The notes under the pieces: generated by a model
Told to the model about the DNA's origin: nothing
Seen by the model: the letters and a program-made list of their open reading frames with translations, nothing else
Databases searched by the model: none
Made by a program: the position numbers and the translations under genes
Source: Candidatus Latescibacterota bacterium
Lineage (GTDB): Bacteria > Latescibacterota > UBA2968 > UBA8231
Assembly (NCBI GenBank): GCA_965261395.1
Contig: OZ253462.1
Coordinates: forward strand, 782,889 to 846,888
DNA length: 64,000 bases
Direction of reading: 5' to 3'
Shown: positions 1-64,000 of the stretch, piece by piece
How the letters are laid out: each line of letters starts with the position of its first letter
Position numbering within the stretch: the first letter of the stretch is position 1

Positions 1-163
1 AACTGGTACTGGGCGCAAGGCTTGCTCAGACGCCGACCAGCCTGTTTCCGCGATCCGTAATTTGCCTATATGAAAGCCGAACTGCCCATACCCCCTCCTC
101 GGATCACTTGGCGAGGCGTCGACTCTGAATCATGGAGGAGAACACCGGGATCCTGGCACGGAG

Positions 164-1150
164 ATGTTCAACTGGAATCCGTTCTTTCTCTCGGTGTCGG
201 TGGACGATGGACGGAGCTGGACCGGGGAATGGCCGATGAATCTGCTGGGCGGGCCGTACCATGACGCGATGATCCAGATGCCGAACGGGCGCATGGTCAT
301 GCCGAGCCGGATCTGCCACAGCAACAACCATCATCTGGGGATGGAGTACAAGCGGGTGAGCAGTTACGGCTATTGGAAGGGATTGCGCCTCCAAGTCAGC
401 GGGCACTATCACTATCCGGAGGTGGATATTGCGGCGGCGAGTTACTCGGATGACGAGGGGCGGACCTGGCGGATGTGCAGGGGGCAGTTGATGGGCTGGT
501 TCGATGCGGACGGCATTCCCAACGGGCGGGGCGGGATTACGGCAGTGGACGAACCGAGTGTTGCAGTGTGTTCGGATGGGCGCTTGATGATGATGGCGAG
601 GTCCACCGTGGGGCGCCTAGTGCAGACGTATAGCGAAGATGGCGGGGAAACCTGGACGCCGGTGCTGCCAAGCGATCTTGCGGCTTCGTATTCTCCACCG
701 CGGCTGCGGCGGATCCCCAGTACCGGAGACCTGTTGTGCGTGTGGAACCAGACGTCGCGGGAGGAGATCTTGAGGGGGTATCGACGGGGCCGCTTGTCTG
801 CGGCGATTTCAACGGACTGCGGGGCGAGCTGGTCGCATTTCAAGACGATCGAGGTCAGCGGGGGAATGGAGGATGTGGATCGGGTCCCGTCGCAGTATCC
901 CGTCAGTCCCGTGATCGCGCTGCCGGAATTGGGAAGTTTGCCCGAGGACTTCGCCACGTTTGACTATGCAAATGCGTGGTTCCACGGAGATCGCGTTCTG
1001 CTGATGTATCATCGAAGCTGGGTTGAGGCCGATGAACATTCCGCAGAGGCGGTTACGTTGGGGGAGCGGAAGAGTATAGCCCGCAAACCGGGGGAACTGG
1101 TGCTGCGCGTCTATCCGCTGGGATGGTTTTACGACAGCGACGGGCCCTGA
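164..1150 (+). CDS. BNR/Asp-box repeat beta-propeller protein, sialidase (GH33)-like
   Basis: 328-aa ORF with four Asp-box motifs (SVDDGRSW, SDDEGRTW, SEDGGETW, STDCGASW) spaced roughly 60-85 aa apart. An in-frame stop at 71-73 places the start inside the window (ATG 164 or an upstream non-ATG codon). Confidence 0.7.
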   Translation: MFNWNPFFLSVSVDDGRSWTGEWPMNLLGGPYHDAMIQMPNGRMVMPSRICHSNNHHLGMEYKRVSSYGYWKGLRLQVSGHYHYPEVDIAAASYSDDEGRTWRMCRGQLMGWFDADGIPNGRGGITAVDEPSVAVCSDGRLMMMARSTVGRLVQTYSEDGGETWTPVLPSDLAASYSPPRLRRIPSTGDLLCVWNQTSREEILRGYRRGRLSAAISTDCGASWSHFKTIEVSGGMEDVDRVPSQYPVSPVIALPELGSLPEDFATFDYANAWFHGDRVLLMYHRSWVEADEHSAEAVTLGERKSIARKPGELVLRVYPLGWFYDSDGP

Positions 1151-1282
1151 GACCCGTCCGGCGCGTGTGAGGAAACTGCCGTCCGGGCAACACCTGCCCG
1201 GCGCGGCTTCCCCTTGAGATGGACGGCTAGGGTCAGGCACAAGCTGACGCCCTATAGCCGCAACGACATGGAGCAATGACAA

Positions 1283-2170
1283 ATGGAAACTCGGACCCTC
1301 GGCAACACCGACCTGACCGTCTCTCGCCTCGGTTTCGGCGGTGCCCGGATCGGCTATGAAGATATGACGCCAGACCAGGCCGATCAGTTGCTCAATGGCC
1401 TCATCGATGTCGGCGTGACCCTGATCGACACGGCGGCCTGCTATGACGACAGCGAGGAACAGATAGGCAAGTGGATCGGCAGCCGGCGGGATGAATATGT
1501 CCTCGCCTCGAAGTGTGGGCACGTGACCGGCGGCGCAACCGGCCTGCCGTGGTCTGCCGACACGATCGCTCACAGCATAGATCGCTCCCTTCAGCGTCTG
1601 AAGACGGATCGAATCGACCTGATTCAGCTTCATAGCTGCTCGGCAGAGGTGCTAGCTGGAGGAGAAGCGGTCGAGGCCATCCTGAAGGCAAAGGAGGCGG
1701 GCAAGGTCCGGTACATCGGCTACAGCGGCGATGGGGACGACGCACTGTACGCCATAGGAATGGGCGTTTTTAGCACCCTTCAGACCTCGTACAACGTCGT
1801 CGACCAGGACGCGCGCCGCAAAGTCCTCCCGGCGGCCCAAGCAGCTGGCATGGGGGTCATCGCCAAGCGTCCCCTGGCAAACGCATCTTTCAAGACCGTC
1901 GCATCACGGTACGACTACGCGGACGTCTACTGGGAGCGTTCGCAGAGCATGGTGTTTCCGGAAGACGCGCCAACCCACGGCGTCGAGCTCGCGCTCCGGT
2001 TCAATCTTTCGCACGAGTTGATCGACTCCGCCATCGTGGGCACCACCAGGATCGAAAACGCCAGGAAGAACATCGAGACAATCGGAAAGGGCAATCTTCC
2101 CGCAGAGGTCATTGCGTCGCTGTTCGAGCAGTTCGACCGGGTGGGTGGAAGCTGGGAGCCGCGAGGCTAG
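1283..2170 (+). CDS. aldo/keto reductase
   Basis: N-terminus METRTLGNTDLTVSRLGFGGARIG, then IDTAACYDDSEEQIG and DLIQLHS, which are typical AKR signatures. 295 aa. Confidence 0.85.
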   Translation: METRTLGNTDLTVSRLGFGGARIGYEDMTPDQADQLLNGLIDVGVTLIDTAACYDDSEEQIGKWIGSRRDEYVLASKCGHVTGGATGLPWSADTIAHSIDRSLQRLKTDRIDLIQLHSCSAEVLAGGEAVEAILKAKEAGKVRYIGYSGDGDDALYAIGMGVFSTLQTSYNVVDQDARRKVLPAAQAAGMGVIAKRPLANASFKTVASRYDYADVYWERSQSMVFPEDAPTHGVELALRFNLSHELIDSAIVGTTRIENARKNIETIGKGNLPAEVIASLFEQFDRVGGSWEPRG

Positions 2171-2280
2171 CAAGTCACCGATGCAGATCCTGCCCGACAT
2201 TTATCTTCTCGTCGGCTTCGCAGTTGGCGAGGCAACGCGACAATCCGTTCTGGGGTTGGATCCGGAGGCAAAAGGAATAG

Positions 2281-4293
2281 TCAGTTCAAATACACCACGC
2301 TCAGCCCATAGACGATCAAACTCGGCACCTTGAAATCCACTCGTCCGGCGCGCCTGTGGTGCGGCAAAACCACGGCCTCCTCTCGCTCCGGATAGAGCCA
2401 TTCAACCCGCTCCACCCCTTGCCCCTCCGGCACCGCCAAGCTCACCTGCAGCGGCCCGACCGGCTGCGGCACCTCGATATCGCTGCTCTCATCCTGGCGA
2501 TAGTTGACCCAGTGCAAGACCAGTGCCTCGATTCCGTCCGGTTGCCAGGCCCGCACCCGCACGAACCACGGCGCGTCCGTCTCCAGCCACGCCGCCCCGA
2601 GCAAGTCATTCAAGCCCTTGAGGAATTGCCGTCCCAACGCGTCCCGCTGGGCCACCGGATAGACCAGCACCTCCTGCTCGGGGCGCAGCGCCACTTTTTC
2701 CGGCCCCCAGGTCCGTTTGCCCAGGTACTGCACCCCTGCCGGCACCCCACTCCGCCAGTCGGCCAACAAGCCCGCGGCATGCGGCGTTCCGTCCACATCC
2801 AAATCCCCGGTCGCACCGGCGAATACCACCTTGCCGCCGCCGGCCACATAGCGCCGCAAAAAAGCACCCTCGGCCGCTGTCAGGCGCTCTATTCCGGGCA
2901 GCACCAGCGCGGCGTACCCATCGCCCTTGGCCACCAATTGGGCCTCCAAGATCATGTCGAACAACACGTGGCCATCCTCCATATAGCGCCCCAATTGCTT
3001 GAGCGGCTCCACGCAGTCCGCCTCCTGCTCCAGCTCGGCCCGGCGCGGGTACACCAAGCCCACCTGCGACCAGGGACGGGCCGGATGGATCAATTCCTGG
3101 TGGCCGGCCAAAAAACTCTGATAGCGGCACACCGGCCCCATGTAATCGTCCAGGGCGTAATCGCTATTGGCGTCCTCGCCCCAGTGAAAGGCCAGTGCCG
3201 CGCTGTGGTTGGCTCCCGCCTCGGCGATGGACAGGCGCAAACGGCGGCCGTCGTACTTGTTGAGAACCATGGGCTTGCCCCCGCTCATGGCGTACGCATA
3301 GCGCGCTGACAAGCCCGTATCGGCCAAGTGCCCTTGGGCCACATTGCTGAAGTTCTTGTTGGCACCCTGGCTGTACCAGATATAATCCTCGCCCCGGGCC
3401 CAATCCTCATCCGGCACCAGGCAGCGCTCGTCCCAGGCCGACAGATCGTATTTGTGGTACCACTGGGCCAGTAGCAAATCCGGCTTGAGGGCGCGACCGT
3501 AGTCCACGAACAACTCGTCGAAGAATTCCTTGCGCCGCCGGTACACCAACCGAGCCAGCAAGCGCTCGATCCGCTGGCGCAAATCCCGCGGTGCCGCAGC
3601 GCGCATGGCTATGGGGGCGCTGTATTCGGCCGTAGCCGGCGGCCCGGCTGGATCGAGCCCGCGCTGCAGTTCGTCGTCGCTGAATTCCCGGGCCAAATGC
3701 TCCATCAAATAGTGGCGGCAATGGGCGCACTGGCAGAATTGCTCGAAATTGTGGTGCGCGTTAAAGCCGTCCATGCCCAGTTCAATGGCCTTCTTGACCA
3801 TGGGCTTCAACAGAGCCAGCCAATGGGGATTGCACATACACCCGCTATAAGTCCGGTACGGCCTACCCTCTATGGGCCAGCAGCGCAGTTCCCCGCCGAC
3901 TGTGTGCTGCAGGGCCACGGCCACCTCATTGCAGGGGGGCGGTCCCAATAAATTCTCTGTCCAGATCCGCGCCCAATTGCCAAACAGCCCCTTGCCCGTC
4001 TCGTGATCGCCATAGATCCAACCCATGCTCAACTGCCCCACCACCTTGGCTCCAGCCTCCTGGACGCGCGGGATGAGATCGCCGGCCAAGGCCAGATTCT
4101 CCTCGATGCCAATGCGGGGCATGCCCGCCCAACCGCGCTCGACCTCCGCATCGTCGGCCAGGCCGTAGAACATGGGGCCGTACGTCCCCATCTGCACCAG
4201 CTGCACCCGACCCCGCCGCACGTGCTCGACCAGATCTAGCCGCTGCGGCACCATCCAGTGCTCGGCCATCCTGTTAAACCAGAATTCCGCCAT
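2281..4293 (-). CDS. large conserved hypothetical, GH42-like (beta-galactosidase-like) TIM-barrel plus trimerisation-type domain
   Basis: Start trimmed to MAEFWFNRM (ATG 4291-4293), 1 nt after the stop of the upstream PhyH gene. Cys cluster FCQCAHCRHY. The segment YAALVLPGIERLTAAEGAFLRRYVAGGGKVVFAG resembles the GH42 trimerisation domain. The function call is tentative. Confidence 0.55.
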   Translation of the reverse strand: MAEFWFNRMAEHWMVPQRLDLVEHVRRGRVQLVQMGTYGPMFYGLADDAEVERGWAGMPRIGIEENLALAGDLIPRVQEAGAKVVGQLSMGWIYGDHETGKGLFGNWARIWTENLLGPPPCNEVAVALQHTVGGELRCWPIEGRPYRTYSGCMCNPHWLALLKPMVKKAIELGMDGFNAHHNFEQFCQCAHCRHYLMEHLAREFSDDELQRGLDPAGPPATAEYSAPIAMRAAAPRDLRQRIERLLARLVYRRRKEFFDELFVDYGRALKPDLLLAQWYHKYDLSAWDERCLVPDEDWARGEDYIWYSQGANKNFSNVAQGHLADTGLSARYAYAMSGGKPMVLNKYDGRRLRLSIAEAGANHSAALAFHWGEDANSDYALDDYMGPVCRYQSFLAGHQELIHPARPWSQVGLVYPRRAELEQEADCVEPLKQLGRYMEDGHVLFDMILEAQLVAKGDGYAALVLPGIERLTAAEGAFLRRYVAGGGKVVFAGATGDLDVDGTPHAAGLLADWRSGVPAGVQYLGKRTWGPEKVALRPEQEVLVYPVAQRDALGRQFLKGLNDLLGAAWLETDAPWFVRVRAWQPDGIEALVLHWVNYRQDESSDIEVPQPVGPLQVSLAVPEGQGVERVEWLYPEREEAVVLPHHRRAGRVDFKVPSLIVYGLSVVYLN

Positions 4294-4294
4294 T

Positions 4295-5089
4295 TTATTT
4301 CCCCTTTGCCGCGCCCGGCTCCGGCAGCTCAGCGGTAACCGGCTCGAACTGGCGCGCCACCACCCAATCGGGACGAGGATTCTCAACGTCGCCCGGCACG
4401 TTGTCGATGGCGGCGAAGGCGTAGATCAGACTGTAGCGCTGCGCGGGTGAGAAGTTGTGGTTCGAGCCGTGCACGATCCGGCAGTCGAAGAAACAGACGT
4501 CGCCAGCGTCGCCCTCAATCGGAATGATCATCGACTCATCGGTGATGTGCTCGCGCAGCGCCTCCGGCGTGATGCACCACTGCTTGTAGCTGGTGGTGAT
4601 CTCGTCGCTGTAGTGGTCCAGCACGCCCCAGTGATGTGAACCCTTCACCAGCGCGATGCAGCCATTGTTGCGCGTGTTCGGACCCAACATGACCAGCGCG
4701 GAGGCCAACCGATCGTCGACGCCGTCATAGCACCAGTAGCCGTAGTCCTGGTGCCAGAGCCACACGGTGCCCTCGAATGACTCCTTGTAGTTCATCTTGC
4801 TGTGGAAGATGTAGGCGTCGCGCCCGAAGATCTGCTTGATCGGCCCGGCGATCGGCACCGAGCGGCACAGCTCTCGGAACGGCTGCACATTGCGGTGCAT
4901 GCAGAACACCGAGCGCACCGGACCGCTCTGCTCGCGCACCACGTGCACCTCCGGCGGGTTGTCGGCCTGCTCAGACATCATCTCGTCGGCCGCCGAGCGC
5001 AATCGCTCGATCTGATCCGGCGGGATCAGTCCGCGCTGTATCAGAAACCCCTGCTCGCGATAGGTCGCCAATTGTCTTTCGCTCCACAT
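4295..5089 (-). CDS. PhyH-family Fe(II)/2OG dioxygenase (ectoine-hydroxylase-like subgroup)
   Basis: WLWHQDYGYWCYDG (HxD motif with EctD-like context), ALVKGSHHWG, distal His in RIVHGSNHN. 264 aa. Confidence 0.85.
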   Translation of the reverse strand: MWSERQLATYREQGFLIQRGLIPPDQIERLRSAADEMMSEQADNPPEVHVVREQSGPVRSVFCMHRNVQPFRELCRSVPIAGPIKQIFGRDAYIFHSKMNYKESFEGTVWLWHQDYGYWCYDGVDDRLASALVMLGPNTRNNGCIALVKGSHHWGVLDHYSDEITTSYKQWCITPEALREHITDESMIIPIEGDAGDVCFFDCRIVHGSNHNFSPAQRYSLIYAFAAIDNVPGDVENPRPDWVVARQFEPVTAELPEPGAAKGK

Positions 5090-5143
5090 GGTCGTTCATC
5101 CTCCCTGTGGCTTAAAGTCAAATCAAGCGTTCAAAAGCTGGCC

Positions 5144-5401
5144 CTAACGGCTCCCGTCGGCACCGCGCAGCGCCTCGACGCGCCATGCGAACTCTTCCTC
5201 CAGATGCGAGTCGCTCCCCTCGCTCCCCCGTTCGACAAACTGAATGTAGCCATCGCCATCGACAAACCAAGTCGTGGGCCAGCCATTGATGCCGGCCTTT
5301 TGCACGTACCCGTCGTCCGTTAAGACGGTAAAATCATATTCATTCTCCGCCATGAAGCTGTCAAGCACATCGCGCGACTTGTCGTTGCTGATGGAGATCA
5401 C
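5144..5401 (-). pseudogene. C-terminal fragment of a thioredoxin-fold (TlpA/redoxin-like) protein lacking the CxxC half
   Basis: 85-aa ORF with GTG start in a GTGA overlap with the TPR gene stop. Contains GINGWPTTWFVDGDGYI (cis-Pro/beta-strand region of redoxins), but no CxxC-bearing N-terminal half is present. Confidence 0.4.
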
Positions 5402-6990
5402 TTTCGCCCTTGAAGAGCTGCCTCGGCCTCGGTCGCCATGTGCTCGAACACTTGGCCTAAGTGATAGTGAGCACGGGTGTTTCTCTGCGAAAACTCCAGT
5501 GCCCGCTCAAGCTCTTTGCGGCCTTCCTCGATACTACCTGCTTTGTAGCTAGCCCACCCGATGGCGTCGTGGACGAGGCCCAAGTAGTAATTCAGACGAC
5601 CCTCTTCCCACTCTTCCTCTTCGGCTCTATCCATTATGGCTTGTATGCCGCCCCGAGCGAGTTCGGCCGCCTCCTCAGCGTATGGCGTGTGGTCGGCCAT
5701 CGAGATAGGAGCTATGGAGTACACTATGTGTGGGTTTAGCTGCTCGTACCGGACATATCCGCGAATCGCATCGGCGAGTTCCTCGGCCGGAATCGGGTTC
5801 ATGGCTTCAAGGGATGTGAAGAGCGTTCGGTACGCCCACCCGCGGTAGCTATCGCCGATGCTATCGTCGTAGAGGGGCTTCTCCAATAACCGATAGGCTG
5901 CGTCGCAAACGAGGCGAAGCTGGTCTTGGTACTCCTGCGAGTCCTCGCCATGCTCGCGCTCGATGCGGTCGAGCTCGGGCTGTAATCGTTGGTACTCCCG
6001 TTGGAACTTCTCTTGGTGGATCCACGACGCATGTCGACTCTCGGGAGCCAGTGCCATCAACTTCGCCTCAAACTCCGCCGCCTTCTCTTCGTCCTCTAGT
6101 ACGCTCCTGTAGGTTGTGGTGAGTAGAGCGAGGCCGCGTACGGTCTCCGGGGCCGCCTTTCGGTACTCGGCGATGCTGGCCTCAATAGCAGGGCGTCTCT
6201 CCTCGGCGGGGAGCAGATCCGTCTCGTTGAGGATCTTCCAATGCCAGTAGCGCACATCGGCGGAGCCCGGCGCGAGGCGAACCGCCTCTTCGATCATAGA
6301 GAGCGCCTCCTGTGGCTTGTTGGACTGGTATAGATACTCCGCAGCGCGACGGTAGCCGCTGACGTGGTCGGGCCAACGCTCTCGCAGCGTGGCCAAGGTA
6401 GCGAGGCTTGTGTCCACATAGGCGGGATCCTCCAGCGCGTACTGTGCCCAGTACTCGAGTTCCGCGCGGGCATGGAGGACTTCGGGATGCTGGAGTGTCG
6501 CCGCATCCAGGGAGTCCAGAAACGCCAGACCCTCTTCTACGCTTTTGGAGCGAAGCGCCTGAAGGTGTGTCGCGGCAAACTCCGGCCGAGGCAGCAGCCT
6601 CCAAGCGCGCGAGCTAGACTCGGCCGCCTCAGAGTGCTTCCGATCCGCCAGAAACGCAAGTGCTTGGGCGTAGAGTCCCCACGGGTTATCCGGCTCCCGT
6701 TCCAAGATCGCGTCGGCGTGCTCTTGGATCTCTCTGAGCCCGTACAACTGTCCGTGCAACTGACGCGCGTAGAGCGCTCGCAACTCGGCGTCCTCAGGTG
6801 CGCGGCTCATCCATTCCTGGCCGAATATGGCTCCTGCTTGGAACGTCCACAGTCGATTGTGCTCACGCAGCCTCGCTTTCGCCGCTTCCAGCTCTTGGGG
6901 CGAGTAGCGCTGCTCGGTCCCGCAGCTAGCACAGACGGCGAGAACGGCTAGAGAACCGGAGATCAAACGAATTGGAAATCGATACGACAT
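5398..6990 (-). CDS. TPR-repeat protein with N-terminal signal peptide (possible lipoprotein)
   Basis: MSYRFPIRLISGSLAVLAVCASCG hydrophobic leader with Cys residues. The rest is helical, with repeated A/Y/L patterns typical of TPR. 530 aa. Confidence 0.8.
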   Translation of the reverse strand: MSYRFPIRLISGSLAVLAVCASCGTEQRYSPQELEAAKARLREHNRLWTFQAGAIFGQEWMSRAPEDAELRALYARQLHGQLYGLREIQEHADAILEREPDNPWGLYAQALAFLADRKHSEAAESSSRAWRLLPRPEFAATHLQALRSKSVEEGLAFLDSLDAATLQHPEVLHARAELEYWAQYALEDPAYVDTSLATLATLRERWPDHVSGYRRAAEYLYQSNKPQEALSMIEEAVRLAPGSADVRYWHWKILNETDLLPAEERRPAIEASIAEYRKAAPETVRGLALLTTTYRSVLEDEEKAAEFEAKLMALAPESRHASWIHQEKFQREYQRLQPELDRIEREHGEDSQEYQDQLRLVCDAAYRLLEKPLYDDSIGDSYRGWAYRTLFTSLEAMNPIPAEELADAIRGYVRYEQLNPHIVYSIAPISMADHTPYAEEAAELARGGIQAIMDRAEEEEWEEGRLNYYLGLVHDAIGWASYKAGSIEEGRKELERALEFSQRNTRAHYHLGQVFEHMATEAEAALQGRK

Positions 6991-7040
6991 AGAGTACCTC
7001 CGTGTGCGAAATTACCGACCCTCCCCTTTACAGACCATTT

Positions 7041-8135
7041 TCACGGTGCAGAACCCGTTTGCAAAAACGCATTTAAGGTGTCCAAGTCCATGCCCTCAAT
7101 GCCCAGTTCGCTCACACTCCGCCCCGTGGCCCACCCATCAGCCCCCATCACCACGGACCCGATATCCACCAACCCGCGCATCAAAGGCGCGTCCACGCCG
7201 TATTGCGCGCCCACATCGTGCCAAGTTGAAAGACCGTATGGAAGATCCTCGCTGAGCCAACGGCTCTCGAGCGACCCGGGAGCTTTGAGTTGCGTGAGCA
7301 TTAGGCTGCCATTAATCGTTGCCCACAAATCCCCCCGAGGGCCAAAACCCGCGCGGTAAAACGCTTCATCGGCCGCTACGAGATCGTAACCCAAAGCTGT
7401 TGCGATGGCCCTCCGCTCTGCATCCACGGCCATGATCGTCTCTGCCACCGATGGGGATACCCCTTCTTCGTAGAAATAGAACTCACCGTGCGAATATTCG
7501 ATTCGTCCTGCGTTCATCAACACACCCGCAGGATGCACGACCGGATTCATCGCGGACAAACCACAGGCCATCACGGTGGGATAGGTCTGAATGCCCGGGA
7601 ACAGCGACGACAGACGAGCGCGCACGCGATCTGTTTCTGTCGCTGGCAACCCCCCCAAGCCCAAGCCCGTCACGGCACCCCAAATCGTCGCGGTATCCGG
7701 TGCTGTTTTCCGACACACATAAGGCGCGGTATCTACCTCCGCAAGCACGATGTCTGCTACTCCTTGGTCGCGCAATAGTGTCGCCCATTCCAATGTGCCC
7801 AATGTGCCCGGCATCAGCACGACCATGTGTCCAGGTCTGAGATGGGGGGCGCAGGCAATGGCAAATGGTTTGTGGGCATACGCCGGCACGATTAACAGGA
7901 TCAAGTCAGACGCATTCAGAGCCGCTTCAATATCCGTGGTCGTGCAGTGAATTTTTGCGGCCCCCACCTCTTCGACCCCCACCAAATGAATCACGCCTTG
8001 GTCGCGCACCGGATCGAGCGTGTGCCCAAATTCTGGCAATTCGCAAAGCGTAATATCAAAACCTTTCAGGGTCAGATTTGCAGCCGTGGCAAATGCCGTA
8101 TTGCCGCCGCCGAGAATGGTAATGTGTTCGGACAT
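7041..8135 (-). CDS. NAD(P)-dependent opine (octopine/nopaline) dehydrogenase family protein
   Basis: Rossmann start ITILGGGNTAFATAANL followed by LLIVPAYAH and a C-terminal helical domain, as in opine dehydrogenases. 364 aa. Confidence 0.7.
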   Translation of the reverse strand: MSEHITILGGGNTAFATAANLTLKGFDITLCELPEFGHTLDPVRDQGVIHLVGVEEVGAAKIHCTTTDIEAALNASDLILLIVPAYAHKPFAIACAPHLRPGHMVVLMPGTLGTLEWATLLRDQGVADIVLAEVDTAPYVCRKTAPDTATIWGAVTGLGLGGLPATETDRVRARLSSLFPGIQTYPTVMACGLSAMNPVVHPAGVLMNAGRIEYSHGEFYFYEEGVSPSVAETIMAVDAERRAIATALGYDLVAADEAFYRAGFGPRGDLWATINGSLMLTQLKAPGSLESRWLSEDLPYGLSTWHDVGAQYGVDAPLMRGLVDIGSVVMGADGWATGRSVSELGIEGMDLDTLNAFLQTGSAP

Positions 8136-8250
8136 GGAAGTATCCTTTTTTCCTTTGCCTTAGACGACGTTCTCTGGCGACCGCCAGCGGGTTCCTGAGT
8201 CCATCGCCCTACGCATTATTTCGCACAGCTTTTGGCTTGTGATCGGGTGC

Positions 8251-9693
8251 TCAATAGAGGTCGTCTTTTGTCGTAATGGAGCACCAGCGCGAGTTGAACA
8301 GTGCGCGGAGCAAAATATCCCGTGCGTCGGGCGTGTCCACTTGTTTTAACCCATAAGCGGCGTAAAATCGGTTGTAGCGATTCTCGTCCTCGAGCATCTC
8401 GCGCAATGCCTCAAGCGCAATACAACCCGCTTCGCCGGACTTGGCCAAGGTTAGCGCGGCGTTGCGGCGCACGCGGTAGTCCTCATCGCCGAGTGCTGCT
8501 GTCAAGTCAGCAATCAGCTCATCAGAAAAAACGCCGATGGCGCTCAAAGCCTCAATCGCATTGCGGCGCACCCACCAGTGGCGATCACTCATCGCCTTTC
8601 TCAGGGCGGGTTCTGCCTCCATTGCGCTCGCGCCCAAGCGTCCCAACACATGGGCGGCGACCGCCCGCACCCACCAGTGCTCATCGGACAACATCTCCGC
8701 CAAAGCCCCTGCGGCCGGTCCGCCTATCGACGCCAATGCCAGCGCCGCACAACCGCTCGTGGGATTGGTTCCGTGGGCATTATCCGGTGTCTTGGCCTCG
8801 GTCTCTTCGATCGTGGCCAGTGCTTCCTCCCGCATGGCGGCGACGAGTTCAGGCACGGCCGGCGCGCCAAACTCGGCCAGCCCATACGCCGCATCCAACC
8901 GCTCGCCCTCCGATCCGCGCTTCAAGACCGAGAGCAAGTCTTTCGTATTGCCATTTGGAGGCCGCTGTTTTTTTGCGGGTTTCCCGCACAACCAGTGCCA
9001 GACATCTCGTGATAGGGCCGGATGCCGATCCTCCATGCCGGGCGACCACGCACGACTTTGATGATCCCAAGTCGGTTTCTCTGGCTCCCGTGTACGCGCA
9101 AACTGAAATTTCAGCATATACCGATCTTTGCTACTGACATTCTCTGTTGCGCGATGCCAAGAATCAAAGTGAATGAGCGCCACCGTCCCCGCAGGACCGC
9201 AAAATGCCCGCGCTTCTTCCTGCGTTTTTTCGGGATCCACATCGCTAATGGTTTTGTACATCTGCATCCCGGGCAACACCCCCGACGGCCCCATATCCTC
9301 TGTCGTGTCTTGCGGAAAGTAAAAAGCGAGCACCCAATAAAATCTCGGATGCCGCAAATTGTGATCGTACACATAACAATCCTTGTGCCATTGCTGTCCT
9401 TGTCGCCCGGGCGGATTCAAGTGGCAATGTCGATGGGGGTTCAAAATGTAATCTGGCCCCAATAAACTGGTCAGGGCGCCCTGCACATTGGGGTGCTCAA
9501 ACACGCGCCCGATCTGCGGAACCCGAGGCAAAATGTTATTTCCGGGATTGCCTTCTTCCGCAAAAACCGCCTCAATCTGATCGCGAATACCGGCGTGAAA
9601 TGAGGGTGGATAATCCGCCTGCACAGTCAGACATCCATCCACGATAAATCGCTGCACCTCTTCGTCGCTCAACAACTGAATTGAATCCGCCAT
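8251..9693 (-). CDS. PhyH-family dioxygenase fused to C-terminal HEAT (PBS-lyase-type) repeats
   Basis: N-terminal half: QWHKDC (HxD), FYFPQDTTEDMGPSGVLPG, FDSWHRAT. C-terminal half: repeated HWWVRAVAAHVLGRLG, HWWVRRNAIEALSAIG and DYRVRRNAALTLAKSG units. 480 aa. Confidence 0.85.
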   Translation of the reverse strand: MADSIQLLSDEEVQRFIVDGCLTVQADYPPSFHAGIRDQIEAVFAEEGNPGNNILPRVPQIGRVFEHPNVQGALTSLLGPDYILNPHRHCHLNPPGRQGQQWHKDCYVYDHNLRHPRFYWVLAFYFPQDTTEDMGPSGVLPGMQMYKTISDVDPEKTQEEARAFCGPAGTVALIHFDSWHRATENVSSKDRYMLKFQFARTREPEKPTWDHQSRAWSPGMEDRHPALSRDVWHWLCGKPAKKQRPPNGNTKDLLSVLKRGSEGERLDAAYGLAEFGAPAVPELVAAMREEALATIEETEAKTPDNAHGTNPTSGCAALALASIGGPAAGALAEMLSDEHWWVRAVAAHVLGRLGASAMEAEPALRKAMSDRHWWVRRNAIEALSAIGVFSDELIADLTAALGDEDYRVRRNAALTLAKSGEAGCIALEALREMLEDENRYNRFYAAYGLKQVDTPDARDILLRALFNSRWCSITTKDDLY

Positions 9694-9726
9694 AGGAAAC
9701 TCCTCCGCTAAAAATTTCTACGATCA

Positions 9727-10503
9727 TCAATCGACCAGACCCCAGAGACGCTGCCGCGCCTCGGGCCAGTCCGGCCAGCCAGGGTGTAGGTGCTTCAGCG
9801 CCGCCAAGTCGCGCTTGCGCCCGCCCGGTGGGAAGTAGTTCCAGCCCATGGCGCGTCGCGGGCCAGCGGCCGTCTTCACTCCGGTGGCGTGCCAGCAAGA
9901 GGGCGTCCACACCAGGGTCCATCTCGGATCGAGGACGACCTCGACTTCGCTATGATGATGGGCGAAGCAGTGCGCTGGCACCTCGTCGTGGGTGCCGGAG
10001 ACCAGTTCAAGCTGCAGCAGTTCGGCCGCCACCTCCTCGCGGGGACGGTGCTGGCTGCCGGGTAGCACTCGCAGCGGTGCGTTGCTGGCGTCGTGGCGAT
10101 CGAGGGCGGTGCGGAAGGAGACCTGCTTCACCTCCGGCCCTCCATCCACGTGCCAGTGGACCTGCCGCTGCGGTCGGCCGTCGGCGCTGACTATCTTCGA
10201 AGCGTCGCCGAGGCCGCAGGCACCCACGTGTACCTCTTCGGCGTCTAGTATCCGCCGCGCCGCCGCGACCAACTCGGGGTGCTCCACCATCTGCAGCAGC
10301 GACTCGCCAATCATCAGGAACTGGCAGGCCAGCCGGTTGCAGCCTTCGGGGAACTCGGTGCGCTCCCACTCCGGCTCCACCTCTTGCTGCCGGATGTCGA
10401 TTTGGCGTACCCCCTCTACACCGACGGGGTTGGGGATCAAGAAGAACCCATTGCGCTCGAAGTGAGCGAGCTGTTCGTCGGTGATGTGGAAGGAGCCGCC
10501 CAT
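9727..10503 (-). CDS. PhyH-family Fe(II)/2OG dioxygenase
   Basis: VHWHVDGG (HxD), ALDRHDASNAPLRVLPGSQH, distal His in SCWHATG. ATGA overlap with the upstream gene at 10501-10505. Confidence 0.8.
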   Translation of the reverse strand: MGGSFHITDEQLAHFERNGFFLIPNPVGVEGVRQIDIRQQEVEPEWERTEFPEGCNRLACQFLMIGESLLQMVEHPELVAAARRILDAEEVHVGACGLGDASKIVSADGRPQRQVHWHVDGGPEVKQVSFRTALDRHDASNAPLRVLPGSQHRPREEVAAELLQLELVSGTHDEVPAHCFAHHHSEVEVVLDPRWTLVWTPSCWHATGVKTAAGPRRAMGWNYFPPGGRKRDLAALKHLHPGWPDWPEARQRLWGLVD

Positions 10504-11357
10504 CAGGCACTCCCCACGGCACTTTCTTGTTGGACGATGCTTTTGATTTTTTGGAAGGGTGCCACTTCGACCAGCTCAAGAGCCTCGGGCGAGAGGCGCG
10601 CCTTCACGCCCTCGGGCAAGGGGTTGGAAGCGGGAATGTGCTGGCTGCAATAGCGCAGGGTCAAAAAGCGGCGCTGGCGGTCTTTGGGCTGCCAAGAAAG
10701 GGCACCGTGGACGACCAGCTCGGAAATGACGACCACATCCCCGGCCTTGGGGTTGAAATTGGCCACACCCTCGGGGACTTCGGTGGAGTTGTAGTCGTCG
10801 TTATACGTGCCATCCTTGTAACTGCCCGGGTAGAACATTTCCGGCGGGCGAGGGAAATTGACCTTGTGCGAGCCAGGTAGGACGATGAGGCCGCCGTCGC
10901 CCGGGTGTACATCCGTGAGGTAAAAGAAAAAGACCAAGTCATTGCAGGAAATGCGGCCGTTGTGGATTTGGTAGCGACGCCAGCCCGGCACTTCCGCCCG
11001 CAGCGAGCCCTCGTGGCCCGAGTGCAGAGGGTGGAAGGGTTTGCCGTGGAAATCGACCATCATATTGCCGCCGCCGAGCCGCGGCCGCTCGTCGAGCAAT
11101 TCTTTGACGATCGGCCAAGTCTCCGGGTGCATGGTCAGGGCTTCGAGGGCCTTGTCAAAGGCAAAGGCGTGCAAATACCAATTGAAGTGCTCGCGCTCCA
11201 GATTGATCTCAAAGCCGTCGGGCACCTGATCGGGCGGGGTGTCGATATAGCGCTGAGCCGCCTCCTGGGCCTTTTGCAAGGCTGCGCCCTGGAGTACGCC
11301 TTCAAGGTGCAGATAGCCGGTCAAATCGAAGAAGTAGCGCTGTTCGGGGGTCATCAT
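10503..11357 (-). CDS. PhyH-like dioxygenase, GDGG-PGSHK subgroup without obvious HxD
   Basis: EQRYFFDLTGYLHLEGVL N-terminus, PLHSGHEG at the expected HxD position, FFFYLTDVHPGDGGLIVLPGSHK, distal His in LVVHGALSW. 284 aa. Confidence 0.75.
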   Translation of the reverse strand: MMTPEQRYFFDLTGYLHLEGVLQGAALQKAQEAAQRYIDTPPDQVPDGFEINLEREHFNWYLHAFAFDKALEALTMHPETWPIVKELLDERPRLGGGNMMVDFHGKPFHPLHSGHEGSLRAEVPGWRRYQIHNGRISCNDLVFFFYLTDVHPGDGGLIVLPGSHKVNFPRPPEMFYPGSYKDGTYNDDYNSTEVPEGVANFNPKAGDVVVISELVVHGALSWQPKDRQRRFLTLRYCSQHIPASNPLPEGVKARLSPEALELVEVAPFQKIKSIVQQESAVGSA

Positions 11358-11443
11358 CGGCGGGCCTTTGCTAAGCGTATGGCGGGCATTAGATTGTGCC
11401 GCGCAAGGTAGTGAATCTGCTCTTGCCTTTCAAGGAGGAAAAC

Positions 11444-12097
11444 ATGGGATTTGAGGTTTACGATTGTCGCCGAGATATCCGCAATATTCTGGTGAGGCCG
11501 CAGATCCGCGCCCGCTTCTGCCGCTTAGAGCCAGGCTCGGGTTCGCTCGACGCTTGGCACACGCACGATCTGGGCGACGAGATCTTCATCATTTTGGCGG
11601 GTCGAGTGGAGTTCAAAATCAACGGCGAGGTGAAAGAAGTTGGACCGGGGCAAATGTGCTACGCCCGAACCGACGAGCCGCACTCGGTGCGAGTCATCGG
11701 CGACGAGCCGGTCTATATGTACCTCTCGGTGACGCCGCACATCCAGCCGACGCATACGTTTTACGACGAAAAGGGCGAGCGTCAGCGGCCCCACTTCAGG
11801 CCGTCGAGCGATTACGATACCGCGACAGATTCGACCACGCCGGTGGCCGAGTTGATCGACAGCCACATCGATGCAGCGCGCGCCTTAGCGGCTCAAGCAC
11901 AGGAGAGCATGCAAATCCAAGAGGAACGAGGCCGGGAACTCAAGCAGGCCCTAATGGCCGGCGATATGGAAGCGGCCAGCCGCGTGCGCGAGGCCATGTG
12001 GGCACCGCTTTTGCAACTCTTCAAGCAGACGAGCGAAGTAGCAGACGGCTGGAACGGACTAGCACCCCGGGCAGGGTCTGTCGATGCGGTGTACTGA
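11444..12097 (+). CDS. cupin-domain protein
   Basis: Start trimmed to ATG 11444, preceded by AGGAGG at 11433-11438. Cupin motifs WHTHDLGDEIFIILAG and GQMCYARTDEPHSV. Confidence 0.75.
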   Translation: MGFEVYDCRRDIRNILVRPQIRARFCRLEPGSGSLDAWHTHDLGDEIFIILAGRVEFKINGEVKEVGPGQMCYARTDEPHSVRVIGDEPVYMYLSVTPHIQPTHTFYDEKGERQRPHFRPSSDYDTATDSTTPVAELIDSHIDAARALAAQAQESMQIQEERGRELKQALMAGDMEAASRVREAMWAPLLQLFKQTSEVADGWNGLAPRAGSVDAVY

Positions 12098-12116
12098 GCC
12101 GCCTCAAAACCACCGC

Positions 12117-12842
12117 ATGAGCGAACGTGCCAATAGCCTTGGGCAACCGATCAGCTTCGCACTGCTAGGTTGGACGCCACCACCCACTCCGCCGAGAGAA
12201 TGCATGGAAGGTCGCTTCTGTCGGTTGGAACCTCTTCAAGCTGATAGCCATCTTGACGACCTGTATCAGGCCAATGCCTTTGATGCGGAAGGCAAGAATT
12301 GGACCTACTTGGCATACGGCCCGTTCTCCGACAAAGACAGCTATCGGGCCTGGATGAACAAGACGTGCCTAGGCGACGATCCACTGTTCTTTGCTATCGT
12401 AGACAAGAGTGTTGAGTCAGCAGGTGGTGTCGCGAGCTATCTCAACATCGCACCTGCAAGCGGTGCTATTGAGGTGGGGCACATCCACTATTCCCCGCAG
12501 CTACAGCGAACGCCTTTGGCCACCGAGGCCATGTACCTCATGATGAAGCAGGCATTCGAATTGGGCTATCGACGCTATTCGTGGAAGTGCGACAGCCTAA
12601 ACCAAGCATCGCGGGCGGCCGCCCAACGCCTGGGATTTTCGTTCGAGGGAATTTTTCGCCAAGCAACGGTCTATAACGGGCGCAATCGAGACACCGCCTG
12701 GTACGCAGCCATTGATGCGGAGTGGCCGGAGCTGGAGCAAGCCTTCCTGACTTGGTTAGCCCCAGACAATTTTGACGACCAAGGCGAGCAGCGATTACGC
12801 CTCTCAGACCTCACCCGGCCTATTCTTAAAAAGACACATTAA
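12117..12842 (+). CDS. GNAT-family N-acetyltransferase (RimJ/RimL-like)
   Basis: Start trimmed to ATG 12117. IEVGHIHYSPQLQRTPLATEAMYLMMKQAFELGYRRYSWKCDSLNQASRAAAQRLGF is a typical GNAT core. Confidence 0.8.
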   Translation: MSERANSLGQPISFALLGWTPPPTPPRECMEGRFCRLEPLQADSHLDDLYQANAFDAEGKNWTYLAYGPFSDKDSYRAWMNKTCLGDDPLFFAIVDKSVESAGGVASYLNIAPASGAIEVGHIHYSPQLQRTPLATEAMYLMMKQAFELGYRRYSWKCDSLNQASRAAAQRLGFSFEGIFRQATVYNGRNRDTAWYAAIDAEWPELEQAFLTWLAPDNFDDQGEQRLRLSDLTRPILKKTH

Positions 12843-13001
12843 TCTAACGTCGCCCAGCCTTGCGACGAGAGCCCGGACGGCTGGGGCGAATGCTGGAGGA
12901 CAGCTTTAACTAAGCGGGCATCGGCTGGCTGTGGCAGCGGCGTCCGCGTCGCCGAAGAGCGTCCCCGCGGCCATGGCGTCGGCATGGAAGCGACGGTGGA
13001 C

Positions 13002-13168
13002 CGCTTCTTGGCCGGGCTAGCCCAATGGGGCAAAAGTTCGACCGGTTGGTTTTGCGGGTTCAAGCTGCATATAGTCTTCAATCTCATCGGGGGATTAATT
13101 GCCTATTGCCACCAACCCTAAAAACCGAGGACCCACGCCAAGTAGAGGCCCCTTAACCCGAACTCATG
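13002..13168 (+). mobile_element. internally deleted right-end remnant of an IS982-family element
   Basis: Translates as [27 protein letters not shown] joined directly to [12 protein letters not shown]. The intact copy has [27 protein letters not shown]...[12 protein letters not shown]. It ends in CCGAACTCATG, versus the intact IRR CCGAACTCACGT. Confidence 0.65.
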
Positions 13169-13243
13169 TTTTTTTATAGTGAAATGGGACCCCAATTTGA
13201 GGTTTGAGGTCCCATTTCACTAACTCGCTGTGCAGTAGATGGT

Positions 13244-16200
13244 TTACTTGAGCAACAGCATCTTCTTGACTTCGTGGAACTCACCGCCTGCCTCCAAGCG
13301 GTAGAAGTACATCCCCGACGCCAAGCTATGTCCGCTGCCGTTGGTCGCGTCCCACTCCACGACGTAGCGACCGGCGCTCTGATGCTCCGCAACCAGCGTC
13401 CGCACCGGCTGACCCACTACATTGTAAACGGTCAGTTCCACGTCCGCCGCCTGCGGCAACGCATACTTGATCGTCGTCGCCGGGTTGAACGGGTTCGGAT
13501 AGTTGTTGGCCAACGCGAACGCTTCCGGCCGCGTCTGCAACTGCACCGGAGCCGGCAACACCAGACGGTTGAAGCCAAACTCGCTGTCATACGTCTGGCT
13601 GTCGGTGATCTCGATGACCGTGTTCTCGATCTCCGTCGTCGCGCGGAAGACCAAGCTCAGCGGCACTTCGCCTTCGGAGACCACGTCCCCGTGGGCGATC
13701 ACCGTCAAGACACCGGCTTCGTCAGAAAGCACCTGCGGCGTAGCGAACACGCTTCCACCTAGCGGCTGATCGGTCAGCACCTCGACGAACTCCAGCTTGT
13801 CAGTCTCATACTGCACCTGCAAGCCGTAGCCCTTCACCGCGACAAAGTCCGCCAAACGCACGTCGAGGACAAAGTCCTCACCCACGATGGGCATGGCTGT
13901 CCGCGCGTTCAGATACATCCGCGCATCCGCATTCAGGCCAGCGAGCATGGGCACGCGCTTGCCAGCACCATTGAACGCGCCAAACAACGCGCCCAAGTCG
14001 CCGAAGTCCAGCATCGGGTTGACCGTGATGGAGAAGGTCAATTCGGTGGTGGCACCTTCGCTGTCGGTCGCCGTGTAGGTGACCTCGACGGCTCCATCGG
14101 TGGCCGCTTCGGGCGTGCCCGAAAGCGTCCGCGTGGCCGGGTCAAACGACAGGCCCGCAGGCAACTCGGAGACGCTGTAGGCGACGTCGCCCGAACCACC
14201 CTCAGCTGCCGGCAGTTCAGCACTCATCTCCGCACCAGCGGTGCCTGCGAGGTCGTCGATCATGGTGCCCTCGGCAAACATAAGGGCCATCATCATGTCG
14301 TCTTCTTCCATCATCTCGTAGTCGGCGATCGTGACGGTTCCCGTGCCGTCCGCCAAATCCTCGATCACACCATTCAGCGTGATCGTCTCGTTGCCCTCGT
14401 CCGCGCTGTCGGTGGTGGGATCGATGAGCAGAGCGATCGAACCCGAGACCTCGCCAGCCGGAATCGTGAGCAGCGGATTGAACAGCGCCGAGTAGTCCAC
14501 ATCGCGCGTGGCTTCCGAACCCGGATCAACCGACAGGGTGACCGTCGCGTCGGCGTCCAGCACCTTGCCGTCCAACGTCGCGGTGACCGTCACCGAGGTA
14601 ACACCGGCGTTCTCGCTTACCGTGTGCGGGTCGGCCGACAGCGAGATGGACGTGCTAGCGGTTTCGTCGTCGGCGATCGTGATATCCGCCGAGTCCGAAC
14701 CACCGGAGGCCGTGGCATGAACACCAAGGACCCTATTGCCGTCCGTATTCTCATTGTTGATGGGCGTGAGGGTCAGCGACGTGGTCGCTTCAGTCGCGCC
14801 AGCCGCAATGGCGACATTGCCATGTAGCTGCGCGGTAAAATCTACGTCGCGGACGGCTTGTATGCCTTCGCTGGGAGCACCAAGCGTGAACCGGATCGTC
14901 TCGGCCTCCGGAGCGGGTCCCGACAAGGTAGCCTTGACCGAGATGGACGCGGTCTCACCGCTTTCGCGGATCGACGTACGGCTCACACTCACGCTTTCGA
15001 CCGAAACCGTAGGCGGCGCAGCAGCAACGATGTCGATGGTGAACTTCGTGGCCGCGCCACCTTCGCTGTCCAGTACCGTGTAAACGACTTCGGTCTCTCC
15101 GACCCCCGTCGGCGTACCCGAAATCGTTAGCTCGTCGGCGTCAAACTCCAAACCCGCCGGCAAGTTGTTCGAAACGCTATAGGTGCGGTCGCCTTCACCA
15201 CCTTCAGCTTCCGGCAACTCTATGACCTCAATCGCCGTGCCAACCATGCCGTCATAGACCGTAGAAGCCAAGTCAACGTCGAATTTAAGCGCGCCCGGAT
15301 CTTCCGCTTCCTCAGCCGCGTCCGCATCTTTCAGCACGATAGCGACGGCACGGACATAAACGGGATCAGCATCGATATTGGTCGTGAACGGATCATTTTT
15401 CACCGAACCGATCCAGACCTTCTTATCTCCGCCAGCCTTTGCGGTGATGGTAACCGGAATCGAGCCACTGGTCTCACCGGCCAGAATCGTCAGCGAACGA
15501 AGGACGGCGGTGTATTCGGTATCGCGCGTCGCTGGCACATCGTAAGCGGCGTGACCTTCAGGGGGAGTAGCTCCTGCGACGACAACCAAGGTCACTTTCG
15601 TGTCCTCTTCAAAGACGTCGCCGTTTAGGGTTCCGGTTATCGTAACCTCCTGATCACCGGTCTCCGCCTTTATCTCTTTAAGATCGGCATCCAGGTCTAT
15701 AGTGGTAGTAGCCGTCTCGTCGTCCGCGATCTTGATACCCGCGAACTTAGAAATCGTTCCTACCTTGGCCTCTACCCGGATAATCTTCGCAAGATCCTTC
15801 CCGCTGTTATCGAAGACGGTCAGATTGAGCGTCGTCGTCTCCTTTGTTGAGCCAGCCGGAATGACGAGATCGTCCACGGTCGCCGTGTAATCGGTTCCAC
15901 GCGTCGCTTTCTGCGCATCGGCGGTGAAGGCATCAGGCAGGGAGGTGAGTTCGTCCCGAATAAAGAATCGCACCCGTGCGTCATCCGGTAGAGCGTTCTC
16001 CAACTCAATCTTCAGCTCGACCGACACCTCCCGCGACTCTGCCTCCTGCCCAACAAGGGACTCGCGGATTACGCTGGGCGTAGCCGTCAGGCCCTTAGTA
16101 GCAGCAATGGCGGTGCCCTTGATCTCGAAGTCAATGCCTTCAATCACTAGGAAGTGATGGAGCTTTTTTTCCGTCACTTCCTTTAGGAAACCATCTACCT

Positions 16201-16975
16201 TACTATCGCCGTCTAGGTCAAAACCCTCCGCCACGGAGATGGGTGAGGTTACTGAAGCTTCAGAATACGCCCAGTAACTGTCGCCATCCGGGTCCTCGAA
16301 GTCAGCATTAGCAGGCGCATCCGCACCATCGAGCGACTCTTCGAATGCCTGCTGATCGGCAAAATCATCACTGGTACCGTCGGGATCGTGGTCGGTTGGT
16401 TCTAATACTGTGATTAGTATTGTTTCATCTGTGACGCCGCTTCCGCGCAAAGGAAAATTTAATGCTTTTACTGTAAGCCCGATTTCTACGCCTGGTGAAC
16501 CAGGCGCTGCAGGTGGACCGGTAGTAGGATCACCTGTAGAGGCTGGCCATACATCCCTTGTATCGCCGTCTTGGTTTATGTCGGTACCGGAGACGGATAA
16601 CGTCACCCGACTACTTATCCCGATCCCGATATTACCAGTCCCAGCGTTCTTGGGAGTGATGTTAATCGTCGTACTCCCGTTCGGCTTTTTCCTCGGAATG
16701 GTCAGCGTGCTCAACTCTATATCGTAGTCCGCATCGCGTCCCGCCGCTGGTTTTGGATTTCCATCTTCATCCGTGCCAGGCGCGACTTGTCTCAACAGCA
16801 AAGACAGGGTCTGATCGTTTACCGGCGCTCCATCCAAACGTCCCGTCACCGTGACAGAGGTCTCCTCCGCCTCCTTGCTTATCTCGGCCGGATCAAGCCC
16901 GAGCTTGATCTTATAGCTCGGCTTGTCGGTGTCGAGCATCGTAATATCAATCTTGAATTCAACTTGTAAGTGCAA
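13244..16975 (-). pseudogene. 3' portion of an IS30-disrupted giant surface protein (Calx-beta-like repeats, putative Ig/He_PIG domains, cohesin-like domain, T9SS C-terminal sorting domain)
   Basis: 1243-aa ORF with no signal peptide. Repeated modules end in motifs such as ATRDVDYSALFNPLLTIPAGEVSGSI. YSVSNNLPAGLEFDADELTISGTPTG is Ig-like. C-terminal NYPNPFNPATTIKYALP...GMYFYRLEAGG...KKMLLLK is a Por secretion tail. The TTG pseudo-start lies inside the IS30 left inverted repeat. Confidence 0.8.
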
Positions 16976-18054
16976 TCGCTTGGGTAGCTGGCATAGAAAA
17001 GGCCAACTGGTATATTTTCCCTGGCCATTTCAAACGCAGCTCCCGACGGAGGCGCTTATGGGAACGTATCACCAGTTGACCGAGCATCAAAGATACCAAA
17101 TTTACGCCCTGAAGAAAGCCGGGCATGATCAGCAGTCCATCGCGGCGACGGTGGCGGTATCGCCCTCGACGATTTGTCGGGAGTTGCGGCGCAATCAAGG
17201 GCAACGCGGCTATCGTCCCGGCCAAGCCCATCACAAAGCGTTGGCGCGTCGTCGCCACAAGGCGAAGGCGACCAAGATGACGGCGGCGGTCATCGAGCGC
17301 ATCGAAGCGGGCCTGGGTCAGCAGTGGAGTCCAGAGCAGATTGCGGGTCGGCTGGCGACGACCGACGGGTTTCGATTGAGTCCGCAGCGTATCTACCAGC
17401 ACATCCAGGCGGATCGCCAGGCGGGCGGGATGTTGTATCGCCATCTGCGCCACAGTCAGAAGAAACGCAAGAAACGTTATGGAAAAGCCGATGCCCGAGG
17501 GCAGATTAAAGGCCGCATCAGCATGGACCAGCGACCGGCCATCGTGGAGGAAAAAAGTCGCATCGGCGATTGGGAAATCGACTTGGTGATGGGACGTGCA
17601 CGCACCGGGGCGCTCGTCTCGGTGGTGGAACGTCGCTCGCGCTATACCGTGCTGGGCAAAGTCCCCTCCAAACAGGCCGAGCACGTAGCGGCGGCCACCA
17701 TTGCGTTGCTCGCTGCCCATAAGGGGCATACCCAGACGATTACGGCCGATAACGGCAAGGAGTTTGCCCACCATGCCACGATCAGCCAAGCGTTGGACGC
17801 GGCTGTGTATTTTGCCCATCCCTACCATGCCTGGGAGCGCGGACTCAACGAGAACACCAACGGGCTGATTCGCCAGTATGTGCCCAAAGGGACGGCCTTG
17901 GATACGCTGTCCCAGGCGCAGGTACACCACATCATGGAGCGGCTCAATCATCGACCGCGAAAGGGCTTGGCATTTCAAACGCCGCATGAAATCTTATGCA
18001 AGGAAACAGAAGTTCAACCCAAACATGGCGAAATTGCGCTTACGAGTTGAATCC
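16955..18054 (+). mobile_element. IS30-family insertion sequence (about 1.1 kb)
   Basis: Terminal inverted repeats GAATTCAACTTGTAAGTGCAAT (16955-) and the reverse complement of 18054- (GGATTCAACTCGTAAGCGCAAT) match at 19 of 22 positions. A single transposase ORF has its stop inside the right repeat. Confidence 0.85.
17058..18050 (+). CDS. IS30-family transposase
   Basis: Start trimmed to ATG 17058 (GGAGG at 17048-17052). MGTYHQLTEHQRYQIYALKKAGHDQQSIA HTH region, and a DDE region with GDWEIDLV...TADNGKEF...NENTNGLIRQY. Confidence 0.9.
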   Translation: MGTYHQLTEHQRYQIYALKKAGHDQQSIAATVAVSPSTICRELRRNQGQRGYRPGQAHHKALARRRHKAKATKMTAAVIERIEAGLGQQWSPEQIAGRLATTDGFRLSPQRIYQHIQADRQAGGMLYRHLRHSQKKRKKRYGKADARGQIKGRISMDQRPAIVEEKSRIGDWEIDLVMGRARTGALVSVVERRSRYTVLGKVPSKQAEHVAAATIALLAAHKGHTQTITADNGKEFAHHATISQALDAAVYFAHPYHAWERGLNENTNGLIRQYVPKGTALDTLSQAQVHHIMERLNHRPRKGLAFQTPHEILCKETEVQPKHGEIALTS

Positions 18055-18618
18055 GCGAATCGTATTAGAAAGATCTCTATCGACCTTTGTCGGGCCAGCA
18101 TTGCCCCAGAGGGTGATTATAAGATCGTCGTTGGGGAACCGATCATTTGCCTTGTATGGGTTTTCCCCCGTCGTCACAGTCTCATCATTTTCGTGATTTG
18201 TCGGGATGGGGGTAAAAATGACATCCACCGATTCCTCTTTGGAATCCTTTGGAATCACGATACTGGATAGCACCACAGTGAAGCGACGACCTCGCGCCTC
18301 CACCGCATCACGTCCCCCAATATTGAATACCTGAAGATCACCAGACGGGTTTTGTACATAGATCAAACCCTCTGCACGCAAGAGCACCACCCGCTCCCCA
18401 TCACCGAACGCCTCATGTTCTCCACCTACATAAGTCTTGGCTGTCACCTTGATCGTGACCGCACCGCCATCCTCGCGGAACTCTGTCTTGTCCACCGACA
18501 GCCGAATTCCATCAGCCAACTGCGCCTGCGTTTCCCCGGCCCATCCCAGCACCAAACCAAACGCCAGCAACCAAGGCACATAAGCCAAGCGCCTGATTAA
18601 CGACTTCGTGTGTATCAT
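18040..18618 (-). pseudogene. 5' portion (signal peptide plus first Calx-beta-like module) of the IS30-disrupted surface protein
   Basis: MIHTKSLIRRLAYVPWLLAFGLVLGWAGETQA signal peptide, then a module resembling those of 13244..16975. The stop codon (18040-18042) lies inside the IS30 right inverted repeat. Confidence 0.75.
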
Positions 18619-18977
18619 TACTCAACCCTCCCAGGGAAAGCGTCCCTGATTAAAAGTGAGATAAGAAGATGAATCTGCTTTAAGATATTGCGTTCGTGCG
18701 TGTTTCATCGGTAGTGCATTCGTTTGAAATTAAGGTGCGCCACTCCGCTTTACGATGAGTCCTAAGAAACTGTTGAGTTATTAGATGCCTTTAGCGACGG
18801 TACCCCTTACTTAATAATGGCGATACAAATCATGTTCTCCGCGGAACCACCTGGTTCCGTTGGAGTTGACCTGACTTGTGGATTGCCTCGGTTAGAGGCA
18901 CGGCTCCACCTGCCTCCGATAAATATACGTTCCAAGCGGTCAGGGAATGTCCGTTGGTCAAAAAAATTCAAATATTA

Positions 18978-19068
18978 ACGTGAGTTCGGGATAAGGTGAG
19001 GGACTCCTTTTTGGCTAAACTTAGGTATGCCCACCATACAGCCTAGCCATCAGCGAGATGTTGAACTG
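18978..19068 (+). mobile_element. solo left-end fragment of an IS982-family element
   Basis: ACGTGAGTTCGGGATAAGGTGAGGGACTCCTTTTTGGCTAAACTTAGGT is nearly identical to the left end of the intact copy at 20606-. Similarity decays near the position of the transposase start. Confidence 0.65.
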
Positions 19069-19120
19069 CGCGGGAGCCGCTGGTAAGCAGGCCCCCGCAG
19101 CTTGGCGTGAGTCATATTAT

Positions 19121-20299
19121 TCATTGGCAGACAGACAATCCCAGTTGATCGAGGTCATTGTTCAATATCGTGTCCAGACTGGGCGGGATACACCCACTTA
19201 ACTGATTGCCGGACAGAAGCAGGAGGTAAAGGTTGGTCAGTTGGCCTAACGCAGAGGGTATCGAGCCGGTTAAATTGTTGCCGTGCAGGTCCAGACCAAT
19301 AACGCGTCCCCCGGCATTGGTGGTTACGCCCTCCCATGTGCCGATAGGTTCATCGCTTCCCCAATTGTGGCCCGTCCAATTACTACCTCCGCCCGTAGCT
19401 GCATAGAAGGCCATCAGTGCAGGACGATCAGTTTGTTGGGGCTGCTCAGGTTGTTGGGACTGCTCAGGTTGTTGGGACTGCTCAGGTTGTTGGGAAATAC
19501 CCACCGACCCGGATTGAGGTTGAGGTGTAGAATCTCGAACATCACCTGAACAAATGGAATCATCCAAAATGGAATCATCCAAATAAGGCCGGTCGTCCTC
19601 GGGCAGGGCGGTAAGCGTATCGAGCGCCGCAGCACTAAAATTAACCGGCAGGTAGTAGGCGCTTGCATAATACGTGCTGCTTATTTCTACAAGATCGGCC
19701 GGTCGCGGCTCATTGCGATTGTGCACACTAAGAAAATTGCGGTGGCGCACCGACCCTTCTGCTGCCACAGAGGCGATGGGATACTGCATATCGCCTTCTA
19801 ACAGAGTATATCTGGCATTCGGCGTATCTCTATACAAGTAGTTTACATCCCCCCGATAAATACGCACCACCGAGGAATCATGGTCGATAGCCTCGCTCCA
19901 GATGCCACACGCTCCGTCACCCGGGCGGAAACCCGACCGGACTCTCCCAAGATGGGTCGAGGTTTCTGATGCCCAGTATTGCGTCTTACTATTGCTATCT
20001 AGATAATGCGAAAACAGGACGCTGTCGCCGTGGGCTTGGAACCGATAGTCTGATCCGTAGAATACAGTCCACACGGAATCTACTTCCGTATCGCAAGGCC
20101 AAGATATGGCAAGGCATTCGCCAGAGTCCGAACCCACCTGAGCCTTTCCGGCGGGCGGGCTAATGAGCGCTAGCGGATTTTCATAATCTGTACAAGAAAA
20201 TCCCATGAATGCTACTAAAAGCAGTAAAATTTTTGTCTTGAAATCGCCTCGGTTTAGAGATTCAGGCAGGATACTTACGGTAAAGACAGTCTTTTTCAA
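19121..20299 (-). CDS. lipoprotein with QQPEQS tandem repeat and C-terminal plant-type leucine-rich repeats (eukaryote-like protein)
   Basis: LLLLVAFMGFSCTD lipobox-like leader, QQPEQSQQPEQSQQPEQPQQ linker, then ALMAFYAATGGGSNWTGHNWGSDEPIGTWEGVTTNAGGRVIGLDLHGNNLTGSIPSALGQLTNLYLLLLSGNQLSGCIP (LRRNT plus LRR). GC is visibly lower than the surrounding genes. Confidence 0.8.
   Translation of the reverse strand: MKKTVFTVSILPESLNRGDFKTKILLLLVAFMGFSCTDYENPLALISPPAGKAQVGSDSGECLAISWPCDTEVDSVWTVFYGSDYRFQAHGDSVLFSHYLDSNSKTQYWASETSTHLGRVRSGFRPGDGACGIWSEAIDHDSSVVRIYRGDVNYLYRDTPNARYTLLEGDMQYPIASVAAEGSVRHRNFLSVHNRNEPRPADLVEISSTYYASAYYLPVNFSAAALDTLTALPEDDRPYLDDSILDDSICSGDVRDSTPQPQSGSVGISQQPEQSQQPEQSQQPEQPQQTDRPALMAFYAATGGGSNWTGHNWGSDEPIGTWEGVTTNAGGRVIGLDLHGNNLTGSIPSALGQLTNLYLLLLSGNQLSGCIPPSLDTILNNDLDQLGLSVCQ
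19432..19496. repeat. 18-bp tandem repeat (about 3.5 copies) encoding the QQPEQS linker
   Basis: GTTGTTGGGACTGCTCAG is repeated head to tail within the LRR gene. Confidence 0.85.
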
Positions 20300-20605
20300 T
20301 TTACTTACCCTTTAGTTCTAGCTTCGTCGCAAAAAATCGCGAGTAGCCGTTTCATGGTTCGCTCCCGTAGACGGTTGGGAAAAAGGATGTACTGGACTGG
20401 AGACCTACTCGATAACGTATGTTGATTGAGTGTGTTGAAAAAAATATAACACATTGGGTAAATGTGCAATCTCGTTTTACGTTCGAGTGAATCAAGCATA
20501 CTAGAGGATTTTGAACTGTTTTTATCAAGTACCATATATGGTTCCAAGGAACTATATATGGTCCCCTTGCATATTACCATTTTGCCAATTTATATTTGTT
20601 AATCA

Positions 20606-21586
20606 ACGTGAGTTCGGGATAAGCAGAGGGACTCCTTTTTGGCTAAACTTTGGTTTGCCGACCAATGCTCATTCAGCCATCGAGGAGCCCCGCGATGAAT
20701 TTAGTCGAATTGTTCTGCCACGTCGATGATTTTTGCCAAGCGTTTGAAGGATCATGGATCCGCCACCAATTAACGACCGGGCACCGGCGTCGGCGTCGTG
20801 CTGGTCAACTATGTTTGAGCGAGATCATGACGCTATTGATTTGGTTTCATCCGTCCCACTACCGGGATTTCAAAGCCTTCTACCAACACCATGTCTGTAA
20901 ACACCTACGCGACGCATTTCCCGGGTTGGTCCGCTATGGACGCTTTGTCGAGCTGATGCCTTCGACGCTGATTCCGTTATGTAGCTACCTCCGCCAATGC
21001 CAAGGAGCCTGCACGGGGATCTCGTTTATCGACTCGACGCCGTTGGCCGTATGTAATCCCCATCGGATTCATCAGCATCGGCTTTTCGCTGGCCTGGCGC
21101 AGCGGGGCAAAAGCTCGACGGGTTGGTTTTTCGGGTTCAAACTGCACGTGGTCTTCAATGACCGGGGACAACTGCTCAATCTGGCGCTGACGCCGGGCAA
21201 TGTCGATGACCGAAAACCCGTACCCGCTTTGGTTCAAGAGCTGTTTGGCAAGTTATTTGCCGATCGAGGCTACCTATCCAAAGCGCTCTGCCAAAAATTG
21301 AGCGCACTCTTTGATCTCCAGTTGATCACCAAGCTGCGATCCAACATGAAAAATCAACTCCTGCCGATGGCCGATAAACTCCTACTACGCAAACGGGCAA
21401 TTATCGAAACCATCATCGATCAACTCAAAAATATCTCTCAGATCGAACACACAAGACATCGAAGCCCGGTCAACTTTATGGTCAATCTCCTAGGTGGATT
21501 GATTGCCTATTGTCATCAGCCTAAAAAACCGGCCCTAAGAATACAAAAGCTACCCGTATTGAAGACCCCTTAAACCGAACTCACGT
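20606..21586 (+). mobile_element. intact IS982-family insertion sequence (981 bp)
   Basis: Inverted repeats ACGTGAGTTCGGGATAAG (20606-20623) and the reverse complement of 21569-21586 (ACGTGAGTTCGGTTTAAG) match at 16 of 18 positions. They enclose a single transposase gene. Confidence 0.85.
20695..21573 (+). CDS. IS982-family DDE transposase
   Basis: Start trimmed to ATG 20695. [55 protein letters not shown] and [19 protein letters not shown] are classic IS982 transposase blocks. Confidence 0.9.
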
Positions 21587-21644
21587 AACATTAGCTTTTT
21601 TTACCTTTTCCGTAGAGTATTCTGAATAACCCAACGGATTCTAA

Positions 21645-21702
21645 GAGACAGACAAAGAGACAGACAAAGAGACAGACAAAGAGACAGACAAAGAGACAGA
21701 CA
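21645..21702. repeat. 12-bp microsatellite (GAGACAGACAAA, about 4.8 copies)
   Basis: Perfect head-to-tail copies at 21645, 21657, 21669 and 21681, plus a partial fifth, 59 bp beyond the IS982 right end. Confidence 0.9.
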
Positions 21703-21872
21703 CAAAATCTCACGATTTTTAAAAATAGGGATATATGAGTGATGTGTATACGACGCTTGAGGCTTCTTCGATTCGGCGTCCTTGACGGCCATAGAAGATG
21801 GCTTACTATACTACATGGCTCCCTAGTCCCTTTCCCTAACCCCTTTCCTAAAGGTGTTGGTAGGGGGTCGCT

Positions 21873-21912
21873 GGCCTCGTCGATACTTCGCGGCATCGTC
21901 GAGGCCTTTTTT
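21873..21912 (+). terminator. stem-loop followed by a T-run (orphan terminator-like structure)
   Basis: GGCCTCGTCGAT - 10 nt loop - ATCGTCGAGGCC (one mismatch), followed by TTTTTT. There is no obvious upstream gene on this strand. Confidence 0.4.
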
Positions 21913-22109
21913 GTGCGCCGGCGGGTCCGGCTATCACTTCGAATATCGTTCTCAGCAGTACAAATGGGCCGCTCCCTCGTCCTGTTCCTTTAGGGCCGCG
22001 TGGGACGGCTCGGCGTGCGATGATGGGTGTGGATCCGCGTTAATCTAGAAGATCGAAGAGTGTGCAGTCCCTTGTTATCCCTCGTCCGCGTCCTCTCGGT
22101 GCAGTAAGG

Positions 22110-22532
22110 TCAGTCGTGAGTTATGATCCTCCACTTCTTCCCCTGCATTGGGATCACATATCCAGATCCTTCAGGCGCTTCCCTGTGCTCCCGAGCCTCG
22201 CGCGTAATCTCCGGCCACCAATGCAGGAAGTGCATAACTTGGGTCCAAATCTTCTTTTCTGGATATTGGCTAGCGAAAAAAAAGGCCGTCAAGCCCGACT
22301 CACGCCAAGCAGCCTTTTCGGCCCGATTTCGAGAAATCCGCATATCACCCGAGATCACGATCCACTCCCCCTCACGGCTTAATGCTTCAAGCCAAGTGAC
22401 ATCCTCTGTCTGCGGCGCAAAGCGGTCTTTAAGGTGTACTATCGTCCAGTTGTCTCGTTCTGCCTAGTGATCTAGGACGAGCAACGCCGCAGCTAGACGG
22501 TGAGAGATGTTGTTGTCGAGGAAAAACCTCAC
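22110..22532 (-). pseudogene. PIN-like (DUF5615/Mut7-C-type) toxin gene interrupted by an in-frame TAG
   Basis: GTG start in a GTGA overlap with the antitoxin stop. Translation is (M)RFFLDNNISHRLAAALLVLDH*AERDNWTIVHLKDRF...VISGDMRI... with the TAG at 22464-22466. The frame stays open to 22110. Confidence 0.6.
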
Positions 22533-23206
22533 GCCGCTAATTGTGCCTCGTATGCGATAGCATCGCACACTTCCCTAGTAGTGGCATCGTACCACCAAGC
22601 GACCCGGTCCATGTCTTGCTCAGCTCGATAGGTGCGGCTCAGTAGACGGGTGCGGACACCGCTGGGATTGCATATCGGTGCTCCGAAACTACGAGTAGGT
22701 TCGATGATGACTGTGCTCTCCCGGCCCATAGGATGCCAACGCACCGGGGCACCTGTTTCCGAAAAATCTAGCTCGTTGTCGGGCAGAACAGTCCTGACGA
22801 AGTCCTTAAAGTACTGCTCGTCGGTGACGATGTCATGCAGTGCTGCTTCTTCCACTTGTTGGAGGATACGGCGGCCATCTGTACGAAAGCTGCGCTGCGA
22901 AAATGGATGCGAATGGCCCGTGATCTGAGCTGCTTTGTGCGAGGCAATGCGCAAGGTCGGCCACGGTACCCCCTTCTCGCGAAAACTCCGCAAGGCTCGG
23001 ACTTCGATAAGATCGACAAAGCGCAAGATAGGGCTTTCCCCCGCCTCCGTTGAATCGAACACGGGCGGCAACTTGTGGCGAAATCCATTCCGGGTGTAGC
23101 TATAACCTCGCGTCCAACGCCGAATGGTGCTGGCGGGAACACCCGTCAGCCGGGCCGCTTCCGCCACGCTATAGACGCCATGTCCGATATATAGGTAATC
23201 TGCCAT
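22529..23206 (-). CDS. HTH plus DUF433-type antitoxin-like protein
   Basis: YSVAEAARLTGVPASTIRRWTRGY (MerR-like HTH). The C-terminal IIEPTRSFGAPICNPSGVRTRLL...VCDAIAYE resembles DUF433. 225 aa. Confidence 0.7.
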   Translation of the reverse strand: MADYLYIGHGVYSVAEAARLTGVPASTIRRWTRGYSYTRNGFRHKLPPVFDSTEAGESPILRFVDLIEVRALRSFREKGVPWPTLRIASHKAAQITGHSHPFSQRSFRTDGRRILQQVEEAALHDIVTDEQYFKDFVRTVLPDNELDFSETGAPVRWHPMGRESTVIIEPTRSFGAPICNPSGVRTRLLSRTYRAEQDMDRVAWWYDATTREVCDAIAYEAQLAA

Positions 23207-23333
23207 TTTGTGTTCCTTTATAGAGCGAGCTCTGTCGCCTCGAATCTACTTAACCGATTTTTGCAGGTCTGTTACCTTAAGATAAGTAGAGCTACCACGT
23301 CAATGCCACGCTGGCTTACACCTGCCTATCTCT

Positions 23334-25094
23334 TTACTCCTCGTCCGCGCCCACTCGGCGCATATATCTCGTGTACGCCCCTCGCAACGCTGCCCCCAGC
23401 ACCAGCGCTAATAATCCCCCGACCAGCGCCACGGTCCAGCGCCCCACGTAAAACCCCGAAAAGCCGATAACGCCCCCTCCCACGGCCACCGCACCGAGCA
23501 AGGCAAGACCCAAGCCGTGCGCGATAGGTGCGCCGCCACCGGTCTCAACACCCGCCTTGTGTGCGATCGGCCCCCACCATCCCATTGGCCGAGCCTCTTT
23601 GTAGAAGGCCAAGAGCTTTCCCTCTGGCTCTGGCTTGGTGCAAAGTGCCACCACAATCCAGAGCAAGCACGTCGCGGCAATCGACGAGAGTACCACCACA
23701 TACGCCGCATCCTGCCCCGCGTCGATTAAATGGACGAAAACCACGTACTTATTCAATAGAAAGACTATCGGTCCGCCGAAAGAGGCGGCCAGTCGCGCCT
23801 TGCCGTTAAAGCGCCACCACCACCACTGGCCCCAATTAGCCGTCAGTTCGGCCGAGGAAAGACCGAGCATGAAGACCGCGATATCGATGACGTTCTCGGC
23901 CTGTAGCGCGACCGCCAGCGAGAGGCCCATGATCGCCAGCATCACCACCCGACCGACACTCATGTAGTGCGCCATCTCAGCGCCGTGCTTGATAAAGCGC
24001 CGATACACGTCGTTGATAAAGACTTGAGCCCCGAAGTTCATGTTGGAGTCCACCGTGGACATGATCGAGGCGAACATCGCCACCAGCGCCAGCCCCAGAA
24101 GACCCGAGGGCAGGTAGTGGCCCAACAAGAGACCGTAGGCCAGCTCCTTGTCCATGCTGCCGTCGTACAGGCCCGGCCACTTGACCATCGCCCCCAGAGC
24201 GGGCAGAGTCAGCACCGCCAGCATTAGGAAGAGCGTGATCTCGGTCCAGATGTACATCCGCGTCGCCTCGCGGCTGTTGCGACACGACAGCAGCCGTTGG
24301 CCCTCCATCGCCCCAGCCATCGGGGCCACGTCGCCGCCATAGCCGATCGCGGTCCCCATCGTCCAAGCGATGATCCCCACCACCCCCAAAAGTTCGTGGC
24401 TCATCGGCGGATGCCAGCTAACGACCCCTTCCCCAAACTGAGTTACCAGTGCCTGATAAAGCCCTGTCGGCCCGCCGAAGTCGGCCCAAACCAAGCCCAT
24501 CAGCACCAGCGAGGACGCGATCATGATCGCGGTCTGGATCAAATCCGACATCACCACGCCCATATAGCCGGAGAGCACCACATAGACCAAGATGATCGGA
24601 ATGACCAGCAAAAAGGTCTCAACGCGCGACCAGCCCAAGAGCGCCTCGGACACTTTCGTCAGCCCCAAAAGCCCTGCTCCGGTCCAAGCTACCACTGCGA
24701 TAAAGGCACTGCGCAGCGAGACCCAAGCGCGCAGCTTCGGCGCAGCCGCACCGCCAAAGCGGAGCTCGTAAAATTCCGGCGAGGTAAAAATTTTCAACCG
24801 CCGCCAGCACGCGGCGAAGAGCAACCTACCGATCATCAGCGCCAGCCCGAAGCGGCTCAAATACCACCAGCAGATAAAGGTCTCGGTGATAACCGTCATG
24901 CCGCAGTACGCCGGTGCTACGTCGGCATTCATGCAGGTGACCGCATAGCTAGTGCCGCTCATCCACCCCTTCATCTTGCGCCCACCCAGGAAGTAATTTT
25001 CCATGCTCTCCTGGGCGAATCTCCTATAGTACAGTCCCATCCCCACCAAGAAGAGCATATAGAGCGCCATCAGCGCGTAATCTAGACCCGACAC
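23334..25094 (-). CDS. sodium:solute symporter (SSF) family transporter
   Basis: 586-aa polytopic membrane protein. N-terminal LDYALMALYMLFLVGMGLYYRRF...YFLGGRKM is typical of the SSF family. Confidence 0.85.
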   Translation of the reverse strand: MSGLDYALMALYMLFLVGMGLYYRRFAQESMENYFLGGRKMKGWMSGTSYAVTCMNADVAPAYCGMTVITETFICWWYLSRFGLALMIGRLLFAACWRRLKIFTSPEFYELRFGGAAAPKLRAWVSLRSAFIAVVAWTGAGLLGLTKVSEALLGWSRVETFLLVIPIILVYVVLSGYMGVVMSDLIQTAIMIASSLVLMGLVWADFGGPTGLYQALVTQFGEGVVSWHPPMSHELLGVVGIIAWTMGTAIGYGGDVAPMAGAMEGQRLLSCRNSREATRMYIWTEITLFLMLAVLTLPALGAMVKWPGLYDGSMDKELAYGLLLGHYLPSGLLGLALVAMFASIMSTVDSNMNFGAQVFINDVYRRFIKHGAEMAHYMSVGRVVMLAIMGLSLAVALQAENVIDIAVFMLGLSSAELTANWGQWWWWRFNGKARLAASFGGPIVFLLNKYVVFVHLIDAGQDAAYVVVLSSIAATCLLWIVVALCTKPEPEGKLLAFYKEARPMGWWGPIAHKAGVETGGGAPIAHGLGLALLGAVAVGGGVIGFSGFYVGRWTVALVGGLLALVLGAALRGAYTRYMRRVGADEE

Positions 25095-25274
25095 AATCCC
25101 TCCTTTGTACGGGAAGCAGCTAGTTTTTATGCCGCTCTCTATGCAGAATTAAAACGCCGCGTCAAGTTATGGTGCTAGCCTGAGTTGGGACAGCGTCGCT
25201 TGCAATCTGCATGGCCAATTATCGTTATTCGTTACCAGCATATTGATCCTCTCTACAGCAAAAAGGCCCGCCTC

Positions 25275-26615
25275 ATGTCCGCACCTATCCTCCTGACCGA
25301 CGCCCAAGTCCAAGCCTACCTGACCAATGGCTATATCACCGTGCAAACCGCTCACTCGCCTGCGGTCCACCAAAATATCCACCGCCAAATCGAAACCCTC
25401 TTCGCCACCGAGGGCAATCCCGGCAACGATATCCTCCCCAAAGTCCCGGACCTCTACCAAATCCTCCAAGATCCCGCCGTTGACGGTGCCCTCCAGAGCC
25501 TCCTCGGCCCCTCCTACCTCATCCACCCGCACCGCCACTGCCACCACAACCTCAGCGGGTCTGAGGGCCAAGGCATGCACCAAGACAGCTATGAAAACGA
25601 CCAGAACGTCCGCCACCACCGCACCCGCTGGACCATGGCCTTCTACTATCCCCAGGACGTTAGCTTGGACATGGGACCGACCGCGATTTTGCCGGCCACT
25701 CAGTACTATAATTCGTCTGAACAAGCCTACGAGCGGGAAGAATTACCCCTCTGCGGCCGGGCTGGAACGGTGACCATCGTCCACTACGACCTCTGGCACC
25801 GCGCCATGCCCAACGCCAGCGACCGCGACCGCTTTATGGTCAAGTTTCTCTTCACCCGCATGGGTGAGCCGCGGGCACCTTCGTGGGACCATCGCGACGG
25901 CACTTGGCAAGCCGAAGGCACCGACCCGCCCACTGAGCTATGCCGCCGCGCTTGGGACTGGATGCGCGGTACCGATGGCACCATAGCCCCGACGGCAGTT
26001 TCGCTCGACGAGTTGCGTCGGGCACTAGACGCCGAAGCCGAAACCGAGCGGCTGCGCACCGTATATGCCTTGGCCGCTCGCGGCGAGGAAGCAATGCCCG
26101 TCCTCCTAAACGCGCTGCGCAGCGAGGCCGCTGTGCGTCTCGAAGCCAATCTAGCGAACGCACACACCAACCCCAGCCAACTCGACGCGGTTTTCGCCCT
26201 TTCCGCCGCTGGCCTCCCCGCTGTGCCCCACATGGTGGAATTGCTCGGCGAAAATGACTGGTGGCTGCGCGCCGCGGCCGCCGATGTACTCGGCGACTTG
26301 GGCACCACAGCGTCCGACACCGTGCCCCACCTCACCCGAGTCCTCGACGACGAGGCCGAGTGGGTGCGGCGCAACGCAGTCGAAGCACTGGGCAATATCG
26401 GTCCGGCCGCCGCCGAAGCCGTGCCCGCACTGAGCCGTCGCCTGCGAGATTCCGAGAGCTGGATCCGCCACAACACCGCACTCGCGCTAGCTAAGATCGG
26501 TCCGACCGCCACCGAAGCTGTGCCCGCCCTGCGCAAAAACACAGACGACGAGGACCGCTACGCCCGTGCCAACGCGGCCGTGGCTTTGGAGCGCATCGGC
26601 TCGGCCAGCGTTTGA
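25275..26615 (+). CDS. PhyH-family dioxygenase fused to C-terminal HEAT repeats (paralog of 8251..9693)
   Basis: Start trimmed to ATG 25275. GMHQDS (HxD), FYYPQDVSLDMGPTAILPA, YDLWHRAM, then DWWLRAAAADVLGDLG, EWVRRNAVEALGNIG, SWIRHNTALALAKIG and RYARANAAVALERIG. Confidence 0.85.
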   Translation: MSAPILLTDAQVQAYLTNGYITVQTAHSPAVHQNIHRQIETLFATEGNPGNDILPKVPDLYQILQDPAVDGALQSLLGPSYLIHPHRHCHHNLSGSEGQGMHQDSYENDQNVRHHRTRWTMAFYYPQDVSLDMGPTAILPATQYYNSSEQAYEREELPLCGRAGTVTIVHYDLWHRAMPNASDRDRFMVKFLFTRMGEPRAPSWDHRDGTWQAEGTDPPTELCRRAWDWMRGTDGTIAPTAVSLDELRRALDAEAETERLRTVYALAARGEEAMPVLLNALRSEAAVRLEANLANAHTNPSQLDAVFALSAAGLPAVPHMVELLGENDWWLRAAAADVLGDLGTTASDTVPHLTRVLDDEAEWVRRNAVEALGNIGPAAAEAVPALSRRLRDSESWIRHNTALALAKIGPTATEAVPALRKNTDDEDRYARANAAVALERIGSASV

Positions 26616-26770
26616 CGACGCCCTCCGGCACTACGCCGCAACGCTCGGCTTCCCGTCCCTTTCGAGCTATATCATCTTGCGCCTGTGGATGGAGCGCGAG
26701 GACCTGCAGCACGACTAGCGAGGCGGTATGAAGGCCGAAGGCGATTGTAGAAACGGGGAGGAAGAGTAGG

Positions 26771-27115
26771 CTACAAGGATCCTTTGAACAGGATCGCGCT
26801 CATGGTGGACAACCAGCTAGCTAGGACGATGCCGATGGTCCAGCGGAAATAGGTGTCGATCTTCTCGTGGAGCGTTTGAGCCGACGTGTCGATCTTCTCG
26901 TGGAGCGTCTGAAACGACACCTCCCGCTTCCCATCCGACGTGTCAATCTTCTCATTCAGCGTCTGAAACGACACCTCCCGCTTCTCATCCAGCGTCTGAG
27001 CCGACACATCCAACTTCTCACTGACGGCTCGCACATCGCTTTCAATCAGCTCCAAGCGGCGGTTGATCTGCTGCAGCACGTCGCGGGTGGTTATCTCAGA
27101 GGTTTCAGGGGCCAT
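26771..27115 (-). CDS. tail-anchored coiled-coil protein with 11-residue repeats
   Basis: 114 aa. Repeats EKLDVSAQTLD / EKREVSFQTLN / EKIDTSAQTLH are encoded by imperfect 33-bp DNA repeats (26853-27005). Single C-terminal TM segment WTIGIVLASWLSTMSAILF. Confidence 0.6.
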   Translation of the reverse strand: MAPETSEITTRDVLQQINRRLELIESDVRAVSEKLDVSAQTLDEKREVSFQTLNEKIDTSDGKREVSFQTLHEKIDTSAQTLHEKIDTYFRWTIGIVLASWLSTMSAILFKGSL

Positions 27116-27313
27116 CCCAGTATTGCTCCTTGATTGGGGTTAAAAGTAGGCAACAGGAACAGACAAGCAAAACGCGAACCACCTTTTTTGTCTGACGAGC
27201 TCGCTGTTGTGTAGCCGCTTTCTGTATCTAATGGCAGACAATGTGATCCCTGCTCTATACAGCCGACCCTCCCCCTTGATAGCTGCCTGTCAGGCCCTAT
27301 CTTGTTTGTCGCC

Positions 27314-28357
27314 ATGACTACAACCTTTCGCATCGGCGTCACCCGCGACTTTCTCAAGGCCGACGACACCCTCGGCTTCGGCGACATTGGTCTCGACTTG
27401 CTCGACGAATCCCCCAAGGTCGAGTGGGAGTTTTTAGCGGAAAATACCACCGAGCTGCGCCCCGACCAGATTCGCGGCTACGACGGCTTGCTGGTTCTCG
27501 CCTCGACAGTCAGCGCCGAGACCTTGCAGGGAGCAGACAAGCTGGCGATCATCGCCCGCTTTGGCGTCGGCTACGACAGCGTTGACGTCGCAGCTTGCAA
27601 TGAGCAGGGCGTGCTCTTGACGATCACTCCCGACGGCGTGCGCCGGCCAGTGGCGGTCATGGCCCTGACGTATCTATTGGCCCTCAGCCACAAGATGCTG
27701 GCCAAGGATCGCTTGGTGCGCGAGGGCCGCTGGCACGAGCGCCTTGATTATATAGGCATGGGCGTCACGGACCGCACGCTGGGGCTGATCGGTCTGGGCA
27801 ATATCGGCCGCGAGATCTGCACCTTAGCCACGCCCTTCGGCATTCGCTGCATTGCCGCCGACCCTTTCGTCGATACTGAACAGGCGCACGCCGCTGGTGC
27901 CGAGCTGGTCGGGCTCGACCAGTTGCTGCAACGCGCAGATTATGTCTGCATCTGCTGCGCCCTCACCGACCAGACCCATCACCTCATCGGCGAGCGCGAG
28001 CTCTCACTGATGAAGGAAAGCGCCTACCTCATCAACACGGCTCGCGGCCCCATCGTCGATCAGCAGGCCCTTACCCGCGCCCTCCAACGGGGGCAGATCG
28101 CCGGTGCCGGCCTCGACGTCTTTGAAACAGAGCCTGTATCCCAGGACGAGCCGGTGCTGGCACTCACCGACCAAACCATCGTCGCCCCGCACGGGCTTTG
28201 CTGGACCGACGAGTGCTTCCGCCTCATCGGCCGCAGCGCCTGCCGCAGCCTCGTCGAAGTGGCATCCGGTCACCTGCCCCTGTACCTCGTCAACCCCCAG
28301 ACTGCAGAGCATCCCCGTTTCCAAGAAAAACTGAACCGCTATCGAGCTATCGGATGA
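27314..28357 (+). CDS. D-isomer-specific 2-hydroxyacid dehydrogenase family protein
   Basis: Start trimmed to ATG 27314. GLIGLGNIGREI NAD-binding motif, LINTARGPIVD and GAGLDVFETEP signatures. Confidence 0.85.
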   Translation: MTTTFRIGVTRDFLKADDTLGFGDIGLDLLDESPKVEWEFLAENTTELRPDQIRGYDGLLVLASTVSAETLQGADKLAIIARFGVGYDSVDVAACNEQGVLLTITPDGVRRPVAVMALTYLLALSHKMLAKDRLVREGRWHERLDYIGMGVTDRTLGLIGLGNIGREICTLATPFGIRCIAADPFVDTEQAHAAGAELVGLDQLLQRADYVCICCALTDQTHHLIGERELSLMKESAYLINTARGPIVDQQALTRALQRGQIAGAGLDVFETEPVSQDEPVLALTDQTIVAPHGLCWTDECFRLIGRSACRSLVEVASGHLPLYLVNPQTAEHPRFQEKLNRYRAIG

Positions 28358-29136
28358 AACCCAATAAAGTCAAACGCACCCTCAAAGAGGGCGGCACGGT
28401 CATCGGCACCATGACCTTTGAATTTTGCACTCCGGGCATTGCCCGTCTCTCTGCCGAGGCTGGCGCTGAATTCATTATGTACGACATGGAGCACACCGGC
28501 TGGAGCGTCGAGACAGTGCGCGACCTGATCGCCACCACCAATGCCGATCACATTGAGCCTTTGGTGCGGGTGCCGGCGACCCAATACCACTTCATCGCCC
28601 GCGTCCTCGACGTCGGGGCCCGGGGCGTCATGGTGCCGATGATTAGCGACGCGCAGCAGACCGAGGTCATCGTGCAGTCGGGCAAGTACCCGCCCATTGG
28701 CCAGCGCGGCGCAGCCTTCCAAATCGCCCACGACCACTTCGCCGAAGGCTCCATCATCGGCAAGATCGACCACGCCAATACCGAGGGCCTGCTGATCGCT
28801 CAGATCGAAAACCGCCCCGGGCTCGAAAACGTCGATCGCATCGCCGCGGTGGAGGGGATTGATGTGCTGTGGATTGGGGGTTTTGACTTGAGCAACTTCT
28901 TGGGGATTCCCGGGCAGTTTGACCACCCCGAATTCACCGCCGCCCTCGACCGCGTTGTCGATTCCTGCGAGCGCCACGGCAAGGCTGCTGGCTACTTGGT
29001 CAATACTATCGAGGAAGGAACGGAGATGCTGCGCCGAGGCTTTCGCTGCATAGCGTATGGCGGTGATTTATGGCTCTATCGCCGCGCCTTGGCCGAAGGC
29101 ATCGAAGGGCTGCGGACGAGCGTCTGGCGGCGGTGA
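28354..29136 (+). CDS. HpcH/HpaI-family aldolase (2-keto-3-deoxy acid aldolase-like)
   Basis: ATGA overlap with the upstream dehydrogenase gene. EFIMYDMEHTGWS, PLVRVP, GVMVPMI, AQIENRPGLENVDRIAAVEGIDVLWIG. Confidence 0.85.
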   Translation: MKPNKVKRTLKEGGTVIGTMTFEFCTPGIARLSAEAGAEFIMYDMEHTGWSVETVRDLIATTNADHIEPLVRVPATQYHFIARVLDVGARGVMVPMISDAQQTEVIVQSGKYPPIGQRGAAFQIAHDHFAEGSIIGKIDHANTEGLLIAQIENRPGLENVDRIAAVEGIDVLWIGGFDLSNFLGIPGQFDHPEFTAALDRVVDSCERHGKAAGYLVNTIEEGTEMLRRGFRCIAYGGDLWLYRRALAEGIEGLRTSVWRR

Positions 29137-29195
29137 TCGCAGAGACGCTATCCGTTTGGGTTAAGGCCACTCAACACAAATCAGGAGGTGAGAGT

Positions 29196-29432
29196 ATGGA
29201 CAATCGAATTACTATTGATCCTCAAGTGTATCACGGCCAAGCCTGCATTAAGGGGACTCGCCTTCCCGTGCATCAAATCCTCCGGATGCTCGCCAACGGG
29301 GATACCATCGAAGACCTACTTCAAGAATATCCTTCTCTAACATGGGAAGATATCCTCGCTTGCTTCGACTATGCAGCCTCACTGGCTGAAGAGCAAATGG
29401 CCCCTCTTGAAGTTCTCTCGGGCGAGGTATGA
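29196..29432 (+). CDS. DUF433-family antitoxin-like protein
   Basis: AGGAGG at 29183-29188. MDNRITIDPQVYHGQACIKGTRLPVHQILRMLANGDTIEDLLQEYPSLTWEDILACFDYA matches the DUF433 pattern. Confidence 0.8.
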   Translation: MDNRITIDPQVYHGQACIKGTRLPVHQILRMLANGDTIEDLLQEYPSLTWEDILACFDYAASLAEEQMAPLEVLSGEV

Positions 29433-29539
29433 AGATCTTGGTCGATGAGCACATCCCCCTCATGACGGTCCAAGCCTTGCCTATGATGGGGCATGACGTC
29501 CGCGAAAAAGACGCAGAGAAAAGACGCAGGAACGACTAG
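29429..29539 (+). pseudogene. truncated DUF5615/PIN-like toxin (36 codons)
   Basis: ATGA overlap with the DUF433 gene. MKILVDEHIPLMTVQALPMMGHDVRE matches the N-terminus of DUF5615 toxins, but the ORF stops after 36 aa (TAG 29537-29539). Confidence 0.55.
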
Positions 29540-29548
29540 GGATCAGAC

Positions 29549-29701
29549 CTATACGCATAGCCGAGCTCGCCGCGATGTGGTCTTTGCTCTGTTGGTTGGG
29601 TGTTTTTCCAACCGCTGTTCCACTCGGTCAATCACCTCGTGAATAACCGTGTGAGCCAGTTGGTTTGTGTCGCGTGATCTTTTGGGCTTATTCTTGGACA
29701 T
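29549..29701 (-). CDS. possible small basic protein (50 aa)
   Basis: MSKNKPKRSRDTNQLAHTVIHEV... The basic N-terminus followed by a DxNQLA motif resembles small proteins often seen near TA loci. It is below the ORF-track size cutoff. Confidence 0.3.
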   Translation of the reverse strand: MSKNKPKRSRDTNQLAHTVIHEVIDRVEQRLEKHPTNRAKTTSRRARLCV

Positions 29702-29760
29702 GCTATAAATATGGGTAGTGTCCCAACACCAAGTAAGCAGATTTCACAGGGAAGACTTAA

Positions 29761-30024
29761 ATGTATCTAAGCGACCTATTGGATGCTCTCGATAATGGTA
29801 AGCCTATTGAACTGTCAAGACGTGAACTCATCGAGATTTTTCAAAAGCAGAAGCCCTTAAATGACAGCCAACGTCTCGCCTTGTTCCATAGATTGGAACT
29901 CCGCGACCGAGACCGAGAGTGGCCCTTTGAGAAAGAACGCCTGACACAAAAAGAGGTAGCAGAGAAAACAGGTGTATCTCTTGAACTTGTGAAACAGTAT
30001 GACGCTGGAAATCTGTCCGTCTAA
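29761..30024 (+). CDS. small HTH-containing protein
   Basis: 87 aa. LTQKEVAEKTGVSLELVKQY looks like a helix-turn-helix. Lies in the low-GC islet. Confidence 0.5.
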   Translation: MYLSDLLDALDNGKPIELSRRELIEIFQKQKPLNDSQRLALFHRLELRDRDREWPFEKERLTQKEVAEKTGVSLELVKQYDAGNLSV

Positions 30025-30122
30025 AAGGTTGGCAACCCGTTTAATGGCATCAAGTATATAATTCCCATTTCAAAATAGGCGACTACCAGGAAATCTTAAA
30101 GCCCATAGAGAGGAAGAACCAC

Positions 30123-30341
30123 ATGAACAGAAAAGATTTTGATGCTTGTGCCTGTGAATTGTCTGATAGGGTTGGGGAGATTCGAATGGAGGTAAGTAAA
30201 CTTGCCAAGAAGGCGCGTAATACCTCCTTAGAGGGAGCAGTGGGTTTAGATCCGGCTGCCGCCCTAGACGAACTGGATGAATTACTAGAGGAGGTCGCTA
30301 ACTCCTTGTACGTGACCTTCAAAACCGAAGACGAAATGTAA
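30123..30341 (+). CDS. hypothetical small acidic protein
   Basis: 72-aa ORF with an AGAGAGG-type Shine-Dalgarno sequence upstream. The antisense 95-aa ORF is low-complexity and less likely. Confidence 0.4.
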   Translation: MNRKDFDACACELSDRVGEIRMEVSKLAKKARNTSLEGAVGLDPAAALDELDELLEEVANSLYVTFKTEDEM

Positions 30342-30363
30342 AACCCATAACTTATCATTCCGG

Positions 30364-30413
30364 ATTTCAAAATAGACCACTACCTCAAAATAGGTAGTGG
30401 TCTATTTTGAAAT
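30364..30413. repeat. perfect inverted repeat (22-bp arms, 6-nt loop) built from the islet motif
   Basis: ATTTCAAAATAGACCACTACCT - CAAAAT - AGGTAGTGGTCTATTTTGAAAT, located 23 bp after the stop of 30123..30341. Confidence 0.9.
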
Positions 30414-30637
30414 TGGGCATAGTCGCTGGCCACGTCTTTATTGAGCCGCGCCGGGGCCGGTGGCCTCCCCTGAGCCTTGCTCGGCTGCTGGCTGCCGGTC
30501 GCCGCGATCGCGGCCGCTGAAAGTCAAAGAGAGACACTACCAAAAAAGGAGACCGCAACGCAATTAGCCGATCCTCGAACGAATTTCAAAAAGGATTAGA
30601 CCTGTGGCTATACTTCAGGCACACAAGGAGAGTTCAA

Positions 30638-31012
30638 ATGAACTACGAAGATATTATCCAAGACTTGAGCGAGTATGTCGAGCGATTTGATTGCAAGAAG
30701 CAATACAAGCGGAGGAAAACAATACTTCAAATATATCGACTATTAGACAATAGACCTTCGGGCGGCGATTTCCGAAGGCAGTGGGGTTGGGAAGTAGTAG
30801 GGGAAATTCGCCAAGCTGGTAAAGGTCCGGCAACGATTGTGAACGTAACCCCTGACGCACCGCACTACATAAAGTCGCTGGAAGGCGATACCCAAGAAAA
30901 CTTCCCCATACTCCAGAACAAAATCCGTTGTAAAGCGTTTCGGCACGAAGCCAAAAAAGTGTTCAGAAACTATTTGTCAGCCGAGATAAAACAGCTTGAA
31001 GATGACGGCTAA
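30638..31012 (+). CDS. hypothetical protein
   Basis: 124-aa ORF with AAGGAG 8 nt upstream of the ATG. No recognisable family. Confidence 0.5.
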   Translation: MNYEDIIQDLSEYVERFDCKKQYKRRKTILQIYRLLDNRPSGGDFRRQWGWEVVGEIRQAGKGPATIVNVTPDAPHYIKSLEGDTQENFPILQNKIRCKAFRHEAKKVFRNYLSAEIKQLEDDG

Positions 31013-31080
31013 TCAGGCAGGCAGATTTCAAATAGACCACCCATAACTTGACGCGTCATCTCACAACCGGAGGCAATGCT

Positions 31081-31629
31081 ATGAAGATCGCCAGTTACGT
31101 CCTGTTGGGCCTTTTATCTTGCGTCGAGGTCTTGGCCGGAGAGACCGCCTTTGATAGAGCCGTTGAAGCCTATCGGACCTACAAGAAAGCCCAGCACGCC
31201 TATTTTGAAGCCATCGACGCCCACGAAGAAACTAGGCTGGCTTGGGATGCTTATTGGGCCACAGACCGAGCCGATGACGAAGCCCATAAGAAAGCCGAGG
31301 CCGCTTGGGAGGAAGCCAGAGACACAAATAAAGAAGTCAAAGGCGCCTATGCGATTTTTAGTATAACCGGAAAAGCTGCTTTTGAAGCCGTAGACGCGAT
31401 TGAAGAAGTCAAGCTAGCCCTTGCCGCTTTTGATGAAGCCGAACGCGCCGTTGAAGACGCTCAAGATGCTTGGTTTAACGCCAAAGGCCCCCGTGAAGCC
31501 TATTATTTGACCGCCCTCAATGAAGCCCATGCCGCCCTTGATGAAGCCAGCGACACCTACCTTGCAGTCAGGGAAGTCTTTGATGAAGCCATCAAAAAAG
31601 CCTACGAGAGGGGCGAAAAAAACCATTGA
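31081..31629 (+). CDS. secreted alpha-helical repeat protein
   Basis: Start trimmed to ATG 31081 (GGAGG at 31069-31073). Signal peptide MKIASYVLLGLLSCVEVLAG, then repetitive A/E/D/K-rich helices (AYxxFEAIDA..., FEAVDAIEE..., ALDEASDTY...). Confidence 0.6.
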   Translation: MKIASYVLLGLLSCVEVLAGETAFDRAVEAYRTYKKAQHAYFEAIDAHEETRLAWDAYWATDRADDEAHKKAEAAWEEARDTNKEVKGAYAIFSITGKAAFEAVDAIEEVKLALAAFDEAERAVEDAQDAWFNAKGPREAYYLTALNEAHAALDEASDTYLAVREVFDEAIKKAYERGEKNH

Positions 31630-31654
31630 TAAGGCTTGCTGACCCAGTTCCGAT

Positions 31655-31683
31655 CCCCCTTGGCAAGAACCGTGCCAAGGGGG
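31655..31683 (+). terminator. stem-loop after the secreted-protein gene
   Basis: CCCCCTTGGCA - AGAACCG - TGCCAAGGGGG (11-bp perfect stem), followed by CTGATTTT. Confidence 0.55.
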
Positions 31684-31781
31684 CTGATTTTCGCAGCTTA
31701 TTTCAAACTGACCCAGTTCCGAATGAAAAATAAAAAGGCCGCCGTGTAAGGGCGGGTCCCATCGTTAGTCCACTAGCTGGC

Positions 31782-32570
31782 CTATTCGCCCTCCAGCGCC
31801 CGCCGCATCGCATCGCCTTGATCGCGCCAATACCCGTACAGCACGGCTATATCCGTGCCAACGCAGAAGTGCCGCACCCCCATGTCGAGAAAGCGCTTGG
31901 CATCGTCGGCTGTGTTGATCTCGGCGCGCGGGTGGACGCCCATCTCCAAGGCCGTCTTAAAGACCTTCTCTTCGGCTGCGGCAATTTCCGGTGCGCCGCG
32001 CTGGCCGGCCTTGCCGACGCTCATGGAGTAATCGGCCCCTCCCCACTGGACCATCTCGACTCCTTCTACCGAGAGCATGGCTTCTAGGTCGGCGACGGCA
32101 GTTTTCTTTTCAATCATCAAAACCACGACCACGTCGCGCAGGGCTTGGACGTACTCCGGGGTACCGCCATAGCTCATATAGGCGAAGCGCCGCATGGCTA
32201 CCCCATAGGTGCCTTCGTCCCCGGGCGCGTCGGCGCGCACGCAGCGCACACAGGCCCGCGCGTCGTCTGGGTCGCGCACATCGGCAAACAGTACGCTGCC
32301 GAAGCCCGACCCTATGGCCCGTTGGGCCACATAAGCGCGGTTCTCGGCATCGACCTTGATCATCGTTCCCAAATCCCATAGCTCGGCGGCTCGGGCGAGG
32401 TTGTCCAAGTCGTGCAGGTCGAAGGGGGCGTACTCGGCGACAAATTCCACATAGTCGTACGCGCCGGTATGCCCTAGTGCTTCGACGACCGAAGGCCAAG
32501 TGGTGTGGATGTGGGTAGCGAGTGTCGGCTCGCCGGCATTGAGCTTTTCGCGCAGCTTGTTGGGTCTCAT
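31782..32570 (-). CDS. HpcH/HpaI-family aldolase
   Basis: Start trimmed to ATG 32568-32570 (MRPNKLREKLNAGEPTLATH). DYVEFVAEYAPF, VLMIEKKTAVADLEAMLSVEGVEMVQWGGADYS. Confidence 0.85.
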   Translation of the reverse strand: MRPNKLREKLNAGEPTLATHIHTTWPSVVEALGHTGAYDYVEFVAEYAPFDLHDLDNLARAAELWDLGTMIKVDAENRAYVAQRAIGSGFGSVLFADVRDPDDARACVRCVRADAPGDEGTYGVAMRRFAYMSYGGTPEYVQALRDVVVVLMIEKKTAVADLEAMLSVEGVEMVQWGGADYSMSVGKAGQRGAPEIAAAEEKVFKTALEMGVHPRAEINTADDAKRFLDMGVRHFCVGTDIAVLYGYWRDQGDAMRRALEGE

Positions 32571-32583
32571 AGTTCCTTTCCTT

Positions 32584-33555
32584 TTATGTCTGAACCTCGT
32601 CGCGGTCGGTGGCTGGTGGCGGCGCGATTGAAAGCGCCGATATCTCGGCGTACATCTCGGCCGACATGGCAAAGTCGAGTGCGGCAAGCGACGGCTTGAG
32701 CTGGTCTAGGTCGCGCCCGCCGACGATCGGCGCGGTCACGTCTTGATGCCCCATGACCCAGGCGACGGCCAAGGTCGCCGGATGCACGCCCTGGTCGCCG
32801 GCATAGCGCACGAAGCGCTCGGCGACTTCGTAGAACACGGGATTGGCGTAGCGCTTGATGTAGTTGTCTTGCTGCAAGAGCCGACCCCGCTCGGGCCGCT
32901 TGTCGATCCCGTACTTGCCGGTCAGCAAGCCGCCTCCCAAGGGGCTGTAGGTAATCACGCCCAAGCTTTCTGAGCGGGCCAGCGGCAGGATTTCTACCTC
33001 CACTTGCCGCTTGGCCAAGCTGTACATGGGTTGAATGCAGGCAAAGGATGCCAGCCCCTCGCGGGCGCAGTGGCCGAGGGCTTTGGCAATTTGCCAAGCG
33101 GCCCAGTTGCTCACGGCCGGATAGAGGATTTTGCCGCCGCGCACCAAGTCGTCGAGCGCGGCGAGGGTCTCTTCCATCGGCGTATCTTCGTCGAAGTTGT
33201 GGACGAAGTAGAAGTCGAGGCGATCCGTCTGCAAGCGCCTGAGACTGGCCTCTACGGCCTGCACAATATGCCGCCGCGACAGGCCCCGGTCGTTGGGGCC
33301 GTCGCCCATCGAGCCGCAGACTTTCGAGGTGATTACCAACTCGTCGCGCTCGCCTTGGATCAACCGGCCCAAGATCTCCTCGGAACGCCCGTTGGAATAG
33401 ACATTGGCCGTGTCGAAGAAATTGATCCCCAACTCGCGGCAGTAGCGATACATCTGCCCAGAGGTCGCCTCGTCCGTATCGCCGCCAAAGGCCATAGTAC
33501 CATAGCACAGGGCAGACACTTTGACGCCTGTGCGGCCTAGGGTATTGTACTGCAT
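32584..33555 (-). CDS. aldo/keto reductase
   Basis: MQYNTLGRTGVKVSALCYGTMAFGG, FFDTANVYSNGRSEEILG, LDFYFVHNFD. Confidence 0.9.
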   Translation of the reverse strand: MQYNTLGRTGVKVSALCYGTMAFGGDTDEATSGQMYRYCRELGINFFDTANVYSNGRSEEILGRLIQGERDELVITSKVCGSMGDGPNDRGLSRRHIVQAVEASLRRLQTDRLDFYFVHNFDEDTPMEETLAALDDLVRGGKILYPAVSNWAAWQIAKALGHCAREGLASFACIQPMYSLAKRQVEVEILPLARSESLGVITYSPLGGGLLTGKYGIDKRPERGRLLQQDNYIKRYANPVFYEVAERFVRYAGDQGVHPATLAVAWVMGHQDVTAPIVGGRDLDQLKPSLAALDFAMSAEMYAEISALSIAPPPATDRDEVQT

Positions 33556-33710
33556 CTTCTATTTTCTCCTTTAGTAGAATTCCGTGCGGCAGGGCAAGCT
33601 AAGGAAGAGGGTAGCTGTTATCAAGTGGCGTCATTGGCCGCGCCGCACCGCCTTTCTATATTAAGCGCTGCGCTGTACACACCCCGCATCACAGGAGTGG
33701 CTCAACCCCA

Positions 33711-33995
33711 ATGGACGCACCCCGCCAACGCCTGCTCTACTTGCAGGCGCGCACCCCTAGCGTCATGTCCAATATCATCGGTCTAACGCTCATCGAGCCG
33801 GTCGCGGGCTTTGCGCCCGAAATCCACGCCGAAACAGCACCCGATTGGCCCTACGAAACCGTACACGACGCCGTAGTTGACGGCTGGCAAATCGTCCAAT
33901 TTCCTCACCTCCAGGCCCCGTTCGACGACAGGGAATTGGACGTGATAGGCTATGAATTTATCCTACAGAAAATGGAGGTTATTGCCGATGGATAA
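33711..33995 (+). CDS. small hypothetical protein overlapping the start of the downstream PhyH gene
   Basis: 94-aa ORF (alternative ATG at 33765). Its 3' end overlaps the PhyH start at 33988 by 8 nt. No family recognised. Confidence 0.45.
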   Translation: MDAPRQRLLYLQARTPSVMSNIIGLTLIEPVAGFAPEIHAETAPDWPYETVHDAVVDGWQIVQFPHLQAPFDDRELDVIGYEFILQKMEVIADG

Positions 33996-34767
33996 GCATC
34001 TGCTCAGCGACGCCGAAGTGGCCCGTTTTCTCGTCTCCGGCTACCACCTCATCGAGCCGGAATTACCCACCGGGCTCAACGAGTCCATCGCCGACCAGCT
34101 CGACGCTTTGGACCACAATCCCGGCGACGCCATCACCGAAGCGGTGCCCGGGCTCTGGCAAGTGCTTGACCACCCGGCCGTCACCAGCGCGCTTGTCAGC
34201 CTGCTCGGCCCGGACTACGAGGTGCAGTCGCATCGCCATTGGCACTGCAAGCAGCCGGACTCCCCGCACATGAACTGGCACCAAGACGGCCTCAACAACC
34301 GCGATGTATTGCTCAACCGCTTCCTAGGGCTGTACTACCCGACCGACGTCACGCCCGATATGGGGCCGACGATCATCGTCCCCGGCACCCAATTCCGCAA
34401 CGCGCCGACGGATCGCATGGCCACGTACTCCAACATTCGCGGCCAAGTGCCGCTCGTGGTCAAGGCTGGTACCGTGGCCTTCACGCACTACGACCTCTGG
34501 CACGGCACAGCCGCCAACCGCTCGCCGCACAAGCGCCACATGATCAAGTTCCTCTTCCGCCGCACTCGGGATAACACAGCACCCACTTGGAATCACGACC
34601 CAGAGGCGGCCGACAAGCCCGCCGACTGGAATGAGCGCGACCGGGCCGAGGACGTCACCAACATCTTCAACTTCACCAATCCGCTAGGCGTCTCCCAGAG
34701 CGACCACTACAAGGAGCGCGCCATCCGCCGCCAGAACTGGAACTACCTCATGGGTCTGTCAGCCTAA
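33988..34767 (+). CDS. PhyH-family dioxygenase (HEAT-less member of the 8251/25275 subgroup)
   Basis: Start trimmed to ATG 33988 (GGAGG at 33974-33978). NWHQDG (HxD), LYYPTDVTPDMGPTIIVPG, YDLWHGTA. The N-terminal LLSDAEVARFLVSGYHLI parallels the two HEAT-fused paralogs. Confidence 0.85.
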   Translation: MDKHLLSDAEVARFLVSGYHLIEPELPTGLNESIADQLDALDHNPGDAITEAVPGLWQVLDHPAVTSALVSLLGPDYEVQSHRHWHCKQPDSPHMNWHQDGLNNRDVLLNRFLGLYYPTDVTPDMGPTIIVPGTQFRNAPTDRMATYSNIRGQVPLVVKAGTVAFTHYDLWHGTAANRSPHKRHMIKFLFRRTRDNTAPTWNHDPEAADKPADWNERDRAEDVTNIFNFTNPLGVSQSDHYKERAIRRQNWNYLMGLSA

Positions 34768-34795
34768 TCCCAACCCCTAGCAGAGAAAGCATTTT

Positions 34796-35473
34796 ATGAC
34801 CGTCCAGATTGCCCGCGTTGAAGAGCGTTTCAAATGCCCCGGACCTCAGCCCAACGGCCTGCAAGCCGCGCCCGACGGCCTCTGGTGTATCGACCAAGTG
34901 GACCTCAAGGTCTATAAATTCGACTACGAGAGCGGCGAGATCCTCTTTGAAGCCCAGACCGACACCGCACACTCCAGCGGCATTACCCTCGGCGACGGCT
35001 CTATGTGGATCGCCTCGACCTTTGAGCTTAAGATCGCCCGCCTCGACCCGGCTACGGGCCAGACCATCGCCAAGCTGGATTCGCCCGGCAATGGCGTCGT
35101 CGCTTGGGTCGCCGACCAGCAAAATGGCCGCGTCACCGGGGCCCACGGCCTCGAGTGGAAGGACGGCAAGGTGTACGTGGCCTCGCCGCCTTCGCAGTTC
35201 GTTCACGTGATGGATGCCAGCACTTGGGAAGAAGTCCATTCCTTCCGCGTCCCCGGCCTTCGGGTTCACGGCCTAGCTTGGGCTGACGACGGCACCCTCT
35301 GGGTCGCCGACACCTCAGCCGGCACCATCAACCGCCTCGATCCCGAAGACGGGCGCATCTGGGAGGTCATCCGCGTCGAAGCTCCCACCGAAGTCCACGG
35401 ACTGACCATCCACGAGGGCGTGCTCTGGTACTGCGACGCCGCCACGCGCGCAATCGGCCAACTACATCTATAA
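34796..35473 (+). CDS. beta-propeller protein (glutaminyl-cyclase / lactonase-like fold)
   Basis: 225 aa with repeated blade-like segments (PNGLQAAPDGLWCID, SGITLGDGSMWIAS, AHGLEWKDGKVYVAS, VHGLAWADDGTLWVAD, VHGLTIHEGVLWYCD). Confidence 0.55.
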   Translation: MTVQIARVEERFKCPGPQPNGLQAAPDGLWCIDQVDLKVYKFDYESGEILFEAQTDTAHSSGITLGDGSMWIASTFELKIARLDPATGQTIAKLDSPGNGVVAWVADQQNGRVTGAHGLEWKDGKVYVASPPSQFVHVMDASTWEEVHSFRVPGLRVHGLAWADDGTLWVADTSAGTINRLDPEDGRIWEVIRVEAPTEVHGLTIHEGVLWYCDAATRAIGQLHL

Positions 35474-35488
35474 AAGAAAGGGGCTCCA

Positions 35489-36622
35489 TTGAAGATCACC
35501 GGTGTCAAGACCGCCGAAGTGCGCATAAAAGCCAACGGCCAACCCCGCTATCTCTACTATTACGTCCGCATCCATACCGACGAGGGCATCTACGGCACTG
35601 GCGAGGCCAGCCACGTCAATGGCGGCTGGCGCGGCTCCACCCAGTCCATGGCCGCCCAGCTCATCGGCAAGGACCCACGCGATGTCGATGCGCTCTTTGA
35701 AGGCATTCGCCGCAGCTACATCTTCCGCGGCGGTATGTCGGGCTTGGCGATTTCGGCGCTGACCGGCATTGAGGTCGCGCTTTGGGATTTGGCTGGCAAG
35801 GCCCAAGGCGTACCCGTTTACCGGCTCTTGGGCGGCAAGTTCCGCGACCGGGTGCGCCTCTACGTCGATAGTGCCCATTCGGACTACAAACAGCGCGCCG
35901 AGGATGCGCGCGCCAAAGGCTTCACCGCGATAAAGTTCGATCTCGACGACGCGGGCCATCCCGAAAAGCTCGATCCTTGGAATTGGTCGGTGACTCCTGC
36001 CGAGTTGGAGGATCTAGTCGCCCAAGCGCACCAGATCCGCGAGGCCGTCGGCCCCCACATGGACCTAGCCATTGACTTGCACGGTCGCTACGACGCCACC
36101 GCCGGGATGAAGTTCGCCCACGCGCTCGAGGGCCTGAATCTGCTGTGGCTCGAAGAGCCGGTACCGCCCGAGAATATCGACGCCCTCAAGCGCATCACCG
36201 ACTCGACCCGCACCCCGATCTGCGCCGGCGAGAACGCCTATCTGCGCTACGGCTTCCGCGACATGCTCGAACAGCAGGCGGTCGATATCATCATGCCCGA
36301 CATTTCCAAGTGCGGCGGCCTATCCGAGTGTCGCAAGATCGCCAACATGGCCGAGACCTACTACATCCCCTTTGCTCCGCACAACAACTCCAGCGCCTTG
36401 AGCACTGTGGGCGACGCCCACGTCTGCGCCAGTGTGCCCAATTTTCTCGCCTTGGAGTTCCATCGCTACGACGACCCGACCTGGAACGACGTGGTGCTAT
36501 CCGATGAGCCGGTGATTCAGGAAGGACACGTGGCCCTGAGCGAGAAGCCAGGGCTAGGGGTAGAACTGAACGAGGCGTTTCTACAGAGTATGCTGGAGGA
36601 CGGGGAGCCGCTCTGGCAGTAG
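35489..36622 (+). CDS. enolase-superfamily enzyme (mandelate racemase/muconate lactonising family, acid-sugar dehydratase-like)
   Basis: TTG start. MKITGVKTAEVR..., IHTDEGIYGTGEA, ALWDLAGKAQGVPVYRLLGG, DLHGRY, LWLEEP, IMPDISKCGG. Confidence 0.85.
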   Translation: MKITGVKTAEVRIKANGQPRYLYYYVRIHTDEGIYGTGEASHVNGGWRGSTQSMAAQLIGKDPRDVDALFEGIRRSYIFRGGMSGLAISALTGIEVALWDLAGKAQGVPVYRLLGGKFRDRVRLYVDSAHSDYKQRAEDARAKGFTAIKFDLDDAGHPEKLDPWNWSVTPAELEDLVAQAHQIREAVGPHMDLAIDLHGRYDATAGMKFAHALEGLNLLWLEEPVPPENIDALKRITDSTRTPICAGENAYLRYGFRDMLEQQAVDIIMPDISKCGGLSECRKIANMAETYYIPFAPHNNSSALSTVGDAHVCASVPNFLALEFHRYDDPTWNDVVLSDEPVIQEGHVALSEKPGLGVELNEAFLQSMLEDGEPLWQ

Positions 36623-36752
36623 CACCAGCGCAGGAATAAATCTGAGATAGGTTCTATAGCAGAGTTGAACGATTCGAGATGCGGATCATCTTGTGCATGC
36701 TATTCTGCGTCCATCTGCGTCCATCTGCGGATCATCAATTAGGAAACCCACC

Positions 36753-37151
36753 ATGACCCAACGCAAAGCATACAACCCCGCCTGGCCTTGGACCGAGAAT
36801 TTCCGCATCTCACAGGCTGTGCAGGTGGGCGATACGATCTATGTCTCCGGCCAAGGGCCGCTCGACCCGGAGGGGCAACTCGTCGGCGACGGCGACATGA
36901 CCGCGCAGTCGCGCCAAGTCTTTGCCAATATCCGCGCCGTGCTCGCCGAAGCCGGTGCGACCATGGACGACGTGGTCAAGATCACCTCGTTTATCACCGA
37001 CACGGGCCGCTACGCCGAATATGCGGCCGCCCGCGCCGAAGCCTTTCCCAACCATGTCCCCGCCAGCTCTACCGTGACGGTCGCCGATCTAGTCCTGCCC
37101 GGAATGCTCGTCGAGGTCGAGGCTATAGCCGTGCCCGGCAGCGGTAGCTAG
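36753..37151 (+). CDS. RidA/YjgF/UK114 family protein
   Basis: Start trimmed to ATG 36753. IYVSGQGPLDPEG, QSRQVFANIRAVLAEAGATMDDVVKITSFI, VEVEAIAV. Confidence 0.85.
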   Translation: MTQRKAYNPAWPWTENFRISQAVQVGDTIYVSGQGPLDPEGQLVGDGDMTAQSRQVFANIRAVLAEAGATMDDVVKITSFITDTGRYAEYAAARAEAFPNHVPASSTVTVADLVLPGMLVEVEAIAVPGSGS

Positions 37152-38876
37152 CTACCTCGGCTCCCGATAGACATCCGGCCCGGAGCCGCCGACCAAGATG
37201 TCCAAGTCAACGCCCTTGTCGGCTTGGAGCACGTGCCGGACGTAGAGACCGGCATAACCCCGCGTGACGATCGGCGCGGGCGGCGTCCACGCTTGCCGCC
37301 TTCTTTGTAACTCCTCATCGGGCACGGCCATATTCAACGACCGCTTCTCCACGTCTAGCTCAATCAGGTCGCCTTCCTGCACCAAGGCCAGCGGACCGCC
37401 CACGGCGGCTTCGGGCGCGATGTGCAGAATCACCGTCCCGTAGGCCGTGCCGCTCATCCGCCCGTCCGAGATGCAAACCATATCGCGCACGCCCTGCTGC
37501 AACAGCTTCTTGGGCAATCCTAACTTCCCGGCCTCGGGCATACCGGGGAAACCTTTGGGGCCGATGCCCTTTAAGACCAGCACGCTGTCTTTATCGACGT
37601 CGAGATTGGGGTCGTCAATCCGCTCCCTATAGTCTTCTATACTCTCAAACACTACGGCTCTTCCTCGGTGCTGCATCAGTTCGGGTGAGGCGGCCGACGG
37701 CTTGATAATCGCCCCATCCGGGCAGAGGTTACCCCGGAGCACGGCGATCCCGGCCGCCTCCTTGAGCGGCTTGTCAATCGCGGCGATGACCTCTCGGTTG
37801 TAGCATTGGGCACCCGAGGTGTTTTCGCCGAGCGATTTGCCCGTCACCGTCAAGGTATCCATGTGCAGATGTTCCTTCATCTCTTGAATTACGACGGGCA
37901 AGCCCCCGGCGTAGAAGAAATCCTCCATCAGGTATTCGCCCGAGGGCATTAGATTGACCAAGTGCGGCATGCGGCTGCCCAAGCGGTCGAAGTCGTCCAA
38001 ATCCAATTCGACGCCGAGCCGTCCGGCAATGGCCAACAGATGCACCACGAAGTTGGTCGAGCCGCCCAGTGCGGCGTTGACCTTGATGGCGTTTTCTATG
38101 GCTAGCCGCGTCACAATGCGCGACATGCGCAAGTCTTCGCGCACCATCTCGACGATGCGATTGCCCGCCAGATGCCCCAAGCGCTTGCGCCGCGCATCTG
38201 GTGCCGGAATCGCCGCGCCGCTCGGCAGCGTCAGCCCGAGGGTCTCGACCATGCAGGCCATCGTCGAGGCCGTGCCCATGGTCATGCAGTGGCCGTCTGA
38301 GCGCGAAATCCCGGCCTCGGCCTCCAGATAATCCAAGCGCGAGATACTCCCGGCCCGCAGCTCGGTCGTAAAGCGATAGACATCCGTGCCGGAGCCGATA
38401 TTCTGATTGCGGAACTTGCCGTTGAGCATCGGCCCGCCCGTCACCGCGATGGTCGGCAAGTCCACGCTCGCCGCTCCCATCAGACAGGCTGGCGTCGTCT
38501 TATCGCAGCCGGTCAACAGCACCACCCCGTCGAGCGGGTTGGCGCGGATACTTTCCTCCACGTCCATGCTCGCCAAGTTGCGGTAGAGCATGGTCGTCGG
38601 CTTCATCAGCGTCTCGCCGAGCGAGGTAACCGGAAATTCGAGCGGAAAGCCTCCAGCTTCGTACACTCCGCGCTTGACTTGCTCGGCCAAGATCCGCAGA
38701 TGCGCGTTGCAAGGATTCAAATCCGACCACGTGTTGCAGATCCCGATCACGGGCCGGCCATCGAACATCTGCTCGGGATGGCCTTGGTTTTTGGTCCAGC
38801 CTCGGGACACAAATCCTTGATGCCACTCGTCGCCAAACCAAGCGGCGCTGCGCAGCGTCTTTTCGTCGCCTGTCAT
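37152..38876 (-). CDS. IlvD/Edd-family dehydratase (sugar-acid dehydratase-like)
   Basis: Start trimmed to ATG 38874-38876. PVIGICNTWSDLNPCNAHL, LLTGCDKTTPACLMGA, DGHCMTMGTASTM, ISDGRMSGTA. Confidence 0.9.
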   Translation of the reverse strand: MTGDEKTLRSAAWFGDEWHQGFVSRGWTKNQGHPEQMFDGRPVIGICNTWSDLNPCNAHLRILAEQVKRGVYEAGGFPLEFPVTSLGETLMKPTTMLYRNLASMDVEESIRANPLDGVVLLTGCDKTTPACLMGAASVDLPTIAVTGGPMLNGKFRNQNIGSGTDVYRFTTELRAGSISRLDYLEAEAGISRSDGHCMTMGTASTMACMVETLGLTLPSGAAIPAPDARRKRLGHLAGNRIVEMVREDLRMSRIVTRLAIENAIKVNAALGGSTNFVVHLLAIAGRLGVELDLDDFDRLGSRMPHLVNLMPSGEYLMEDFFYAGGLPVVIQEMKEHLHMDTLTVTGKSLGENTSGAQCYNREVIAAIDKPLKEAAGIAVLRGNLCPDGAIIKPSAASPELMQHRGRAVVFESIEDYRERIDDPNLDVDKDSVLVLKGIGPKGFPGMPEAGKLGLPKKLLQQGVRDMVCISDGRMSGTAYGTVILHIAPEAAVGGPLALVQEGDLIELDVEKRSLNMAVPDEELQRRRQAWTPPAPIVTRGYAGLYVRHVLQADKGVDLDILVGGSGPDVYREPR

Positions 38877-38877
38877 G

Positions 38878-39759
38878 CTACGCCGGCATCTCTCGCTGCG
38901 TGTGCGCTCGCCCCGCCCGGGCCGTTTCCTCATTCCCCCCAGAGAACACTCGTCCCCCAGCGTCAATTTTCGCTGCGACCGTTTCGGGTGCGGCCCCGTC
39001 CAAAAAGGCCACGCCGTTTTGCCGACACGCCGCCTTGACCCGCTCGTGCGTCTCCTGCATCTGCTCGGGCCACGGCTGCGGCATCGTCCGATACCCCAGC
39101 GAAAGGCTCAAGTCGCCCGGGCCCATCTCGGCAAAGCCGATCCCCGGTACGGACAGGATTTCCTCAATGTGGGGCAGGGCCGCCACCGACTCGATCTTCA
39201 GCCCTAACAGCAACTCGCCTTGCGGGTTGAGCGGCCAAGGATCGGCCTTGGTTAGATACTCGTCGCGGTTCACTCCCCACACGCCCCCACACACCCCCTC
39301 TGAGCCAACGCCGCGCGTGCCCCGGCCCAAGTCGGCACCGACGCCGATGGTGTTGATTGGATAGCGGCACGACTCGACAAAGGCCCGGACGGCCGCGGCC
39401 GATTCGGCTTGGCAAAGCAGAATTCCGTGCGCGCCCCGGCCCAATATCTGCCGAAACTGCCAAGCGTTGTAGCGCACGATCTCCTCCGACCTTCCTTCGA
39501 CCGGGGTCTCGACGATCACCGTCGGCGTCCGATGCCCGCTGCGCGTCGGTCCGCCGGCGATCAGGCCGCGCAAGTACTCGTCCAGCCCGGCCATATCGAA
39601 CGAACCGTGTTCCATGCCGACATTGATGTAGTCGGCCCAAGTTCCGGCGTCCTCTTTGCCCTGCTCGTAGGTCAGCACGTGTCCGGCGTGGGCACCTGTG
39701 TAGTAGATTGGCTGACCCTCGGCGAGGAGTTCGACAGCGCGGTTGATTTTCTTACTCAT
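38878..39759 (-). CDS. HpcH/HpaI aldolase/citrate-lyase-family protein
   Basis: YINVGMEHGSFDM, ILLCQAESAAAVRAFV, LGLKIESVAALPHIEEILSVPGIGFAEMGPGDLS. The stop lies 1 nt before the IlvD-family start. Confidence 0.75.
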   Translation of the reverse strand: MSKKINRAVELLAEGQPIYYTGAHAGHVLTYEQGKEDAGTWADYINVGMEHGSFDMAGLDEYLRGLIAGGPTRSGHRTPTVIVETPVEGRSEEIVRYNAWQFRQILGRGAHGILLCQAESAAAVRAFVESCRYPINTIGVGADLGRGTRGVGSEGVCGGVWGVNRDEYLTKADPWPLNPQGELLLGLKIESVAALPHIEEILSVPGIGFAEMGPGDLSLSLGYRTMPQPWPEQMQETHERVKAACRQNGVAFLDGAAPETVAAKIDAGGRVFSGGNEETARAGRAHTQREMPA

Positions 39760-39784
39760 CCAATTGCTCCTTAAGTGATCTGTG

Positions 39785-40645
39785 TTAATTCCACGAGTCC
39801 GCCCCCAAGAGCTTCCGCCCTAGGGAGGTCAACTCGGCAGGCTGCTGATGCTGGTGTTCCCAATCCCGCTCATCGCCGGGCCAGCCAGACGTCGGCCGCC
39901 GCTCCTGCCAAGCAGCAACCCGCTCCTGGCATGCGGCCTCTCCGTTGGCGGGTGCTGGCGACATGGTGATGTACTGCGCCAATCGCGGCCGATCGGCCCG
40001 ATTGTGACCGTTGCCGTGGGCCAACAACCGATGCCAGATCAGCAGGTCTCCAGCTTGGCCCGCAATCGACTTGACCGTTAGCCCTGTCAGATCGGGCCGG
40101 CGCGTGTCGCGATCTGCTGGCTGAGTTTTGACCCATTCGTCGAATATCCGGTGAAAGCCGGGGACGCACTGGAAACCGCCTTGGTCCTCCGTCGTATCCG
40201 TCAAATACAGCACCCCTTGCACCCCAAAGGACACCGGCTGCTGTGTCGTATCGACATCCCAGTGAATCATCCCCTTGTTGCACCACTCGGGCCGATCTTC
40301 GCGCGCCGGCGGTTTCATATTGGCCCGGTCCAGCGAGACCCACAATTTTTCGTCGCCCCAGATCTCGGCAAAAGCCTGATGCACCTTGGGGTACTGCCGA
40401 TTGTCCCACAAAGCTTGGTGCTGGTAGATTTCGACCATCCCCGCCGCTGAAATCGGCGAACACAGATTGTCGCGGGTATAGGGCTGGTACTTGTACCATT
40501 CCTCTGCGCGTTCTGGATCCATCTCCAGAAATTCCCAGACGGTCGTCACCATCGCGTCCAAATTTTCCTCGGGCACGGCGTTGTGGACGACCACATAGCC
40601 ATTTTCCTCCCAGAAGGCCCGATCTTCTTTGCTCAATACTGGCAT
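39785..40645 (-). CDS. PhyH-family Fe(II)/2OG dioxygenase
   Basis: Start trimmed to ATG 40643-40645. AFWEENGYVVVHNAV, MIHWDVD (HxD), VLYLTDTTEDQGGFQCVPGFH, LIWHRLLAHGNGHN. Confidence 0.8.
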   Translation of the reverse strand: MPVLSKEDRAFWEENGYVVVHNAVPEENLDAMVTTVWEFLEMDPERAEEWYKYQPYTRDNLCSPISAAGMVEIYQHQALWDNRQYPKVHQAFAEIWGDEKLWVSLDRANMKPPAREDRPEWCNKGMIHWDVDTTQQPVSFGVQGVLYLTDTTEDQGGFQCVPGFHRIFDEWVKTQPADRDTRRPDLTGLTVKSIAGQAGDLLIWHRLLAHGNGHNRADRPRLAQYITMSPAPANGEAACQERVAAWQERRPTSGWPGDERDWEHQHQQPAELTSLGRKLLGADSWN

Positions 40646-40682
40646 ATTCTCTCCTCTAAGTCGCCCTGCGTTTATGCCTAGC

Positions 40683-41696
40683 TTATCCATACACCATCTG
40701 TATCAATGCCCGAATATACCCAATGGCATACGCCTTCCCGTACAACGACCCGTACCCATGTGGAAAAGACGGCGTGTGGTCCATCATATACGGCCCATTA
40801 AACCCATTATCGCGATATACTTCCATCGCGCGCCGCATATCCACTTCCCCCTCATCCAAGAACACCTCGGTAAATCGCGGCAACTGCCCGCGTACATTGC
40901 GGAAATGCACCCATGCGATTTTGTCCTTTGCAGCCATCTCGGCGATTGCGTCGTAGATCTTTTCCGGCCCTAGCAACTCGGTCATGCACCCCTGGCAAAA
41001 GAGCATGCAATTGCTGTCGCTTGGCGCGATCTTGAAGAAGATCCTGCGGAACTGCTCCATGGTCGAACAAATCTGCGCCACGCCCCCTAGCGGCTCGGGA
41101 ATCGGCGGGTCGTCCGGGTGCAGGGCCATCCGCACCCCCGCCTTTTCGGCCGCGGGGATCGCCGCCGCTAGAAATCGCTCCATCCGCGCCCACATCTGCG
41201 CTTCGTCCACTGGAGGCTCGTGTGGTTCGGGCCGGTTTTTAGCAAAAACTGCGTAGTCGAACGTACTGTATTTCACGCCGCCTCTACCCGTATCCGCAGG
41301 GGTGCGAAAATTGCCCATGGGTTTGAAATTCCAGCCCACGCAGGGAATACCGGCTTGGCCCACGCTCTCCAGCATCTTGCACCAGTGGCCGATCTTCTCG
41401 TCCATGTCCTCCTCGGCCAAGGTGATCTCCTCCCAAGCAGGCATGAAGATATTGTTCAGCTTCATGCCGTGCGCCTCAATCTTTTCCCGCGCCTGCGCCA
41501 ACGTGTCGGTGCAGTCCTTGCCGGCCTTTAAATCCTGTGCCAGCGACGTATTCGCCGAGCCGGTACCGCTCCGACGCCCGGCGACGGGCGCTCCTCCACG
41601 CAACTCCAGATGGACTGAGTCCACCCCGATCGCGCGAAAAAAGCTCAGATGCTCGTCGTCGAGTTCGCCGATGGAAATTTGGTCTTGGATATACAT
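40683..41696 (-). CDS. uxuA: mannonate dehydratase (short UxuA form)
   Basis: AEKAGVRMALHPDDPP, CSTMEQF, WVHFRNV, GEVDMRRAMEVY and MMDHTP parallel the E. coli UxuA blocks VGVRMAVHPDDPP / FTHLRS / GDVDMYEVV / MRPDHG. Confidence 0.8.
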   Translation of the reverse strand: MYIQDQISIGELDDEHLSFFRAIGVDSVHLELRGGAPVAGRRSGTGSANTSLAQDLKAGKDCTDTLAQAREKIEAHGMKLNNIFMPAWEEITLAEEDMDEKIGHWCKMLESVGQAGIPCVGWNFKPMGNFRTPADTGRGGVKYSTFDYAVFAKNRPEPHEPPVDEAQMWARMERFLAAAIPAAEKAGVRMALHPDDPPIPEPLGGVAQICSTMEQFRRIFFKIAPSDSNCMLFCQGCMTELLGPEKIYDAIAEMAAKDKIAWVHFRNVRGQLPRFTEVFLDEGEVDMRRAMEVYRDNGFNGPYMMDHTPSFPHGYGSLYGKAYAIGYIRALIQMVYG

Positions 41697-41744
41697 CCGC
41701 CGCTTTCTTTGTTGACCGCAACCCTCCGCGTCAATACCTGTTTA

Positions 41745-42662
41745 TCATCCGGCGACCGGCCGATCCCGCTGATTTTGTCCGCCGTAGCGGAAGCCCGGCA
41801 CGTTGTCGGCGCAGTAGGTTCCGCGGAAGAGGGTCTGCCGCATCGGTGGCATCTGCTCGACGAGTTCGGCCGGTGGCGACCACGAGCTCCAGCGCGAGCC
41901 AACGCTATTGTAGAGGTTGAAGATGCCCACCCGCTCGTTGTCGGCATTGGTCCACGGAGAGGTGCTGTGCGCCAGGGCCTCGGTAAAAAACAATACCGAC
42001 CCAGCCGGGCACTCGTATGTTTCCCACACCGCCGAATGCGGGTCCTGAATGGCGGCGGGCGAGGGGTATGCGGCCTTATGGCTCCCCGTGGCTAAGAGCG
42101 TGCCGCCCTGTCTCATTTTGACCGGTGCTAGCTCCCACACCACCCGCGTCAACCCGCTAAAGGACTTGCCGGGAATACTCTGGTAGTGATGCGAATCTAC
42201 AGCAAAGCGAAAGAAGCCGCTGCCGTTGTGCGGTTTGAAAACGCCCTCCCGCTCGGGGGTCGCCGCTGGGTTGCGCAAGCCACTGCCCTCCATGCGAAAC
42301 CCGTAGCACTCGGCGCTCGATAGCCCAGGAAACGCCAGAAACTCGTTGAGGAAGCCCACTACCACCGGATGATCGGTCAGCTTCTCCAGCGGCCCGGCCA
42401 CAAAGGAACGCTCGTGTTCCGGCAGCGACTCCGGGTGCTGCTGCACGCGCAATGCGTACTCGCGCATGGCTTCAATCTCGTCGTCGGCCAATACCCCGGG
42501 CACCAAGAGCCACCCGCGGACATCGAAGAGGTATTTCTGCTCGTCGGTCAGCTCGGCGACCGGTTCGCCATCGGCGTTTTTTTGCGGTAGGTCGCCTTCC
42601 TCCAACAGCAACGGCTGCCCTAGATTCTTATCTACTACGTATGCTTCGCTCATCTTGTGCAT
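41745..42662 (-). CDS. PhyH-like dioxygenase, GDGG-PGSHK subgroup without obvious HxD
   Basis: EQKYLFDVRGWLLVPGVL, KPHNGSG at the expected HxD position, VWELAPVKMRQGGTLLATGSHK, distal His in EALAHSTSPW. Confidence 0.75.
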   Translation of the reverse strand: MHKMSEAYVVDKNLGQPLLLEEGDLPQKNADGEPVAELTDEQKYLFDVRGWLLVPGVLADDEIEAMREYALRVQQHPESLPEHERSFVAGPLEKLTDHPVVVGFLNEFLAFPGLSSAECYGFRMEGSGLRNPAATPEREGVFKPHNGSGFFRFAVDSHHYQSIPGKSFSGLTRVVWELAPVKMRQGGTLLATGSHKAAYPSPAAIQDPHSAVWETYECPAGSVLFFTEALAHSTSPWTNADNERVGIFNLYNSVGSRWSSWSPPAELVEQMPPMRQTLFRGTYCADNVPGFRYGGQNQRDRPVAG

Positions 42663-42688
42663 CCTCCTTTTCGCGGTGCATCTAGGAC

Positions 42689-42994
42689 CTACTCGGCCTT
42701 GGGGAATGGGCCGGGCGGCGTCTTATTGGTTCCATCCACCTCGTATTCGTCCGCCGGAAACGCCGTGCATAAGAACTTGCGAAAGCGCTGTGCTCGCGCC
42801 TCGGGCGTATCGCCCATCGGATCCATGGGGTCGGCGTCCGTGCGTACGTTCTCTGGCTCGGGCGTGTACAGGATGTTCTTGATCACCCCGCGCATCTCTG
42901 CCGCTTGGTCGGCCGTCGCGACCCCAGGCACTGTGAAATAGCCCTTCTCTTCCCACGTTTGGACTTGGGCTTGGGTGGGTTGCCAGCTTTTCAT
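42689..42994 (-). pseudogene. N-terminal fragment of a PhyH-family gene
   Basis: 101-aa ORF. PTQAQVQTWEEKGYFTVPGVATADQAAEMRGVI and ARAQRFRKF resemble the first 75 aa or so of PhyH proteins. No HxD or PGSH region follows. Confidence 0.45.
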
Positions 42995-43006
42995 GCGTCC
43001 TCCATC

Positions 43007-44146
43007 TCAGTGCTCTTCAACTACCAGCGAGCTGAATTTATCCTCGTCCCACTCCGCGCCCCAACCCGGCCCATCCGGGGGCGCGATGTGCCCTTCTTCA
43101 ATCAAGGGCGCGTTGAGCAAACCCCACCGCGCCCCGGTCTGCCGCAAGCTGTCGGCCGTTGCCCCGAAAAACTCGTAGAAATCCGTGTTGTCGATACAGC
43201 AGCCCAAGTGCGCGTGGACCAGCCCATCCAACGCCCCGCCGCCATTCAGTTCGATATTCGCGCCGTGCAGCTCGGCCAGATGCGCCAGCTTCAGCACCTG
43301 CGTCGTCCCGTGCCGGGCATTGCCCCGCAGGCGATCGGTCGCCCCTTGGATCAGCCATTGCGCCGTCAAGTCGATGTCGTGCATCAGCATCTCGGTGCCC
43401 ATCACCGGAATGGTCAACGCTCGGCACAACTCCTGATATTGATTCATCTTCTGCTCGTGCATCGGCTCTTCCAACCACACAAAATCCAGTTCCTCCAGCA
43501 CCCTCCCCACTTCAAGGGCCTCGCGCAAGTCATAGGAACACACTGGATCGGTGATCAACTCGTAATCCGGCCCCACGGCGTCCCGCACGGCCCTGTAAAT
43601 GGGGATATCGGCCTTGCCTCCTTTATAGGTGTGAAACTTGTACGCCCCAATACCCATCCCCTTGCCGGTCTCTATGGCCCTGAGATAGCCCTCTATGTCC
43701 GTATCTCCGCCGGTCAGATACGCGGGTAGCCGCGGCCGCACGCGCCCCACCAACGCATAGACCGGTAGCCCCGCAGTCTTGCCCAAAATGTCCCACAGAC
43801 AGTTGTCAAACGCCCCAAACCAACCCGGGGGCTGGTACACCCACCGAGTTCCCTTCCAAAACTGCTGAAACAACTCCTCGCGCTCCCAAGGGCTCCGCCC
43901 CACCGAGTGATACCGCACGATGTCGGCCTGATAGGGAGTCATCGACGTATCGCTGCGGCCCACGATCCCCTCGTCCGTATGCACCTCCAAAAAGCTCTGC
44001 CGCACCGGGCGCAATTCCTGATCGGGTCTGCCCCTATGCGTGTACTGTGTCCTCCTCAGCCCCTCTACCCGCGCGATACTATGGCCGACGCTCCCCTTGC
44101 GGCTTGGGTCTTCCAACACCAGCAATTTCACCGCAGTGATTTTCAT
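43007..44146 (-). CDS. enolase-superfamily enzyme (MR/MLE family)
   Basis: MKITAVKLLVLE, VHTDEGIVGRSD, CLWDILGKTAGLPVYALVG, VWLEEP. Confidence 0.85.
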   Translation of the reverse strand: MKITAVKLLVLEDPSRKGSVGHSIARVEGLRRTQYTHRGRPDQELRPVRQSFLEVHTDEGIVGRSDTSMTPYQADIVRYHSVGRSPWEREELFQQFWKGTRWVYQPPGWFGAFDNCLWDILGKTAGLPVYALVGRVRPRLPAYLTGGDTDIEGYLRAIETGKGMGIGAYKFHTYKGGKADIPIYRAVRDAVGPDYELITDPVCSYDLREALEVGRVLEELDFVWLEEPMHEQKMNQYQELCRALTIPVMGTEMLMHDIDLTAQWLIQGATDRLRGNARHGTTQVLKLAHLAELHGANIELNGGGALDGLVHAHLGCCIDNTDFYEFFGATADSLRQTGARWGLLNAPLIEEGHIAPPDGPGWGAEWDEDKFSSLVVEEH

Positions 44147-44224
44147 GTTCGTCTCCTTTATCGGCGAATTTGAGTACCCTATATTTCATTTCCTCCCGAC
44201 GACTGTCAACCTCAGAGACCTATT

Positions 44225-45361
44225 ATGAAAATCGCCGCTATTGAAACCTTCGACCTCACCTGCCCCCTTGAACGCCCCTTTGGCTGGTCCCAAGGCTGGA
44301 TCGACCAGCGCAGCACCACGCTCGTCAAAGTCTCCACGGACGACGGCCTCGTCGGCTGGGGCGAAGGCGCGGCCGCCGGTCTCATCGACGGCTTGCTCGC
44401 CCCGCTGCTCATCGGCCAAGACCCCATGGACCGCGCGGGGCTGTGGGAGCGCATGTTCCACGCCCTCTACAACGGCAATAACGCGGTCGGCCTAGCCGGC
44501 AGCGCCCTTTCCGCGCTCGACATTGCCCTTTGGGATCTCGCGGGCAAAGCCACCGGCCTCCCGGTCTGCGCCCTCCTCGGCGGCAAGGTCCGCGATAAAG
44601 TGGCCGTCTATGCCACCGGCCTCTACTATACCGAAGGCGAGTTTCCCGACCGCCTGCTCGACGAGGCGCGGGGCTATGTGGCCGCAGGCTTCAAGGGGAT
44701 GAAGACCAAGGTCGGGGGGCTATCCATCGCCGAGGATGTTGCGCGCGTCAGGGCGCTACGCGAGGCCATCGGCCCGGACATTCATCTCATGGTCGATGCC
44801 AACGAAGCCTACAACGCCACCACGGCGATTCGCCTTGGCCAGAAGCTGGCCGAGCTGGATCTGGTGTGGTTTGAAGAGCCGGTCAACGCCCAAGACTTGG
44901 ACGCCTATTTGGAAATCAAAGCGGCGCTACCCATGGCCATTGCCGGCGGCGAAAACCTGCGCACTCGCTACGAATTCAAGCCCTATCTGACGCGCCGCGC
45001 CTACGACATTGTCCAGCCCGACATCATGCACTGCGGCGGCATCACCGAAATGCAGCGCATCTGCGCCATGGCCAATGCCTGCGGCATTCAGGTCAACCCC
45101 CACGTCTGGGGATCGCCCGTTATGATCGCCGCCACTTTGCATCTAGCCGCCACCTTGCCGCCCTGCCCGCCAGCACGCAACGCCCAACCCTATATGCAGG
45201 AGCCGGTGATGGAATTCGACCGCACGCCGAGTGCCATCCGTCAAGAACTATGCGCGGTGCCGTTTGACCAAGAGGACAGCTTTGTGCTCGTGCCGACCGG
45301 GCCGGGATTGGGGATTGAGGTGGATGAAGAGGTGGTCGGGAATTTGCGGGCCTCTCGGTGA
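44225..45361 (+). CDS. enolase-superfamily enzyme (MR/MLE family)
   Basis: MKIAAIETFDL, VSTDDGLVGWGEG, ALWDLAGKATGLPVCALLGG, MVDANEAY, VWFEEP, VQPDIMHCGG. Confidence 0.9.
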   Translation: MKIAAIETFDLTCPLERPFGWSQGWIDQRSTTLVKVSTDDGLVGWGEGAAAGLIDGLLAPLLIGQDPMDRAGLWERMFHALYNGNNAVGLAGSALSALDIALWDLAGKATGLPVCALLGGKVRDKVAVYATGLYYTEGEFPDRLLDEARGYVAAGFKGMKTKVGGLSIAEDVARVRALREAIGPDIHLMVDANEAYNATTAIRLGQKLAELDLVWFEEPVNAQDLDAYLEIKAALPMAIAGGENLRTRYEFKPYLTRRAYDIVQPDIMHCGGITEMQRICAMANACGIQVNPHVWGSPVMIAATLHLAATLPPCPPARNAQPYMQEPVMEFDRTPSAIRQELCAVPFDQEDSFVLVPTGPGLGIEVDEEVVGNLRASR

Positions 45362-46284
45362 CGGCGAGCGACCGGACGGAGCGTCGATCACTAGGCCTGA
45401 CCCTTGCCTTTACCACTCTGCTGTTGTGGGGTGCCCTGCCCGTGGTGCTCAAGCTGCTGTTGCAATCGCTGGACCCCTTTACCGTTACTTGGTACCGTTT
45501 CCTGCTCGCGGGTGCTATGCTAGTCCCCGTCGTCCACTTTCGCTACGGCCTCGCGTCCCCCTTTCGGATCCGCGGCGCGGCCTTGGCTCTGGCGGTGGTT
45601 TGCGTCCTCGGCCTCGGCGGCAACTACCTGACGTATTTGATGGGCCTGAGCCGCATCTCGCCTGGCTCGGCTCAGATTGTGATGCAGTTTTCGCCAATAA
45701 TTGTACTCTTGGGCGGGCTGATCCTCTTCAAAGAATCCTTTAGCCGTTTGCAGTGGATCGGCCTCGGCGTGCTAATCGTGGGGATGGGGCTCTTTTTTAA
45801 TCAGCGCTTCGCCGAACTGCTCTCCTTGGTGGAAAACTACGGCATCGGCGTTTGGCTCGTCTTTACCTCGGCCATCCTCTGGGGAGCTTTCATGCTGGCG
45901 CAAAAACCCCTGCTGCGGCACTTGCCCTCGACCTCGATCATGGCCTTGGTCTATTGGTTTGGCATGATGCTGTTCCTGCCCTTGGCCCAGCCGAGCCGCA
46001 TACTCGACCTGCCGGCCATCCCCTGCTTGCTCTTGGCCTGCTCGGTCGTCTTCACCCTCGTCTCCTATCTCAGCTTCGCCGAATCGCTCAAGCGGATGGA
46101 AGCTTCGCGCATAGGTGCGCTGGTCTCGCTGACGCCCCTGATCACTATAGCCATGATGGGCCTACTCGCTCTCTTCGACCCCAACCTAGTCCCTATGGAA
46201 CCCCTCAACAAACTCGCCGTCGGCGGTACCATACTAGTCGTCATCGGATCTATGTGCGGCACCTTGGGGAGGAGCGCCTCCTAA
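45358..46284 (+). CDS. EamA/DMT-family transporter
   Basis: GTGA overlap with the upstream gene. About 10 hydrophobic segments. LLWGALPVVLKLLLQSLDPFTVTWYRFLLAG is a typical EamA start. Confidence 0.85.
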   Translation: MTASDRTERRSLGLTLAFTTLLLWGALPVVLKLLLQSLDPFTVTWYRFLLAGAMLVPVVHFRYGLASPFRIRGAALALAVVCVLGLGGNYLTYLMGLSRISPGSAQIVMQFSPIIVLLGGLILFKESFSRLQWIGLGVLIVGMGLFFNQRFAELLSLVENYGIGVWLVFTSAILWGAFMLAQKPLLRHLPSTSIMALVYWFGMMLFLPLAQPSRILDLPAIPCLLLACSVVFTLVSYLSFAESLKRMEASRIGALVSLTPLITIAMMGLLALFDPNLVPMEPLNKLAVGGTILVVIGSMCGTLGRSAS

Positions 46285-46401
46285 CGGCCTAAAGCAAAGC
46301 GAGAAAACATCCCGAGAAACTCATTAGCCGGGATTGAGGGTTGAAGTGGATGAAGAGGTCGTCGCGAGATTGCGACGAGAACCCTACAAGGAGCCAATTC
46401 T

Positions 46402-47583
46402 ATGGTATTCTCAAGAGTATTCAGTGCGGCTTTGGCTGTGGTCCTTCTATTCGCGCAGGGCGAACCTGTCGAAGCAATTTCTGAAAGGATCTCTCCGTCG
46501 GTGCGCGTCAACGGGATGGGTCAGGCGGGCGTCGCTCTCCCGGACGAGCCGGCCGGTTACTACAACCCTGGTGCGACAGCCCTGTCATCTCCTGCACATA
46601 CGCTGCAGAGCCGTTTCTACCTGAGCGAGATGCCGTGGCTTCCAGCGTTGGCAGATGATTTGAGCTACAACTACTTTGCTGCTCAGGCCGCAGCCGAGCG
46701 TGTTCTCGACGGCTTCTTGGGGTTGGATAGGCCAACAAGGCTTAGAGCAGCATTCTACGGGTACCGTACGAAGCTGGATCTCGGAGAACAGTTGCGCACA
46801 AATGAAAGGGGCGAGGTAACAGGTACTTTCACCGATGTAGATGCCTCCAACAATATCGGCGTCAGCTTGGCATTGAGGTCCGTCGTGGAGATAGGCGTCG
46901 GTGCGACCTCCAAGCGGATTTCATCTAGTCTTGGCGGGAGAAAAGGCTCAGCCGAGGCATACGACTTCGGTCTCATGGCGGTAGTACCGATGGTCGGAGT
47001 TTTGGAGCGCCTCACCGGAAGGGAGCTTACCCGGAATCAACACCTTCGGCCGCAGCTCAATGTCGGATTTGGTATCACATGGCAGAACCGTGGGGGTGAA
47101 ACCATTAGCTACCCCGACGTATTGTTTGCCGATCCTCTACCAGCGAACAGGCGGCACGGATGGTCGGGCACCTTGGGAATGGACTGGCGCTCAGACTCCC
47201 TCAGTCTCGCTATCGGCAGAGTGACATTTTCCAAGGAGACCTACCGCCCCCAAGTAGATGGTGCCCATATCACTAGCCTTGCTGAGGACGACAAGAGCGG
47301 ATTTGAGGTTTCGATTCTGGAGACGGTCTCGATTCGGCGGGGGACGTATGACGACTTTGATGGCGAGATTCATTTGGAGACCTCGGGGTGGACCGTTAAA
47401 TCCGATGGTCTCTTCAAGTTTTTTGCACACCAATTGGACAGTACTCCGTCCAATTCCGAAGGCGGCGCACTCCAGTTCCTTGCCAGACACTTGTCAATCA
47501 GTTGGTCTCGGTTCGAATACCGCGACAGAAGTCCGTCACCGTTCCGCGGTGTCGGCCACTCCTTCATCGGCTTGTCGTTCTGA
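46402..47583 (+). CDS. outer-membrane beta-barrel protein, PorV/PorQ-like
   Basis: Signal peptide MVFSRVFSAALAVVLLFAQG. VRVNGMGQAGVALPDEPAGYYNPGA resembles the conserved N-terminal block of PorV/PorQ-type proteins. The C-terminus ends in an aromatic residue (GLSF). Confidence 0.55.
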   Translation: MVFSRVFSAALAVVLLFAQGEPVEAISERISPSVRVNGMGQAGVALPDEPAGYYNPGATALSSPAHTLQSRFYLSEMPWLPALADDLSYNYFAAQAAAERVLDGFLGLDRPTRLRAAFYGYRTKLDLGEQLRTNERGEVTGTFTDVDASNNIGVSLALRSVVEIGVGATSKRISSSLGGRKGSAEAYDFGLMAVVPMVGVLERLTGRELTRNQHLRPQLNVGFGITWQNRGGETISYPDVLFADPLPANRRHGWSGTLGMDWRSDSLSLAIGRVTFSKETYRPQVDGAHITSLAEDDKSGFEVSILETVSIRRGTYDDFDGEIHLETSGWTVKSDGLFKFFAHQLDSTPSNSEGGALQFLARHLSISWSRFEYRDRSPSPFRGVGHSFIGLSF

Positions 47584-47676
47584 GTAGCGGATTCTCCGAT
47601 CGGACCAATCTATTCGCTTCTGCCCAAGGCATCGCAAAGAGATCGCTTCACCGAGCCTTCAGGATCGACAACACCA

Positions 47677-48252
47677 ATGGATTTTCGCATCGAAGAAGAA
47701 CGCCTCGACGTCCTGCCCGAATACGGCCAAGTGCCTATCGTCTTTGAAGTAAAAAGCCGCTTTCGCGTCGAACTCATCGGCAATGGCTTGGGGGGAATCC
47801 AACTGGTCGAAGAATCCGTCGATCCGTCCTACATCAAAGACTACGACCACTCCGGCGGCCCCGAGCGCTGGACCCGGAGAACGTGGGACCTCTCGCGGTG
47901 GATTATCGTCGCCGCATACAGGGAACAAGAGCGCATCGGCGGAGCCCTTGTCGCCTTTCACGGCGAAGGCTTAGACTACTGCGAAGGGCGCGAAGACCTA
48001 GCCGGCCTCTGGGACATCCGCGTGCGCTCCGAATATCAAGGACGAGGCGTGGGCAAGGCGCTCTTCCAACGCGCCGAGACCTGCGCCAAGAAGCAGGGCT
48101 GCACCCAGTTGAAAATAGAAACCCAAAACATCAACGTGCCCGCCTGCCGCTTCTACGCCCGCATGGGTGCCAAGCTCGGTCAAGTCCACCTCTACGCCTA
48201 CCATACCGAGGGCCTAGACGAGGTGCAACTGACTTGGTACAAGGATCTGTAG
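47677..48252 (+). CDS. GNAT-family acetyltransferase
   Basis: IRVRSEYQGRGVGKALFQRAETCAKKQGCTQLKIETQNINVPACRFYARMG is a canonical GNAT acetyl-CoA binding core. Confidence 0.8.
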   Translation: MDFRIEEERLDVLPEYGQVPIVFEVKSRFRVELIGNGLGGIQLVEESVDPSYIKDYDHSGGPERWTRRTWDLSRWIIVAAYREQERIGGALVAFHGEGLDYCEGREDLAGLWDIRVRSEYQGRGVGKALFQRAETCAKKQGCTQLKIETQNINVPACRFYARMGAKLGQVHLYAYHTEGLDEVQLTWYKDL

Positions 48253-48322
48253 CCGCCGCAGACGCTGGCGGTCAAAAACAACATTTGAGCATAATTCAGG
48301 TTTAAACCGAGGAGAGCCGGGT

Positions 48323-49474
48323 ATGACAGATCTTTTCGAGAGAGTGCGCGAAGACTTCCCGCGAGCACGGACCATGGCGTACTTCGACAACGCCTCGTCG
48401 CATCCGATCAGTGTGCACTCGGCCGCGGCCCTGCACCGGTACGTCGATTGGGTCGCGCACGAGGTGGGGGAGCCGTGGTGGCCGGCCTGGGCGCCGCCGC
48501 GAGACCAAGCCAAGGCCCTATTTGCCCAGCTCATCAACGCCGACCCCGGAGAAATCGCCTTTGCGCGCAGCACGGTGGAATCGGAGAGCAATATCCTCAA
48601 CGGCTTGCGGGATCATCTGGCGGGCGGCAATGTGGTGACATCGGATCTGAGCTTCAATCCCTGCATCTACAACTACAAGTTTCGCGAGCAGCAAGGTCTC
48701 GATGTGCGGATCGTCAAGAATCGCAACTGGCAAATCGACATGGCCGCCATGGAAGATGCGGTCGACGGCAATACCCGGCTGATTTCAGTGGCATTGGTGT
48801 CAAACGTCAATGGGTATGTCGCAGATGTCGCGGCGCTGAGCAAGCTAGCTCACGACAACGGCGCGTACCTGTATGTCGATATCATGCAGGCCGCGGGCGG
48901 CGTTCCGATCGACGTCAAGGCGATGGGCATCGACTTTGCGGCTTGTTCGACGTTCAAGTGGCTGATGGGCGTCAAGGGGTTCGGGTTTCTGTACGTTCGC
49001 TCTGATCTGCAGCTCGACGTGCTCAAACCGTCTCAACCCACAGGTGGTGTGGCACTCAACTATCCCCCCTGGGTGGAAGATCCCGATTCGGCTGGTAAGG
49101 AGATATCGTTTTCGCCCCCGACCGGAGTCGGCGCCTACGAGGTCAGTTACCCCTCGTACGAAGGAGTCGTGTGCGCCCAGGAGAGCTTGCAATACATCCT
49201 GAGCCTCGGAGTCGACAGCATCCGCAACCACGCGAGAGACCTGACCGATCGCCTGCAGGAGGAGCTGCCGCAGAGAGGGTACAAATCAATCACGCCGCAG
49301 GGGAACGAAAGCCCCATCCTCTCCTTCGTAGCTCCACACCCCGAAGCGGTCCTAACCAGTTGCAGAAGTGCCAACGTTCATGTGGCGATGCGTTTCGGCA
49401 ACAAGATGCGCCTCTCACCCTCGGTGTACAACAACCACGAGGATATCGATCGCCTCCTCGAGGCCCTGCCTTAG
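48323..49474 (+). CDS. class V aminotransferase / cysteine desulfurase-like PLP enzyme
   Basis: YFDNASSHP, YLYVDIMQAAG, FAACSTFKWLMG (candidate PLP lysine). 383 aa. Confidence 0.85.
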   Translation: MTDLFERVREDFPRARTMAYFDNASSHPISVHSAAALHRYVDWVAHEVGEPWWPAWAPPRDQAKALFAQLINADPGEIAFARSTVESESNILNGLRDHLAGGNVVTSDLSFNPCIYNYKFREQQGLDVRIVKNRNWQIDMAAMEDAVDGNTRLISVALVSNVNGYVADVAALSKLAHDNGAYLYVDIMQAAGGVPIDVKAMGIDFAACSTFKWLMGVKGFGFLYVRSDLQLDVLKPSQPTGGVALNYPPWVEDPDSAGKEISFSPPTGVGAYEVSYPSYEGVVCAQESLQYILSLGVDSIRNHARDLTDRLQEELPQRGYKSITPQGNESPILSFVAPHPEAVLTSCRSANVHVAMRFGNKMRLSPSVYNNHEDIDRLLEALP

Positions 49475-49594
49475 CAGCCGTCTCAAAATTCTAAGTGCGC
49501 TCCGCCCAACGTCATTTCACATCTGCGTTCATCTGCGGATACCTTGCCGTCGGGAGACAGCCGATAGGGGTTTTGAGACCGCTTCTTAGTCACC

Positions 49595-50476
49595 TCACAC
49601 CGAATCGGCCACCTCGGCGAGTCCTGCGTAGCCGTTGCTCTGCTTGGGTCTGCGGGAATGATGTGAGGGCAAGAGCAGGGCTGCCTGTTGGGGAGCGGTG
49701 AGCTCGTCCCAGTAGGACGGCCGTCGGCCGCGCACGCCGCCTCCACCCCATGACATGTGCCCGGCGTTGTACTTGTAGAGGATGGCGCGGCGCTGGTGAT
49801 CGGCATCCCACGGGAGGGTGCCGTGGGTGCATGCCTCGCTGAAGATGATGGCGTCGCCGGCTTTGGCGTTTATCTCGGTCACGTATTCCTGGTACTGTTC
49901 CCATCTGCGCATCTTGGCCGGGCAGGTCACGTTAGCCTTGTGGCTGCCGGCAATGACGCTGATGCCGCCGTCGCCGGGCCCCTCGTCGGCGAGCAGGTAT
50001 TCGATGACGCAGAGGCCGGTGAAGATCTTACCCTCGCGGTAGAAATAGGGTGCGTTGTCGAAGTTGCCGTGCAGCATGCCGCCGGAACATCCCTTGTCCA
50101 TAGCGATCAGACCCGGACCGTGGTCGAGCCGCCAGCCTTCCCCGAGGATCGTATTGAGGTGAGGGATGGTTTTGGGATGCGCCAGCATTTCTCTGAACGG
50201 CTCGCAGAGCGGCCGCGGCAGTTCCAACAGGCCCTCGCTGTTGCCGAGGCGTGTCGAGGTGTTTTCACCCTGCAAAGCAACGGAATCGCCAAAGTACTCC
50301 GGGCTCGGTGTGAGCTCCATTGAGTCGATGGCGTCGTTGGCCAGCTTCAGGTGTTCCTCGCTCAGCACGTCCCGCACGATCAAAAATCCGAGCAGGTCGA
50401 AGAGGTACTTCTCATCGGCGGACATTTCCACCGTTTCTGCGGTGATTGAGCGCGAGGTGTTGGCGTGTTCAATCAT
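49595..50476 (-). CDS. PhyH-like dioxygenase, GDGG-PGSHK subgroup without obvious HxD
   Basis: DEKYLFDLLGFLIVRDVL, MLHGNFD at the expected HxD position, EYLLADEGPGDGGISVIAGSHK, distal His in EACTHGTLPW. Confidence 0.75.
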   Translation of the reverse strand: MIEHANTSRSITAETVEMSADEKYLFDLLGFLIVRDVLSEEHLKLANDAIDSMELTPSPEYFGDSVALQGENTSTRLGNSEGLLELPRPLCEPFREMLAHPKTIPHLNTILGEGWRLDHGPGLIAMDKGCSGGMLHGNFDNAPYFYREGKIFTGLCVIEYLLADEGPGDGGISVIAGSHKANVTCPAKMRRWEQYQEYVTEINAKAGDAIIFSEACTHGTLPWDADHQRRAILYKYNAGHMSWGGGGVRGRRPSYWDELTAPQQAALLLPSHHSRRPKQSNGYAGLAEVADSV

Positions 50477-50575
50477 GGCTGTTCTCCGTGGGATGGATTG
50501 TTGGAAGATTGGTTACAGTAGCCTTTATCGACAAAATGCCCTGAGCATATACGGTGTGCAAGGCCTATTTCCAAC

Positions 50576-50604
50576 TTGGCGCGGGGCGAAGCGGTGTATA
50601 TGTT
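50576..50604 (+). promoter_or_regulatory. promoter-like block duplicated from the SGNH hydrolase locus
   Basis: TTGGCG - 17 nt - TATGTT lies inside a block about 80% identical to 55455-55483. Confidence 0.4.
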
Positions 50605-50640
50605 GAGCAAGATGCACTGCAACCCAAACCGAGGCTGACT

Positions 50641-50730
50641 ATGGCCAATATCACCCGCGCCCCTTTCATTGGCAACAACTTCACCGCCCGCGTATTGACT
50701 CGACTGGTCAGCGCCGGCGATAAGGGATAG
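50641..50730 (+). pseudogene. 29-codon fragment of an SGNH/GDSL hydrolase paralog
   Basis: MANITRAPFIGNNFTARVLTRLVSAGDKG* compared with MANITRILFIGNSFTARNNLPGLLAQLVHAGGKG of 55521..56174. Confidence 0.55.
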
Positions 50731-50734
50731 CGCT

Positions 50735-51619
50735 ATGCGCCCTTGGACCTGCCCCTTAGTGCTAGATTCGTCGCGTAATATCGTCGCCGGCAGCCAAGAT
50801 TCCTTGGTCCGGGCCATCCGCCGCGGCGCGGATCTGCGCATCTACACCGAATTTCGCCACAACGAGCACATTGACGTGCGCTCCCTCAGCGACGAGAAGG
50901 TGCGCGAAGTGGCCGAATTTGCCGTGACGTATCTCGTCGAAGACCGCTGGGCCGCCGGCCTGATGAGCCTGCGCCAGCCCGTGTCCCTGCCCGACGGATT
51001 TGGGCCGCGACCCTCGCTATCGTTTTTCCTCTATAACCAAGACGGCCACCAAGCCCTTGGCCGTCCCCACCTCGACGGGCAACAGACCGTGCCCGCCCCC
51101 GAGGGGGGACCGCATCCCATGCCGAAGTACCACTTGCTCGACAGCCATGACCTAGCGACCAGTGCCCCCAGCCACAACTTCGTTTACGACTTTGATATTT
51201 ATAAGTTCTATGTCGCCGACACGTGGGAGGAAGTATTGCACCACGACGGCCACGGCCGCGTCCTTTCCGGCTCCATCGACGCCCTCGCCACCGCCTTTGG
51301 CGACGGTGCGTCCATCAAGGTCGGCATTGGCGAGTTGTGCGCGGACCTGCCCGGAGCGGGGGCGGATCTAGCCCACGAGGTGTTCGTCGAGACTGGCTCG
51401 GGCTATTACTATGTCGAGCAGCGGCTCTTTATTGCCGGATCGCATCCGGTCATCCGCGTCCGGCCGAGCATCCCCATGCGCTATCAGAGCAAGGGCTGGG
51501 ACTTTGGCTGGCTGGTGCTGCGCACCGACGGGGCGGTCGTCTATCGACAGTGCGACCCCTATTCGCTCGCCTTTGCCGATGGAACGCGACGTCACCCGAT
51601 CCGCTGGTTCGCTCGCTGA
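50735..51619 (+). CDS. conserved hypothetical protein
   Basis: 294-aa ORF with GC3-rich codon usage like its neighbours. No family recognised. It starts 4 nt after the SGNH fragment stop. Confidence 0.6.
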   Translation: MRPWTCPLVLDSSRNIVAGSQDSLVRAIRRGADLRIYTEFRHNEHIDVRSLSDEKVREVAEFAVTYLVEDRWAAGLMSLRQPVSLPDGFGPRPSLSFFLYNQDGHQALGRPHLDGQQTVPAPEGGPHPMPKYHLLDSHDLATSAPSHNFVYDFDIYKFYVADTWEEVLHHDGHGRVLSGSIDALATAFGDGASIKVGIGELCADLPGAGADLAHEVFVETGSGYYYVEQRLFIAGSHPVIRVRPSIPMRYQSKGWDFGWLVLRTDGAVVYRQCDPYSLAFADGTRRHPIRWFAR

Positions 51620-51688
51620 CCCGCCGGTTAGCTCTTCCCTGCGGTCGGAGAGCAACCTGTTCAATCGCCCGAATCCCAATAAACGCCG

Positions 51689-52447
51689 ATGAACCCATCA
51701 GACTACGAATTCTTTCGCCACAATGGCTACGTCCGCCTAGGCCAACTCTTCTCCGATCAAGACGCCGCCCGCCTGCGCCAGAGCTTTGACGAGGACCGCG
51801 CAACTTGGGGCCGCGCCATGTGGCACCCCTTGGAAAGCGCCTACCAGACCGTCAACTGCGATCCCCTGATCACTTGGCCCGCAGTCGAAGAGATCATCCG
51901 CCACCCGCAAATCCTCGACGCAGTGGAAGCGCTGCTCGGCGCTCCCATCTGCCTCTCTGAAGCCTGCTTGCGCCACATGGCACCCTACGAGGGCGAAGGC
52001 TGGCGACGCTGGCATCGCGACCGGCCGCACTGGCAGCAGCACCCCCTGCACACCCAGTATGTCCACGCCCTCGTCTATTTGGCCGACGTTGACGAGACCA
52101 CCCACTGCTTCTCCCTCTCGCCTGAAGCCGCCGACGCGCCCATTTTGGACCAGGAAGATCAGCTCGCCCGCGGCGGTATCGTCGATCTGCACGGACCGGC
52201 CGGCACCGTCGCGCTCTTCAACCTCTCGGTGCTACACACGGCGACCATCCGCCCGACGCAACAAGAACGCAAAACCGTACAGATCTACTACGGACGCCGC
52301 GACCAACCTCATTTGAGCAACTACACAACCCTGCCCGCTCGACTCTGGCGCGACCACTCCGACCCGGAGGTCCATGCCTTCTACTCGGTACTCAACCCTA
52401 AGTCGCGGGCTTTTGCCATAGCCTTCGGTGCATCTGCACCTGAGTAA
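51689..52447 (+). CDS. PhyH-family Fe(II)/2OG dioxygenase
   Basis: YEFFRHNGYVRLGQLF, RRWHRDRPHW (HxD), LVYLADVDETTHCF, FNLSVLHTAT. Confidence 0.8.
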   Translation: MNPSDYEFFRHNGYVRLGQLFSDQDAARLRQSFDEDRATWGRAMWHPLESAYQTVNCDPLITWPAVEEIIRHPQILDAVEALLGAPICLSEACLRHMAPYEGEGWRRWHRDRPHWQQHPLHTQYVHALVYLADVDETTHCFSLSPEAADAPILDQEDQLARGGIVDLHGPAGTVALFNLSVLHTATIRPTQQERKTVQIYYGRRDQPHLSNYTTLPARLWRDHSDPEVHAFYSVLNPKSRAFAIAFGASAPE

Positions 52448-52473
52448 CGACGCAATACACGGCTGGCGCAGCT

Positions 52474-53913
52474 TTATTCCACCGGCCTGATCCGCAGCGC
52501 TAAACCGGGCCGACCGGGCAACTCGATCGGCACCTGACCCTCAAAGGTGCCCAGCGTCTCCACGGTCATTTCCCAAGTGTCGATTACATCGGCCTCATAG
52601 CGTCCCTCTTGCGGCAGGCCATCGCCAAAGTGGCGCGGCTGGTGTTCGCCGAAATAGATCAGGCGGTAGTTGCCGCGCTGGCCAGCGGCAGTGCGATCCC
52701 ACGGAAACCCGCCCACAAAAGGCTCAATACCCTCGGCTGGGCCTTGCTCGACGATCTGGCGCAAAAACTTCAGCCGCGGCCAGCTCTCACCGTGCAGCAC
52801 CCCGCCCTTGGACCACCATAGAATGTCCTCGGGGTGTTCATAGGTCTCGCCGTGGCCGGCATACCCGCCGTAGGCGATGCAAATCCAGTAGCGATGCACC
52901 AGTTCGCGGGCGGTGATATTGCCCCAGTTGCGCAGGATATTGCCCTCGTATTCGCATTCGTCGTCGATGACTGGCTTGCCATAGGCAGCACGCCACTGAC
53001 GCATCTTTTTTACATCCCAGTTCTGCACGCAGACGTGCGTCACCCCGGGCTTCGTGTGGTCGTAGTTCTTGTCAACACGGCCGTTGTGGATCGAGCGCAG
53101 GTGGCCATAGGGGTCGTTTTCCTGCACGATCTCGAAGAAGCGGTCCCAGACCGCCATTGGCTTGTCCCGCAGCATGAAGTCGTACTCATTGGCCATGGAC
53201 CACCAGACATTGCGCAAGGCCGCCAACCGGGCGACCACGTAACGCAGGTAGGCGTAGTCCCTCTCGTGCGCCATCTTGGCGTAGCCCCAGCGGTCGTAGG
53301 GATGGAAGAGGATGATATCGGCCTCTATGCCCAAGGCACCGAACTGGGCGACGCGTTGTTCGAGATGGCGGAAGAAGGCGACGTCGTAGCGGGTAAAATC
53401 CCAGTTGCCATCGGCCTTTTTCGCAAAGGGATCATAGACCGGCTCGTTTTTGTTGAAGATGTAGTCTTTGGGAAAAACGCACATCCGCAGCTTGTTGAAG
53501 CCAGCGGTCTCCAAGGTCTTGAGCGTCTGCTGCTCAAGTGCATCGCCTTGGTGGATCCAAGCGTAGCAGGTGGTGCCGAAAGGGAAGTAGGGCGTGCCGT
53601 CTTCGTAGCCGAAGTGGTATTGGTGGCGCACCCGCACTGGCCCGTGATTGTTGGGCGCTGGTGCGGTGCAGCAGAAGCTGCCGGTTTGTCCGTTAAGCGC
53701 CGCTGCATTGCTGTGGGTGCGATAGGTCCATTCGCCTTCTTGCGCTGGCATAAAGCGCACCTTATAGATGCCGTCGCCGTCGTAGAAGCCGGGCACTTTA
53801 ATCGCCGCGTCGCCTTGGCGAAACTCTGCGCCCAATGCTACCTCGGCAAAAGGATTGCCCTCTGCTGGCCCTTGCAATTCCACCTCAAACACACCCCATC
53901 GTTCTACGCTCAT
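52474..53913 (-). CDS. DUF5060/DUF4038/DUF5605-type glycoside-hydrolase-like protein (GH140-like)
   Basis: Start trimmed to ATG 53911-53913 (ATGA overlap with the upstream ORF). WGVFEVELQGPAEGNPF, FYDGDGIYKVRFMP, NHGPVRV, DGTPYFPFGTTCYAWIHQ, WWSMANEYD. Confidence 0.7.
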   Translation of the reverse strand: MSVERWGVFEVELQGPAEGNPFAEVALGAEFRQGDAAIKVPGFYDGDGIYKVRFMPAQEGEWTYRTHSNAAALNGQTGSFCCTAPAPNNHGPVRVRHQYHFGYEDGTPYFPFGTTCYAWIHQGDALEQQTLKTLETAGFNKLRMCVFPKDYIFNKNEPVYDPFAKKADGNWDFTRYDVAFFRHLEQRVAQFGALGIEADIILFHPYDRWGYAKMAHERDYAYLRYVVARLAALRNVWWSMANEYDFMLRDKPMAVWDRFFEIVQENDPYGHLRSIHNGRVDKNYDHTKPGVTHVCVQNWDVKKMRQWRAAYGKPVIDDECEYEGNILRNWGNITARELVHRYWICIAYGGYAGHGETYEHPEDILWWSKGGVLHGESWPRLKFLRQIVEQGPAEGIEPFVGGFPWDRTAAGQRGNYRLIYFGEHQPRHFGDGLPQEGRYEADVIDTWEMTVETLGTFEGQVPIELPGRPGLALRIRPVE

Positions 53914-54617
53914 TCTTTGAACTCCTCCTCCAGCCGGTCTCCGGCCGCCTGCCAAGCGGCAATGATCCGGTCGTAATATGGATGATCCTCGCACGCCTCC
54001 AACTGCCCGCTAGCTTCCAGCCAGTTGATCGTCCGCCGCACGCCTTCGACCCAAGGGATGGTGACGCGGAAGCCCAGGTCGGCTCGCGCCGCCGCGTTGT
54101 CGAAGAGGTTGTTGTATTTGAAATTCCACTCGGTCCACTCGGCTCGGCGCCCGGCTATCCGCACCAGCAAGTCGGTGGGAATCCGCACCATCTCCGGCGC
54201 GGGCGCGCCTAGGGCCTCGGCAATGCCCTCGTTGTAGCGCTCCCAAGTCATCCACTCTTCGCCCGCGACGTGATAGCCCCGCCCCAGCGCCTTGTCGTTG
54301 CCCAAGGCCCCGACAAAGGCCACTGCTACGTCGTCGCGGTGGCAGGTCGGCCAAAAGGACGAGCCATCGCCGTGGACGATGATCGGCAGACCCTTTCTGA
54401 TGCGGTCCACATAGAAGTTGCCCGGCAGCGAATGGATCAGGTTGTTGCCGCCCTCGCCGTAGGTGTGCCCCGGACGGATACTGGTCACGGCCAGTTCGCC
54501 CGTCTCGTGCGCACGGAACAAACGCTCCTCGCAGCGCGCCTTGTTGAAGGCGTAGCCAAACGCCGGATTGGGCTGCCGCTCGGCCTCCTCGGTGATCGGG
54601 TACTTAGGCTTCGTACA
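53910..54617 (-). pseudogene. 5'-truncated NAD-dependent epimerase/dehydratase (extended SDR) remnant
   Basis: The open frame reads KPKYPITEEAERQPNPAFGYAFNKARCE (YxxxK region) and onward. It is closed upstream by a TGA at 54618-54620, inside the 3' end of the PhyH gene. No Rossmann GxxGxxG region is present. Confidence 0.65.
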
Positions 54618-55371
54618 TCACCGGGCAAATCTGGGGATCGTCCAAATGCGCGGTGTAGTAGCTCTGGTCGCCGGGCACCGGCACGGCCCTTTCGTCGCGC
54701 AAATGCACGGCCAAGCTCCAGCGCGCCGCATCCGAGACATTGGCGTTGGAGCCGTGGTAGGTTAGGCAGTGGTGGACGCTAAGCCCGCCTAAGGGCATCA
54801 GCACTGGCACTTCCTCCCAAGTCTCGCCCGCGGGCACCGCGATGTCCTCCCGCAGTTTATGCTGATCCTTGTCGAAGAAATTGCCCTGATTCAAAAAGCC
54901 CCAACGATGCGACCCGCGCACAAAGCGCATCGGGCCCGACTGCTCGCCCACATCGCACAGCGCGATCCACGCTGTAAACAGCCCTTCGTCTTGCTGCCAC
55001 ATGCGCCAGTACTGGCGGTCTTGGTGCCAGCCGACGTGCCCTGCAGCTGCGGACCCCGGCGGCTTGATTAGCAACTGGCTCGCCCACACCTGCACTCGCT
55101 GGGCACCCGTCACTTCGGCGACCTTGCGCCCCACTTGTGGACAGGTCACCAATCCATAGAGTCCCGTATCCGACCGATGCGGATTATTGATCTTGCACAA
55201 CACCTCTGGATCATATCCAGGATGCTCGGTCGGCGGCAGCCCCATATCGAACACCCCATCGCGCACCGCCACCATTCCCCGCACCGCCTTTTCCAGCACA
55301 TCGTCCGGCGCGATCTGCTCATCCGCGATACAATACCCGTCCCGCTCGTATTGCTCGACCGTTTGTCTCAT
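54604..55371 (-). CDS. PhyH-family Fe(II)/2OG dioxygenase (ectoine-hydroxylase-like subgroup)
   Basis: QYERDGYCIADE, HVGWHQDRQYW (HxD), WIALCDVGEQSGPMRFVRGSH, LTYHGSNAN. Confidence 0.85.
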   Translation of the reverse strand: MRQTVEQYERDGYCIADEQIAPDDVLEKAVRGMVAVRDGVFDMGLPPTEHPGYDPEVLCKINNPHRSDTGLYGLVTCPQVGRKVAEVTGAQRVQVWASQLLIKPPGSAAAGHVGWHQDRQYWRMWQQDEGLFTAWIALCDVGEQSGPMRFVRGSHRWGFLNQGNFFDKDQHKLREDIAVPAGETWEEVPVLMPLGGLSVHHCLTYHGSNANVSDAARWSLAVHLRDERAVPVPGDQSYYTAHLDDPQICPVMYEA

Positions 55372-55454
55372 CTGAAGTTCTCCCTATTAGACTGCATAAA
55401 AATCGCCGACATCGAGATTCTGCCTGCTGAATACGAGGCCATTAGGATAGCAAT

Positions 55455-55483
55455 TTGGCGCGAGGCGAAGCGGTATTTATGTT
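55455..55483 (+). promoter_or_regulatory. promoter-like block upstream of the SGNH hydrolase gene
   Basis: TTGGCG (55455-55460) - 17 nt - TATGTT (55478-55483). The block is conserved at 50576-50604. Confidence 0.45.
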
Positions 55484-55520
55484 GAGCAGGACATACCTCA
55501 ACCCAAACTGAAGACTTATT

Positions 55521-56174
55521 ATGGCCAATATCACCCGCATCCTTTTCATCGGCAACAGCTTCACCGCGCGCAACAATCTGCCCGGCCTCCTCGCCCAACT
55601 CGTCCATGCCGGCGGCAAAGGCGAGCTGGAATGCGAACTCATCAGCGCCGGCGGGGCCTCGCTCCGAATGCACTTGAACAAAGGCGAGGCGCAAACGCGC
55701 TTGCAGGCATCCGGCTGGGATTACGTCGTATTGCAGGAGCAAAGCACCCTGCCGGTAAAAAATCCCAAGCGCACCGGGGAAAACATCCGCGAGTTCGACG
55801 CCATAATTAAAGCAGCACAGGCGCAGACGGTACTCTACATGACTTGGGCGCGGCAAAACGCCCCCGAGACCCAAGCCGCCTTGAGCGAGACTTATACCGA
55901 AGCGGGGCGCGAGATCGGCGCGACCGTCGTGCCCGTGGGGCTAGCTTGGCGCGATTGCTTAGCGGCCCATCCCGCTATCGTCCTGCACGACAAGGACCAA
56001 AGCCATCCCAATCTCGCCGGATCCTATCTGGCAGCTTGTGCATTTTACGCGGCGCTCTTTATCGGCCGGTCCAAGTCCATTCCCAACATCGCCATTGACC
56101 TAGACACCGAAACGGTCAACGCCCTCCACGAAGCTGCGCTGGCAACGACGCGTATCTACAGCGTCTCCGCGTAG
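55521..56174 (+). CDS. SGNH/GDSL-type hydrolase-like protein
   Basis: ILFIGNSFT block I motif. 217 aa. A late DQSHPN could be the catalytic Asp/His block. Confidence 0.65.
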   Translation: MANITRILFIGNSFTARNNLPGLLAQLVHAGGKGELECELISAGGASLRMHLNKGEAQTRLQASGWDYVVLQEQSTLPVKNPKRTGENIREFDAIIKAAQAQTVLYMTWARQNAPETQAALSETYTEAGREIGATVVPVGLAWRDCLAAHPAIVLHDKDQSHPNLAGSYLAACAFYAALFIGRSKSIPNIAIDLDTETVNALHEAALATTRIYSVSA

Positions 56175-56188
56175 AGGAGTTCCCCCCT

Positions 56189-56641
56189 ATGAGTGCTTTT
56201 GCAAGCGAGTACTACCTGTGGCTCAAAGCTATCCACATCATCTTCGTCATCGCTTGGATGGTCGGCATGTTTTATCTGCCGCGCCTCTATGTCTATCACT
56301 GCCAAGTCACCCCTAACTCCGAAGCCGACGAGACGTTCAAGGTCATGGAGCGCAAGTTGCTGAAGGTGATTATGAATCCGGCGATGATCGTTTCTTTTAT
56401 AACCGGCATTCTGTTAATCATCGCCACGGGTGCAGGCGCGCCCGGCACCGGCTACTGGATGCACATCAAGTTAGTGCTAGTGCTCGGCATGGGTGCCGTC
56501 CACGGCATGCTCTCTTCCTACCGCAAGGCTTTTGCACGCGGTGAGAACCAAAAGAGCGAGCAGTTTTTCCGCTGCCTCAATGAAGTGCCCACTGTCTTGG
56601 TGATCGCCATTGTAATTCTAGTTGTGGTCAAGTTCATCTGA
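56189..56641 (+). CDS. hemJ: protoporphyrinogen IX oxidase HemJ (UPF0093 family)
   Basis: YLWLKAIHIIFVIAWMVGMFYLPRLYVYH is the hallmark HemJ N-terminal block. Four or five TM segments. 150 aa. Confidence 0.8.
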   Translation: MSAFASEYYLWLKAIHIIFVIAWMVGMFYLPRLYVYHCQVTPNSEADETFKVMERKLLKVIMNPAMIVSFITGILLIIATGAGAPGTGYWMHIKLVLVLGMGAVHGMLSSYRKAFARGENQKSEQFFRCLNEVPTVLVIAIVILVVVKFI

Positions 56642-56739
56642 GGATGGGGGAATCGGCGCGTTCCCTGCTTGATTCAGAGCCTCAATTTCCTTATACCATC
56701 GCGGTGCATTTCCGCGACCCATTTATCAAGGAGAAACCC

Positions 56740-57717
56740 ATGAAATCGCTCACTTCGGCGGTGCTCGTGCTCGCCCTGTCCCTGCCGTGCTTTTCCCAGA
56801 CCCGCGAACAAGGACCTTGGTGGCCCTCGCAATGGGGGGCCGACGACCAAGCCGGCGCATCCAACCGCATTACCGCCGCAACCATCCTCAAGGCCGTACA
56901 GCTAGTAAAGACCGGCAAGATGTACGAGCTAGGCCAAGTTTACGAGCGCGGCATGCCGCTGTTTGGCGAGCGCACGTATGCGATGTTCATCCCCGGATCG
57001 CCCACCGGTGGCCCCTTCGGCGAGAACAATATGCTGATGTACCACGACGAGTTCCTCTGCGCCGAGATCGGCCAAGTAGGCACTCAGTTCGATGGGCTGG
57101 CCCACATTGGCACGCGCATGAAGATGGCCGACGGCTCGACCCAAGACGTATTCTACAACGGCGTTACTGCCGATGAAATGGCTGGAGCTTACGGCGTCAC
57201 CAAGCTGGGCATTGAACATGTGCGCTCCTTTGTCACCCGCGGCGTGCTCATCGACATTGCCGGCTACAAGGGCGTCGAGCACCTCGACCACAGCTATGAG
57301 GTCACCGTCGCCGATATCCGCGGCGCGCTCGCAAAGCAAGGGATCGCCGAAAGCAGCATCCAAGAGGGCGACGCCCTGCTCTTCAACTACGGCTGGTCCA
57401 AGCTGTGGAAGGATGCTGAAACCTACAACACCAACCCGCCCGGCATCGGCATGGAGGCCAGCGAGTGGATCATCTCTATGAAACCCTCGATGATCGGCAC
57501 GGATCAGTGGACCACCGAAGTCGTGCCCGGTCCCGACCCCAAGCAGGCCTTCCCGGTCCACCAAGAACTCATCCCCAAGAACGGCATCTTCAACCTGGAG
57601 AACATGGTCTTTGAAGAAGTGTTGGCCGACGAGGTGTACGAGTTTCTCTTCATATTCACGCCGACCCGCTTCAAAGGCGGCACTGGATCGCCAGGACGGC
57701 CGATCGCCATCCACTGA
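56740..57717 (+). CDS. secreted cyclase-family protein (kynurenine-formamidase-like)
   Basis: Start trimmed to ATG 56740 (AAGGAG at 56728-56733). Signal peptide MKSLTSAVLVLALSLPCFS, then DQAGASNRIT, HDEFLCAEIGQVGTQFDGLAHIG, GVLIDIAG. Confidence 0.8.
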   Translation: MKSLTSAVLVLALSLPCFSQTREQGPWWPSQWGADDQAGASNRITAATILKAVQLVKTGKMYELGQVYERGMPLFGERTYAMFIPGSPTGGPFGENNMLMYHDEFLCAEIGQVGTQFDGLAHIGTRMKMADGSTQDVFYNGVTADEMAGAYGVTKLGIEHVRSFVTRGVLIDIAGYKGVEHLDHSYEVTVADIRGALAKQGIAESSIQEGDALLFNYGWSKLWKDAETYNTNPPGIGMEASEWIISMKPSMIGTDQWTTEVVPGPDPKQAFPVHQELIPKNGIFNLENMVFEEVLADEVYEFLFIFTPTRFKGGTGSPGRPIAIH

Positions 57718-57730
57718 ACTGGAAATGGAG

Positions 57731-57760
57731 AACCCCGCGTCGAAAAGGCGCGGGGTTTTT
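57731..57760 (+). terminator. Rho-independent terminator
   Basis: AACCCCGCG - TCGAAAAGG - CGCGGGGTT followed by TTT, 14 nt after the cyclase stop. Confidence 0.75.
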
Positions 57761-57776
57761 AACACCCAAGACCTCT

Positions 57777-58883
57777 ATGCAAGCATCCCAATATCCCACT
57801 CCACCCAGTCGCCTGCACGACCTCTTGCGCCCCGAAGTCCTAGCCGCCTTCGACCGCACCTTCTTTGAGCGGGAAGGCTATTGGGTCTGGGAGGGCGTCC
57901 TAACCGACGCCGGGCAACAGCGCTGGACGGCCAGCCTGCAAAAGCTACAACGGATGAACGACGCCGTTGTAGTAGATACCGATTGGGCCGCCATGGACTA
58001 CGCGAGCCGTGGGTTGCCCAAACCGACACCGGAGCAGACGACTCCTGAGTTCCTGTCCGCCTGTTGCGGCGGATCGGAGCAGATGCGCTTTATGTCGTCG
58101 AAACTCCGCGCCTATATGTACGAACAGGGGCTTTTCGGACCTGGTTCCGCGCCGGTCTCCGCGGAATTCGAGTGGCAGGGGATGATGCCCGAATACTTTC
58201 CGCTCGCCTACGACGATTTTATCCTCGACGCCACCACCAGCCACCCGCAGATGATGGAACTGTTCGGTCAGCTCCTCGGCGAGCGCTTCCTGATTGACCA
58301 CTGCCTGATGCTCAACCGGCCTGCGGGATCGAGAGGGCGACGCTGGCACGCGCACCCGTATCGCCAAGGGCAGTACGAAAGCGAAAGCGCAATCGGCGAC
58401 GGCCACGCGCTAACCACCCAATTCCTAGCGCAGCAATGCGTCCGCACCCTGTGCTATCCCGAAGGGATGGGGATCGGCGACGGAGGCGGTGAGTTGGCCG
58501 TTATCCCCGGTTCCCACCTCTATCGCATTCCCTATCGGTGGAATTCCACGAGGCCCGAATACGACGACGAAATGCAGACCAACTGGATAGCGGGTAAAAT
58601 CCACGCCTTTACCGGCGAACCTTTGCGGATTGAGCGCTTGTCGCTGCCGCCCGGCAGCATGGTTTCCTTCGTTCACCATATGCCGCATCACGTCGGCCAC
58701 CGCGACCCGGATGCGCCCACTCGCTGGGGTCTGCTGATGGCCTACCGGACTCCCGACTCCAAAGCGAGTCCGGCCAAATGGAACGAAGGGACGCCCGCCC
58801 ATTGGGCCGAGCGCATGGAAGCGGCGAGCAGGCTCACTCCTGCAATGCGCCGGATATTCGAAGGGGATCATTCTTTGGCTTAG
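57777..58883 (+). CDS. divergent PhyH-like dioxygenase (WHAH variant)
   Basis: FFEREGYWVWEGVL N-terminus, RRWHAHPY at the HxD position, CYPEGMGIGDGGGELAVIPGSH, FVHHMPHHVGH. 368 aa. Confidence 0.65.
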   Translation: MQASQYPTPPSRLHDLLRPEVLAAFDRTFFEREGYWVWEGVLTDAGQQRWTASLQKLQRMNDAVVVDTDWAAMDYASRGLPKPTPEQTTPEFLSACCGGSEQMRFMSSKLRAYMYEQGLFGPGSAPVSAEFEWQGMMPEYFPLAYDDFILDATTSHPQMMELFGQLLGERFLIDHCLMLNRPAGSRGRRWHAHPYRQGQYESESAIGDGHALTTQFLAQQCVRTLCYPEGMGIGDGGGELAVIPGSHLYRIPYRWNSTRPEYDDEMQTNWIAGKIHAFTGEPLRIERLSLPPGSMVSFVHHMPHHVGHRDPDAPTRWGLLMAYRTPDSKASPAKWNEGTPAHWAERMEAASRLTPAMRRIFEGDHSLA

Positions 58884-58994
58884 GGGACGCCTTTATCCTT
58901 TAATCCGATGTTCAAGCTTATGGAGCTACGACTGGCGGCTCCCGTCTATAAAGTCCTATACTATCGCCATATCGCATCCACGAGGAGATACGCC

Positions 58995-60953
58995 ATGCTC
59001 GTTTCCCTACTCCTTGCCCTCGCCCTGCTCGCTCCACCGTTACTAGCCGATTCCACCAGCGAATGGCGTTCATACGGCGCGACAACGGCCAGCACCAAAT
59101 ACGCCCCTTTCGACCAAATCGACGCCACCAATTTCGCTCAGTTAGAAATAGCTTGGACTTGGGCCTCAGCCGATCAGCCCATCCTCGACGCCCATCCAGA
59201 AATCTGGACCATGGTCTTTGAGGGCACACCCCTCCAAGTCGGCGACAAACTCTACGTTAGCACCTCGCTCAACCTAGTCGTCGCCCTCGACGCCGCAAGC
59301 GGCAAAACAATCTGGACCTACGACCCAGGTACCTGGAGGTCGGGCACGCCAGCCAACGTCGGCCTAGTCCACCGCGGCGTCTCCTACTGGGAGGACGGCG
59401 ACGACCGTCGCATTGTCTTTGGCACCGGCGACGCCTATCTCATCGCCCTCAACGCCGACATCGGCCAACCCATCCAGAGCTTTGGCGACGGTGGCCGCGT
59501 CGATTTGACCAAGGGCCTGCGCCGACCGGTCGCACGCGAACTCTACGCGGTCACCTCGCCGCCGGTCATCTGCGGCGACATCGCTGTCGTCGGCGCGGTG
59601 GTTCTCGACGCCTTTGCCGTTGGTCGCCCGCCCGACGAGACCATGCCCCCAGGCGATGTGCGCGGCTTCGACGTGCGCACCGGCGCACAAACGTGGGTCT
59701 TTGAAACCATCCCACAGGAGGGGGCCTTCGGCAACGAGACTTGGGAAGACGGCTCGTGGAAAAATACCGGTAACACCAATGTCTGGACCCTGATGAGCGC
59801 CGATCCCGAATTGGGTTATGTCTATTTGCCGGTGAGCACCCCGACCAACGACTACTATGGCGGGCACCGCCCCGGCGACAATCTCTTCGCCGAGAGCCTC
59901 GTCTGCCTCGACGCCGCTACGGGCGCGCGCGTCTGGCACTTTCAGACCACCCACCACGGGATGTGGGACTACGATCTGCCGGCTGCGCCCAACCTCGTCG
60001 ATATCAAAGTCGGGGATCGGGAAATCAAGGCCGTGGCCCAAGTCACCAAACAGGGCTTCTGCTTCGTCTTTGATCGCCAAACGGGCGAGCCAATCTGGCC
60101 CATCGAGGAAAAACCCGTACCGCAATCCGACATCCCCGGCGAAAAGTCCTCGCCTACCCAACCCATTCCCAGCAAGCCAGCCGCCTTCGAGCGCCAGGGC
60201 CTGACTGGGGACGATTTGATCGACTTTACGCCAACCCTGCGCCAGATGGCCAGGACCATCGCGGCAGATTACAGCTACGGCCCGCTCTACATGGCGCAGA
60301 CAATGGAGAGCATGGATAAGAAGGGGACGATCCTCGTCCCCGGCATTATCGGCGGAGCGAGCTGGGCCGGTGCTGCGGTCAATCCCCATAAAGGCATAAT
60401 CTACATTCCGTCCTATACGTTCCCGGCCGTGCTGACCCTGACCGAAGCCACCGACCCCAACGCCCCCTTCCGCTATACCGGCGGGGTAGAATTCGGCCCC
60501 GACGGCCCGCGTGGCCTGCCCTTGCTCAAGCCGCCTTACGGCCGGATCACCGCCATTGACCTCAACACCGGCGAGCATCGCTGGCAGGTCCCCGTGGGCG
60601 AGGGACCGCGCGACCATCCCAGCCTTGCCCATCTCGACCTGCCGCCCTTGGGCTGGGCACAGCGCAACTTCCCCATCATCACCGAGAGCTTGCTCTTTGC
60701 CGCGACTCAGGCGCAGTGGGACGTAGTCAACAACTCGCCCCGAGGCAACGCCGTCGAGGTCAAGACCAAGACCAATGCACCCTATCTCTGGGCCTTCGAC
60801 CCGGACGACGGCGCGCTGATCGGCAAAGTCGAGCTACCGCGCAACGCCTCGGGCCAGCCCATCACTTATATGGCCGGCGGCAAGCAATACATCGCCATCC
60901 CCACCGGTGGGGCCGACCAGCCAGCCGAGTTGGTGGCGCTGAGTCTGCCTTGA
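58995..60953 (+). CDS. PQQ-dependent dehydrogenase (quinoprotein beta-propeller)
   Basis: Start trimmed to ATG 58995 (GAGGAG at 58982-58987). Signal peptide MLVSLLLALALLAPPLLA, then EWRSYGATTASTKYAPFDQIDATNFAQLEIAWTW, and repeated W-containing propeller blades. Confidence 0.85.
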   Translation: MLVSLLLALALLAPPLLADSTSEWRSYGATTASTKYAPFDQIDATNFAQLEIAWTWASADQPILDAHPEIWTMVFEGTPLQVGDKLYVSTSLNLVVALDAASGKTIWTYDPGTWRSGTPANVGLVHRGVSYWEDGDDRRIVFGTGDAYLIALNADIGQPIQSFGDGGRVDLTKGLRRPVARELYAVTSPPVICGDIAVVGAVVLDAFAVGRPPDETMPPGDVRGFDVRTGAQTWVFETIPQEGAFGNETWEDGSWKNTGNTNVWTLMSADPELGYVYLPVSTPTNDYYGGHRPGDNLFAESLVCLDAATGARVWHFQTTHHGMWDYDLPAAPNLVDIKVGDREIKAVAQVTKQGFCFVFDRQTGEPIWPIEEKPVPQSDIPGEKSSPTQPIPSKPAAFERQGLTGDDLIDFTPTLRQMARTIAADYSYGPLYMAQTMESMDKKGTILVPGIIGGASWAGAAVNPHKGIIYIPSYTFPAVLTLTEATDPNAPFRYTGGVEFGPDGPRGLPLLKPPYGRITAIDLNTGEHRWQVPVGEGPRDHPSLAHLDLPPLGWAQRNFPIITESLLFAATQAQWDVVNNSPRGNAVEVKTKTNAPYLWAFDPDDGALIGKVELPRNASGQPITYMAGGKQYIAIPTGGADQPAELVALSLP

Positions 60954-60971
60954 TAAGGAAGGACCGTGCGC

Positions 60972-61067
60972 ATGAATTCCCTCTTCCGCCTCGACGCCTC
61001 CTCTTCAGCCAACCTAGAATTCTTCCACCAAGACGGATTCACCGCCATGCCTCGGGTATCCATTTGA
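60972..61067 (+). pseudogene. 31-codon fragment of a PhyH paralog 5' end
   Basis: MNSLFRLDASSSANLEFFHQDGFTAMPRVSI* compared with MNSLFRQQAPSSADLDSFHQDGYIFYPDV at 62394. Confidence 0.5.
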
Positions 61068-61116
61068 TAAGCACCAACCATCTCCGTCGTCGCTTTAGTA
61101 CCCACCGTCCATCTCA

Positions 61117-62397
61117 ATGAACTTTTTTCGCGGCTTCTCGCTCAAAATCACCTGTACCTTGCTGGTGTTTGCCTTGGGCTTTGCCAACTCGGTGCTGCTG
61201 GCCGGCCAACTAGGGAGGGAACAGTATGGCGTTCTAGCGGTATGGATCAACATCGTCATGCTGGGATCACTGCTCTTGGGGGACTGGCTCAACAAGGGGA
61301 ACATCTACATAGTGGGGCGAGAGCGGGCGCGGGAGGCTGCGATCAATCACACCCTATTATACGGTCTCACGTTGGGTGCCCTCCTCTTGCTGAGTGCCCC
61401 TTTTAGCCTGAAGATCGCCAACCTTTTGCTTCCCGGCATTACCTTGGTCCAATGGGTCTTAGGCGTCGGCGTAATTGCGCTCACCGTGCTGCAAAACGCT
61501 GGACTTTCCATCCTTTTAGGCGAAGACCGACTCAAGCTCCACGCGCTACTACCCGTGATTTTTATCGTCGTCTATCTCGGCGGCAACCTAGTCCTTTTTC
61601 AGCTAGGGCACTTCCGCTTGGAATGGGTGATGGGGATCTGGATAGGAGCGGTAGGGGCAACGGCACTGGCGGCTTTGGTGCCTTTTCTGTACAACAGCGG
61701 GTTTCGCTTTAAGTGGGGAGGCCGATACTGGCTGGAGCAGATATTCCGAGTTGGCTCGCGTGGCGAGGTTTGCGCCGTGCTCATTTTCTTGATGCTCAAA
61801 AGCGACCTCTTTTTGATCCGCCACTTTTTGGGCGAGGAAGAAGTCGGCGTGTACAGGGTGGCGACGAACTTTACAGACATGGTGCAGCGCGTGCCCAACG
61901 TTGCTTCCCTCGTCCTCCTCGCCAAGATAGTGCGCGGCCAAGGCAGCACGCGGCTCTCCTTGAACATCGCACAGGGGGTATTTGCATTTGCTCTCCTTTC
62001 GGCTGTTGGCTTGGTCCTCGGCGGACGCCCGCTATTGAGCATTTTCTTCCCCTTGTATCCAGATGCCTACGCGCCTCTTGTTTGGCTGTTGCCCGGCATG
62101 TTGTTTTTGGGTTGCGGGGCCGTGTTCAACGCCAAGCTAATGGGCGAGGGCTACCCCTCCATAACCCTCTGGGCACCGGGCGTCGCGCTGGCGGCCAACT
62201 TGGCCCTGAACCTATTGTTGATCCCCAAGCTGGGCCTGCGCGGTGCCGCCCTATCTACTTCGCTGGCGTATGCGTTATGGGGCGTGCTGACGGCTTCTTA
62301 TTTCCTTCGTCTAAACCGGCTGAGCTGGCGGGCTGTCTTCGCGCCGCCCTCTTTTGGGCGAGAGGAACCGTCGACGCTCTCAAAGGAATCGCCATGA
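61117..62397 (+). CDS. MOP-superfamily polysaccharide/oligosaccharide flippase (Wzx-like)
   Basis: 426 aa with about 12-14 TM segments. General Wzx-like layout with a charged loop VGSRGE...FLGEEEVGVYRVA in the middle. Confidence 0.75.
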   Translation: MNFFRGFSLKITCTLLVFALGFANSVLLAGQLGREQYGVLAVWINIVMLGSLLLGDWLNKGNIYIVGRERAREAAINHTLLYGLTLGALLLLSAPFSLKIANLLLPGITLVQWVLGVGVIALTVLQNAGLSILLGEDRLKLHALLPVIFIVVYLGGNLVLFQLGHFRLEWVMGIWIGAVGATALAALVPFLYNSGFRFKWGGRYWLEQIFRVGSRGEVCAVLIFLMLKSDLFLIRHFLGEEEVGVYRVATNFTDMVQRVPNVASLVLLAKIVRGQGSTRLSLNIAQGVFAFALLSAVGLVLGGRPLLSIFFPLYPDAYAPLVWLLPGMLFLGCGAVFNAKLMGEGYPSITLWAPGVALAANLALNLLLIPKLGLRGAALSTSLAYALWGVLTASYFLRLNRLSWRAVFAPPSFGREEPSTLSKESP

Positions 62398-63212
62398 ACT
62401 CACTATTTCGCCAACAAGCTCCCTCCTCAGCCGACTTGGACTCCTTCCACCAAGACGGCTATATCTTCTACCCGGACGTACTCAAGGACGAGGCCCGGCG
62501 CAGCCTAACCAACGAAATCCTCGGCCTCGACTCGGTGCGCCACTACCTCGACGCCTTGGACGAAAAGTCCGCCGCGCCCCAATCCTACTTCGTCCGCCCC
62601 TGGAACGACCGCGGCCCATGCGGCGACCACCTCATAGACGATCCCTTTGTCACCGCGCTGCTGCAAGCTACCATCGGCCCAAGCTACCACTTCTGCCACT
62701 CCGCTCTCAACCTTGCCCCGCGTGGCATAGGCCCCGTTCCCTACCACCAAGATCACCACCACTGGAAGCACGAAAACCCCATCAACCTCGCCGAGCGCGA
62801 CAAGTACTACATCCAAATTCTCTACTATCCCAATGGCTTCACACTCGGCGACCGCAACCTCAAGGTCATTCCCGGCAGCCACCTCGTCGCCCCGACCGCA
62901 GAGGCCACGCCTGAACGCATGCTGGCCGGGGCATACGACGCAGAGGCCGGGCGCGAGCTAAAAGAGATGCGGCTCGCAGTGCCTCCGGGCAGCATGGTCT
63001 ATATCAACGCGCGGATTTTCCACGCCGTCGAAGCCAAACCCGCCGACTCCCCTCAGCCCTATCGCATCTTCAACATCGACATCTTCAAAGAAGCTGGGCC
63101 GCCGCATCGCTATACTCAGGAGATCCCGCCCGAATGGATTGCACGCGCCAATCCCCAACGCAAAAGACTCTTTCTCCGCGAGCCTTATACGGAAGGATGT
63201 TGGACGGCCTGA
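62394..63212 (+). CDS. PhyH-family Fe(II)/2OG dioxygenase
   Basis: Start trimmed to ATG 62394 (ATGA overlap with the flippase stop). FHQDGYIFYPDVL, PYHQDHHHW (HxD), LYYPNGFTLGDRNLKVIPGSH, ARIFHAVEA. The 499-aa track ORF is an over-extension. Confidence 0.85.
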   Translation: MNSLFRQQAPSSADLDSFHQDGYIFYPDVLKDEARRSLTNEILGLDSVRHYLDALDEKSAAPQSYFVRPWNDRGPCGDHLIDDPFVTALLQATIGPSYHFCHSALNLAPRGIGPVPYHQDHHHWKHENPINLAERDKYYIQILYYPNGFTLGDRNLKVIPGSHLVAPTAEATPERMLAGAYDAEAGRELKEMRLAVPPGSMVYINARIFHAVEAKPADSPQPYRIFNIDIFKEAGPPHRYTQEIPPEWIARANPQRKRLFLREPYTEGCWTA

Positions 63213-63321
63213 GCGTTTTTCGGCTAGGCATGGCAGCACTCGACTCAAGACATTACAATACCACCTTACACTGTCTGCGGCGCACAGGAGCAAGTGCCGT
63301 GTTCGCTATAGGAGCTTTACC

Positions 63322-64000
63322 ATGAGAGTAGCCGCCATCGCCACCATCTACCATCCCAAGTCGCATGCCGACGTCATTGCCACCAAGTTTATGAAGGGCA
63401 TGTCCACGGACGAGGGCCTGATGCCCCCAGAAGTGGACCTAGTATCCTTGTACATCGACCATGTGCTGGAAAACGATATCGGCGTGGGCTTGGCCCAAGA
63501 GTATGGGGTCCCCATCTATCCCAGCATCCGCCGCGCCCTGCACGCTGGTGCCGACCGGCTCAATGTAGATGCGGTACTGCTCATCGGTGAGCACGGCGAC
63601 TACCCCTGGAACGAGCGGGGCCGCCACATGTACCCGCGCCGCTATTTCTTTGAGCAAATCGCTGGCGTCTTTGCCGAGAGCGGCCGCTCGGTGCCCGTAT
63701 TTTCAGATAAGCATTTAGCGTATGACTTTAGGGACGCCCAGTGGATGTGGGACCGGGCTGGAGAATTGGCCATCCCGCTGATGGCCGGGTCGTCGCTGCC
63801 CTTGGCTTGGCGCTCTCCTTGGCTGGAGCATCCCAAGGATGCGCCCATTGAGGAAGCGCTCTCCATCGGCTACGGCGGCATCGAGGCATATGGGTACCAC
63901 GCTTTAGAAACTTTGCAGTGCATGGTCGAGCGGCGGCGCGGTGGCGAGCAGGGGGTGGGGTGGGTGCAGTGCCTCGAAGGGGACGACGTGTGGCGCGCCC
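63322..64000 (+). CDS. conserved hypothetical protein (3' end beyond the window)
   Basis: AGGAG at 63310-63314, ATG at 63322, open to the window edge. MRVAAIATIYHPKSHADVIATKFMKG... No family assigned with confidence. Confidence 0.55.
   Translation, partial: MRVAAIATIYHPKSHADVIATKFMKGMSTDEGLMPPEVDLVSLYIDHVLENDIGVGLAQEYGVPIYPSIRRALHAGADRLNVDAVLLIGEHGDYPWNERGRHMYPRRYFFEQIAGVFAESGRSVPVFSDKHLAYDFRDAQWMWDRAGELAIPLMAGSSLPLAWRSPWLEHPKDAPIEEALSIGYGGIEAYGYHALETLQCMVERRRGGEQGVGWVQCLEGDDVWRA

What the first reader, a model, noticed from the sequence alone, without database searches (positions are those of the whole stretch)
4295..63212. Thirteen full-length PhyH-type Fe(II)/2OG dioxygenase paralogs plus two fragments in 64 kb
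**Full-length PhyH-like ORFs (strand in brackets)**
- 4295..5089 (-)
- 8251..9693 (-)
- 9727..10503 (-)
- 10503..11357 (-)
- 25275..26615 (+)
- 33988..34767 (+)
- 39785..40645 (-)
- 41745..42662 (-)
- 49595..50476 (-)
- 51689..52447 (+)
- 54604..55371 (-)
- 57777..58883 (+)
- 62394..63212 (+)

Fragments lie at 42689..42994 and 60972..61067.

**Shared architecture**
Each full-length ORF has the PhyH layout: an N-terminal xxGY/F-hydrophobic block, an HxD-position motif, a PGSH-like strand about 30-45 aa later, and a distal His.

**Subgroups**
- EctD-like, with WHQDxxYW: 4295 and 54604.
- HEAT-linked group: 8251, 25275 and 33988.
- GDGG-(P/T/A)GSHK group: 10503, 41745 and 49595.
- Several singletons.

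Because the copies are this divergent, this is an old, diversified expansion rather than a recent tandem amplification. About one gene in four or five here is a dioxygenase of unknown substrate, which is far above what ordinary metabolism needs.
Basis: partly seen in the sequence, partly recalled or inferred. Interest (0 to 1): 0.75.

Follow-up and report, generated by a model that had tools for sequence, protein, structure and literature searches.

The report
PhyH dioxygenase hotspot in Latescibacterota
A 64-kb stretch of a Latescibacterota chromosome, probably from a sponge symbiont, carries 13 intact and one decayed gene for very different iron/2-oxoglutarate oxygenases of the PhyH family, set inside sugar-acid breakdown operons; a similar gene-family excess is already published for another sponge-symbiont phylum, Poribacteria, and its function remains unknown.

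Summary
All 13 ORFs exist at the stated coordinates. Twelve pass Pfam PF05721 (PhyH) above the curated cut-off. The 13th (57777-58883) fails Pfam but has a confident PhyH-type predicted fold. Both fragments are real gene remnants.

The copies fall into at least 7 old subfamilies, mostly under 30% identical. Orthologues in a sister genome sit in the same order and show purifying selection (dN/dS 0.02-0.18).

- Nine have HxD...H.
- Two have the HygX-type H-x-G...E-x3-H.
- One related copy has D-K-G at that position.
- One family has an invariant H-x-H.

The window comes from a 6.55-Mb Latescibacterota chromosome, not Poribacteria. The genes lie in tight operons with sugar-acid dehydratases, aldolases and transporters.

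My best reading is a set of cytoplasmic oxygenases that hydroxylate or strip substituents from imported decorated sugars and amino-acid derivatives. The substrate part is inference.

PhyH excess is already published for Poribacteria (Kamke 2014). I found no report of it for Latescibacterota. This is therefore a new member of a known kind, of moderate interest.

The parts
4295..5089 (-). PhyH oxygenase with WHQD...H...R. It belongs to the free amino-acid/ectoine hydroxylase branch.
   Evidence: PF05721 at 104 bits. Best solved relatives: trans-3/4-proline hydroxylase H11 (7DZZ, E 2.6e-35), EctD, and leucine hydroxylase (5NCH). Ectoine hydroxylase TIGR02408 scores 139 bits against a 336.5 cut-off.
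8251..9693 (-). PhyH domain fused to C-terminal HEAT repeats (WHKD...H...R).
   Evidence: PF05721 at 40.4 bits and HEAT_2 at 91 bits. At least 1113 homologues; the listed ones are mostly full-length, and some are named Latescibacteria, Poribacteria or Gammaproteobacteria. HxD, the distal His, the Arg and an extra H-R-H-x-H motif are invariant or nearly so in 117 sequences.
9727..10503 (-). PhyH oxygenase with WHVD...H...R. A singleton subfamily.
   Evidence: PF05721 at 45.3 bits; alignment.
10503..11357 (-). HygX-type PhyH oxygenase: H112-S-G114 ... E213-x3-H217 ... R229.
   Evidence: PF05721 at 47.5 bits. A profile of the group hits HygX (4XC9/4XCB) at E 4e-14. The motif is near-invariant in 120 homologues. 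The AF2 model has pLDDT 86.7, and its best Foldseek hit is HygX at E 1.7e-16, TM 0.65/0.72.
25275..26615 (+). Second PhyH-HEAT fusion (MHQD...H...R). The mechanical ORF starts at 25185.
   Evidence: PF05721 at 42.5 bits and HEAT_2 at 81 bits. It is 43% identical to the 8251 ORF over 446 aa.
33988..34767 (+). PhyH oxygenase of the HEAT-group catalytic type, without HEAT repeats (WHQD). First gene of an operon with an SGL-like propeller, an enolase-superfamily dehydratase and RidA.
   Evidence: PF05721 at 56.1 bits. About 38% identical to 8251 and 25185. Neighbours. Orthologue conserved in L003-L012. dN/dS 0.13.
37152..44146 (-). Seven-gene minus-strand run with gaps of 12-48 nt or overlaps: enolase-superfamily dehydratase, PhyH remnant, PhyH 41745, UxuA-like TIM barrel, PhyH 39785, HpcH aldolase, IlvD/Edd dehydratase.
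   Evidence: Pfam assignments; coordinates. The same order is found in sister genome L086 and around IlvD in L003-L012 and L076.
39785..40645 (-). PhyH oxygenase (IHWD...H...R) lying between the UxuA-like gene and the HpcH aldolase gene.
   Evidence: PF05721 at 52.7 bits. dN/dS 0.115 against L086. Orthologue next to IlvD in 11 related Latescibacterota loci.
41745..42662 (-). HygX-type PhyH oxygenase (H-N-G ... E-x3-H ... R).
   Evidence: PF05721 at 31.9 bits. Motif. It is 98% identical to the L086 orthologue, with dN/dS 0.024.
42689..42994 (-). Decayed 14th PhyH gene. An in-frame internal deletion of about 550 bp removed the catalytic core.
   Evidence: Matches the window PhyH HMM at E 1.3e-6. 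A full 283-aa gene sits at the same place in L086. dN is 0.157, four to five times that of the neighbours.
49595..50476 (-). HygX-related PhyH oxygenase with D127-K-G129 where its relatives have H-x-G. E-x3-H and Arg are kept.
   Evidence: PF05721 at 29.9 bits. It is 28% identical to 10503 (E 1e-20). Position of D-K-G. dN/dS 0.08.
51689..52447 (+). PhyH oxygenase (WHRD...H...R). A singleton subfamily.
   Evidence: PF05721 at 54.8 bits. dN/dS 0.18.
54604..55371 (-). PhyH oxygenase (WHQD...H...R).
   Evidence: PF05721 at 98.5 bits. Best solved relatives: ThoJ (6ZYK, E 1.2e-16), SnoK and MysH.
57777..58883 (+). PhyH-fold protein from a family that Pfam does not cover. Invariant W-H-x-H ... G-x-H ... 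H ... R.
   Evidence: PF05721 at only 14.5 bits. 142 close homologues, all unnamed or 'hypothetical'; every one that carries an organism name is Latescibacteria/-ota. Invariant residues. AF2 and Foldseek results. 434 clusters at E<=1e-3 among 1.84 billion representatives.
60966..61067 (+). 33-codon ORF that duplicates the 5' end of the 62394 PhyH gene. It lies upstream of an intervening Wzx-like membrane-protein gene (61117-62397).
   Evidence: 66-nt direct repeat at 76% identity. Alignment. The same arrangement occurs in L085.
62394..63212 (+). PhyH oxygenase (YHQD...H). The nearest window relative of 57777.
   Evidence: PF05721 at 33.9 bits. BLASTP to 57777 at E 2e-9. Called as 272 aa in L085.

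Best explanation
**Shown.** The window is part of a 6.55-Mb chromosome of a Latescibacterota bacterium. Thirteen intact genes and one decayed gene sit here, from at least 7 anciently diverged PhyH-family (PF05721) subfamilies. They lie inside tightly packed operons. The other genes in these operons encode enolase-superfamily, IlvD/Edd and UxuA-like dehydratases, HpcH aldolases, aldo-keto reductases, an opine dehydrogenase, glycosidase-like proteins and transporters. The genes are kept in the same order in sister species and are under purifying selection.

**Inferred.**
- Each protein is a soluble cytoplasmic enzyme. It binds Fe(II) through a facial triad and 2-oxoglutarate through a conserved Arg.
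- Nine carry the canonical triad, two or three the HygX-type relocated carboxylate, and one a possible three-His site.
- Each uses O2 to hydroxylate one particular imported small polar molecule.
- The most likely substrates are decorated sugars or sugar acids, and for the EctD/proline-hydroxylase-like copy an amino-acid derivative.
- Hydroxylation next to a heteroatom would remove a substituent such as O-methyl or amino, or install the hydroxyl or keto group that the neighbouring dehydratases and aldolases need to reach pyruvate.
- On this reading the array is a broad-specificity toolbox for the chemically varied organic matter of the host or its food. It parallels the PhyH excess of Poribacteria, which share the polysaccharide-degrading guild in sponges.
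For: **Family membership and fold.**
- Pfam hits.
- Predicted folds and structural matches.
- Ligand and Arg conservation.

**The genes are functional.**
- dN/dS is 0.02-0.18 for six PhyH genes, against 0.04-0.34 for their neighbours.
- Orthologues of 39785 and 33952 flank IlvD in 11 related Latescibacterota loci.
- Full synteny over 21 kb in L086.

**Catabolic context.**
- Pfam assignments of about 40 neighbouring genes.
- Intergenic gaps of 1-60 nt within the runs (coordinates).
- HygX-type homologues in unrelated genomes again sit beside rhaM, an enolase-superfamily gene, apiosidase-like glycosidases, an aldo-keto reductase, an MFS transporter and sugar-isomerase TIM barrels.

**Precedents for PhyH-family enzymes acting on sugars.**
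- HygX on an aminoglycoside pseudo-oligosaccharide (PMC13374393).
- PHYHD1/FJS removing the 2'-O-methyl group of nucleosides, including a Poribacteria enzyme (PMC12709175).
- SnoK and kanamycin B dioxygenase among the structural or sequence hits.

**Taxonomy.**
- IlvD is 90-95% identical to about 10 Latescibacterota MAG chromosomes.
- The exact proteins lie on a 6,549,484-bp contig.

**Guild.** Robbins 2021 places Latescibacterota class UBA2968 and Poribacteria in the same sponge polysaccharide-degrading guild (PMC8163846).
Against: - No substrate is demonstrated for any copy.
- No NCBIfam equivalog cut-off is reached.
- None is close to the proven 2'-O-methyl nucleoside demethylases: at most 26% identity, E at least 6e-7.
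- The PhyH-HEAT homologue examined in another genome has no conserved partner gene. The 57777 homologue examined sits among housekeeping genes. Operon context is therefore not universal.
- HEAT repeats suggest protein rather than sugar partners for two copies.
- The opine dehydrogenase, GNATs and aminotransferase hint at nitrogenous substrates for some copies.
- The proximal metal ligand of 49595 is unresolved.
- A three-His site in 57777 may mean chemistry other than 2OG-dependent hydroxylation.
- Genome-wide PhyH frequency for this organism was not measured.
- Sponge origin rests on the names of related MAGs, not on sample metadata.
Confidence: 0.55

Rival explanations
1. Most copies act on nitrogenous small molecules rather than on sugars. 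Candidates are amino acids, ectoine-like osmolytes, opines, and quaternary amines from the host. Examples would be proline/leucine/ectoine-type C-hydroxylation or oxidative N-dealkylation.
For: - The closest solved relatives of 4295 are a proline hydroxylase, EctD and a leucine hydroxylase.
- An opine dehydrogenase (7041-8135) lies in the same minus-strand run as four PhyH genes.
- GNAT acetyltransferases, a class-V aminotransferase and RidA are nearby.
Against: - The neighbours in the two tightest operons are sugar-acid dehydratases and aldolases.
- HygX-type homologues elsewhere sit with rhaM and glycosidases.
- No ectoine hydroxylase cut-off is met.
Confidence: 0.25
2. The genes are tailoring oxygenases of one or more natural-product biosynthetic clusters, as are HygX, SnoK, SptF and FtmOx1.
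For: Many of the best structural matches are biosynthetic tailoring enzymes.
Against: - No PKS, NRPS, terpene synthase, glycosyltransferase or sugar-nucleotide pathway core was found among about 55 genes scanned.
- The neighbours are catabolic.
- The subfamilies examined have hundreds to over a thousand homologues across metagenomes, which is unusual for cluster-specific tailoring enzymes.
Confidence: 0.08
3. Some copies, above all the two PhyH-HEAT fusions, hydroxylate proteins or act as oxygen or 2OG sensors, rather than as catabolic enzymes.
For: - HEAT repeats are protein-interaction modules.
- The fusion architecture is conserved, mostly full-length, in the homologues listed (>=1113 hits in all).
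- It carries an extra invariant His-rich motif.
- It has no conserved operon partner in the other genome examined.
Against: - The HEAT-less sibling 33952 leads a sugar-acid operon.
- No candidate protein substrate is evident.
- This would explain at most 2-3 of the 13 copies.
Confidence: 0.1
4. The array is an assembly or binning artefact, or a graveyard of non-functional duplicates.
For: - The sequence comes from metagenome assemblies.
- One copy is decayed and a second is represented by a short 5' duplicate.
Against: - The same order appears in independent assemblies: ERZ25068833, ERZ18545484 and about 10 MAG chromosomes.
- dN/dS is 0.02-0.18.
- Catalytic residues are conserved.
Confidence: 0.02

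Closest known systems
PhyH (pfam05721) over-representation in Candidatus Poribacteria (Kamke et al. 2014, PMC3909097)
   Same: - Very many, very divergent PhyH-domain genes of unknown substrate in a sponge-symbiont lineage from the polysaccharide-degrading guild.
- Kamke reports more than 1.9% of genes, and 305 sequences in 193 clusters at 60% identity.
- A protein named as Poribacteria shares the PhyH-HEAT fusion at 59% identity over full length.
   Different: - The phylum differs: Latescibacterota by the names of the closest relatives.
- I found no paper reporting this for Latescibacterota or PAUC34f.
- The local density here (13 of about 58 genes) and the operon linkage to sugar-acid genes were not described there.
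HygX, the orthoester-forming Fe/2OG oxygenase of hygromycin B biosynthesis (PDB 4XC9/4XCA/4XCB/4ZPI)
   Same: - 10503 and 41745 share the H-x-G ... E-x3-H relocated-carboxylate metal motif.
- HygX is the best sequence-profile hit (E 4e-14) and the best structural hit (TM 0.65/0.72).
- HygX acts on a carbohydrate-like substrate.
   Different: - Only 21-22% identical.
- HygX Lys137, proposed to fill the gap left by the Gly, appears to align with a hydrophobic residue here. This rests on my counting of the alignment and on the 4XC9 chain numbering being the native one.
- The context is catabolic, not an aminoglycoside cluster.
- 49595 has D-K-G instead of H-x-G.
Ectoine hydroxylase EctD, proline hydroxylase H11 and the leucine hydroxylase of PDB 5NCH (GriE, name from my own knowledge)
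   Same: 4295 aligns end to end with these enzymes (E 1e-27 to 3e-35) and has HxD...H...R.
   Different: - It scores well below the ectoine-hydroxylase equivalog cut-off (139 against 336.5 bits).
- No ectoine synthesis genes are nearby.
PHYHD1 / FJS 2'-O-methyl nucleoside demethylases (PMC12709175)
   Same: - Same Pfam family.
- They show that PhyH-family enzymes, including one from Poribacteria, can strip an O-methyl group from a sugar ring.
   Different: The best window match is 26% identical at E 6e-7, so none is an orthologue.

Membership tests
Pfam PF05721 PhyH | Whole-protein score at or above the gathering cut-off of 22 bits. | tested here: met
   Met by 12 of 13, at 29.9-104 bits. Not met by 57777-58883 (14.5 bits), which is placed in the fold by structure prediction only.
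Fe(II)/2OG-dependent oxygenase | 2-His-1-carboxylate facial triad, HxD/E ... H. | tested here: inconclusive
   By alignment, nine copies have HxD...H. Copies 10503 and 41745 have HxG with a relocated Glu. Copy 49595 has DKG at that place. Copy 57777 has HxH. Metal binding itself was not measured.
Fe(II)/2OG-dependent oxygenase | Basic residue (Arg) about 10 residues after the distal His, binding the C5 carboxylate of 2OG. | tested here: met
   An Arg is present at that position in all 13 in the alignment. It is invariant in the three subfamilies sampled more deeply.
Fe(II)/2OG-dependent oxygenase | Double-stranded beta-helix fold of the PhyH type. | tested here: met
   Tested for two copies only. 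The 57777 model matches SptF, EctD, FtmOx1 and AviO1 at E about 1e-9. The 10503 model matches HygX at E 1.7e-16.
Fe(II)/2OG-dependent oxygenase | 2OG-dependent, O2-dependent turnover. | not testable with these tools
   Needs purified protein.
Ectoine hydroxylase (NCBIfam TIGR02408) | Score at or above the 336.5-bit equivalog cut-off. | tested here: not met
   Copy 4295 scores 139 bits, 54604 scores 25.6 bits, and the others at most 25 bits.
HygX-type relocated-carboxylate oxygenases | H-x-G at the HxD position, plus E-x3-H supplying the carboxylate. | tested here: met
   Met by 10503 (HSG ... ELVVH) and 41745 (HNG ... EALAH). In 120 family members the counts are H 119, G 114, E 120 and H 120. 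Copy 49595 keeps E-x3-H but has DKG.
HygX-type relocated-carboxylate oxygenases | Lys137 filling the space left by the Gly (proposed in PMC13374393). | tested here: inconclusive
   In the HMMER alignment the HygX Lys of '...PYVKAL...' aligns with a hydrophobic position of the window group, so by alignment the Lys is absent. This rests on my counting of residue numbers and on the 4XC9 chain numbering being the native one.
2'-O-methyl nucleoside demethylases (FJS/PHYHD1 group) | Close sequence relationship to the tested enzymes. | tested here: not met
   The best match is 26% identical at E 6e-7. PHYHD1 (2OPW) hits at only E about 7e-4.
PhnY-type phosphonate hydroxylases | PhnY-like sequence with an adjacent HD-domain PhnZ. 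| tested here: not met
   The only hit is a 16-bit match against a 500-bit cut-off. No HD-domain gene appears among the window genes scanned.

The most novel reading that the evidence does not exclude
Two of the subfamilies here may be catalytically non-canonical enzymes recruited to primary catabolism.

- **The 57777 family.** W-H-x-H is invariant in 47 of 47 full-length members, the Arg is retained where that region is present, no Pfam model covers it, and there are about 430 50%-identity clusters. It would carry a three-His iron site in a PhyH fold.
- **The HygX-type family.** It has at least 872 members and lies in sugar-utilisation contexts. It would use the relocated-carboxylate site for chemistry other than plain hydroxylation, such as oxidative C-O bond formation or cleavage on sugars.

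If so, the PhyH excess of sponge symbionts would hide new reaction types, not only new substrates.
Probability: 0.2. Interest if true: 0.7.

Novelty: new member of a known kind. Interest (0 to 1): 0.45.

Why it matters
What the hundreds of PhyH-domain proteins of sponge symbionts do has been open since it was noted for Poribacteria in 2014.

This window adds three things:
- Going by the names of its closest relatives, a second phylum from the same sponge guild shows the trait.
- The genes are stably embedded in sugar-acid operons, conserved across species and under selection.
- That gives concrete, testable substrate classes, and operon partners for coupled assays.

It also singles out three subfamilies with unusual metal sites as targets for enzymology: HygX-type, D-K-G and H-x-H.

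Tried and rejected
- **Poribacteria origin.** This was my first guess from the literature. It is rejected because the closest relatives of the window's proteins that carry a name are labelled Latescibacterota or Latescibacteria; some older MAG records say Gemmatimonadetes.
- **Orthology to the 2'-O-methyl nucleoside demethylases.** I took the sequences from the paper's supplement and ran BLAST. The best match was 26% identity, so this is rejected.
- **Ectoine hydroxylase, PhnY and chlorinating-enzyme assignments.** All score far below the NCBIfam cut-offs.
- **Halogenase reading of the HxG motif.** This is unlikely because an invariant Glu four residues before the distal His is available as the carboxylate ligand, as in HygX.
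- **Conserved partner genes for the 57777 family and the PhyH-HEAT family in other genomes.** None was found in the one genome examined for each.
- **Solved-structure searches for 39785, 33952 and 57777.** They gave nothing usable.
- **tRNA and Rfam scans.** Both were empty, so there is no sign of a tRNA-bounded island.
- **Genome-wide PhyH density.** I could not measure it, because only loci around looked-up proteins can be fetched.
  - The 10-kb flanks each hold one more PhyH.
  - Of 17 unlinked IlvD-paralogue loci in Latescibacterota, only one holds a PhyH (classified using the titles).
  - One housekeeping locus holds none.

Full report
**Observation**

Scanned against Pfam-A, 12 of them match PF05721 (PhyH) above the 22-bit gathering score, at 29.9 to 104 bits. 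Two of these (8251-9693 and 25185/25275-26615) also carry C-terminal HEAT repeats.

The remaining ORF, 57777-58883, scores only 14.5 bits. It is nonetheless related to the 62394 ORF (BLASTP E 2e-9). An AlphaFold2 model built on 25 homologues (pLDDT 87.5, pTM 0.89) returns PhyH-type Fe/2OG oxygenases as all 50 Foldseek matches listed, including SptF, EctD, FtmOx1, AviO1, proline hydroxylase H11 and SyrB2, at E about 1e-9.

A six-frame scan with an HMM built from the 13 found no further copy, except the fragment at 42689-42994. Thirteen of roughly 58 genes, or 19% of the bases, are PhyH. Even at the 1.9% gene frequency reported for Poribacteria, the chance of 13 or more in 58 is 6e-11.

**The two fragments**

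- **42689-42994.** A sister genome (L086, a 6.27-Mb contig) has a full 283-aa PhyH gene in exactly this position. The window ORF keeps its first ~74 and last ~25 residues in frame, so about 550 bp holding the catalytic core were deleted. Its dN against L086 is four to five times that of the neighbouring genes.
- **60966-61067.** This 33-codon ORF is a 76%-identical copy of the first 66 nt of the 62394 gene. A Wzx-like membrane-protein gene separates the two. The same layout occurs in another assembly.

**Diversity and age**

Pairwise identities are at most 43% and mostly below 30%. By all-against-all BLAST the copies form at least seven groups:
- 8251, 25185 and 33952
- 10503, 41745 and 49595
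- 57777 and 62394
- 4295 and 54604 (weakly linked)
- 9727, 39785 and 51689, each a singleton

Some of these groups are large families in their own right:
- The PhyH-HEAT fusion has at least 1113 homologues. The listed ones are mostly full-length. One is labelled Poribacteria (59% identity) and one Gammaproteobacteria (54%).
- The 10503 group has at least 872 homologues.

This is therefore a co-location of old subfamilies, with a few within-group duplications, and not a recent amplification.

**Metal sites**

In an alignment of the 13, nine have the canonical HxD...H, and all 13 have an Arg about ten residues after the distal His. The other four differ.

- **10503 and 41745.** Both have H-x-G, plus a Glu four residues before the distal His.
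  - A profile of the group hits HygX (PDB 4XC9/4XCB) at E 4e-14.
  - A review describes exactly this H-X-G ... E-X3-H relocated-carboxylate triad in HygX (PMC13374393).
  - Among 120 family members the counts are H 119, G 114, E 120, H 120 and R 120.
  - An AlphaFold2 model of 10503 (pLDDT 86.7) has HygX as its best structural match (E 1.7e-16, TM 0.65/0.72).
  - HygX Lys137 appears to align with a hydrophobic residue here. This depends on my reading of the alignment and on the chain numbering being the native one.
- **49595.** It keeps E-x3-H, but both BLAST and MAFFT place D127-K-G129 where the others have H-x-G. Its proximal ligand is unresolved.
- **57777.** It belongs to a family with an invariant W-H-x-H ... 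G-x-H ... H ... R. This holds in 25 of 25 close members, and W-H-x-H in 47 of 47 more distant full-length members. No Pfam model covers the family. It comprises 434 50%-identity clusters at E<=1e-3 among 1.84 billion representatives.

The PhyH-HEAT family also has an extra, nearly invariant H-R-H-x-H motif just before its HxD.

**Organism**

- The IlvD/Edd protein of the window is 90-95% identical to orthologues on about ten MAG chromosomes labelled Candidatus Latescibacterota, and on one older MAG labelled Gemmatimonadetes.
- The named homologues of 57777 and 8251 are mostly Latescibacteria/-ota; the 8251 list also includes one Poribacteria and one Gammaproteobacteria entry.
- The exact window proteins lie on a 6,549,484-bp contig held by NCBI and ENA, and on a 307-kb contig of ENA assembly ERZ25068833 that differs by a 6.3-kb structural variant.
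- A PorV/PorQ-like protein and a protein with a T9SS sorting tail fit the FCB group.
- Robbins et al. 2021 list Latescibacterota (class UBA2968; lineages Anck6, PAUC34, SAUL) among sponge symbionts. They place it with Poribacteria in the polysaccharide-degrading guild (PMC8163846).
- That the nearest MAGs come from sponges rests on their names and on my recollection of those studies, not on sample metadata.

**Context**

About 45 of the other ORFs were scanned against Pfam. Gaps within each run below are 1-60 nt or overlaps, except in the third run, which has gaps of 33-308 nt.

- **Minus strand, 44146 to 37152:** enolase-superfamily dehydratase, PhyH remnant, PhyH 41745, UxuA-like TIM barrel, PhyH 39785, HpcH aldolase, IlvD/Edd dehydratase.
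- **Plus strand, 33988 to 37151:** PhyH 33952, SGL-like propeller, enolase-superfamily dehydratase, RidA.
- **Minus strand, 11357 to 2281:** PhyH 10503, PhyH 9727, PhyH-HEAT 8251, opine dehydrogenase, TPR protein, PhyH 4295, and a 670-aa protein with no family.
- **Plus strand, 55521 to 63212:** SGNH hydrolase, UPF0093 protein, cyclase-family protein, 57777, PQQ dehydrogenase, the 5' duplicate, the Wzx-like gene, PhyH 62394.

Elsewhere in the window are two aldo-keto reductases, a 2-hydroxyacid dehydrogenase, two more HpcH aldolases, a BNR sialidase-like protein, an apiosidase-like glycosidase, SSF and EamA transporters, GNATs and a class-V aminotransferase. No PKS, NRPS or terpene core was seen.

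**Conservation**

- In the 11 loci that hold the IlvD orthologue in related Latescibacterota species, a PhyH orthologue of 39785 lies upstream. Where the flank reaches far enough, one of 33952 lies downstream.
- Among 17 loci with IlvD paralogues in Latescibacterota only one has a PhyH, and among the loci from other phyla essentially none does (with titles).
- L086 keeps the order of 25 genes, including seven PhyH genes.
- Between the window and L086, six PhyH genes have dN/dS of 0.02-0.18 and their neighbours 0.04-0.34.
- Outside the window the density drops to one PhyH per 10-kb flank. A housekeeping locus in a more distant Latescibacterota genome has none.

**Function**

- No copy reaches an NCBIfam equivalog cut-off. 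The best is 4295 against ectoine hydroxylase, at 139 versus 336.5 bits.
- The closest solved relatives of 4295 are trans-3/4-proline hydroxylase H11, EctD and a leucine hydroxylase.
- For 54604 they are ThoJ, SnoK and MysH.
- The others have no close solved relative.
- None is close to the recently characterised 2'-O-methyl nucleoside demethylases, whose sequences I took from that paper's supplement.
- HygX-type homologues in a Tara Oceans contig and in another MAG chromosome again sit beside sugar genes: rhaM, an enolase-superfamily gene, another PhyH, two apiosidase-like glycosidases, an aldo-keto reductase, an MFS transporter and sugar-isomerase TIM barrels.

From these data I infer cytoplasmic Fe/2OG oxygenases acting on imported small polar molecules. 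Decorated sugars or sugar acids are the leading substrate class, and amino-acid derivatives are likely for at least 4295. The chemistry would be C-H hydroxylation. When it occurs next to O or N, it removes a substituent or creates the carbonyl or hydroxyl that the adjacent dehydratase-aldolase route requires.

There are precedents within the PhyH family:
- HygX.
- PHYHD1/FJS.
- Kanamycin B dioxygenase and SnoK, which appear among the hits. Their activities are stated from my own knowledge.

No substrate is shown for any copy.

**What is known**

- Kamke et al. 2014 reported pfam05721 as the most abundant domain family in Poribacteria single-cell genomes. It made up more than 1.9% of genes, against less than 0.049% in all other genomes then in IMG. 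They found 305 sequences in 193 clusters at 60% identity, mostly of unknown function (PMC3909097).
- Poribacteria transcripts of such genes are abundant (PMC5087111).
- Full-text searches found no report of a PhyH excess in Latescibacterota or PAUC34f. Reading a dedicated sponge-Latescibacterota genome paper, the PAUC34f paper and Robbins 2021 also found none.
- Robbins 2021 does report HEAT-repeat proteins as enriched in sponge MAGs. The PhyH-HEAT fusions would contribute to that count.

**Verdict**

The corrections concern the metal motifs, the 'EctD-like' label and prior knowledge.

The feature is a new member of a known kind. It shows the sponge-symbiont PhyH excess in what appears to be a second phylum, at unusually high local density and with clear operon links.

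Interest is moderate, for three reasons:
- The phenomenon is published.
- Its function remains open, and this locus offers specific tests.
- Three subfamilies have non-canonical metal sites.

Noticed in passing
window 45301-45348 / 46327-46374; 60971-61036 / 62393-62458; 50632-50691 / 55512-55571: Three pairs of diverged direct repeats (76-85% identical, 48-66 nt) each duplicate the end of a gene. The first pair copies the 3' end of the enolase-superfamily gene 44225-45361 and brackets the EamA transporter gene. The second copies the 5' end of PhyH 62394 and brackets the Wzx-like gene. The third copies the 5' end of the SGNH hydrolase 55521-56174 to a site 4.9 kb upstream. It looks like a recurrent way of inserting or shuffling genes, but the mechanism is unknown.
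   Followed up: partly
window 12850-23300: This is a variable segment with lower G+C (0.52-0.54). It holds a 1243-aa He_PIG/FlgD_ig protein with a T9SS sorting tail, two proteins with no family, an LRR protein, a DDE_Tnp_1_3 transposase, and a 63-nt repeat at 18974 and 20602. On the 307-kb contig of ERZ25068833 the same place holds a CBM9 protein, a PIN_10 protein and a split transposase, so this is a strain-level structural variant.
   Followed up: partly
window 57777-58883 and homologues P0001-P0120, P0418-P0563: This PhyH-fold family has no Pfam model. W-H-x-H is invariant in place of HxD, and its named members are all Latescibacteria/-ota. In another genome it sits among Lon, MutL and SurA-like housekeeping genes.
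   Followed up: yes
window 8251-9693 and 25275-26615: The PhyH-HEAT fusion proteins carry an extra, nearly invariant H-R-H-x-H motif 12 residues before the HxD (first and third His and the Arg 117/117, second His 115/117). Public records label them only 'HEAT repeat protein', so they may inflate counts of 'eukaryote-like' HEAT proteins in sponge symbionts.
   Followed up: partly
window 26771-27115 (-): A small 114-aa ORF is built from 33/54-nt tandem repeats (26848-27021). It has only weak coiled-coil-like matches and no family.
   Followed up: no
window 2281-4293 (-) and 50735-51619 (+): Two proteins (670 aa and 294 aa) have no Pfam or NCBIfam match and sit directly next to PhyH genes. The first abuts PhyH 4295 with no gap. 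The second lies between PhyH 49595 and PhyH 51689. Both are conserved in related assemblies, and the 294-aa one has dN/dS 0.14.
   Followed up: partly
window 7041-8135 (-): An opine (octopine/nopaline-type) dehydrogenase gene lies in the same strand run as four PhyH genes. From my own knowledge, marine invertebrates make opines, so this could point to use of host-derived opines.
   Followed up: no
window 29070-29432 (+) and surroundings 28000-32000: This is a low-G+C stretch (0.535). It holds a DUF433 protein, which I take to be antitoxin-like (from my own knowledge, not tested), and several short ORFs with no family, lying between two HpcH aldolase genes. It is probably another small insertion.
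   Followed up: no

Follow-up and report, generated by a model that had tools for sequence, protein, structure and literature searches.

An IS30-family insertion has very probably split and inactivated a T9SS surface-protein gene in the window, the whole 64,000-nucleotide stretch of a Candidatus Latescibacterota genome analysed here, leaving an ordinary insertion pseudogene within a redundant, recombining family. The first-pass annotation had proposed that an IS30 element splits one gene of about 1,420 aa, and this was borne out by an in-frame ORF of 1421 aa and by homologues that run continuously through the junction. According to the proposed course of events, a 1106-bp element would have inserted itself in codon 187 of a gene with 1421 codons, duplicating the 3-bp target AAT. 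The intact product would be a large multi-domain surface protein, which its Sec signal peptide would take through the inner membrane and which the T9SS would then export and attach via the C-terminal sorting domain. The insertion cuts off the remaining 1234 codons from the signal peptide and the first module, leaving the 3' fragment without the gene's own promoter and without a signal peptide. Since neither fragment product would be able to reach the cell surface, the gene is presumably inactivated. Its loss would be tolerated because at least four intact paralogues are kept in the genome. The interrupted allele is common to related strains, in one of which copies of the same IS may later have moved the two halves apart by recombination.

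The IS30-family element and its target site

The element and its target site comprise the following features.

16952..18057, plus strand: complete IS30-family insertion sequence, 1106 bp, with ends set by the other genomic copies
17058..18050, plus strand: transposase gene, 330 aa, with HTH_38 at the N-terminus and an rve/DDE core
16952..16976, plus strand: left terminal inverted repeat (IRL), agreeing at 20 of its first 25 positions with the reverse-complemented right end; the C-terminal ORF has its spurious TTG start (16973-16975) here
18033..18057, plus strand: right terminal inverted repeat (IRR), containing two stop codons, the TGA of the transposase (18048-18050) and, on the minus strand, the TAA (18040-18042) that terminates the N-terminal fragment
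16949-16951, no strand: left copy of the target-site duplication AAT, the minus-strand codon ATT (Ile187)
18058-18060, no strand: right copy of the target-site duplication AAT, from flank comparison

The transposase matched the IS30-family model NF033563 with 310.3 bits (cut-off 80) over profile positions 1-267 of 267, the runner-up model, IS481, scoring 72.5 bits, well under its cut-off of 224. Pfam assigned HTH_38 (38.8 bits) and rve (36.9 bits). Residues of a candidate DDE triad were assigned by motif inspection rather than structure as D175 (WEIDLV), D231 (TADNGKEF) and E265 (NENTNG), which lie 56 and 34 positions apart, the second D and the E being separated by 33 residues.

Six copies of the element are present in the genome and comparison revealed identical ends in all of them, the five other copies having CTTGAATTCAAC as first letters and GAGTTGAATCCGCG as last letters. 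Four of these five show 99.8-100% identity with the present copy and one 93%. The length of 1106 bp and the imperfect inverted repeats of 25 bp fit the form of the IS30 family (~1.0-1.25 kb, repeats of 20-30 bp), in which target duplications measure 2 or 3 bp. The short duplication expected of the family is 3 bp long here: whereas no clean target-site duplication had been recognised in the first-pass annotation, AAT stands on both sides of the exact ends. Matching 3-bp flanks were found at 3/6 copies (AAT/AAT here, GAC/GAC and AGG/AGG elsewhere) and unlike flanks at the other three in the same genome, as is expected once copies have recombined with each other.

As in IS30 of E. coli and ISApl1 of the mcr-1 transposon Tn6330, a single transposase gene fills the element and encodes an N-terminal helix-turn-helix followed by a DDE core. 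ISApl1 measures 1070 bp, encodes a transposase of 307 aa and has imperfect inverted repeats that agree at 21/27 positions (PMC6349718), compared with 1106 bp, 330 aa and 20/25 positions here, both elements being of ~1.1 kb. The element is a new IS30-family member in an uncultured lineage.

Two fragments of one gene

The interrupted gene lies on the opposite strand to the transposase and is represented by two ORFs, each running into one end of the element.

18040..18618, minus strand: N-terminal ORF, 192 aa, starting MIHTKSLIRRLAYVPWLLAFGLVLGWAGETQAQ, with its TAA (18040-18042) inside the IS right end
18058..18618, minus strand: 5' gene fragment, codons 1-187, signal peptide and first beta-sandwich module, from the ORF and homologue colinearity
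13244..16975, minus strand: C-terminal ORF, 1243 aa, with its TTG start (16973-16975) inside the IS left end
13244..16948, minus strand: 3' gene fragment, codons 188-1421 and stop, without a signal peptide of its own, from the ORF, joined frame, Pfam and NCBIfam

Deletion of the element together with one duplicate produced a single stop-free frame of 1421 codons. The exact IS ends and the 3-bp duplication make the true deletion 1109 bp; the 1100 bp deleted in the first-pass annotation (16955..18054) gave the right frame, both lengths leaving the same remainder modulo 3, but placed the ends 3 bp off on each side. The IS-free junction is ...CGTAATATCAAT joined to CGTATTAGAAAG... (the same empty site being also given as ...CATCGTAATATCAAT directly joined to CGTATTAGAAAGATC...). 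At the protein level it reads ...DLSNTI followed by DITMLDTDKPSYK, i.e. ...DLSNTI/DITMLDTDK..., which replaces the ...DLSNTIR/KIDITML... of the earlier reading. The junction thus remains in frame with ends defined from the five other copies. As it stands, the 5' fragment gains five IS codons (RGFNS) before the stop at 18040. The earlier description of both ORFs was otherwise confirmed, including their coordinates, the signal peptide and the stop inside the IS right end for the first, and the missing signal peptide, the TTG start inside the IS left end and the Por-type tail for the second. The view that the gene has not decayed further also stands, neither half carrying any additional stop or frameshift. 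A consensus scan for an outward IS promoter reading into the 3' fragment gave no more sites than shuffled sequence.

Homologues support a single original gene rather than two separate ones. In the database, twelve proteins of 865-1868 aa align with 97-100% of residues 1-420, at 52-57% identity. The six that were aligned (P0002, P0004, P0006, P0008, P0012 and P0016) share the signal peptide, with the common start MIHTK(S/L)LI(R/W)RLAYVPWLLAFGLVLGWAGE, and show no gap at the junction, across which P0012 reads VITMLDTDKPS and P0006 IRITLRDTDKPSY. Congener ORFs of 1765-1848 aa likewise run uninterrupted through this point. Alignment of the joined ORF therefore speaks for one gene, and not for two that are normally apart.

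Paralogues within the same genome have open frames of 1748, 1226, 1363 and 1331 aa, and across the family the signal peptide and the tail hardly vary, whereas the centre is variable. The own-genome paralogues reach ~74% identity in the centre and 87-91% towards the C-terminal tail. A positional orthologue was also sought: three congeners keep the cupin and acetyltransferase neighbours, with no family member within ~10 kb downstream of the acetyltransferase, so that they provide no syntenic intact copy for comparison.

Domains and probable secretion class of the restored protein

The modules recognised in the 3' fragment are listed below.

15002..15244, minus strand: first He_PIG / cadherin-like Ig domain, phmmer match to the SraP adhesin 4m03/4m00, E 1.7e-8
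14018..14254, minus strand: second He_PIG domain, Pfam PF05345, best stretch at residues 908-986 of the 1243-aa ORF
13592..13885, minus strand: weakly cohesin-like module, Pfam Cohesin PF00963 17.4 bits, below the cut-off of 24.1
13262..13501, minus strand: T9SS type A C-terminal sorting domain, TIGR04183 39.1 bits (cut-off 23)

Together with the 5' fragment, these features make the product look like a T9SS cargo protein, with its signal peptide, its beta-sandwich modules, the pair of He_PIG domains, the weakly cohesin-like module and the sorting domain of type A, as read from sequence and predicted structure. The signal peptide was judged by eye from a basic n-region, a hydrophobic core and an AQA-like site, together with a modelled helix at 5-27; the AlphaFold2 model of the N-terminal fragment (pLDDT 79) continues from this helical segment into a beta-sandwich. 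Pfam He_PIG scored 74.6 bits on the C-terminal ORF in two stretches, and the model of the second superposed on SraP 4m03 with an rmsd of 1.6 A over 92 columns, in line with the similarity of these domains to the cadherin-like modules of this staphylococcal adhesin.

The Calx-beta and cohesin labels of the first-pass annotation correspond to a weak likeness, the scores being below the cut-offs. Calx-beta PF03160 reached 21.9 bits on the C-terminal fragment, under the gathering threshold of 27, and gave no match on the N-terminal fragment, for which the first-module model is a beta-sandwich with Calx CBD1 (3e9t) as one of many weak matches (E 4e-3, TMt 0.43). Precomputed PF03160 hits are present on several homologues. 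Given the sub-threshold score and the weak fold match, "Calx-beta-like" is fair as a description and not as membership. Similarly, the sub-threshold alignment of the cohesin-like module to PF00963 covers profile positions 12-119 of 139, and Foldseek ranked the type II cohesin 3ghp_A 24th (E 1.7e-4, TMt 0.51) in a part of the model where pLDDT is only 50-70.

Assignment of the tail to the type A sorting class is also indicated by PF18962 (27.6 bits, cut-off 27). The genome encodes PorU (NF033707, 618 bits, cut-off 420) and SprA (TIGR04189, 474 bits with another 117 bits in that frame, cut-off 200), and a matching T9SS tail is found on ~50 further ORFs. Signal peptide and sorting domain are now on separate polypeptides, the 192-aa and the 1243-aa fragment respectively, and share one chain only in the restored 1421-aa frame. 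A Sec signal peptide, tandem Ig-like/beta-sandwich modules and a sorting domain are the layout of the type A T9SS cargo adhesins of the FCB group (Por_Secre_tail), with the difference that the present family combines a nearly invariant signal peptide and tail with a variable centre, and that this copy is broken.

The interrupted allele in related strains and its significance

The same order of N-terminal fragment, IS and C-terminal fragment is found in the independent assembly ERZ25069191, with 99.8% identity across 7.2 kb. Assemblers can be misled by repeats such as this 1.1-kb element, which has identical copies elsewhere, and a mis-join at it could in principle have put the IS into the gene. 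The recurrence of the arrangement in another sample, the 3-bp duplication around the IS copy and flanks consisting of two halves of one gene that join in frame leave such an artefact with almost no probability. In the metagenome assembly ERZ25072854 both junctions recur with identical junction sequence, but there they appear to sit on separate contigs, and beyond each IS the DNA is foreign. These foreign flanks map to two separate places of the present genome, ~1.33 Mb and 2.64 Mb, and carry different flank triplets, which speaks against a single reciprocal inversion; the split calls for at least two events or for additional changes in gene order.

These shared junctions bear on the age of the insertion, which the first-pass annotation considered probably recent. 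In favour of that view, three other copies match the element at 100% identity and both halves are free of further stops and frameshifts. Against it, two other samples also yielded assemblies with these IS/gene junctions, one of them being the strain with its halves on different contigs; the insertion is therefore not private to this genome, and the view holds only in part.

An uninterrupted allele, which the first-pass annotation proposed to look for in related strains, was found in none of the contig, protein and relative searches. An exact 24-mer across the restored junction was absent from the metagenome contigs and from the genome contigs, and a related-locus search of the genome contigs gave no usable match. 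Querying the protein database with the first 420 residues of the restored frame returned the same truncated C-terminal fragment (P0001) as the only match above 60% identity, and among 20 relatives checked for an intact allele the best continuous match was 61% identical. For this reason the ancestral state was deduced from paralogues and homologues, at up to about 61% identity in the N-terminal region.

These searches weigh against a reversible switch, through which precise excision of the IS in part of the population would restore the 1421-codon gene and produce phase variation of the surface-protein family. Such a switch could draw on an intact element whose identical copies suggest a probably active transposase, on fragments free of secondary lesions and on a frame exactly restored by excising the IS with one duplicate; this last match carries little weight, since precise excision restores the frame after any insertion with target duplication. 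Against it, no empty site was found in either DNA collection, the protein database holds no intact near-identical protein, a look-up of the 192-aa fragment found the IS on every contig that has it, the IS being present on all three other contigs with a fragment of the gene, and the halves lying on different contigs in one strain are not reversible by excision. Precise excision that restores the target is moreover rare for IS30-family elements. Their transposition proceeds via IR-IR junctions or circular intermediates (PMC6349718). We therefore regard the switch as highly unlikely.

Comparison of the C-terminal fragment with the related strain's copy revealed 99 nucleotide differences, a dN/dS of 0.40 and 97.3% identity, against 99.3-99.9% for the flanks. 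Taken alone, open fragments and this dN/dS could suggest continuing selection. The dS is patchy, ranging from 0 to 0.10 in 200-codon blocks, and for many of the 45 residues that differ, both variants also occur in other family members. The differences thus resemble imported tracts; dN/dS was dropped as a measure of selection or decay, and imported recombination tracts appear to fit the patchy divergence better than selection on the fragment. The own-genome paralogues, at ~74% in the centre, are too divergent to be the source of these tracts. The same pattern, with a C-terminal fragment that stays open over 1234 codons in two strains while diverging faster than its flanks, could also be expected of a silent donor cassette, the promoterless and leaderless 3' fragment being kept as a reservoir that trades tracts with intact paralogues by gene conversion. 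The mosaic pattern indicates participation in recombination only, not retention for that purpose, and paralogues of such identity are poor substrates for frequent conversion, so that we consider the cassette very unlikely. It is on the whole very improbable that the split gene still works in surface variation, be it as a 3.7-kb silent cassette or as an IS on/off switch by precise excision; if true, either would make the locus a component of surface variation in a bacterium that is uncultured and possibly host-associated.

The preferred reading, an inactivating insertion, resembles the IS pseudogenes of IS-rich host-associated bacteria, where one of several copies of an intact IS disrupts a surface-protein gene that is non-essential and has paralogues. 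Also present in the genome are at least seven near-identical copies (at least 99.7%) of a 1.58-kb element and at least ten copies (at least 99.7%) of an IS of ~0.94 kb, within a family of at least 24 copies at 80-100% identity. There is no difference of principle from other IS-insertion pseudogenes, to which this case adds the later rearrangement in a sister strain with the halves on different contigs. The event is real but ordinary and will not surprise specialists. For annotation, the two ORFs are to be merged into a single pseudogene with a defined IS30-family element inside it, whose exact ends, inverted repeats and 3-bp duplication can be used for masking or for finding other copies. The insertion, common to strains from three assemblies, provides a dated marker, and the halves in ERZ25072854, each beside an IS copy, illustrate how identical IS copies would reshuffle an IS-rich genome. 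The expanded family of T9SS surface proteins, with its conserved leader and tail and its mosaic centre, may merit a study of its own.

A surface-protein gene divided by an IS30-family element

A transposase ORF of the plus strand lies between the N- and C-terminal fragments of a gene of the minus strand:

18040..18618, minus strand: N-terminal ORF of 192 aa, starting MIHTKSLIRRLAYVPWLLAFGLVLGWAGETQAQ and ending ...DLSNTIRGFNS, then TAA at 18040-18042
17058 (likely ATG start) to 18050, plus strand: transposase of 330 aa
13244..16975, minus strand: C-terminal ORF of 1243 aa with a TTG start, reading MHLQVEFKIDITMLDTDKPSYK...

The transposase matches the NCBIfam IS30 equivalog NF033563 over the entire profile (310.3 bits, cut-off 80) and contains the Pfam HTH_38 and rve domains, confirming the family assignment of the first-pass annotation; by motif inspection, D175, D231 and E265 are the candidate catalytic triad, 33 residues separating D231 from E265. 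As that annotation had proposed, other copies were sought by DNA search in the genome, of which a single 6.55-Mb contig holds the window. Five were found, of which four are 99.8-100% identical and the fifth 93%, and all copies start CTTGAATTCAAC... and finish ...GAGTTGAATCCGCG. These common termini place the element at 16952..18057 (1106 bp) instead of the 16955/18054 ends first suggested. As an inverted repeat they are imperfect, complementary at 20 of their first 25 positions, and AAT is present on both sides (16949-16951 and 18058-18060), a clean target-site duplication initially overlooked. GAC/GAC and AGG/AGG border two other copies, and the flanks of 3 bp are unlike at three of the six (C1:3300403, C1:3424160 and C1:6142133 on the genome's own contig), as expected if copies recombined. 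CCG is both the right flank of the 3.30-Mb copy and the left flank of the 3.42-Mb copy, which hints at a past exchange between IS30 copies.

Deletion of the element and one duplication copy (1109 bp) yields a 4266-bp frame of 1421 codons without internal stops, the restored junction joining ...GNAGPTKVDRDLSNTI to DITMLDTDKPSYKIKLGL... The deletion of 1100 bp proposed earlier gives the right frame, having the same remainder modulo 3, but adds three residues that do not belong to the product. A protein search with restored-product residues 1-420 returned 69 relatives, 12 of which (865-1868 aa) cover 97-100% of these residues at 52-57% identity. In the alignment over the insertion point, based on six retrieved homologues, a near-identical signal peptide opens all six and the insertion point is crossed gap-free; the related database proteins P0012 and P0006 read ...KVITMLDTDKPSKLIRLAL and ...NNIRITLRDTDKPSYSLLFEL there, respectively. 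Residues 1-346 are also matched by uninterrupted frames of 1765-1848 aa in congeners. From the restored stop-free frame and the continuity of homologues and congener frames over the insertion point, it follows that both ORFs are halves of one gene, as first proposed. The recommended search for an uninterrupted allele covered the protein database, twenty relatives and, by exact 24-mer, two DNA collections, and yielded none; a minority of the population may have the empty site.

Encoded product and protein family

The C-terminal fragment carries two He_PIG domains (74.6 bits, over the curated threshold) and a type A T9SS sorting domain (TIGR04183, 39.1 bits, cut-off 23; PF18962, 27.6 bits, cut-off 27). 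The He_PIG domains resemble by sequence the cadherin-like modules of the staphylococcal adhesin SraP (E 1.7e-8), and their model matches these modules with an rmsd of 1.6-2.2 A over 92-95 columns. The genome encodes T9SS machinery (PorU 618 bits, SprA 474 bits) and about 50 further ORFs with a similar tail. A T9SS-sorted multi-domain surface protein is thus well supported. The Calx-beta (21.9 bits, cut-off 27) and cohesin (17.4 bits, cut-off 24.1) matches are below threshold. Modelled by AlphaFold2 (pLDDT 79), the N-terminal fragment consists of a signal-peptide helix plus a beta-sandwich, for which Foldseek lists Calx CBD1 among many weak matches, none with E <=0.001; for the cohesin-like part, modelled at low confidence, a type II cohesin comes no higher than 24th. 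Of the initial label, "T9SS-sorted Calx-beta/cohesin adhesin", the sorting therefore stands, while "adhesin" and "Calx-beta/cohesin" are reasonable as descriptions, not as memberships.

Within the family, represented by C1:136284-141653 and C1:231053-244271 of the genome and by database proteins P0002-P0019, the signal peptide (MIHTKSLIRRLAYVPWLLAFGLVLGWAGE) and the C-terminal tail are nearly invariant and the centre is variable and mosaic. Three of the four open paralogues of the genome are in tandem, and one congener displays up to 66 matches. The protein search included a homologue at 41% identity labelled Candidatus Latescibacteria.

Genomic setting and age of the insertion

The flanking genes are kept at about 90% identity in three congeneric species, where the segment 12833-22094 (9.3 kb) is absent from the syntenic site and replaced by about 870 bp. 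This segment contains the split gene, an LRR lipoprotein gene and an IS982-like element:

20650-21573: intact IS982-like transposase gene

Scraps of a related IS982-like element, at about 13003-13170, share 81-87% identity with internal parts of the intact one and have the same orientation. The split gene thus appears to lie within a variable island bounded by IS982-like elements. More generally, active IS elements abound in the genome. A 1.58-kb element with a UPF0236-type transposase gene, inserted at 13800-15379 of L017, a contig of a related strain, where the window is uninterrupted (~9138-9146), has at least seven near-identical copies elsewhere in the genome, and there are at least 24 of a DDE_Tnp_1 IS (about 0.94 kb).

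The insertion had been considered probably recent, the gene not having decayed further. The IS30 copy is identical to three others and both gene fragments are without further lesion, which are signs of recent IS activity. Conversely, the 192-aa fragment with its IS-derived tail also occurs on two other contigs, suggesting that the interrupted allele is not private to this genome. In ERZ25069191 (L034), an independent assembly from another sample, the order N-terminal fragment, IS, C-terminal fragment is kept at 99.8% identity over 7.2 kb. In ERZ25072854, from a related strain, the C-terminal fragment and IS are on L017 (ctg60128) and the N-terminal fragment and IS on L033 (ctg60295), at similar coverage (about 100x). 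A full IS30 copy abuts each half, with gene/IS junctions identical to those of the window, and the DNA beyond it corresponds to ~1.33 Mb and ~2.64 Mb of our genome. If the metagenome assembly is right, recombination between IS copies has probably separated the halves for good in this strain.

Window compared with L017

IS: 1 difference in 1106 bp
Neighbouring genes: 99.3-99.9%
C-terminal fragment: 97.3%
C-terminal fragment, dN/dS: 0.40
C-terminal fragment, dS per 200-codon block: 0 to 0.10

For many of the 45 residues that differ, both states recur in other family members. This divergence resembles mosaic recombination among family members rather than steady decay, and with such a pattern the open frame says little on the age of the insertion.

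Effect of the insertion on the gene

After the insertion, signal peptide and sorting domain belong to separate polypeptides, the 5' product lacking the latter. T9SS cargo must first pass the inner membrane by Sec, so any 3' product that might be made would remain in the cytoplasm. A promoter consensus scan gave two promoter-like sites, no excess over shuffled sequence; one (16935-16908, minus strand), just inside the 3' fragment past the IS end and facing into it, has 9 of 12 consensus matches, which is not evidence of expression. We infer a loss of function, likely tolerated because four other family members (1748, 1226, 1363 and 1331 aa) are open in the genome. Insertion and gene both belong to known kinds, and the finding is not surprising: a precisely defined IS30-family insertion inactivates one gene of a redundant family of T9SS surface proteins.

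What the first reader, a model, noticed from the sequence alone, without database searches (positions are those of the whole stretch)
27314..45361. Redundant non-phosphorylative sugar-acid catabolic modules, each with embedded dioxygenases
**Module A (31782..37151)**
- HpcH aldolase, aldo/keto reductase, a small ORF and a PhyH dioxygenase.
- A beta-propeller protein that could be a lactonase.
- An enolase-superfamily dehydratase and RidA.

This matches the dehydrogenase, lactonase, dehydratase and aldolase order of non-phosphorylative deoxy-sugar and pentose routes. In the L-rhamnose and L-fucose routes, for example, the dehydratase is an enolase-superfamily enzyme and the aldolase is of the HpcH type.

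**Module B (37152..45361)**
- IlvD/Edd dehydratase, HpcH-like aldolase, PhyH, UxuA and a PhyH variant.
- A PhyH fragment, two enolase-superfamily enzymes and an EamA transporter.

**Module C (27314..29136)**
This couples a 2-hydroxyacid dehydrogenase to another HpcH aldolase through an ATGA overlap.

**Hypothesis**
The dioxygenases pre-process decorated sugars or sugar acids so that they can enter these dehydratase/aldolase routes. Possible reactions include oxidative removal of O-methyl or other alkyl groups, or hydroxylation of deoxy positions. Glycan-active genes elsewhere in the window fit a glycan-scavenging lifestyle: the BNR sialidase-like gene at 164, the GH42-like gene at 2281 and the DUF4038-like gene at 52474.
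Basis: inference. Interest (0 to 1): 0.65.

Follow-up and report, generated by a model that had tools for sequence, protein, structure and literature searches.

The report
Sugar-acid breakdown island with embedded oxygenases
A marine, probably sponge-associated bacterium (candidate phylum Latescibacterota) carries a conserved ~19-kb gene island in which kinase-free sugar-acid breakdown enzymes are interleaved with iron/2-oxoglutarate oxygenases of unknown function, which links a known but unexplained oxygenase expansion in sponge symbionts to carbohydrate catabolism.

Summary
Every domain call in 27.3-46.3 kb was reproduced, including the ATGA overlap, the small ORF and the PhyH fragment. Only the "GH42-like" gene outside the region found no support.

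The sugar-acid reading holds at residue level:
- Eno_A has the galactonate-dehydratase signature.
- Eno_B2 has the catalytic set of the lactone and anhydro-sugar cycloisomerases AtGCI and DauB.
- The IlvD protein sits with L-arabinonate dehydratases.
- No enolase member has a muconate-cycloisomerase, OSBS or dipeptide-epimerase signature.

- 15 Latescibacterota species representatives keep the module B array. About 11 keep A and B together, and 6 also have C abutting A.
- Eno_B1 and PhyH_B2 travel together in a Dehalococcoidia MAG.
- Orthologues of PhyH_B1 (65-94% identical across several phyla) sit among sugar enzymes in three different layouts.

Several corrections apply:
- The modules are old, divergent parallel sets, not redundant copies.
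- Module C has no oxygenase.
- PhyH is not special to these modules: the window holds 13 PhyH genes.
- HpcH_B, Eno_B1 and PhyH_B2 each lack a canonical catalytic residue.
- The lactonase call is weak.

The chemistry of the oxygenases remains untested. I classify this as a new variant of a known kind.

The parts
27302..28357 (+). Module C: D-isomer-specific 2-hydroxyacid dehydrogenase (glyoxylate/hydroxypyruvate reductase-like)
   Evidence: Pfam 2-Hacid_dh_C at 186 bits. The best NCBIfam matches are PGDH and glyoxylate reductase, both below their cut-offs. It directly abuts module A in relatives L015, L019, L020 and L023.
28354..29136 (+). Module C: canonical HpcH/HpaI class II pyruvate aldolase (HpcH_C), joined to the dehydrogenase by an ATGA overlap
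   Evidence: Pfam HpcH_HpaI at 109.5 bits. The ATGA lies at 28354-28357. YfaU residues H49, R74, E153 and D179 are all conserved.
29137..31781 (.). Lineage-specific insertion of about 2.6 kb with lower GC (DUF433 protein and unknown ORFs) that separates modules C and A; not part of the pathway
   Evidence: GC is 0.51-0.56. DUF433 was found and there are no other Pfam hits. The insertion is absent in L015, L019-L021, L023 and L024, where HpcH_A and HpcH_C are adjacent.
31782..32570 (-). Module A: HpcH-family protein (HpcH_A) with non-canonical H49->Y and R74->K
   Evidence: Pfam at 56 bits; alignment to YfaU. A terminator-like hairpin lies just downstream at 31755-31739 (not above chance).
32584..33555 (-). 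Module A: aldo/keto reductase (AKR_A), upstream of HpcH_A in the same transcription unit
   Evidence: Pfam Aldo_ket_red at 252 bits. No NCBIfam equivalog cut-off is reached.
33711..33995 (+). Small conserved protein (94 aa, no known family), partner of PhyH_A; it overlaps the PhyH_A start by 8 nt
   Evidence: 69% identity to ORFs immediately upstream of PhyH_A orthologues in L097 (Chloroflexi bacterium TSY) and L098, and 91% in L011.
33988..34767 (+). PhyH_A: canonical Fe(II)/2OG oxygenase of the PhyH family
   Evidence: Pfam PhyH at 56 bits. The WHQD and WHGT..N motifs are kept in 119 of 119 orthologues.
34796..35473 (+). Short beta-propeller (225 aa); a lactonase or lyase role is possible but unproven
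   Evidence: Weak Pfam matches to Vgb_lyase (39.6 bits, below the 50 cut-off), SGL and PQQ_2. Similarity to Vgb lyase in the PDB is at blade level only. The 225-aa length is conserved in relatives.
35489..36622 (+). Eno_A: enolase-superfamily, GalD-type acid-sugar dehydratase signature
   Evidence: Residues D183, H185, E209, E235, D258 and H285 of E. coli DgoD are all conserved. NCBIfam galactonate dehydratase scores 271.5 bits (cut-off 311). The best PDB match is 2qq6, of unknown function.
36753..37151 (+). RidA-family protein, last gene of the module A plus-strand unit, convergent with IlvD
   Evidence: Pfam Ribonuc_L-PSP at 120.6 bits. Called as a 132-aa gene.
37152..38876 (-). IlvD/Edd-family Fe-S sugar-acid dehydratase (pentonate/hexonate type), last gene of the module B operon
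   Evidence: NCBIfam PRK06131 at 916 bits (passes) and the L-arabinonate dehydratase model at 851 bits (cut-off 882). PDB scores are 826 bits for 8ej0, 751 for 5j83/9evv L-arabinonate dehydratase, about 310 for true DHADs and 180 for Edd. The motifs CNTW, GCDK, HCMTMGTA and GRMSG are read from the sequence.
38878..39759 (-). HpcH_B: divergent HpcH-like protein that lacks the catalytic Arg
   Evidence: Pfam at 49.8 bits, on the C-terminal part only. The best PDB matches are HpaI and YfaU at 41-42 bits. R74 is replaced by T, while H49, E153 and D179 are kept.
39785..40645 (-). PhyH_B1: canonical PhyH-family oxygenase, a very conserved orthogroup spread over several phyla
   Evidence: H128-x-D130, H210 and R221 are invariant. 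Orthologues are 65-94% identical in MAGs labelled Latescibacterota, Gemmatimonadota, Poribacteria, Planctomycetota and Caldilineaceae/Chloroflexota, always among sugar-related genes.
40683..41696 (-). UxuA-like (mannonate-dehydratase-like) TIM-barrel protein, immediately upstream of PhyH_B1
   Evidence: Pfam UxuA at 134.5 bits and AP_endonuc_2. NCBIfam mannonate dehydratase scores 120 bits (cut-off 191). The PDB match 3ban aligns over the C-terminal half and retains HPDDPP, HxRNV and DH. Orthologues sit next to or near PhyH_B1 in L005-L012, L032 and L036.
41745..42662 (-). PhyH_B2: PhyH-fold protein without the canonical HxD/E; it has 'PHNG' plus the distal His and Arg
   Evidence: PHNG is present in 117 of 117 orthologues. 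Distant relatives keep only PH-x-[G/A/V]. The AF2 model has pLDDT 90.9 and its best PDB match is HygX. It is linked to an Eno_B1 orthologue in the Dehalococcoidia locus L096.
42689..42994 (-). Remnant of a 282-aa PhyH gene (in-frame internal deletion)
   Evidence: 90.5% identity over 74 aa and 67% over 27 aa to the full-length L011:7166-8014. The gene is full-size in most of L013-L026, and absent in L019 and L027.
43007..44146 (-). Eno_B1: enolase-superfamily member that keeps the metal ligands but lacks the His-Asp dyad; first gene of the module B operon
   Evidence: Beta-6 D is replaced by N and beta-7 H by N. The same holds in the 71.5%-identical orthologue of L096. The best PDB match is 1rvk/4hcd at only 121 bits.
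44225..45361 (+). Eno_B2: enolase-superfamily member with the AtGCI/DauB cycloisomerase catalytic set, divergent from Eno_B1
   Evidence: 43% identity to AtGCI 4ggb. K166, D194, E220, E246, H296 and W298 are conserved and D87 is replaced by N. The EnoB2(-)/EnoB1(+) divergent pair is conserved in metagenome loci.
45358..46284 (+). EamA/DMT-family transporter, co-transcribed with Eno_B2 (4-nt overlap)
   Evidence: Pfam EamA at 119.6 bits. Conserved next to Eno_B2 in L013, L015, L016, L019-L021, L023, L024 and L101.

Best explanation
The region is a conserved catabolic island of a marine, probably sponge-associated Latescibacterota bacterium. It has five transcription units:
- 2-hydroxyacid dehydrogenase then HpcH_C.
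- AKR_A then HpcH_A.
- small ORF, PhyH_A, propeller, Eno_A, RidA.
- Eno_B1, PhyH remnant, PhyH_B2, UxuA-like, PhyH_B1, HpcH_B, IlvD.
- Eno_B2 then EamA.

It encodes several parallel, non-identical, kinase-free routes. These take sugars, lactones or aldonic/uronic-type acids to 2-keto-3-deoxy acids, and then to pyruvate plus a small aldehyde.
- The dehydration or ring-opening steps would be done by metal-dependent enzymes of three superfamilies: enolase, IlvD/Edd and UxuA-like.
- The cleavage would be done by HpcH-type class II aldolases.
- The redox trimming would be done by the AKR and the 2-hydroxyacid dehydrogenase.

The PhyH-family Fe(II)/2-oxoglutarate oxygenases are pathway components that act on the free sugar-derived small molecules. 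Most likely they hydroxylate a C-H that carries or neighbours a blocking group (a deoxy carbon, or an O-alkyl, amino or sulfo-type substituent). The product can then be reduced or dehydrated by the neighbouring enzymes.

Shown:
- Family membership of the proteins.
- Presence or absence of catalytic residues.
- Operon layout and the absence of any kinase.
- Conservation of the gene linkage within and across phyla.

Inferred:
- The direction of the pathway (catabolic).
- The identity of the substrates.
- That the oxygenases work on pathway intermediates, and which reaction they perform.
For: Family and residue evidence:
- Eno_A has the full GalD set.
- Eno_B2 has the AtGCI/DauB set at 43% identity.
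- IlvD clusters with L-arabinonate dehydratase.
- The UxuA-like protein retains the UxuA motifs.
- HpcH_C is fully canonical.
- PhyH_A and PhyH_B1 keep HxD...H and Arg in 119 of 119 and 119 of 120 orthologues.
- No kinase domain occurs in 27-46 kb.

Linkage evidence:
- The module B array (Eno_B2 to IlvD) is kept in 15 GTDB species representatives. About 11 of them also carry module A within the fetched flank, and 6 have module C abutting A. A reduced array is kept in 2 more distant genomes.
- An Eno_B1 orthologue (71.5%) and a PhyH_B2 orthologue (70%) are linked in a Dehalococcoidia MAG.
- 13 of 16 metagenome loci with an Eno_B1 homologue of at least 68% identity and enough flank carry PhyH-family ORFs downstream. 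L103 repeats EnoB2/EnoB1...PhyH_B2-UxuA-like-PhyH_B1.
- PhyH_B1 orthologues occur in three other layouts, all sugar-related. One is SDR, UxuA-like, RmlC, PhyH, CurA-like reductase and SASA. Another, in about 30 Caldilineaceae genomes, is a sugar-type ABC transporter, enolase, Gfo/Idh/MocA and PhyH.
- PhyH_B2 orthologues sit near rhaM plus enolase, or near GH4, GH123, DHDPS and Gfo/Idh/MocA.

Precedents:
- The same enzyme toolkit (COG4948, COG3836, COG0667 and dehydrogenases) is proposed, with growth data on fucose, rhamnose and their acids, to form parallel non-phosphorylative pathways in SAR202 (PMC10444878).
- SqoD/SquF shows a Fe/2OG dioxygenase plus a reductase removing a substituent from a sugar in catabolism (PMC10507154).
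- The closest fold match of PhyH_B2 is HygX, which acts on a glycoside.
Against: - No substrate or activity has been tested.
- The window has 13 PhyH genes among about 58 genes. Adjacency to any gene class is therefore expected here.
- Much of the synteny is within one clade and could be simple vertical inheritance.
- For PhyH_A, only the small ORF is conserved at distance.
- PhyH_B2 and the 282-aa PhyH are dispensable in some species (L019, L027, and this window).
- HpcH_B, HpcH_A and Eno_B1 lack canonical catalytic residues.
- In the alternative PhyH_B1 layout, one neighbour is a bona fide RmlC (245.9 bits against a cut-off of 155.75), which is a biosynthetic enzyme.
- No regulator or glycoside hydrolase lies inside the island.
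Confidence: 0.45

Rival explanations
1. The sugar-acid modules are real and self-sufficient, but the PhyH genes are bystanders. Under this reading the window is part of a PhyH-rich genomic region of a lineage with a massive PhyH expansion. The oxygenases would act on unrelated substrates such as phosphonates, lipids, osmolytes or host-derived amines. Their adjacency would be kept only by descent or by co-transfer of whole islands.
For: - There are 13 mutually divergent PhyH paralogues (18-43% identity) scattered over the whole 64 kb next to very different genes.
- PhyH is the most abundant Pfam family in Poribacteria, with only a PhnY-like function assigned (PMC3909097).
- PhyH_A keeps only the small ORF as a neighbour in distant genomes.
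- PhyH_B2 and the 282-aa PhyH are lost in some species without loss of the dehydratases.
Against: - Co-occurrence recurs in different gene orders and different phyla, which descent alone does not explain. Examples are Eno_B1 with PhyH_B2 in Dehalococcoidia, PhyH_B1 inside an operon-like ABC-enolase-Gfo/Idh/MocA unit in Caldilineaceae, and PhyH ORFs downstream in 13 of 16 metagenome loci.
- The PhyH genes lie inside tightly packed same-strand units, with gaps or overlaps of a few bases.
Confidence: 0.27
2. The island degrades non-sugar carboxylates, for example hydroxylated or N-modified amino acids, betaines, ectoine-like osmolytes or opines from the host or from algae. Under this reading the enolase members would act as racemases, epimerases or amino-acid-derivative dehydratases. 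The PhyH enzymes would be amino-acid-type hydroxylases, and RidA would quench imines.
For: - RidA is in module A.
- Fold matches of PhyH_B2 include EctD and proline hydroxylases.
- PhyH_B1 has a weak hit to ectoine hydroxylase.
- Eno_B1 lacks the sugar-dehydratase dyad.
- An octopine-dehydrogenase-like gene, an aminotransferase and GNAT genes lie elsewhere in the window.
Against: - Eno_A and Eno_B2 carry acid-sugar dehydratase and cycloisomerase residue sets, not those of cis-3-hydroxyproline dehydratase or of epimerases.
- IlvD is nearest to L-arabinonate dehydratase.
- The UxuA-like protein and three HpcH proteins are typical of keto-deoxy sugar acids.
- Distant contexts include sugar ABC transporters, rhaM, glycoside hydrolases and Gfo/Idh/MocA.
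Confidence: 0.15
3. The genes are biosynthetic or modifying rather than catabolic. Under this reading they would tailor an unusual sugar or a glycosylated natural product.
For: - The best structural match of PhyH_B2 is the biosynthetic oxygenase HygX.
- A true RmlC sits next to PhyH_B1 in one layout.
Against: - The island has no glycosyltransferase, nucleotidyltransferase, PKS/NRPS or NDP-sugar enzymes.
- Aldolases and three classes of sugar-acid dehydratase are hallmarks of catabolism.
- The fold scores are modest (TM 0.55-0.68) and similar for many PhyH-fold enzymes.
Confidence: 0.05

Closest known systems
Parallel non-phosphorylative sugar and sugar-acid pathways built from paralogue sets in SAR202 (Lim et al. 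2023, PMC10444878; Saw et al. 2020, PMC6946804)
   Same: - The toolkit is the same: enolase-superfamily dehydratases (COG4948), HpcH/HpaI aldolases (COG3836), AKR-type oxidoreductases (COG0667) and dehydrogenases.
- There are several parallel sets and no kinases.
- Both are marine. One orthologous Eno_B1-PhyH_B2 pair is even found in a Dehalococcoidia MAG.
   Different: - This case is in Latescibacterota, not Chloroflexota.
- IlvD/Edd and UxuA-like dehydratases are added.
- PhyH-family oxygenases are interleaved, and those papers do not connect such oxygenases with sugar pathways. A term search for 'dioxygenase' in PMC10444878 gave 0 hits. Landry 2017 reads PhyH as phytanoyl alpha-oxidation.
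Weimberg/Dahms and non-phosphorylative L-rhamnose and L-fucose routes (RhmD/YfaU in E. coli; LRA1-4; own knowledge)
   Same: - The logic is the same: dehydrogenase, then lactonase, then dehydratase, then 2-keto-3-deoxy-acid aldolase.
- The dehydratase is an enolase-superfamily or IlvD-type enzyme and the aldolase is an HpcH-type enzyme.
   Different: - No protein reaches an NCBIfam equivalog cut-off for any of these enzymes.
- Two of the three HpcH proteins are non-canonical.
- The lactonase is not identified.
- Oxygenases are not part of the classical routes.
PhyH-domain expansion of Poribacteria (Kamke et al. 2014, PMC3909097)
   Same: - There is a very high density of diverse PhyH genes of unknown function.
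- Orthologues of PhyH_B1 and PhyH_B2 occur in Poribacteria MAGs.
   Different: - That paper gave no genomic-context explanation apart from a PhnY/PhnZ-like pair.
- Here specific PhyH orthogroups are tied to sugar-acid enzymes, and the expansion is seen in Latescibacterota.
AtGCI (D-galactaro-1,4-lactone cycloisomerase, 4ggb/4hpn) and DauB (3,6-anhydro-D-galactonate cycloisomerase, 5olc) (PMC5698469)
   Same: - Eno_B2 is 43% identical to AtGCI.
- It keeps K166, D194, E220, E246, H296 and W298.
   Different: - The pocket residue D87 is Asn.
- The substrate is unknown.
- The partner enzymes of those pathways (uronate dehydrogenase; DauA, DauC and DauD) are not present.
SqoD/SquF sulfo-ASDO pathway (PMC10507154, PMC12951627)
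   Same: A Fe(II)/2OG dioxygenase removes a substituent from a free sugar in a catabolic pathway and is paired with an NAD(P)H reductase.
   Different: - SqoD belongs to the TauD family (PF02668), not to PhyH (PF05721).
- No sulfite exporter or SquF homologue was identified here.
Sugar-acting PhyH-fold oxygenases of secondary metabolism (HygX, 4xc9/4xcb; SnoN, 5erl; KanJ from own knowledge)
   Same: - They share the PhyH fold.
- HygX is the top Foldseek match of the PhyH_B2 model, at E 5e-13.
- Their substrates are carbohydrates.
   Different: - Identity is only about 20% and TM is 0.55-0.68.
- Those enzymes are biosynthetic and have a normal HxD/E triad.
- PhyH_B2 lacks the carboxylate.
Fe(II)/2OG halogenases (SyrB2, WelO5, BesD) and the 2-His enzyme AspH (own knowledge)
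   Same: The HxD/E carboxylate is replaced by Gly, Ala or Val in the PhyH_B2 family. The motif is PH-x-G in 117 of 117 orthologues.
   Different: - No halogenase appears among the 50 best structural matches.
- The ligand assignment is uncertain, because hhalign places the canonical motif on R152-F-A154.
- The genomic context is catabolic.

Membership tests
Enolase superfamily, mandelate-racemase subgroup acid-sugar dehydratases | Three carboxylate metal ligands at the ends of beta-3, beta-4 and beta-5 (D183, E209 and E235 of E. coli DgoD) | tested here: met
   Conserved in Eno_A, Eno_B1 and Eno_B2 in the alignment with DgoD.
Enolase superfamily, mandelate-racemase subgroup acid-sugar dehydratases | His (beta-7) and Asp (beta-6) dyad as general base | tested here: met
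   Eno_A (PDI, PHN) and Eno_B2 (PDI, PHVW) keep the dyad. For Eno_B1 the feature is NOT met: D is replaced by N and H by N. The same is true in its L096 orthologue.
D-galactonate dehydratase (GalD/DgoD) | D-x-H at beta-3 (H185 general acid), and a score above the curated equivalog cut-off | tested here: inconclusive
   Eno_A has IDLHGR, but NF010624 scores 271.5 bits against a cut-off of 311. The best PDB match, 2qq6, has no assigned function.
   Beta-6 is Asp (Eno_A, Eno_B2) or Asn (Eno_B1). The MLE, OSBS and epimerase models score far below the acid-sugar dehydratase models.
AtGCI/DauB-type cycloisomerases | K166 base, H296 acid, D194/E220/E246 metal ligands, and W298 and D87 in the pocket (PMC5698469) | tested here: inconclusive
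   Eno_B2 keeps K166, D194, E220, E246, H296 and W298, but D87 is replaced by N. Identity is 43%. Activity cannot be tested here.
IlvD/Edd sugar-acid dehydratases (L-arabinonate or D-xylonate type) | Both IlvD/Edd domains, the Cys motifs for the Fe-S cluster, the catalytic Ser, and closer similarity to pentonate dehydratases than to DHAD or Edd | tested here: met
   - Pfam scores are 373.6 and 223.1 bits.
- The motifs CNTW, GCDK, HCMTMGTA and GRMSG are read from the sequence.
- PDB scores are 751 bits for 5j83/9evv, about 310 for DHADs and 180 for Edd.
- The L-arabinonate equivalog cut-off is narrowly missed (851 against 882). The subfamily model PRK06131 passes.
HpcH/HpaI class II pyruvate aldolases (YfaU, HpaI) | Metal ligands E153 and D179 | tested here: met
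   Invariant in HpcH_A, HpcH_B and HpcH_C.
HpcH/HpaI class II pyruvate aldolases (YfaU, HpaI) | Catalytic Arg74 and His49 | tested here: not met
   The feature is met only by HpcH_C. HpcH_A has Lys and Tyr. HpcH_B has Thr at the Arg position, with His kept. The roles of R74 and H49 are taken from own knowledge of the YfaU and HpaI literature.
UxuA mannonate dehydratase | Full-length match above curated cut-offs; metal-site motifs | tested here: inconclusive
   The Pfam UxuA score of 134.5 bits is above the gathering score, but only the C-terminal half aligns. The NCBIfam score is 120 bits against a cut-off of 191. The motifs HPDDPP, HFRNV and DH are present.
PhyH-family Fe(II)/2OG oxygenases | HxD/E...H facial triad plus Arg that binds the 2OG C5 carboxylate | tested here: met
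   - PhyH_B1: H128, D130, H210 and R221 are invariant.
- PhyH_A: WHQD and WHGT..N are kept in 119 of 119 orthologues.
- PhyH_B2: NOT met. It has no acidic residue at +2, but the distal His232 and Arg244 are invariant.
Fe(II)/2OG halogenases | HxA/G in place of HxD/E; a halide-binding site; the closest structures are halogenases | tested here: inconclusive
   The PH-x-G motif is conserved. The top 50 Foldseek matches are hydroxylases, cyclases and epimerases, not halogenases. Profile alignment disagrees about the motif register. Halide binding cannot be tested here.
SMP-30/gluconolactonase (SGL) lactonases | Six-bladed propeller of about 290-300 aa with metal-binding residues; a score above the gathering threshold with a defined domain | tested here: inconclusive
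   The protein is only 225 aa. The SGL score is 32.1 bits with no stretch passing on its own, and Vgb_lyase scores 39.6 bits against a cut-off of 50. Only blade-level PDB matches were found.
Non-phosphorylative (kinase-free) sugar-acid route | No sugar or keto-deoxy-acid kinase in the cluster; an aldolase acting on the non-phosphorylated keto-deoxy acid | tested here: met
   No kinase family was found among the ORFs of 27.3-47.6 kb. HpcH-type, not KDPG-type, aldolases are present. Aldolase specificity cannot be tested here.

The most novel reading that the evidence does not exclude
PhyH_B2 and Eno_B1 form a new two-enzyme unit that is co-inherited across phyla.
- PhyH_B2 is a PhyH-fold enzyme family that universally lacks the iron-binding carboxylate (PH-x-G/A/V).
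- Eno_B1 is an enolase-superfamily protein that keeps its metal site but has lost the His-Asp base.

In this reading a 2-His iron centre, possibly dependent on halide, installs a leaving group on an unactivated carbon of a deoxy or branched sugar acid. That leaving group would be a halogen or a hydroxyl. Eno_B1 then eliminates it. This would be cryptic halogenation or hydroxylation used for catabolism, which would be a new strategy for opening recalcitrant marine carbohydrates.
Probability: 0.06. Interest if true: 0.88.

Novelty: new variant of a known kind. Interest (0 to 1): 0.6.

Why it matters
Two puzzles meet in this island.
- Sponge symbionts such as Poribacteria carry a very large number of PhyH oxygenase genes, and nobody has explained why (PMC3909097).
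- Slow-growing marine heterotrophs carry many parallel kinase-free sugar-acid pathways, thought to unlock semi-labile algal carbohydrates (PMC10444878).

If the PhyH enzymes work on sugar-derived intermediates, the expansion would be an oxidative toolkit. It would strip or repair decorated, deoxy or otherwise blocked sugars that ordinary dehydratases cannot handle. That bears on the turnover of marine dissolved organic carbon and on host-glycan use in sponges.

Fe/2OG oxygenases are rare in central carbon catabolism (a point made in PMC10507154).

The island also supplies concrete targets that can be expressed and tested:
- PhyH_B1, which is 65-94% conserved over several phyla.
- The small-ORF and PhyH_A pair.
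- The carboxylate-less PhyH_B2 with the dyad-less Eno_B1.

Tried and rejected
- **AlphaFold of PhyH_B1.** The prediction on a shallow 12-sequence alignment failed (pLDDT 34.6), so there is no structural comparison for it.
- **Model coordinates.** Coordinates of the good PhyH_B2 model are not exposed. The geometry of H145, G147, D156, H158 and H232 could therefore not be measured. Sequence and profile evidence on the ligand register conflict.
- **PDB sequence searches.** PhyH_A gave nothing and PhyH_B1 gave only a marginal hit to human PhyH.
- **Promoter and terminator scan.** It was not above the shuffled expectation, so operon borders rest on spacing and strand only.
- **Rfam.** There were no hits in the window.
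- **First look-up of PhyH_B1.** It failed because the longest ORF starts upstream of the called start. The 286-aa form was used afterwards.
- **Exclusive sponge origin.** I considered this and rejected it. Several orthologue-bearing MAGs carry pelagic-looking sample labels such as TaraRedSea and 3000m, and one locus is a TARA scaffold.
- **PhyH_B1 always next to the UxuA-like gene.** I considered this and rejected it. L056 and L063 lack the UxuA-like gene at that position, and Caldilineaceae have an enolase plus Gfo/Idh/MocA instead.
- **'GH42-like' for 2281-4386.** Rejected for lack of any match.
- **No genome-wide background.** Only 20-kb loci are available. A formal enrichment statistic for PhyH next to sugar-acid genes could not be computed.

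Full report
**1. What is there**

Module C:
- A D-2-hydroxyacid dehydrogenase lies at 27302-28357.
- A HpcH aldolase lies at 28354-29136. The two are joined by a true ATGA start/stop overlap.

Module A consists of two divergent units:
- On the minus strand, an aldo/keto reductase (32584-33555) is followed by HpcH_A (31782-32570).
- On the plus strand there is a 94-aa ORF (33711-33995), PhyH_A (33988-34767), a 225-aa beta-propeller (34796-35473), Eno_A (35489-36622) and RidA (36753-37151).

Module B is one tightly packed minus-strand unit, read in the direction of transcription:
- Eno_B1 (43007-44146)
- a 101-aa PhyH remnant (42689-42994)
- PhyH_B2 (41745-42662)
- a UxuA-like protein (40683-41696)
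- PhyH_B1 (39785-40645)
- HpcH_B (38878-39759)
- an IlvD/Edd dehydratase (37152-38876)

A divergent unit, Eno_B2 (44225-45361) with EamA (45358-46284), lies next to it. No kinase and no regulator lies in the island.

**2. Whose genome it is**

- Identical proteins occur on long-read metagenome contigs.
- The nearest species-level genome is a 7.3-Mb 'Candidatus Latescibacterota' MAG chromosome, OZ244561.1. Its island proteins are 94-99% identical to those of the window.
- Many orthologue-bearing MAGs are labelled Poribacteria or Caldilineaceae, or carry names such as 'Chloroflexi bacterium TSY'.
- That these are sponge-symbiont lineages is my own knowledge. It is in line with PMC3909097 and PMC13200403.
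- Some carry pelagic-looking sample labels (TaraRedSea, 3000m), and one locus is a TARA scaffold.

**3. Residue-level assignment**

*Enolase-superfamily proteins.* They were aligned with E. coli DgoD.
- Eno_A keeps all GalD residues: D183, H185, E209, E235, D258 and H285.
- Eno_B2 is 43% identical to the galactarolactone cycloisomerase AtGCI. It keeps K166, D194, E220, E246, H296 and W298, the residues named for AtGCI and DauB in PMC5698469. Pocket residue D87 is Asn.
- Eno_B1 keeps the three metal ligands but has Asn in place of both members of the His-Asp dyad. Its 71.5%-identical orthologue in a Dehalococcoidia MAG shows the same substitutions.
- None has the beta-6 Lys of the muconate-cycloisomerase, OSBS or epimerase subgroup.

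*IlvD.* It scores 826 bits against 8ej0 and 751 bits against L-arabinonate dehydratase. It scores about 310 against true dihydroxy-acid dehydratases and 180 against Edd.

*HpcH proteins.* They were compared with YfaU.
- All three keep the metal ligands.
- Only HpcH_C keeps the catalytic Arg and His.
- HpcH_A has Lys and Tyr at those positions.
- HpcH_B has Thr at the Arg position.

*UxuA-like protein.* It matches mannonate dehydratase over its C-terminal half and retains the metal-site motifs. It scores below the curated cut-offs.

*Propeller.* It shows only blade-level similarity to Vgb lyase and SGL proteins. 'Lactonase' stays a guess.

**4. The oxygenases**

The window holds 13 PhyH-domain genes among about 58 genes. 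They include two PhyH-HEAT fusions and a tandem triple. They are only 18-43% identical to one another, so they are old paralogues and not recent copies. Such an expansion is on record for Poribacteria and has not been explained (PMC3909097).

PhyH_A and PhyH_B1 have the normal HxD...H plus Arg in essentially all orthologues.

PhyH_B2 is different.
- All 117 orthologues carry 'PHNG'.
- More distant relatives keep only PH-x-G/A/V, the distal His and the Arg. The family therefore lacks the usual carboxylate ligand.
- A confident model (pLDDT 90.9) resembles HygX most closely. It then resembles FtmOx1, SptF, EctD, proline hydroxylases and SnoN. No halogenase is among the top 50 matches.
- The register of the motif is not settled.

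The 101-aa 'fragment' is an in-frame deletion remnant of a 282-aa PhyH that is intact in relatives.

**5. Is the linkage conserved?**

*The whole island.*
- 15 species-representative genomes (PhyH_B1 89-94% identical) keep the module B array.
- About 11 of them also keep module A within the fetched flank.
- In six of them module C directly abuts module A. The 2.6-kb lower-GC stretch at 29.1-31.8 kb in the window is therefore an insertion.
- Two more distant genomes (79-81%) keep Eno_B2, PhyH_B2, UxuA-like, PhyH_B1 and HpcH_B; one of the two also keeps Eno_B1.

*PhyH_B1.* It is unusually conserved (65-94%) across MAGs labelled Latescibacterota, Gemmatimonadota, Planctomycetota, Poribacteria, Caldilineaceae and other Chloroflexota, which suggests lateral spread. 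Its neighbours differ but are sugar-related in each layout.
- One layout is SDR, UxuA-like, RmlC, PhyH, CurA-like enone reductase and SASA esterase.
- In about 30 Caldilineaceae genomes the layout is a sugar-type ABC transporter, an unknown 641-aa protein, an enolase-superfamily protein, Gfo/Idh/MocA and then PhyH.

*PhyH_B2.* It is linked to an Eno_B1 orthologue in a Dehalococcoidia MAG. Elsewhere it lies near rhaM plus an enolase, or near GH4, GH123, DHDPS and Gfo/Idh/MocA.

*Searching from the enolase side.* This was a metagenome scan with an Eno_B1 alignment.
- Homologues of at least 68% identity almost always have Eno_B2 divergently upstream.
- 13 of 16 loci with enough flank carry PhyH-family ORFs downstream.
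- L103 repeats EnoB2/EnoB1...PhyH_B2-UxuA-like-PhyH_B1.
- At 50-65% identity the association fades. The contigs there are mostly short.

*PhyH_A.* The only neighbour conserved at distance is the small ORF, which is 69% identical. This defines a new two-gene unit.

*Variability.* PhyH content varies between species. L027 lacks PhyH_B2 and the 282-aa PhyH, L019 lacks the latter, and the window has only its remnant. On one strain's 2-Mb contig an IS element replaces module A next to IlvD.

**6. Interpretation**

The dehydratase and aldolase core fits the concept of parallel non-phosphorylative sugar and sugar-acid catabolism. That concept was proposed, with growth data, for cultured SAR202 using the same protein families (PMC10444878).

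What is new here is the repeated, cross-phylum embedding of PhyH-family oxygenases. The papers read here do not connect PhyH with these pathways.

I consider it most likely (about 0.45) that the oxygenases act on sugar-derived small molecules of these routes.
- Hydroxylation at a carbon that carries or neighbours a blocking group, followed by reduction or dehydration by the neighbours, is the simplest chemistry.
- It has a precedent in the SqoD/SquF pair (PMC10507154). SqoD belongs to another 2OG family, and nothing here identifies the substituent.

The main rival (about 0.27) is that the PhyH genes are bystanders in a PhyH-rich island. A non-sugar carboxylate pathway (about 0.15) and a biosynthetic role (about 0.05) are less likely.

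**7. Verdict**

- This is a new variant of a known kind. It has moderate to high interest, because it gives the unexplained PhyH expansion a testable metabolic context.
- It also points to two odd, conserved enzyme pairs: the small ORF with PhyH_A, and the dyad-less Eno_B1 with the carboxylate-less PhyH_B2.

Noticed in passing
window 4295-5089, 8251-9693, 9727-10503, 10503-11357, 25185-26615, 49595-50476, 51689-52447, 54604-55371, 61713-63212: Nine further PhyH-domain genes lie outside the finding, making 13 in the 64 kb. They include a tandem triple and are only 18-43% identical to one another. The window as a whole is a PhyH hot-spot.
   Followed up: partly
window 8251-9693 (-) and 25185-26615 (+): Two proteins fuse an N-terminal PhyH domain to C-terminal HEAT/PBS-lyase-type repeats and are 43% identical to each other. 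Their PhyH parts are the closest paralogues of PhyH_A (38-39%). One lies divergently next to a sodium:solute symporter (23334-25094).
   Followed up: no
window 33711-33995 with 33988-34767; L097:7701-8795; L098:7696-8795: A 94-101-aa protein with no known family lies immediately upstream of PhyH_A orthologues in different phyla (69% identity) and overlaps or abuts the PhyH start. This looks like an obligate partner or subunit.
   Followed up: partly
window 41745-42662, 10503-11357, 49595-50476: Three PhyH paralogues form a subgroup (25-28% identity) without the canonical HxD/E. In the PhyH_B2 family the motif is PH-x-G/A/V throughout, as in 2OG halogenases or the 2-His enzyme AspH.
   Followed up: partly
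window 29137-31781: An insertion of about 2.6 kb with lower GC carries a DUF433 protein and unknown ORFs. One small ORF has a weak HTH or sigma-70 region 4 match. The insertion splits modules C and A, which are adjacent in six related genomes.
   Followed up: partly
window 16923-18050 and 20650-21573; GC dip at 18-22 kb: There are two transposase genes (an rve integrase type and a DDE_Tnp_1 type) in a low-GC stretch (0.48-0.52). A related rve element replaces module A next to IlvD on a 2-Mb contig of a near-identical strain (L003).
   Followed up: no
window 13244-16975 (-) and 46402-47583 (+): A 1243-aa protein with He_PIG and FlgD-Ig domains and a Por_Secre_tail (type IX secretion sorting signal) is present. 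A PorV/PorQ-like outer-membrane protein lies directly after the EamA gene. These hint at T9SS-exported cargo near the island.
   Followed up: no
window 50735-52447; L101:2701-5493; L103:3076-4932: An unknown 294-aa protein (50735-51619) and the PhyH at 51689-52447 form a pair. In two metagenome contigs the pair sits right beside EamA-EnoB2/EnoB1, so it probably belongs functionally with module B.
   Followed up: partly
Its nature is unknown.
   Followed up: yes
L013-L092 (PhyH_B1 orthologues): PhyH_B1 is 65-94% identical across MAGs assigned to at least five phyla. This is much higher than expected for vertical descent and suggests lateral spread among marine and sponge-associated bacteria. 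Some MAG labels, for example Gemmatimonadetes for L016, may be binning or taxonomy errors.
   Followed up: no
window 7041-8135, 11396-12842, 47677-49474, 58908-60953: Other metabolic genes are interleaved with PhyH genes. They are an octopine/nopaline-dehydrogenase-like protein, a cupin, two GNAT acetyltransferases, a class V aminotransferase and a PQQ-dependent dehydrogenase.
   Followed up: no
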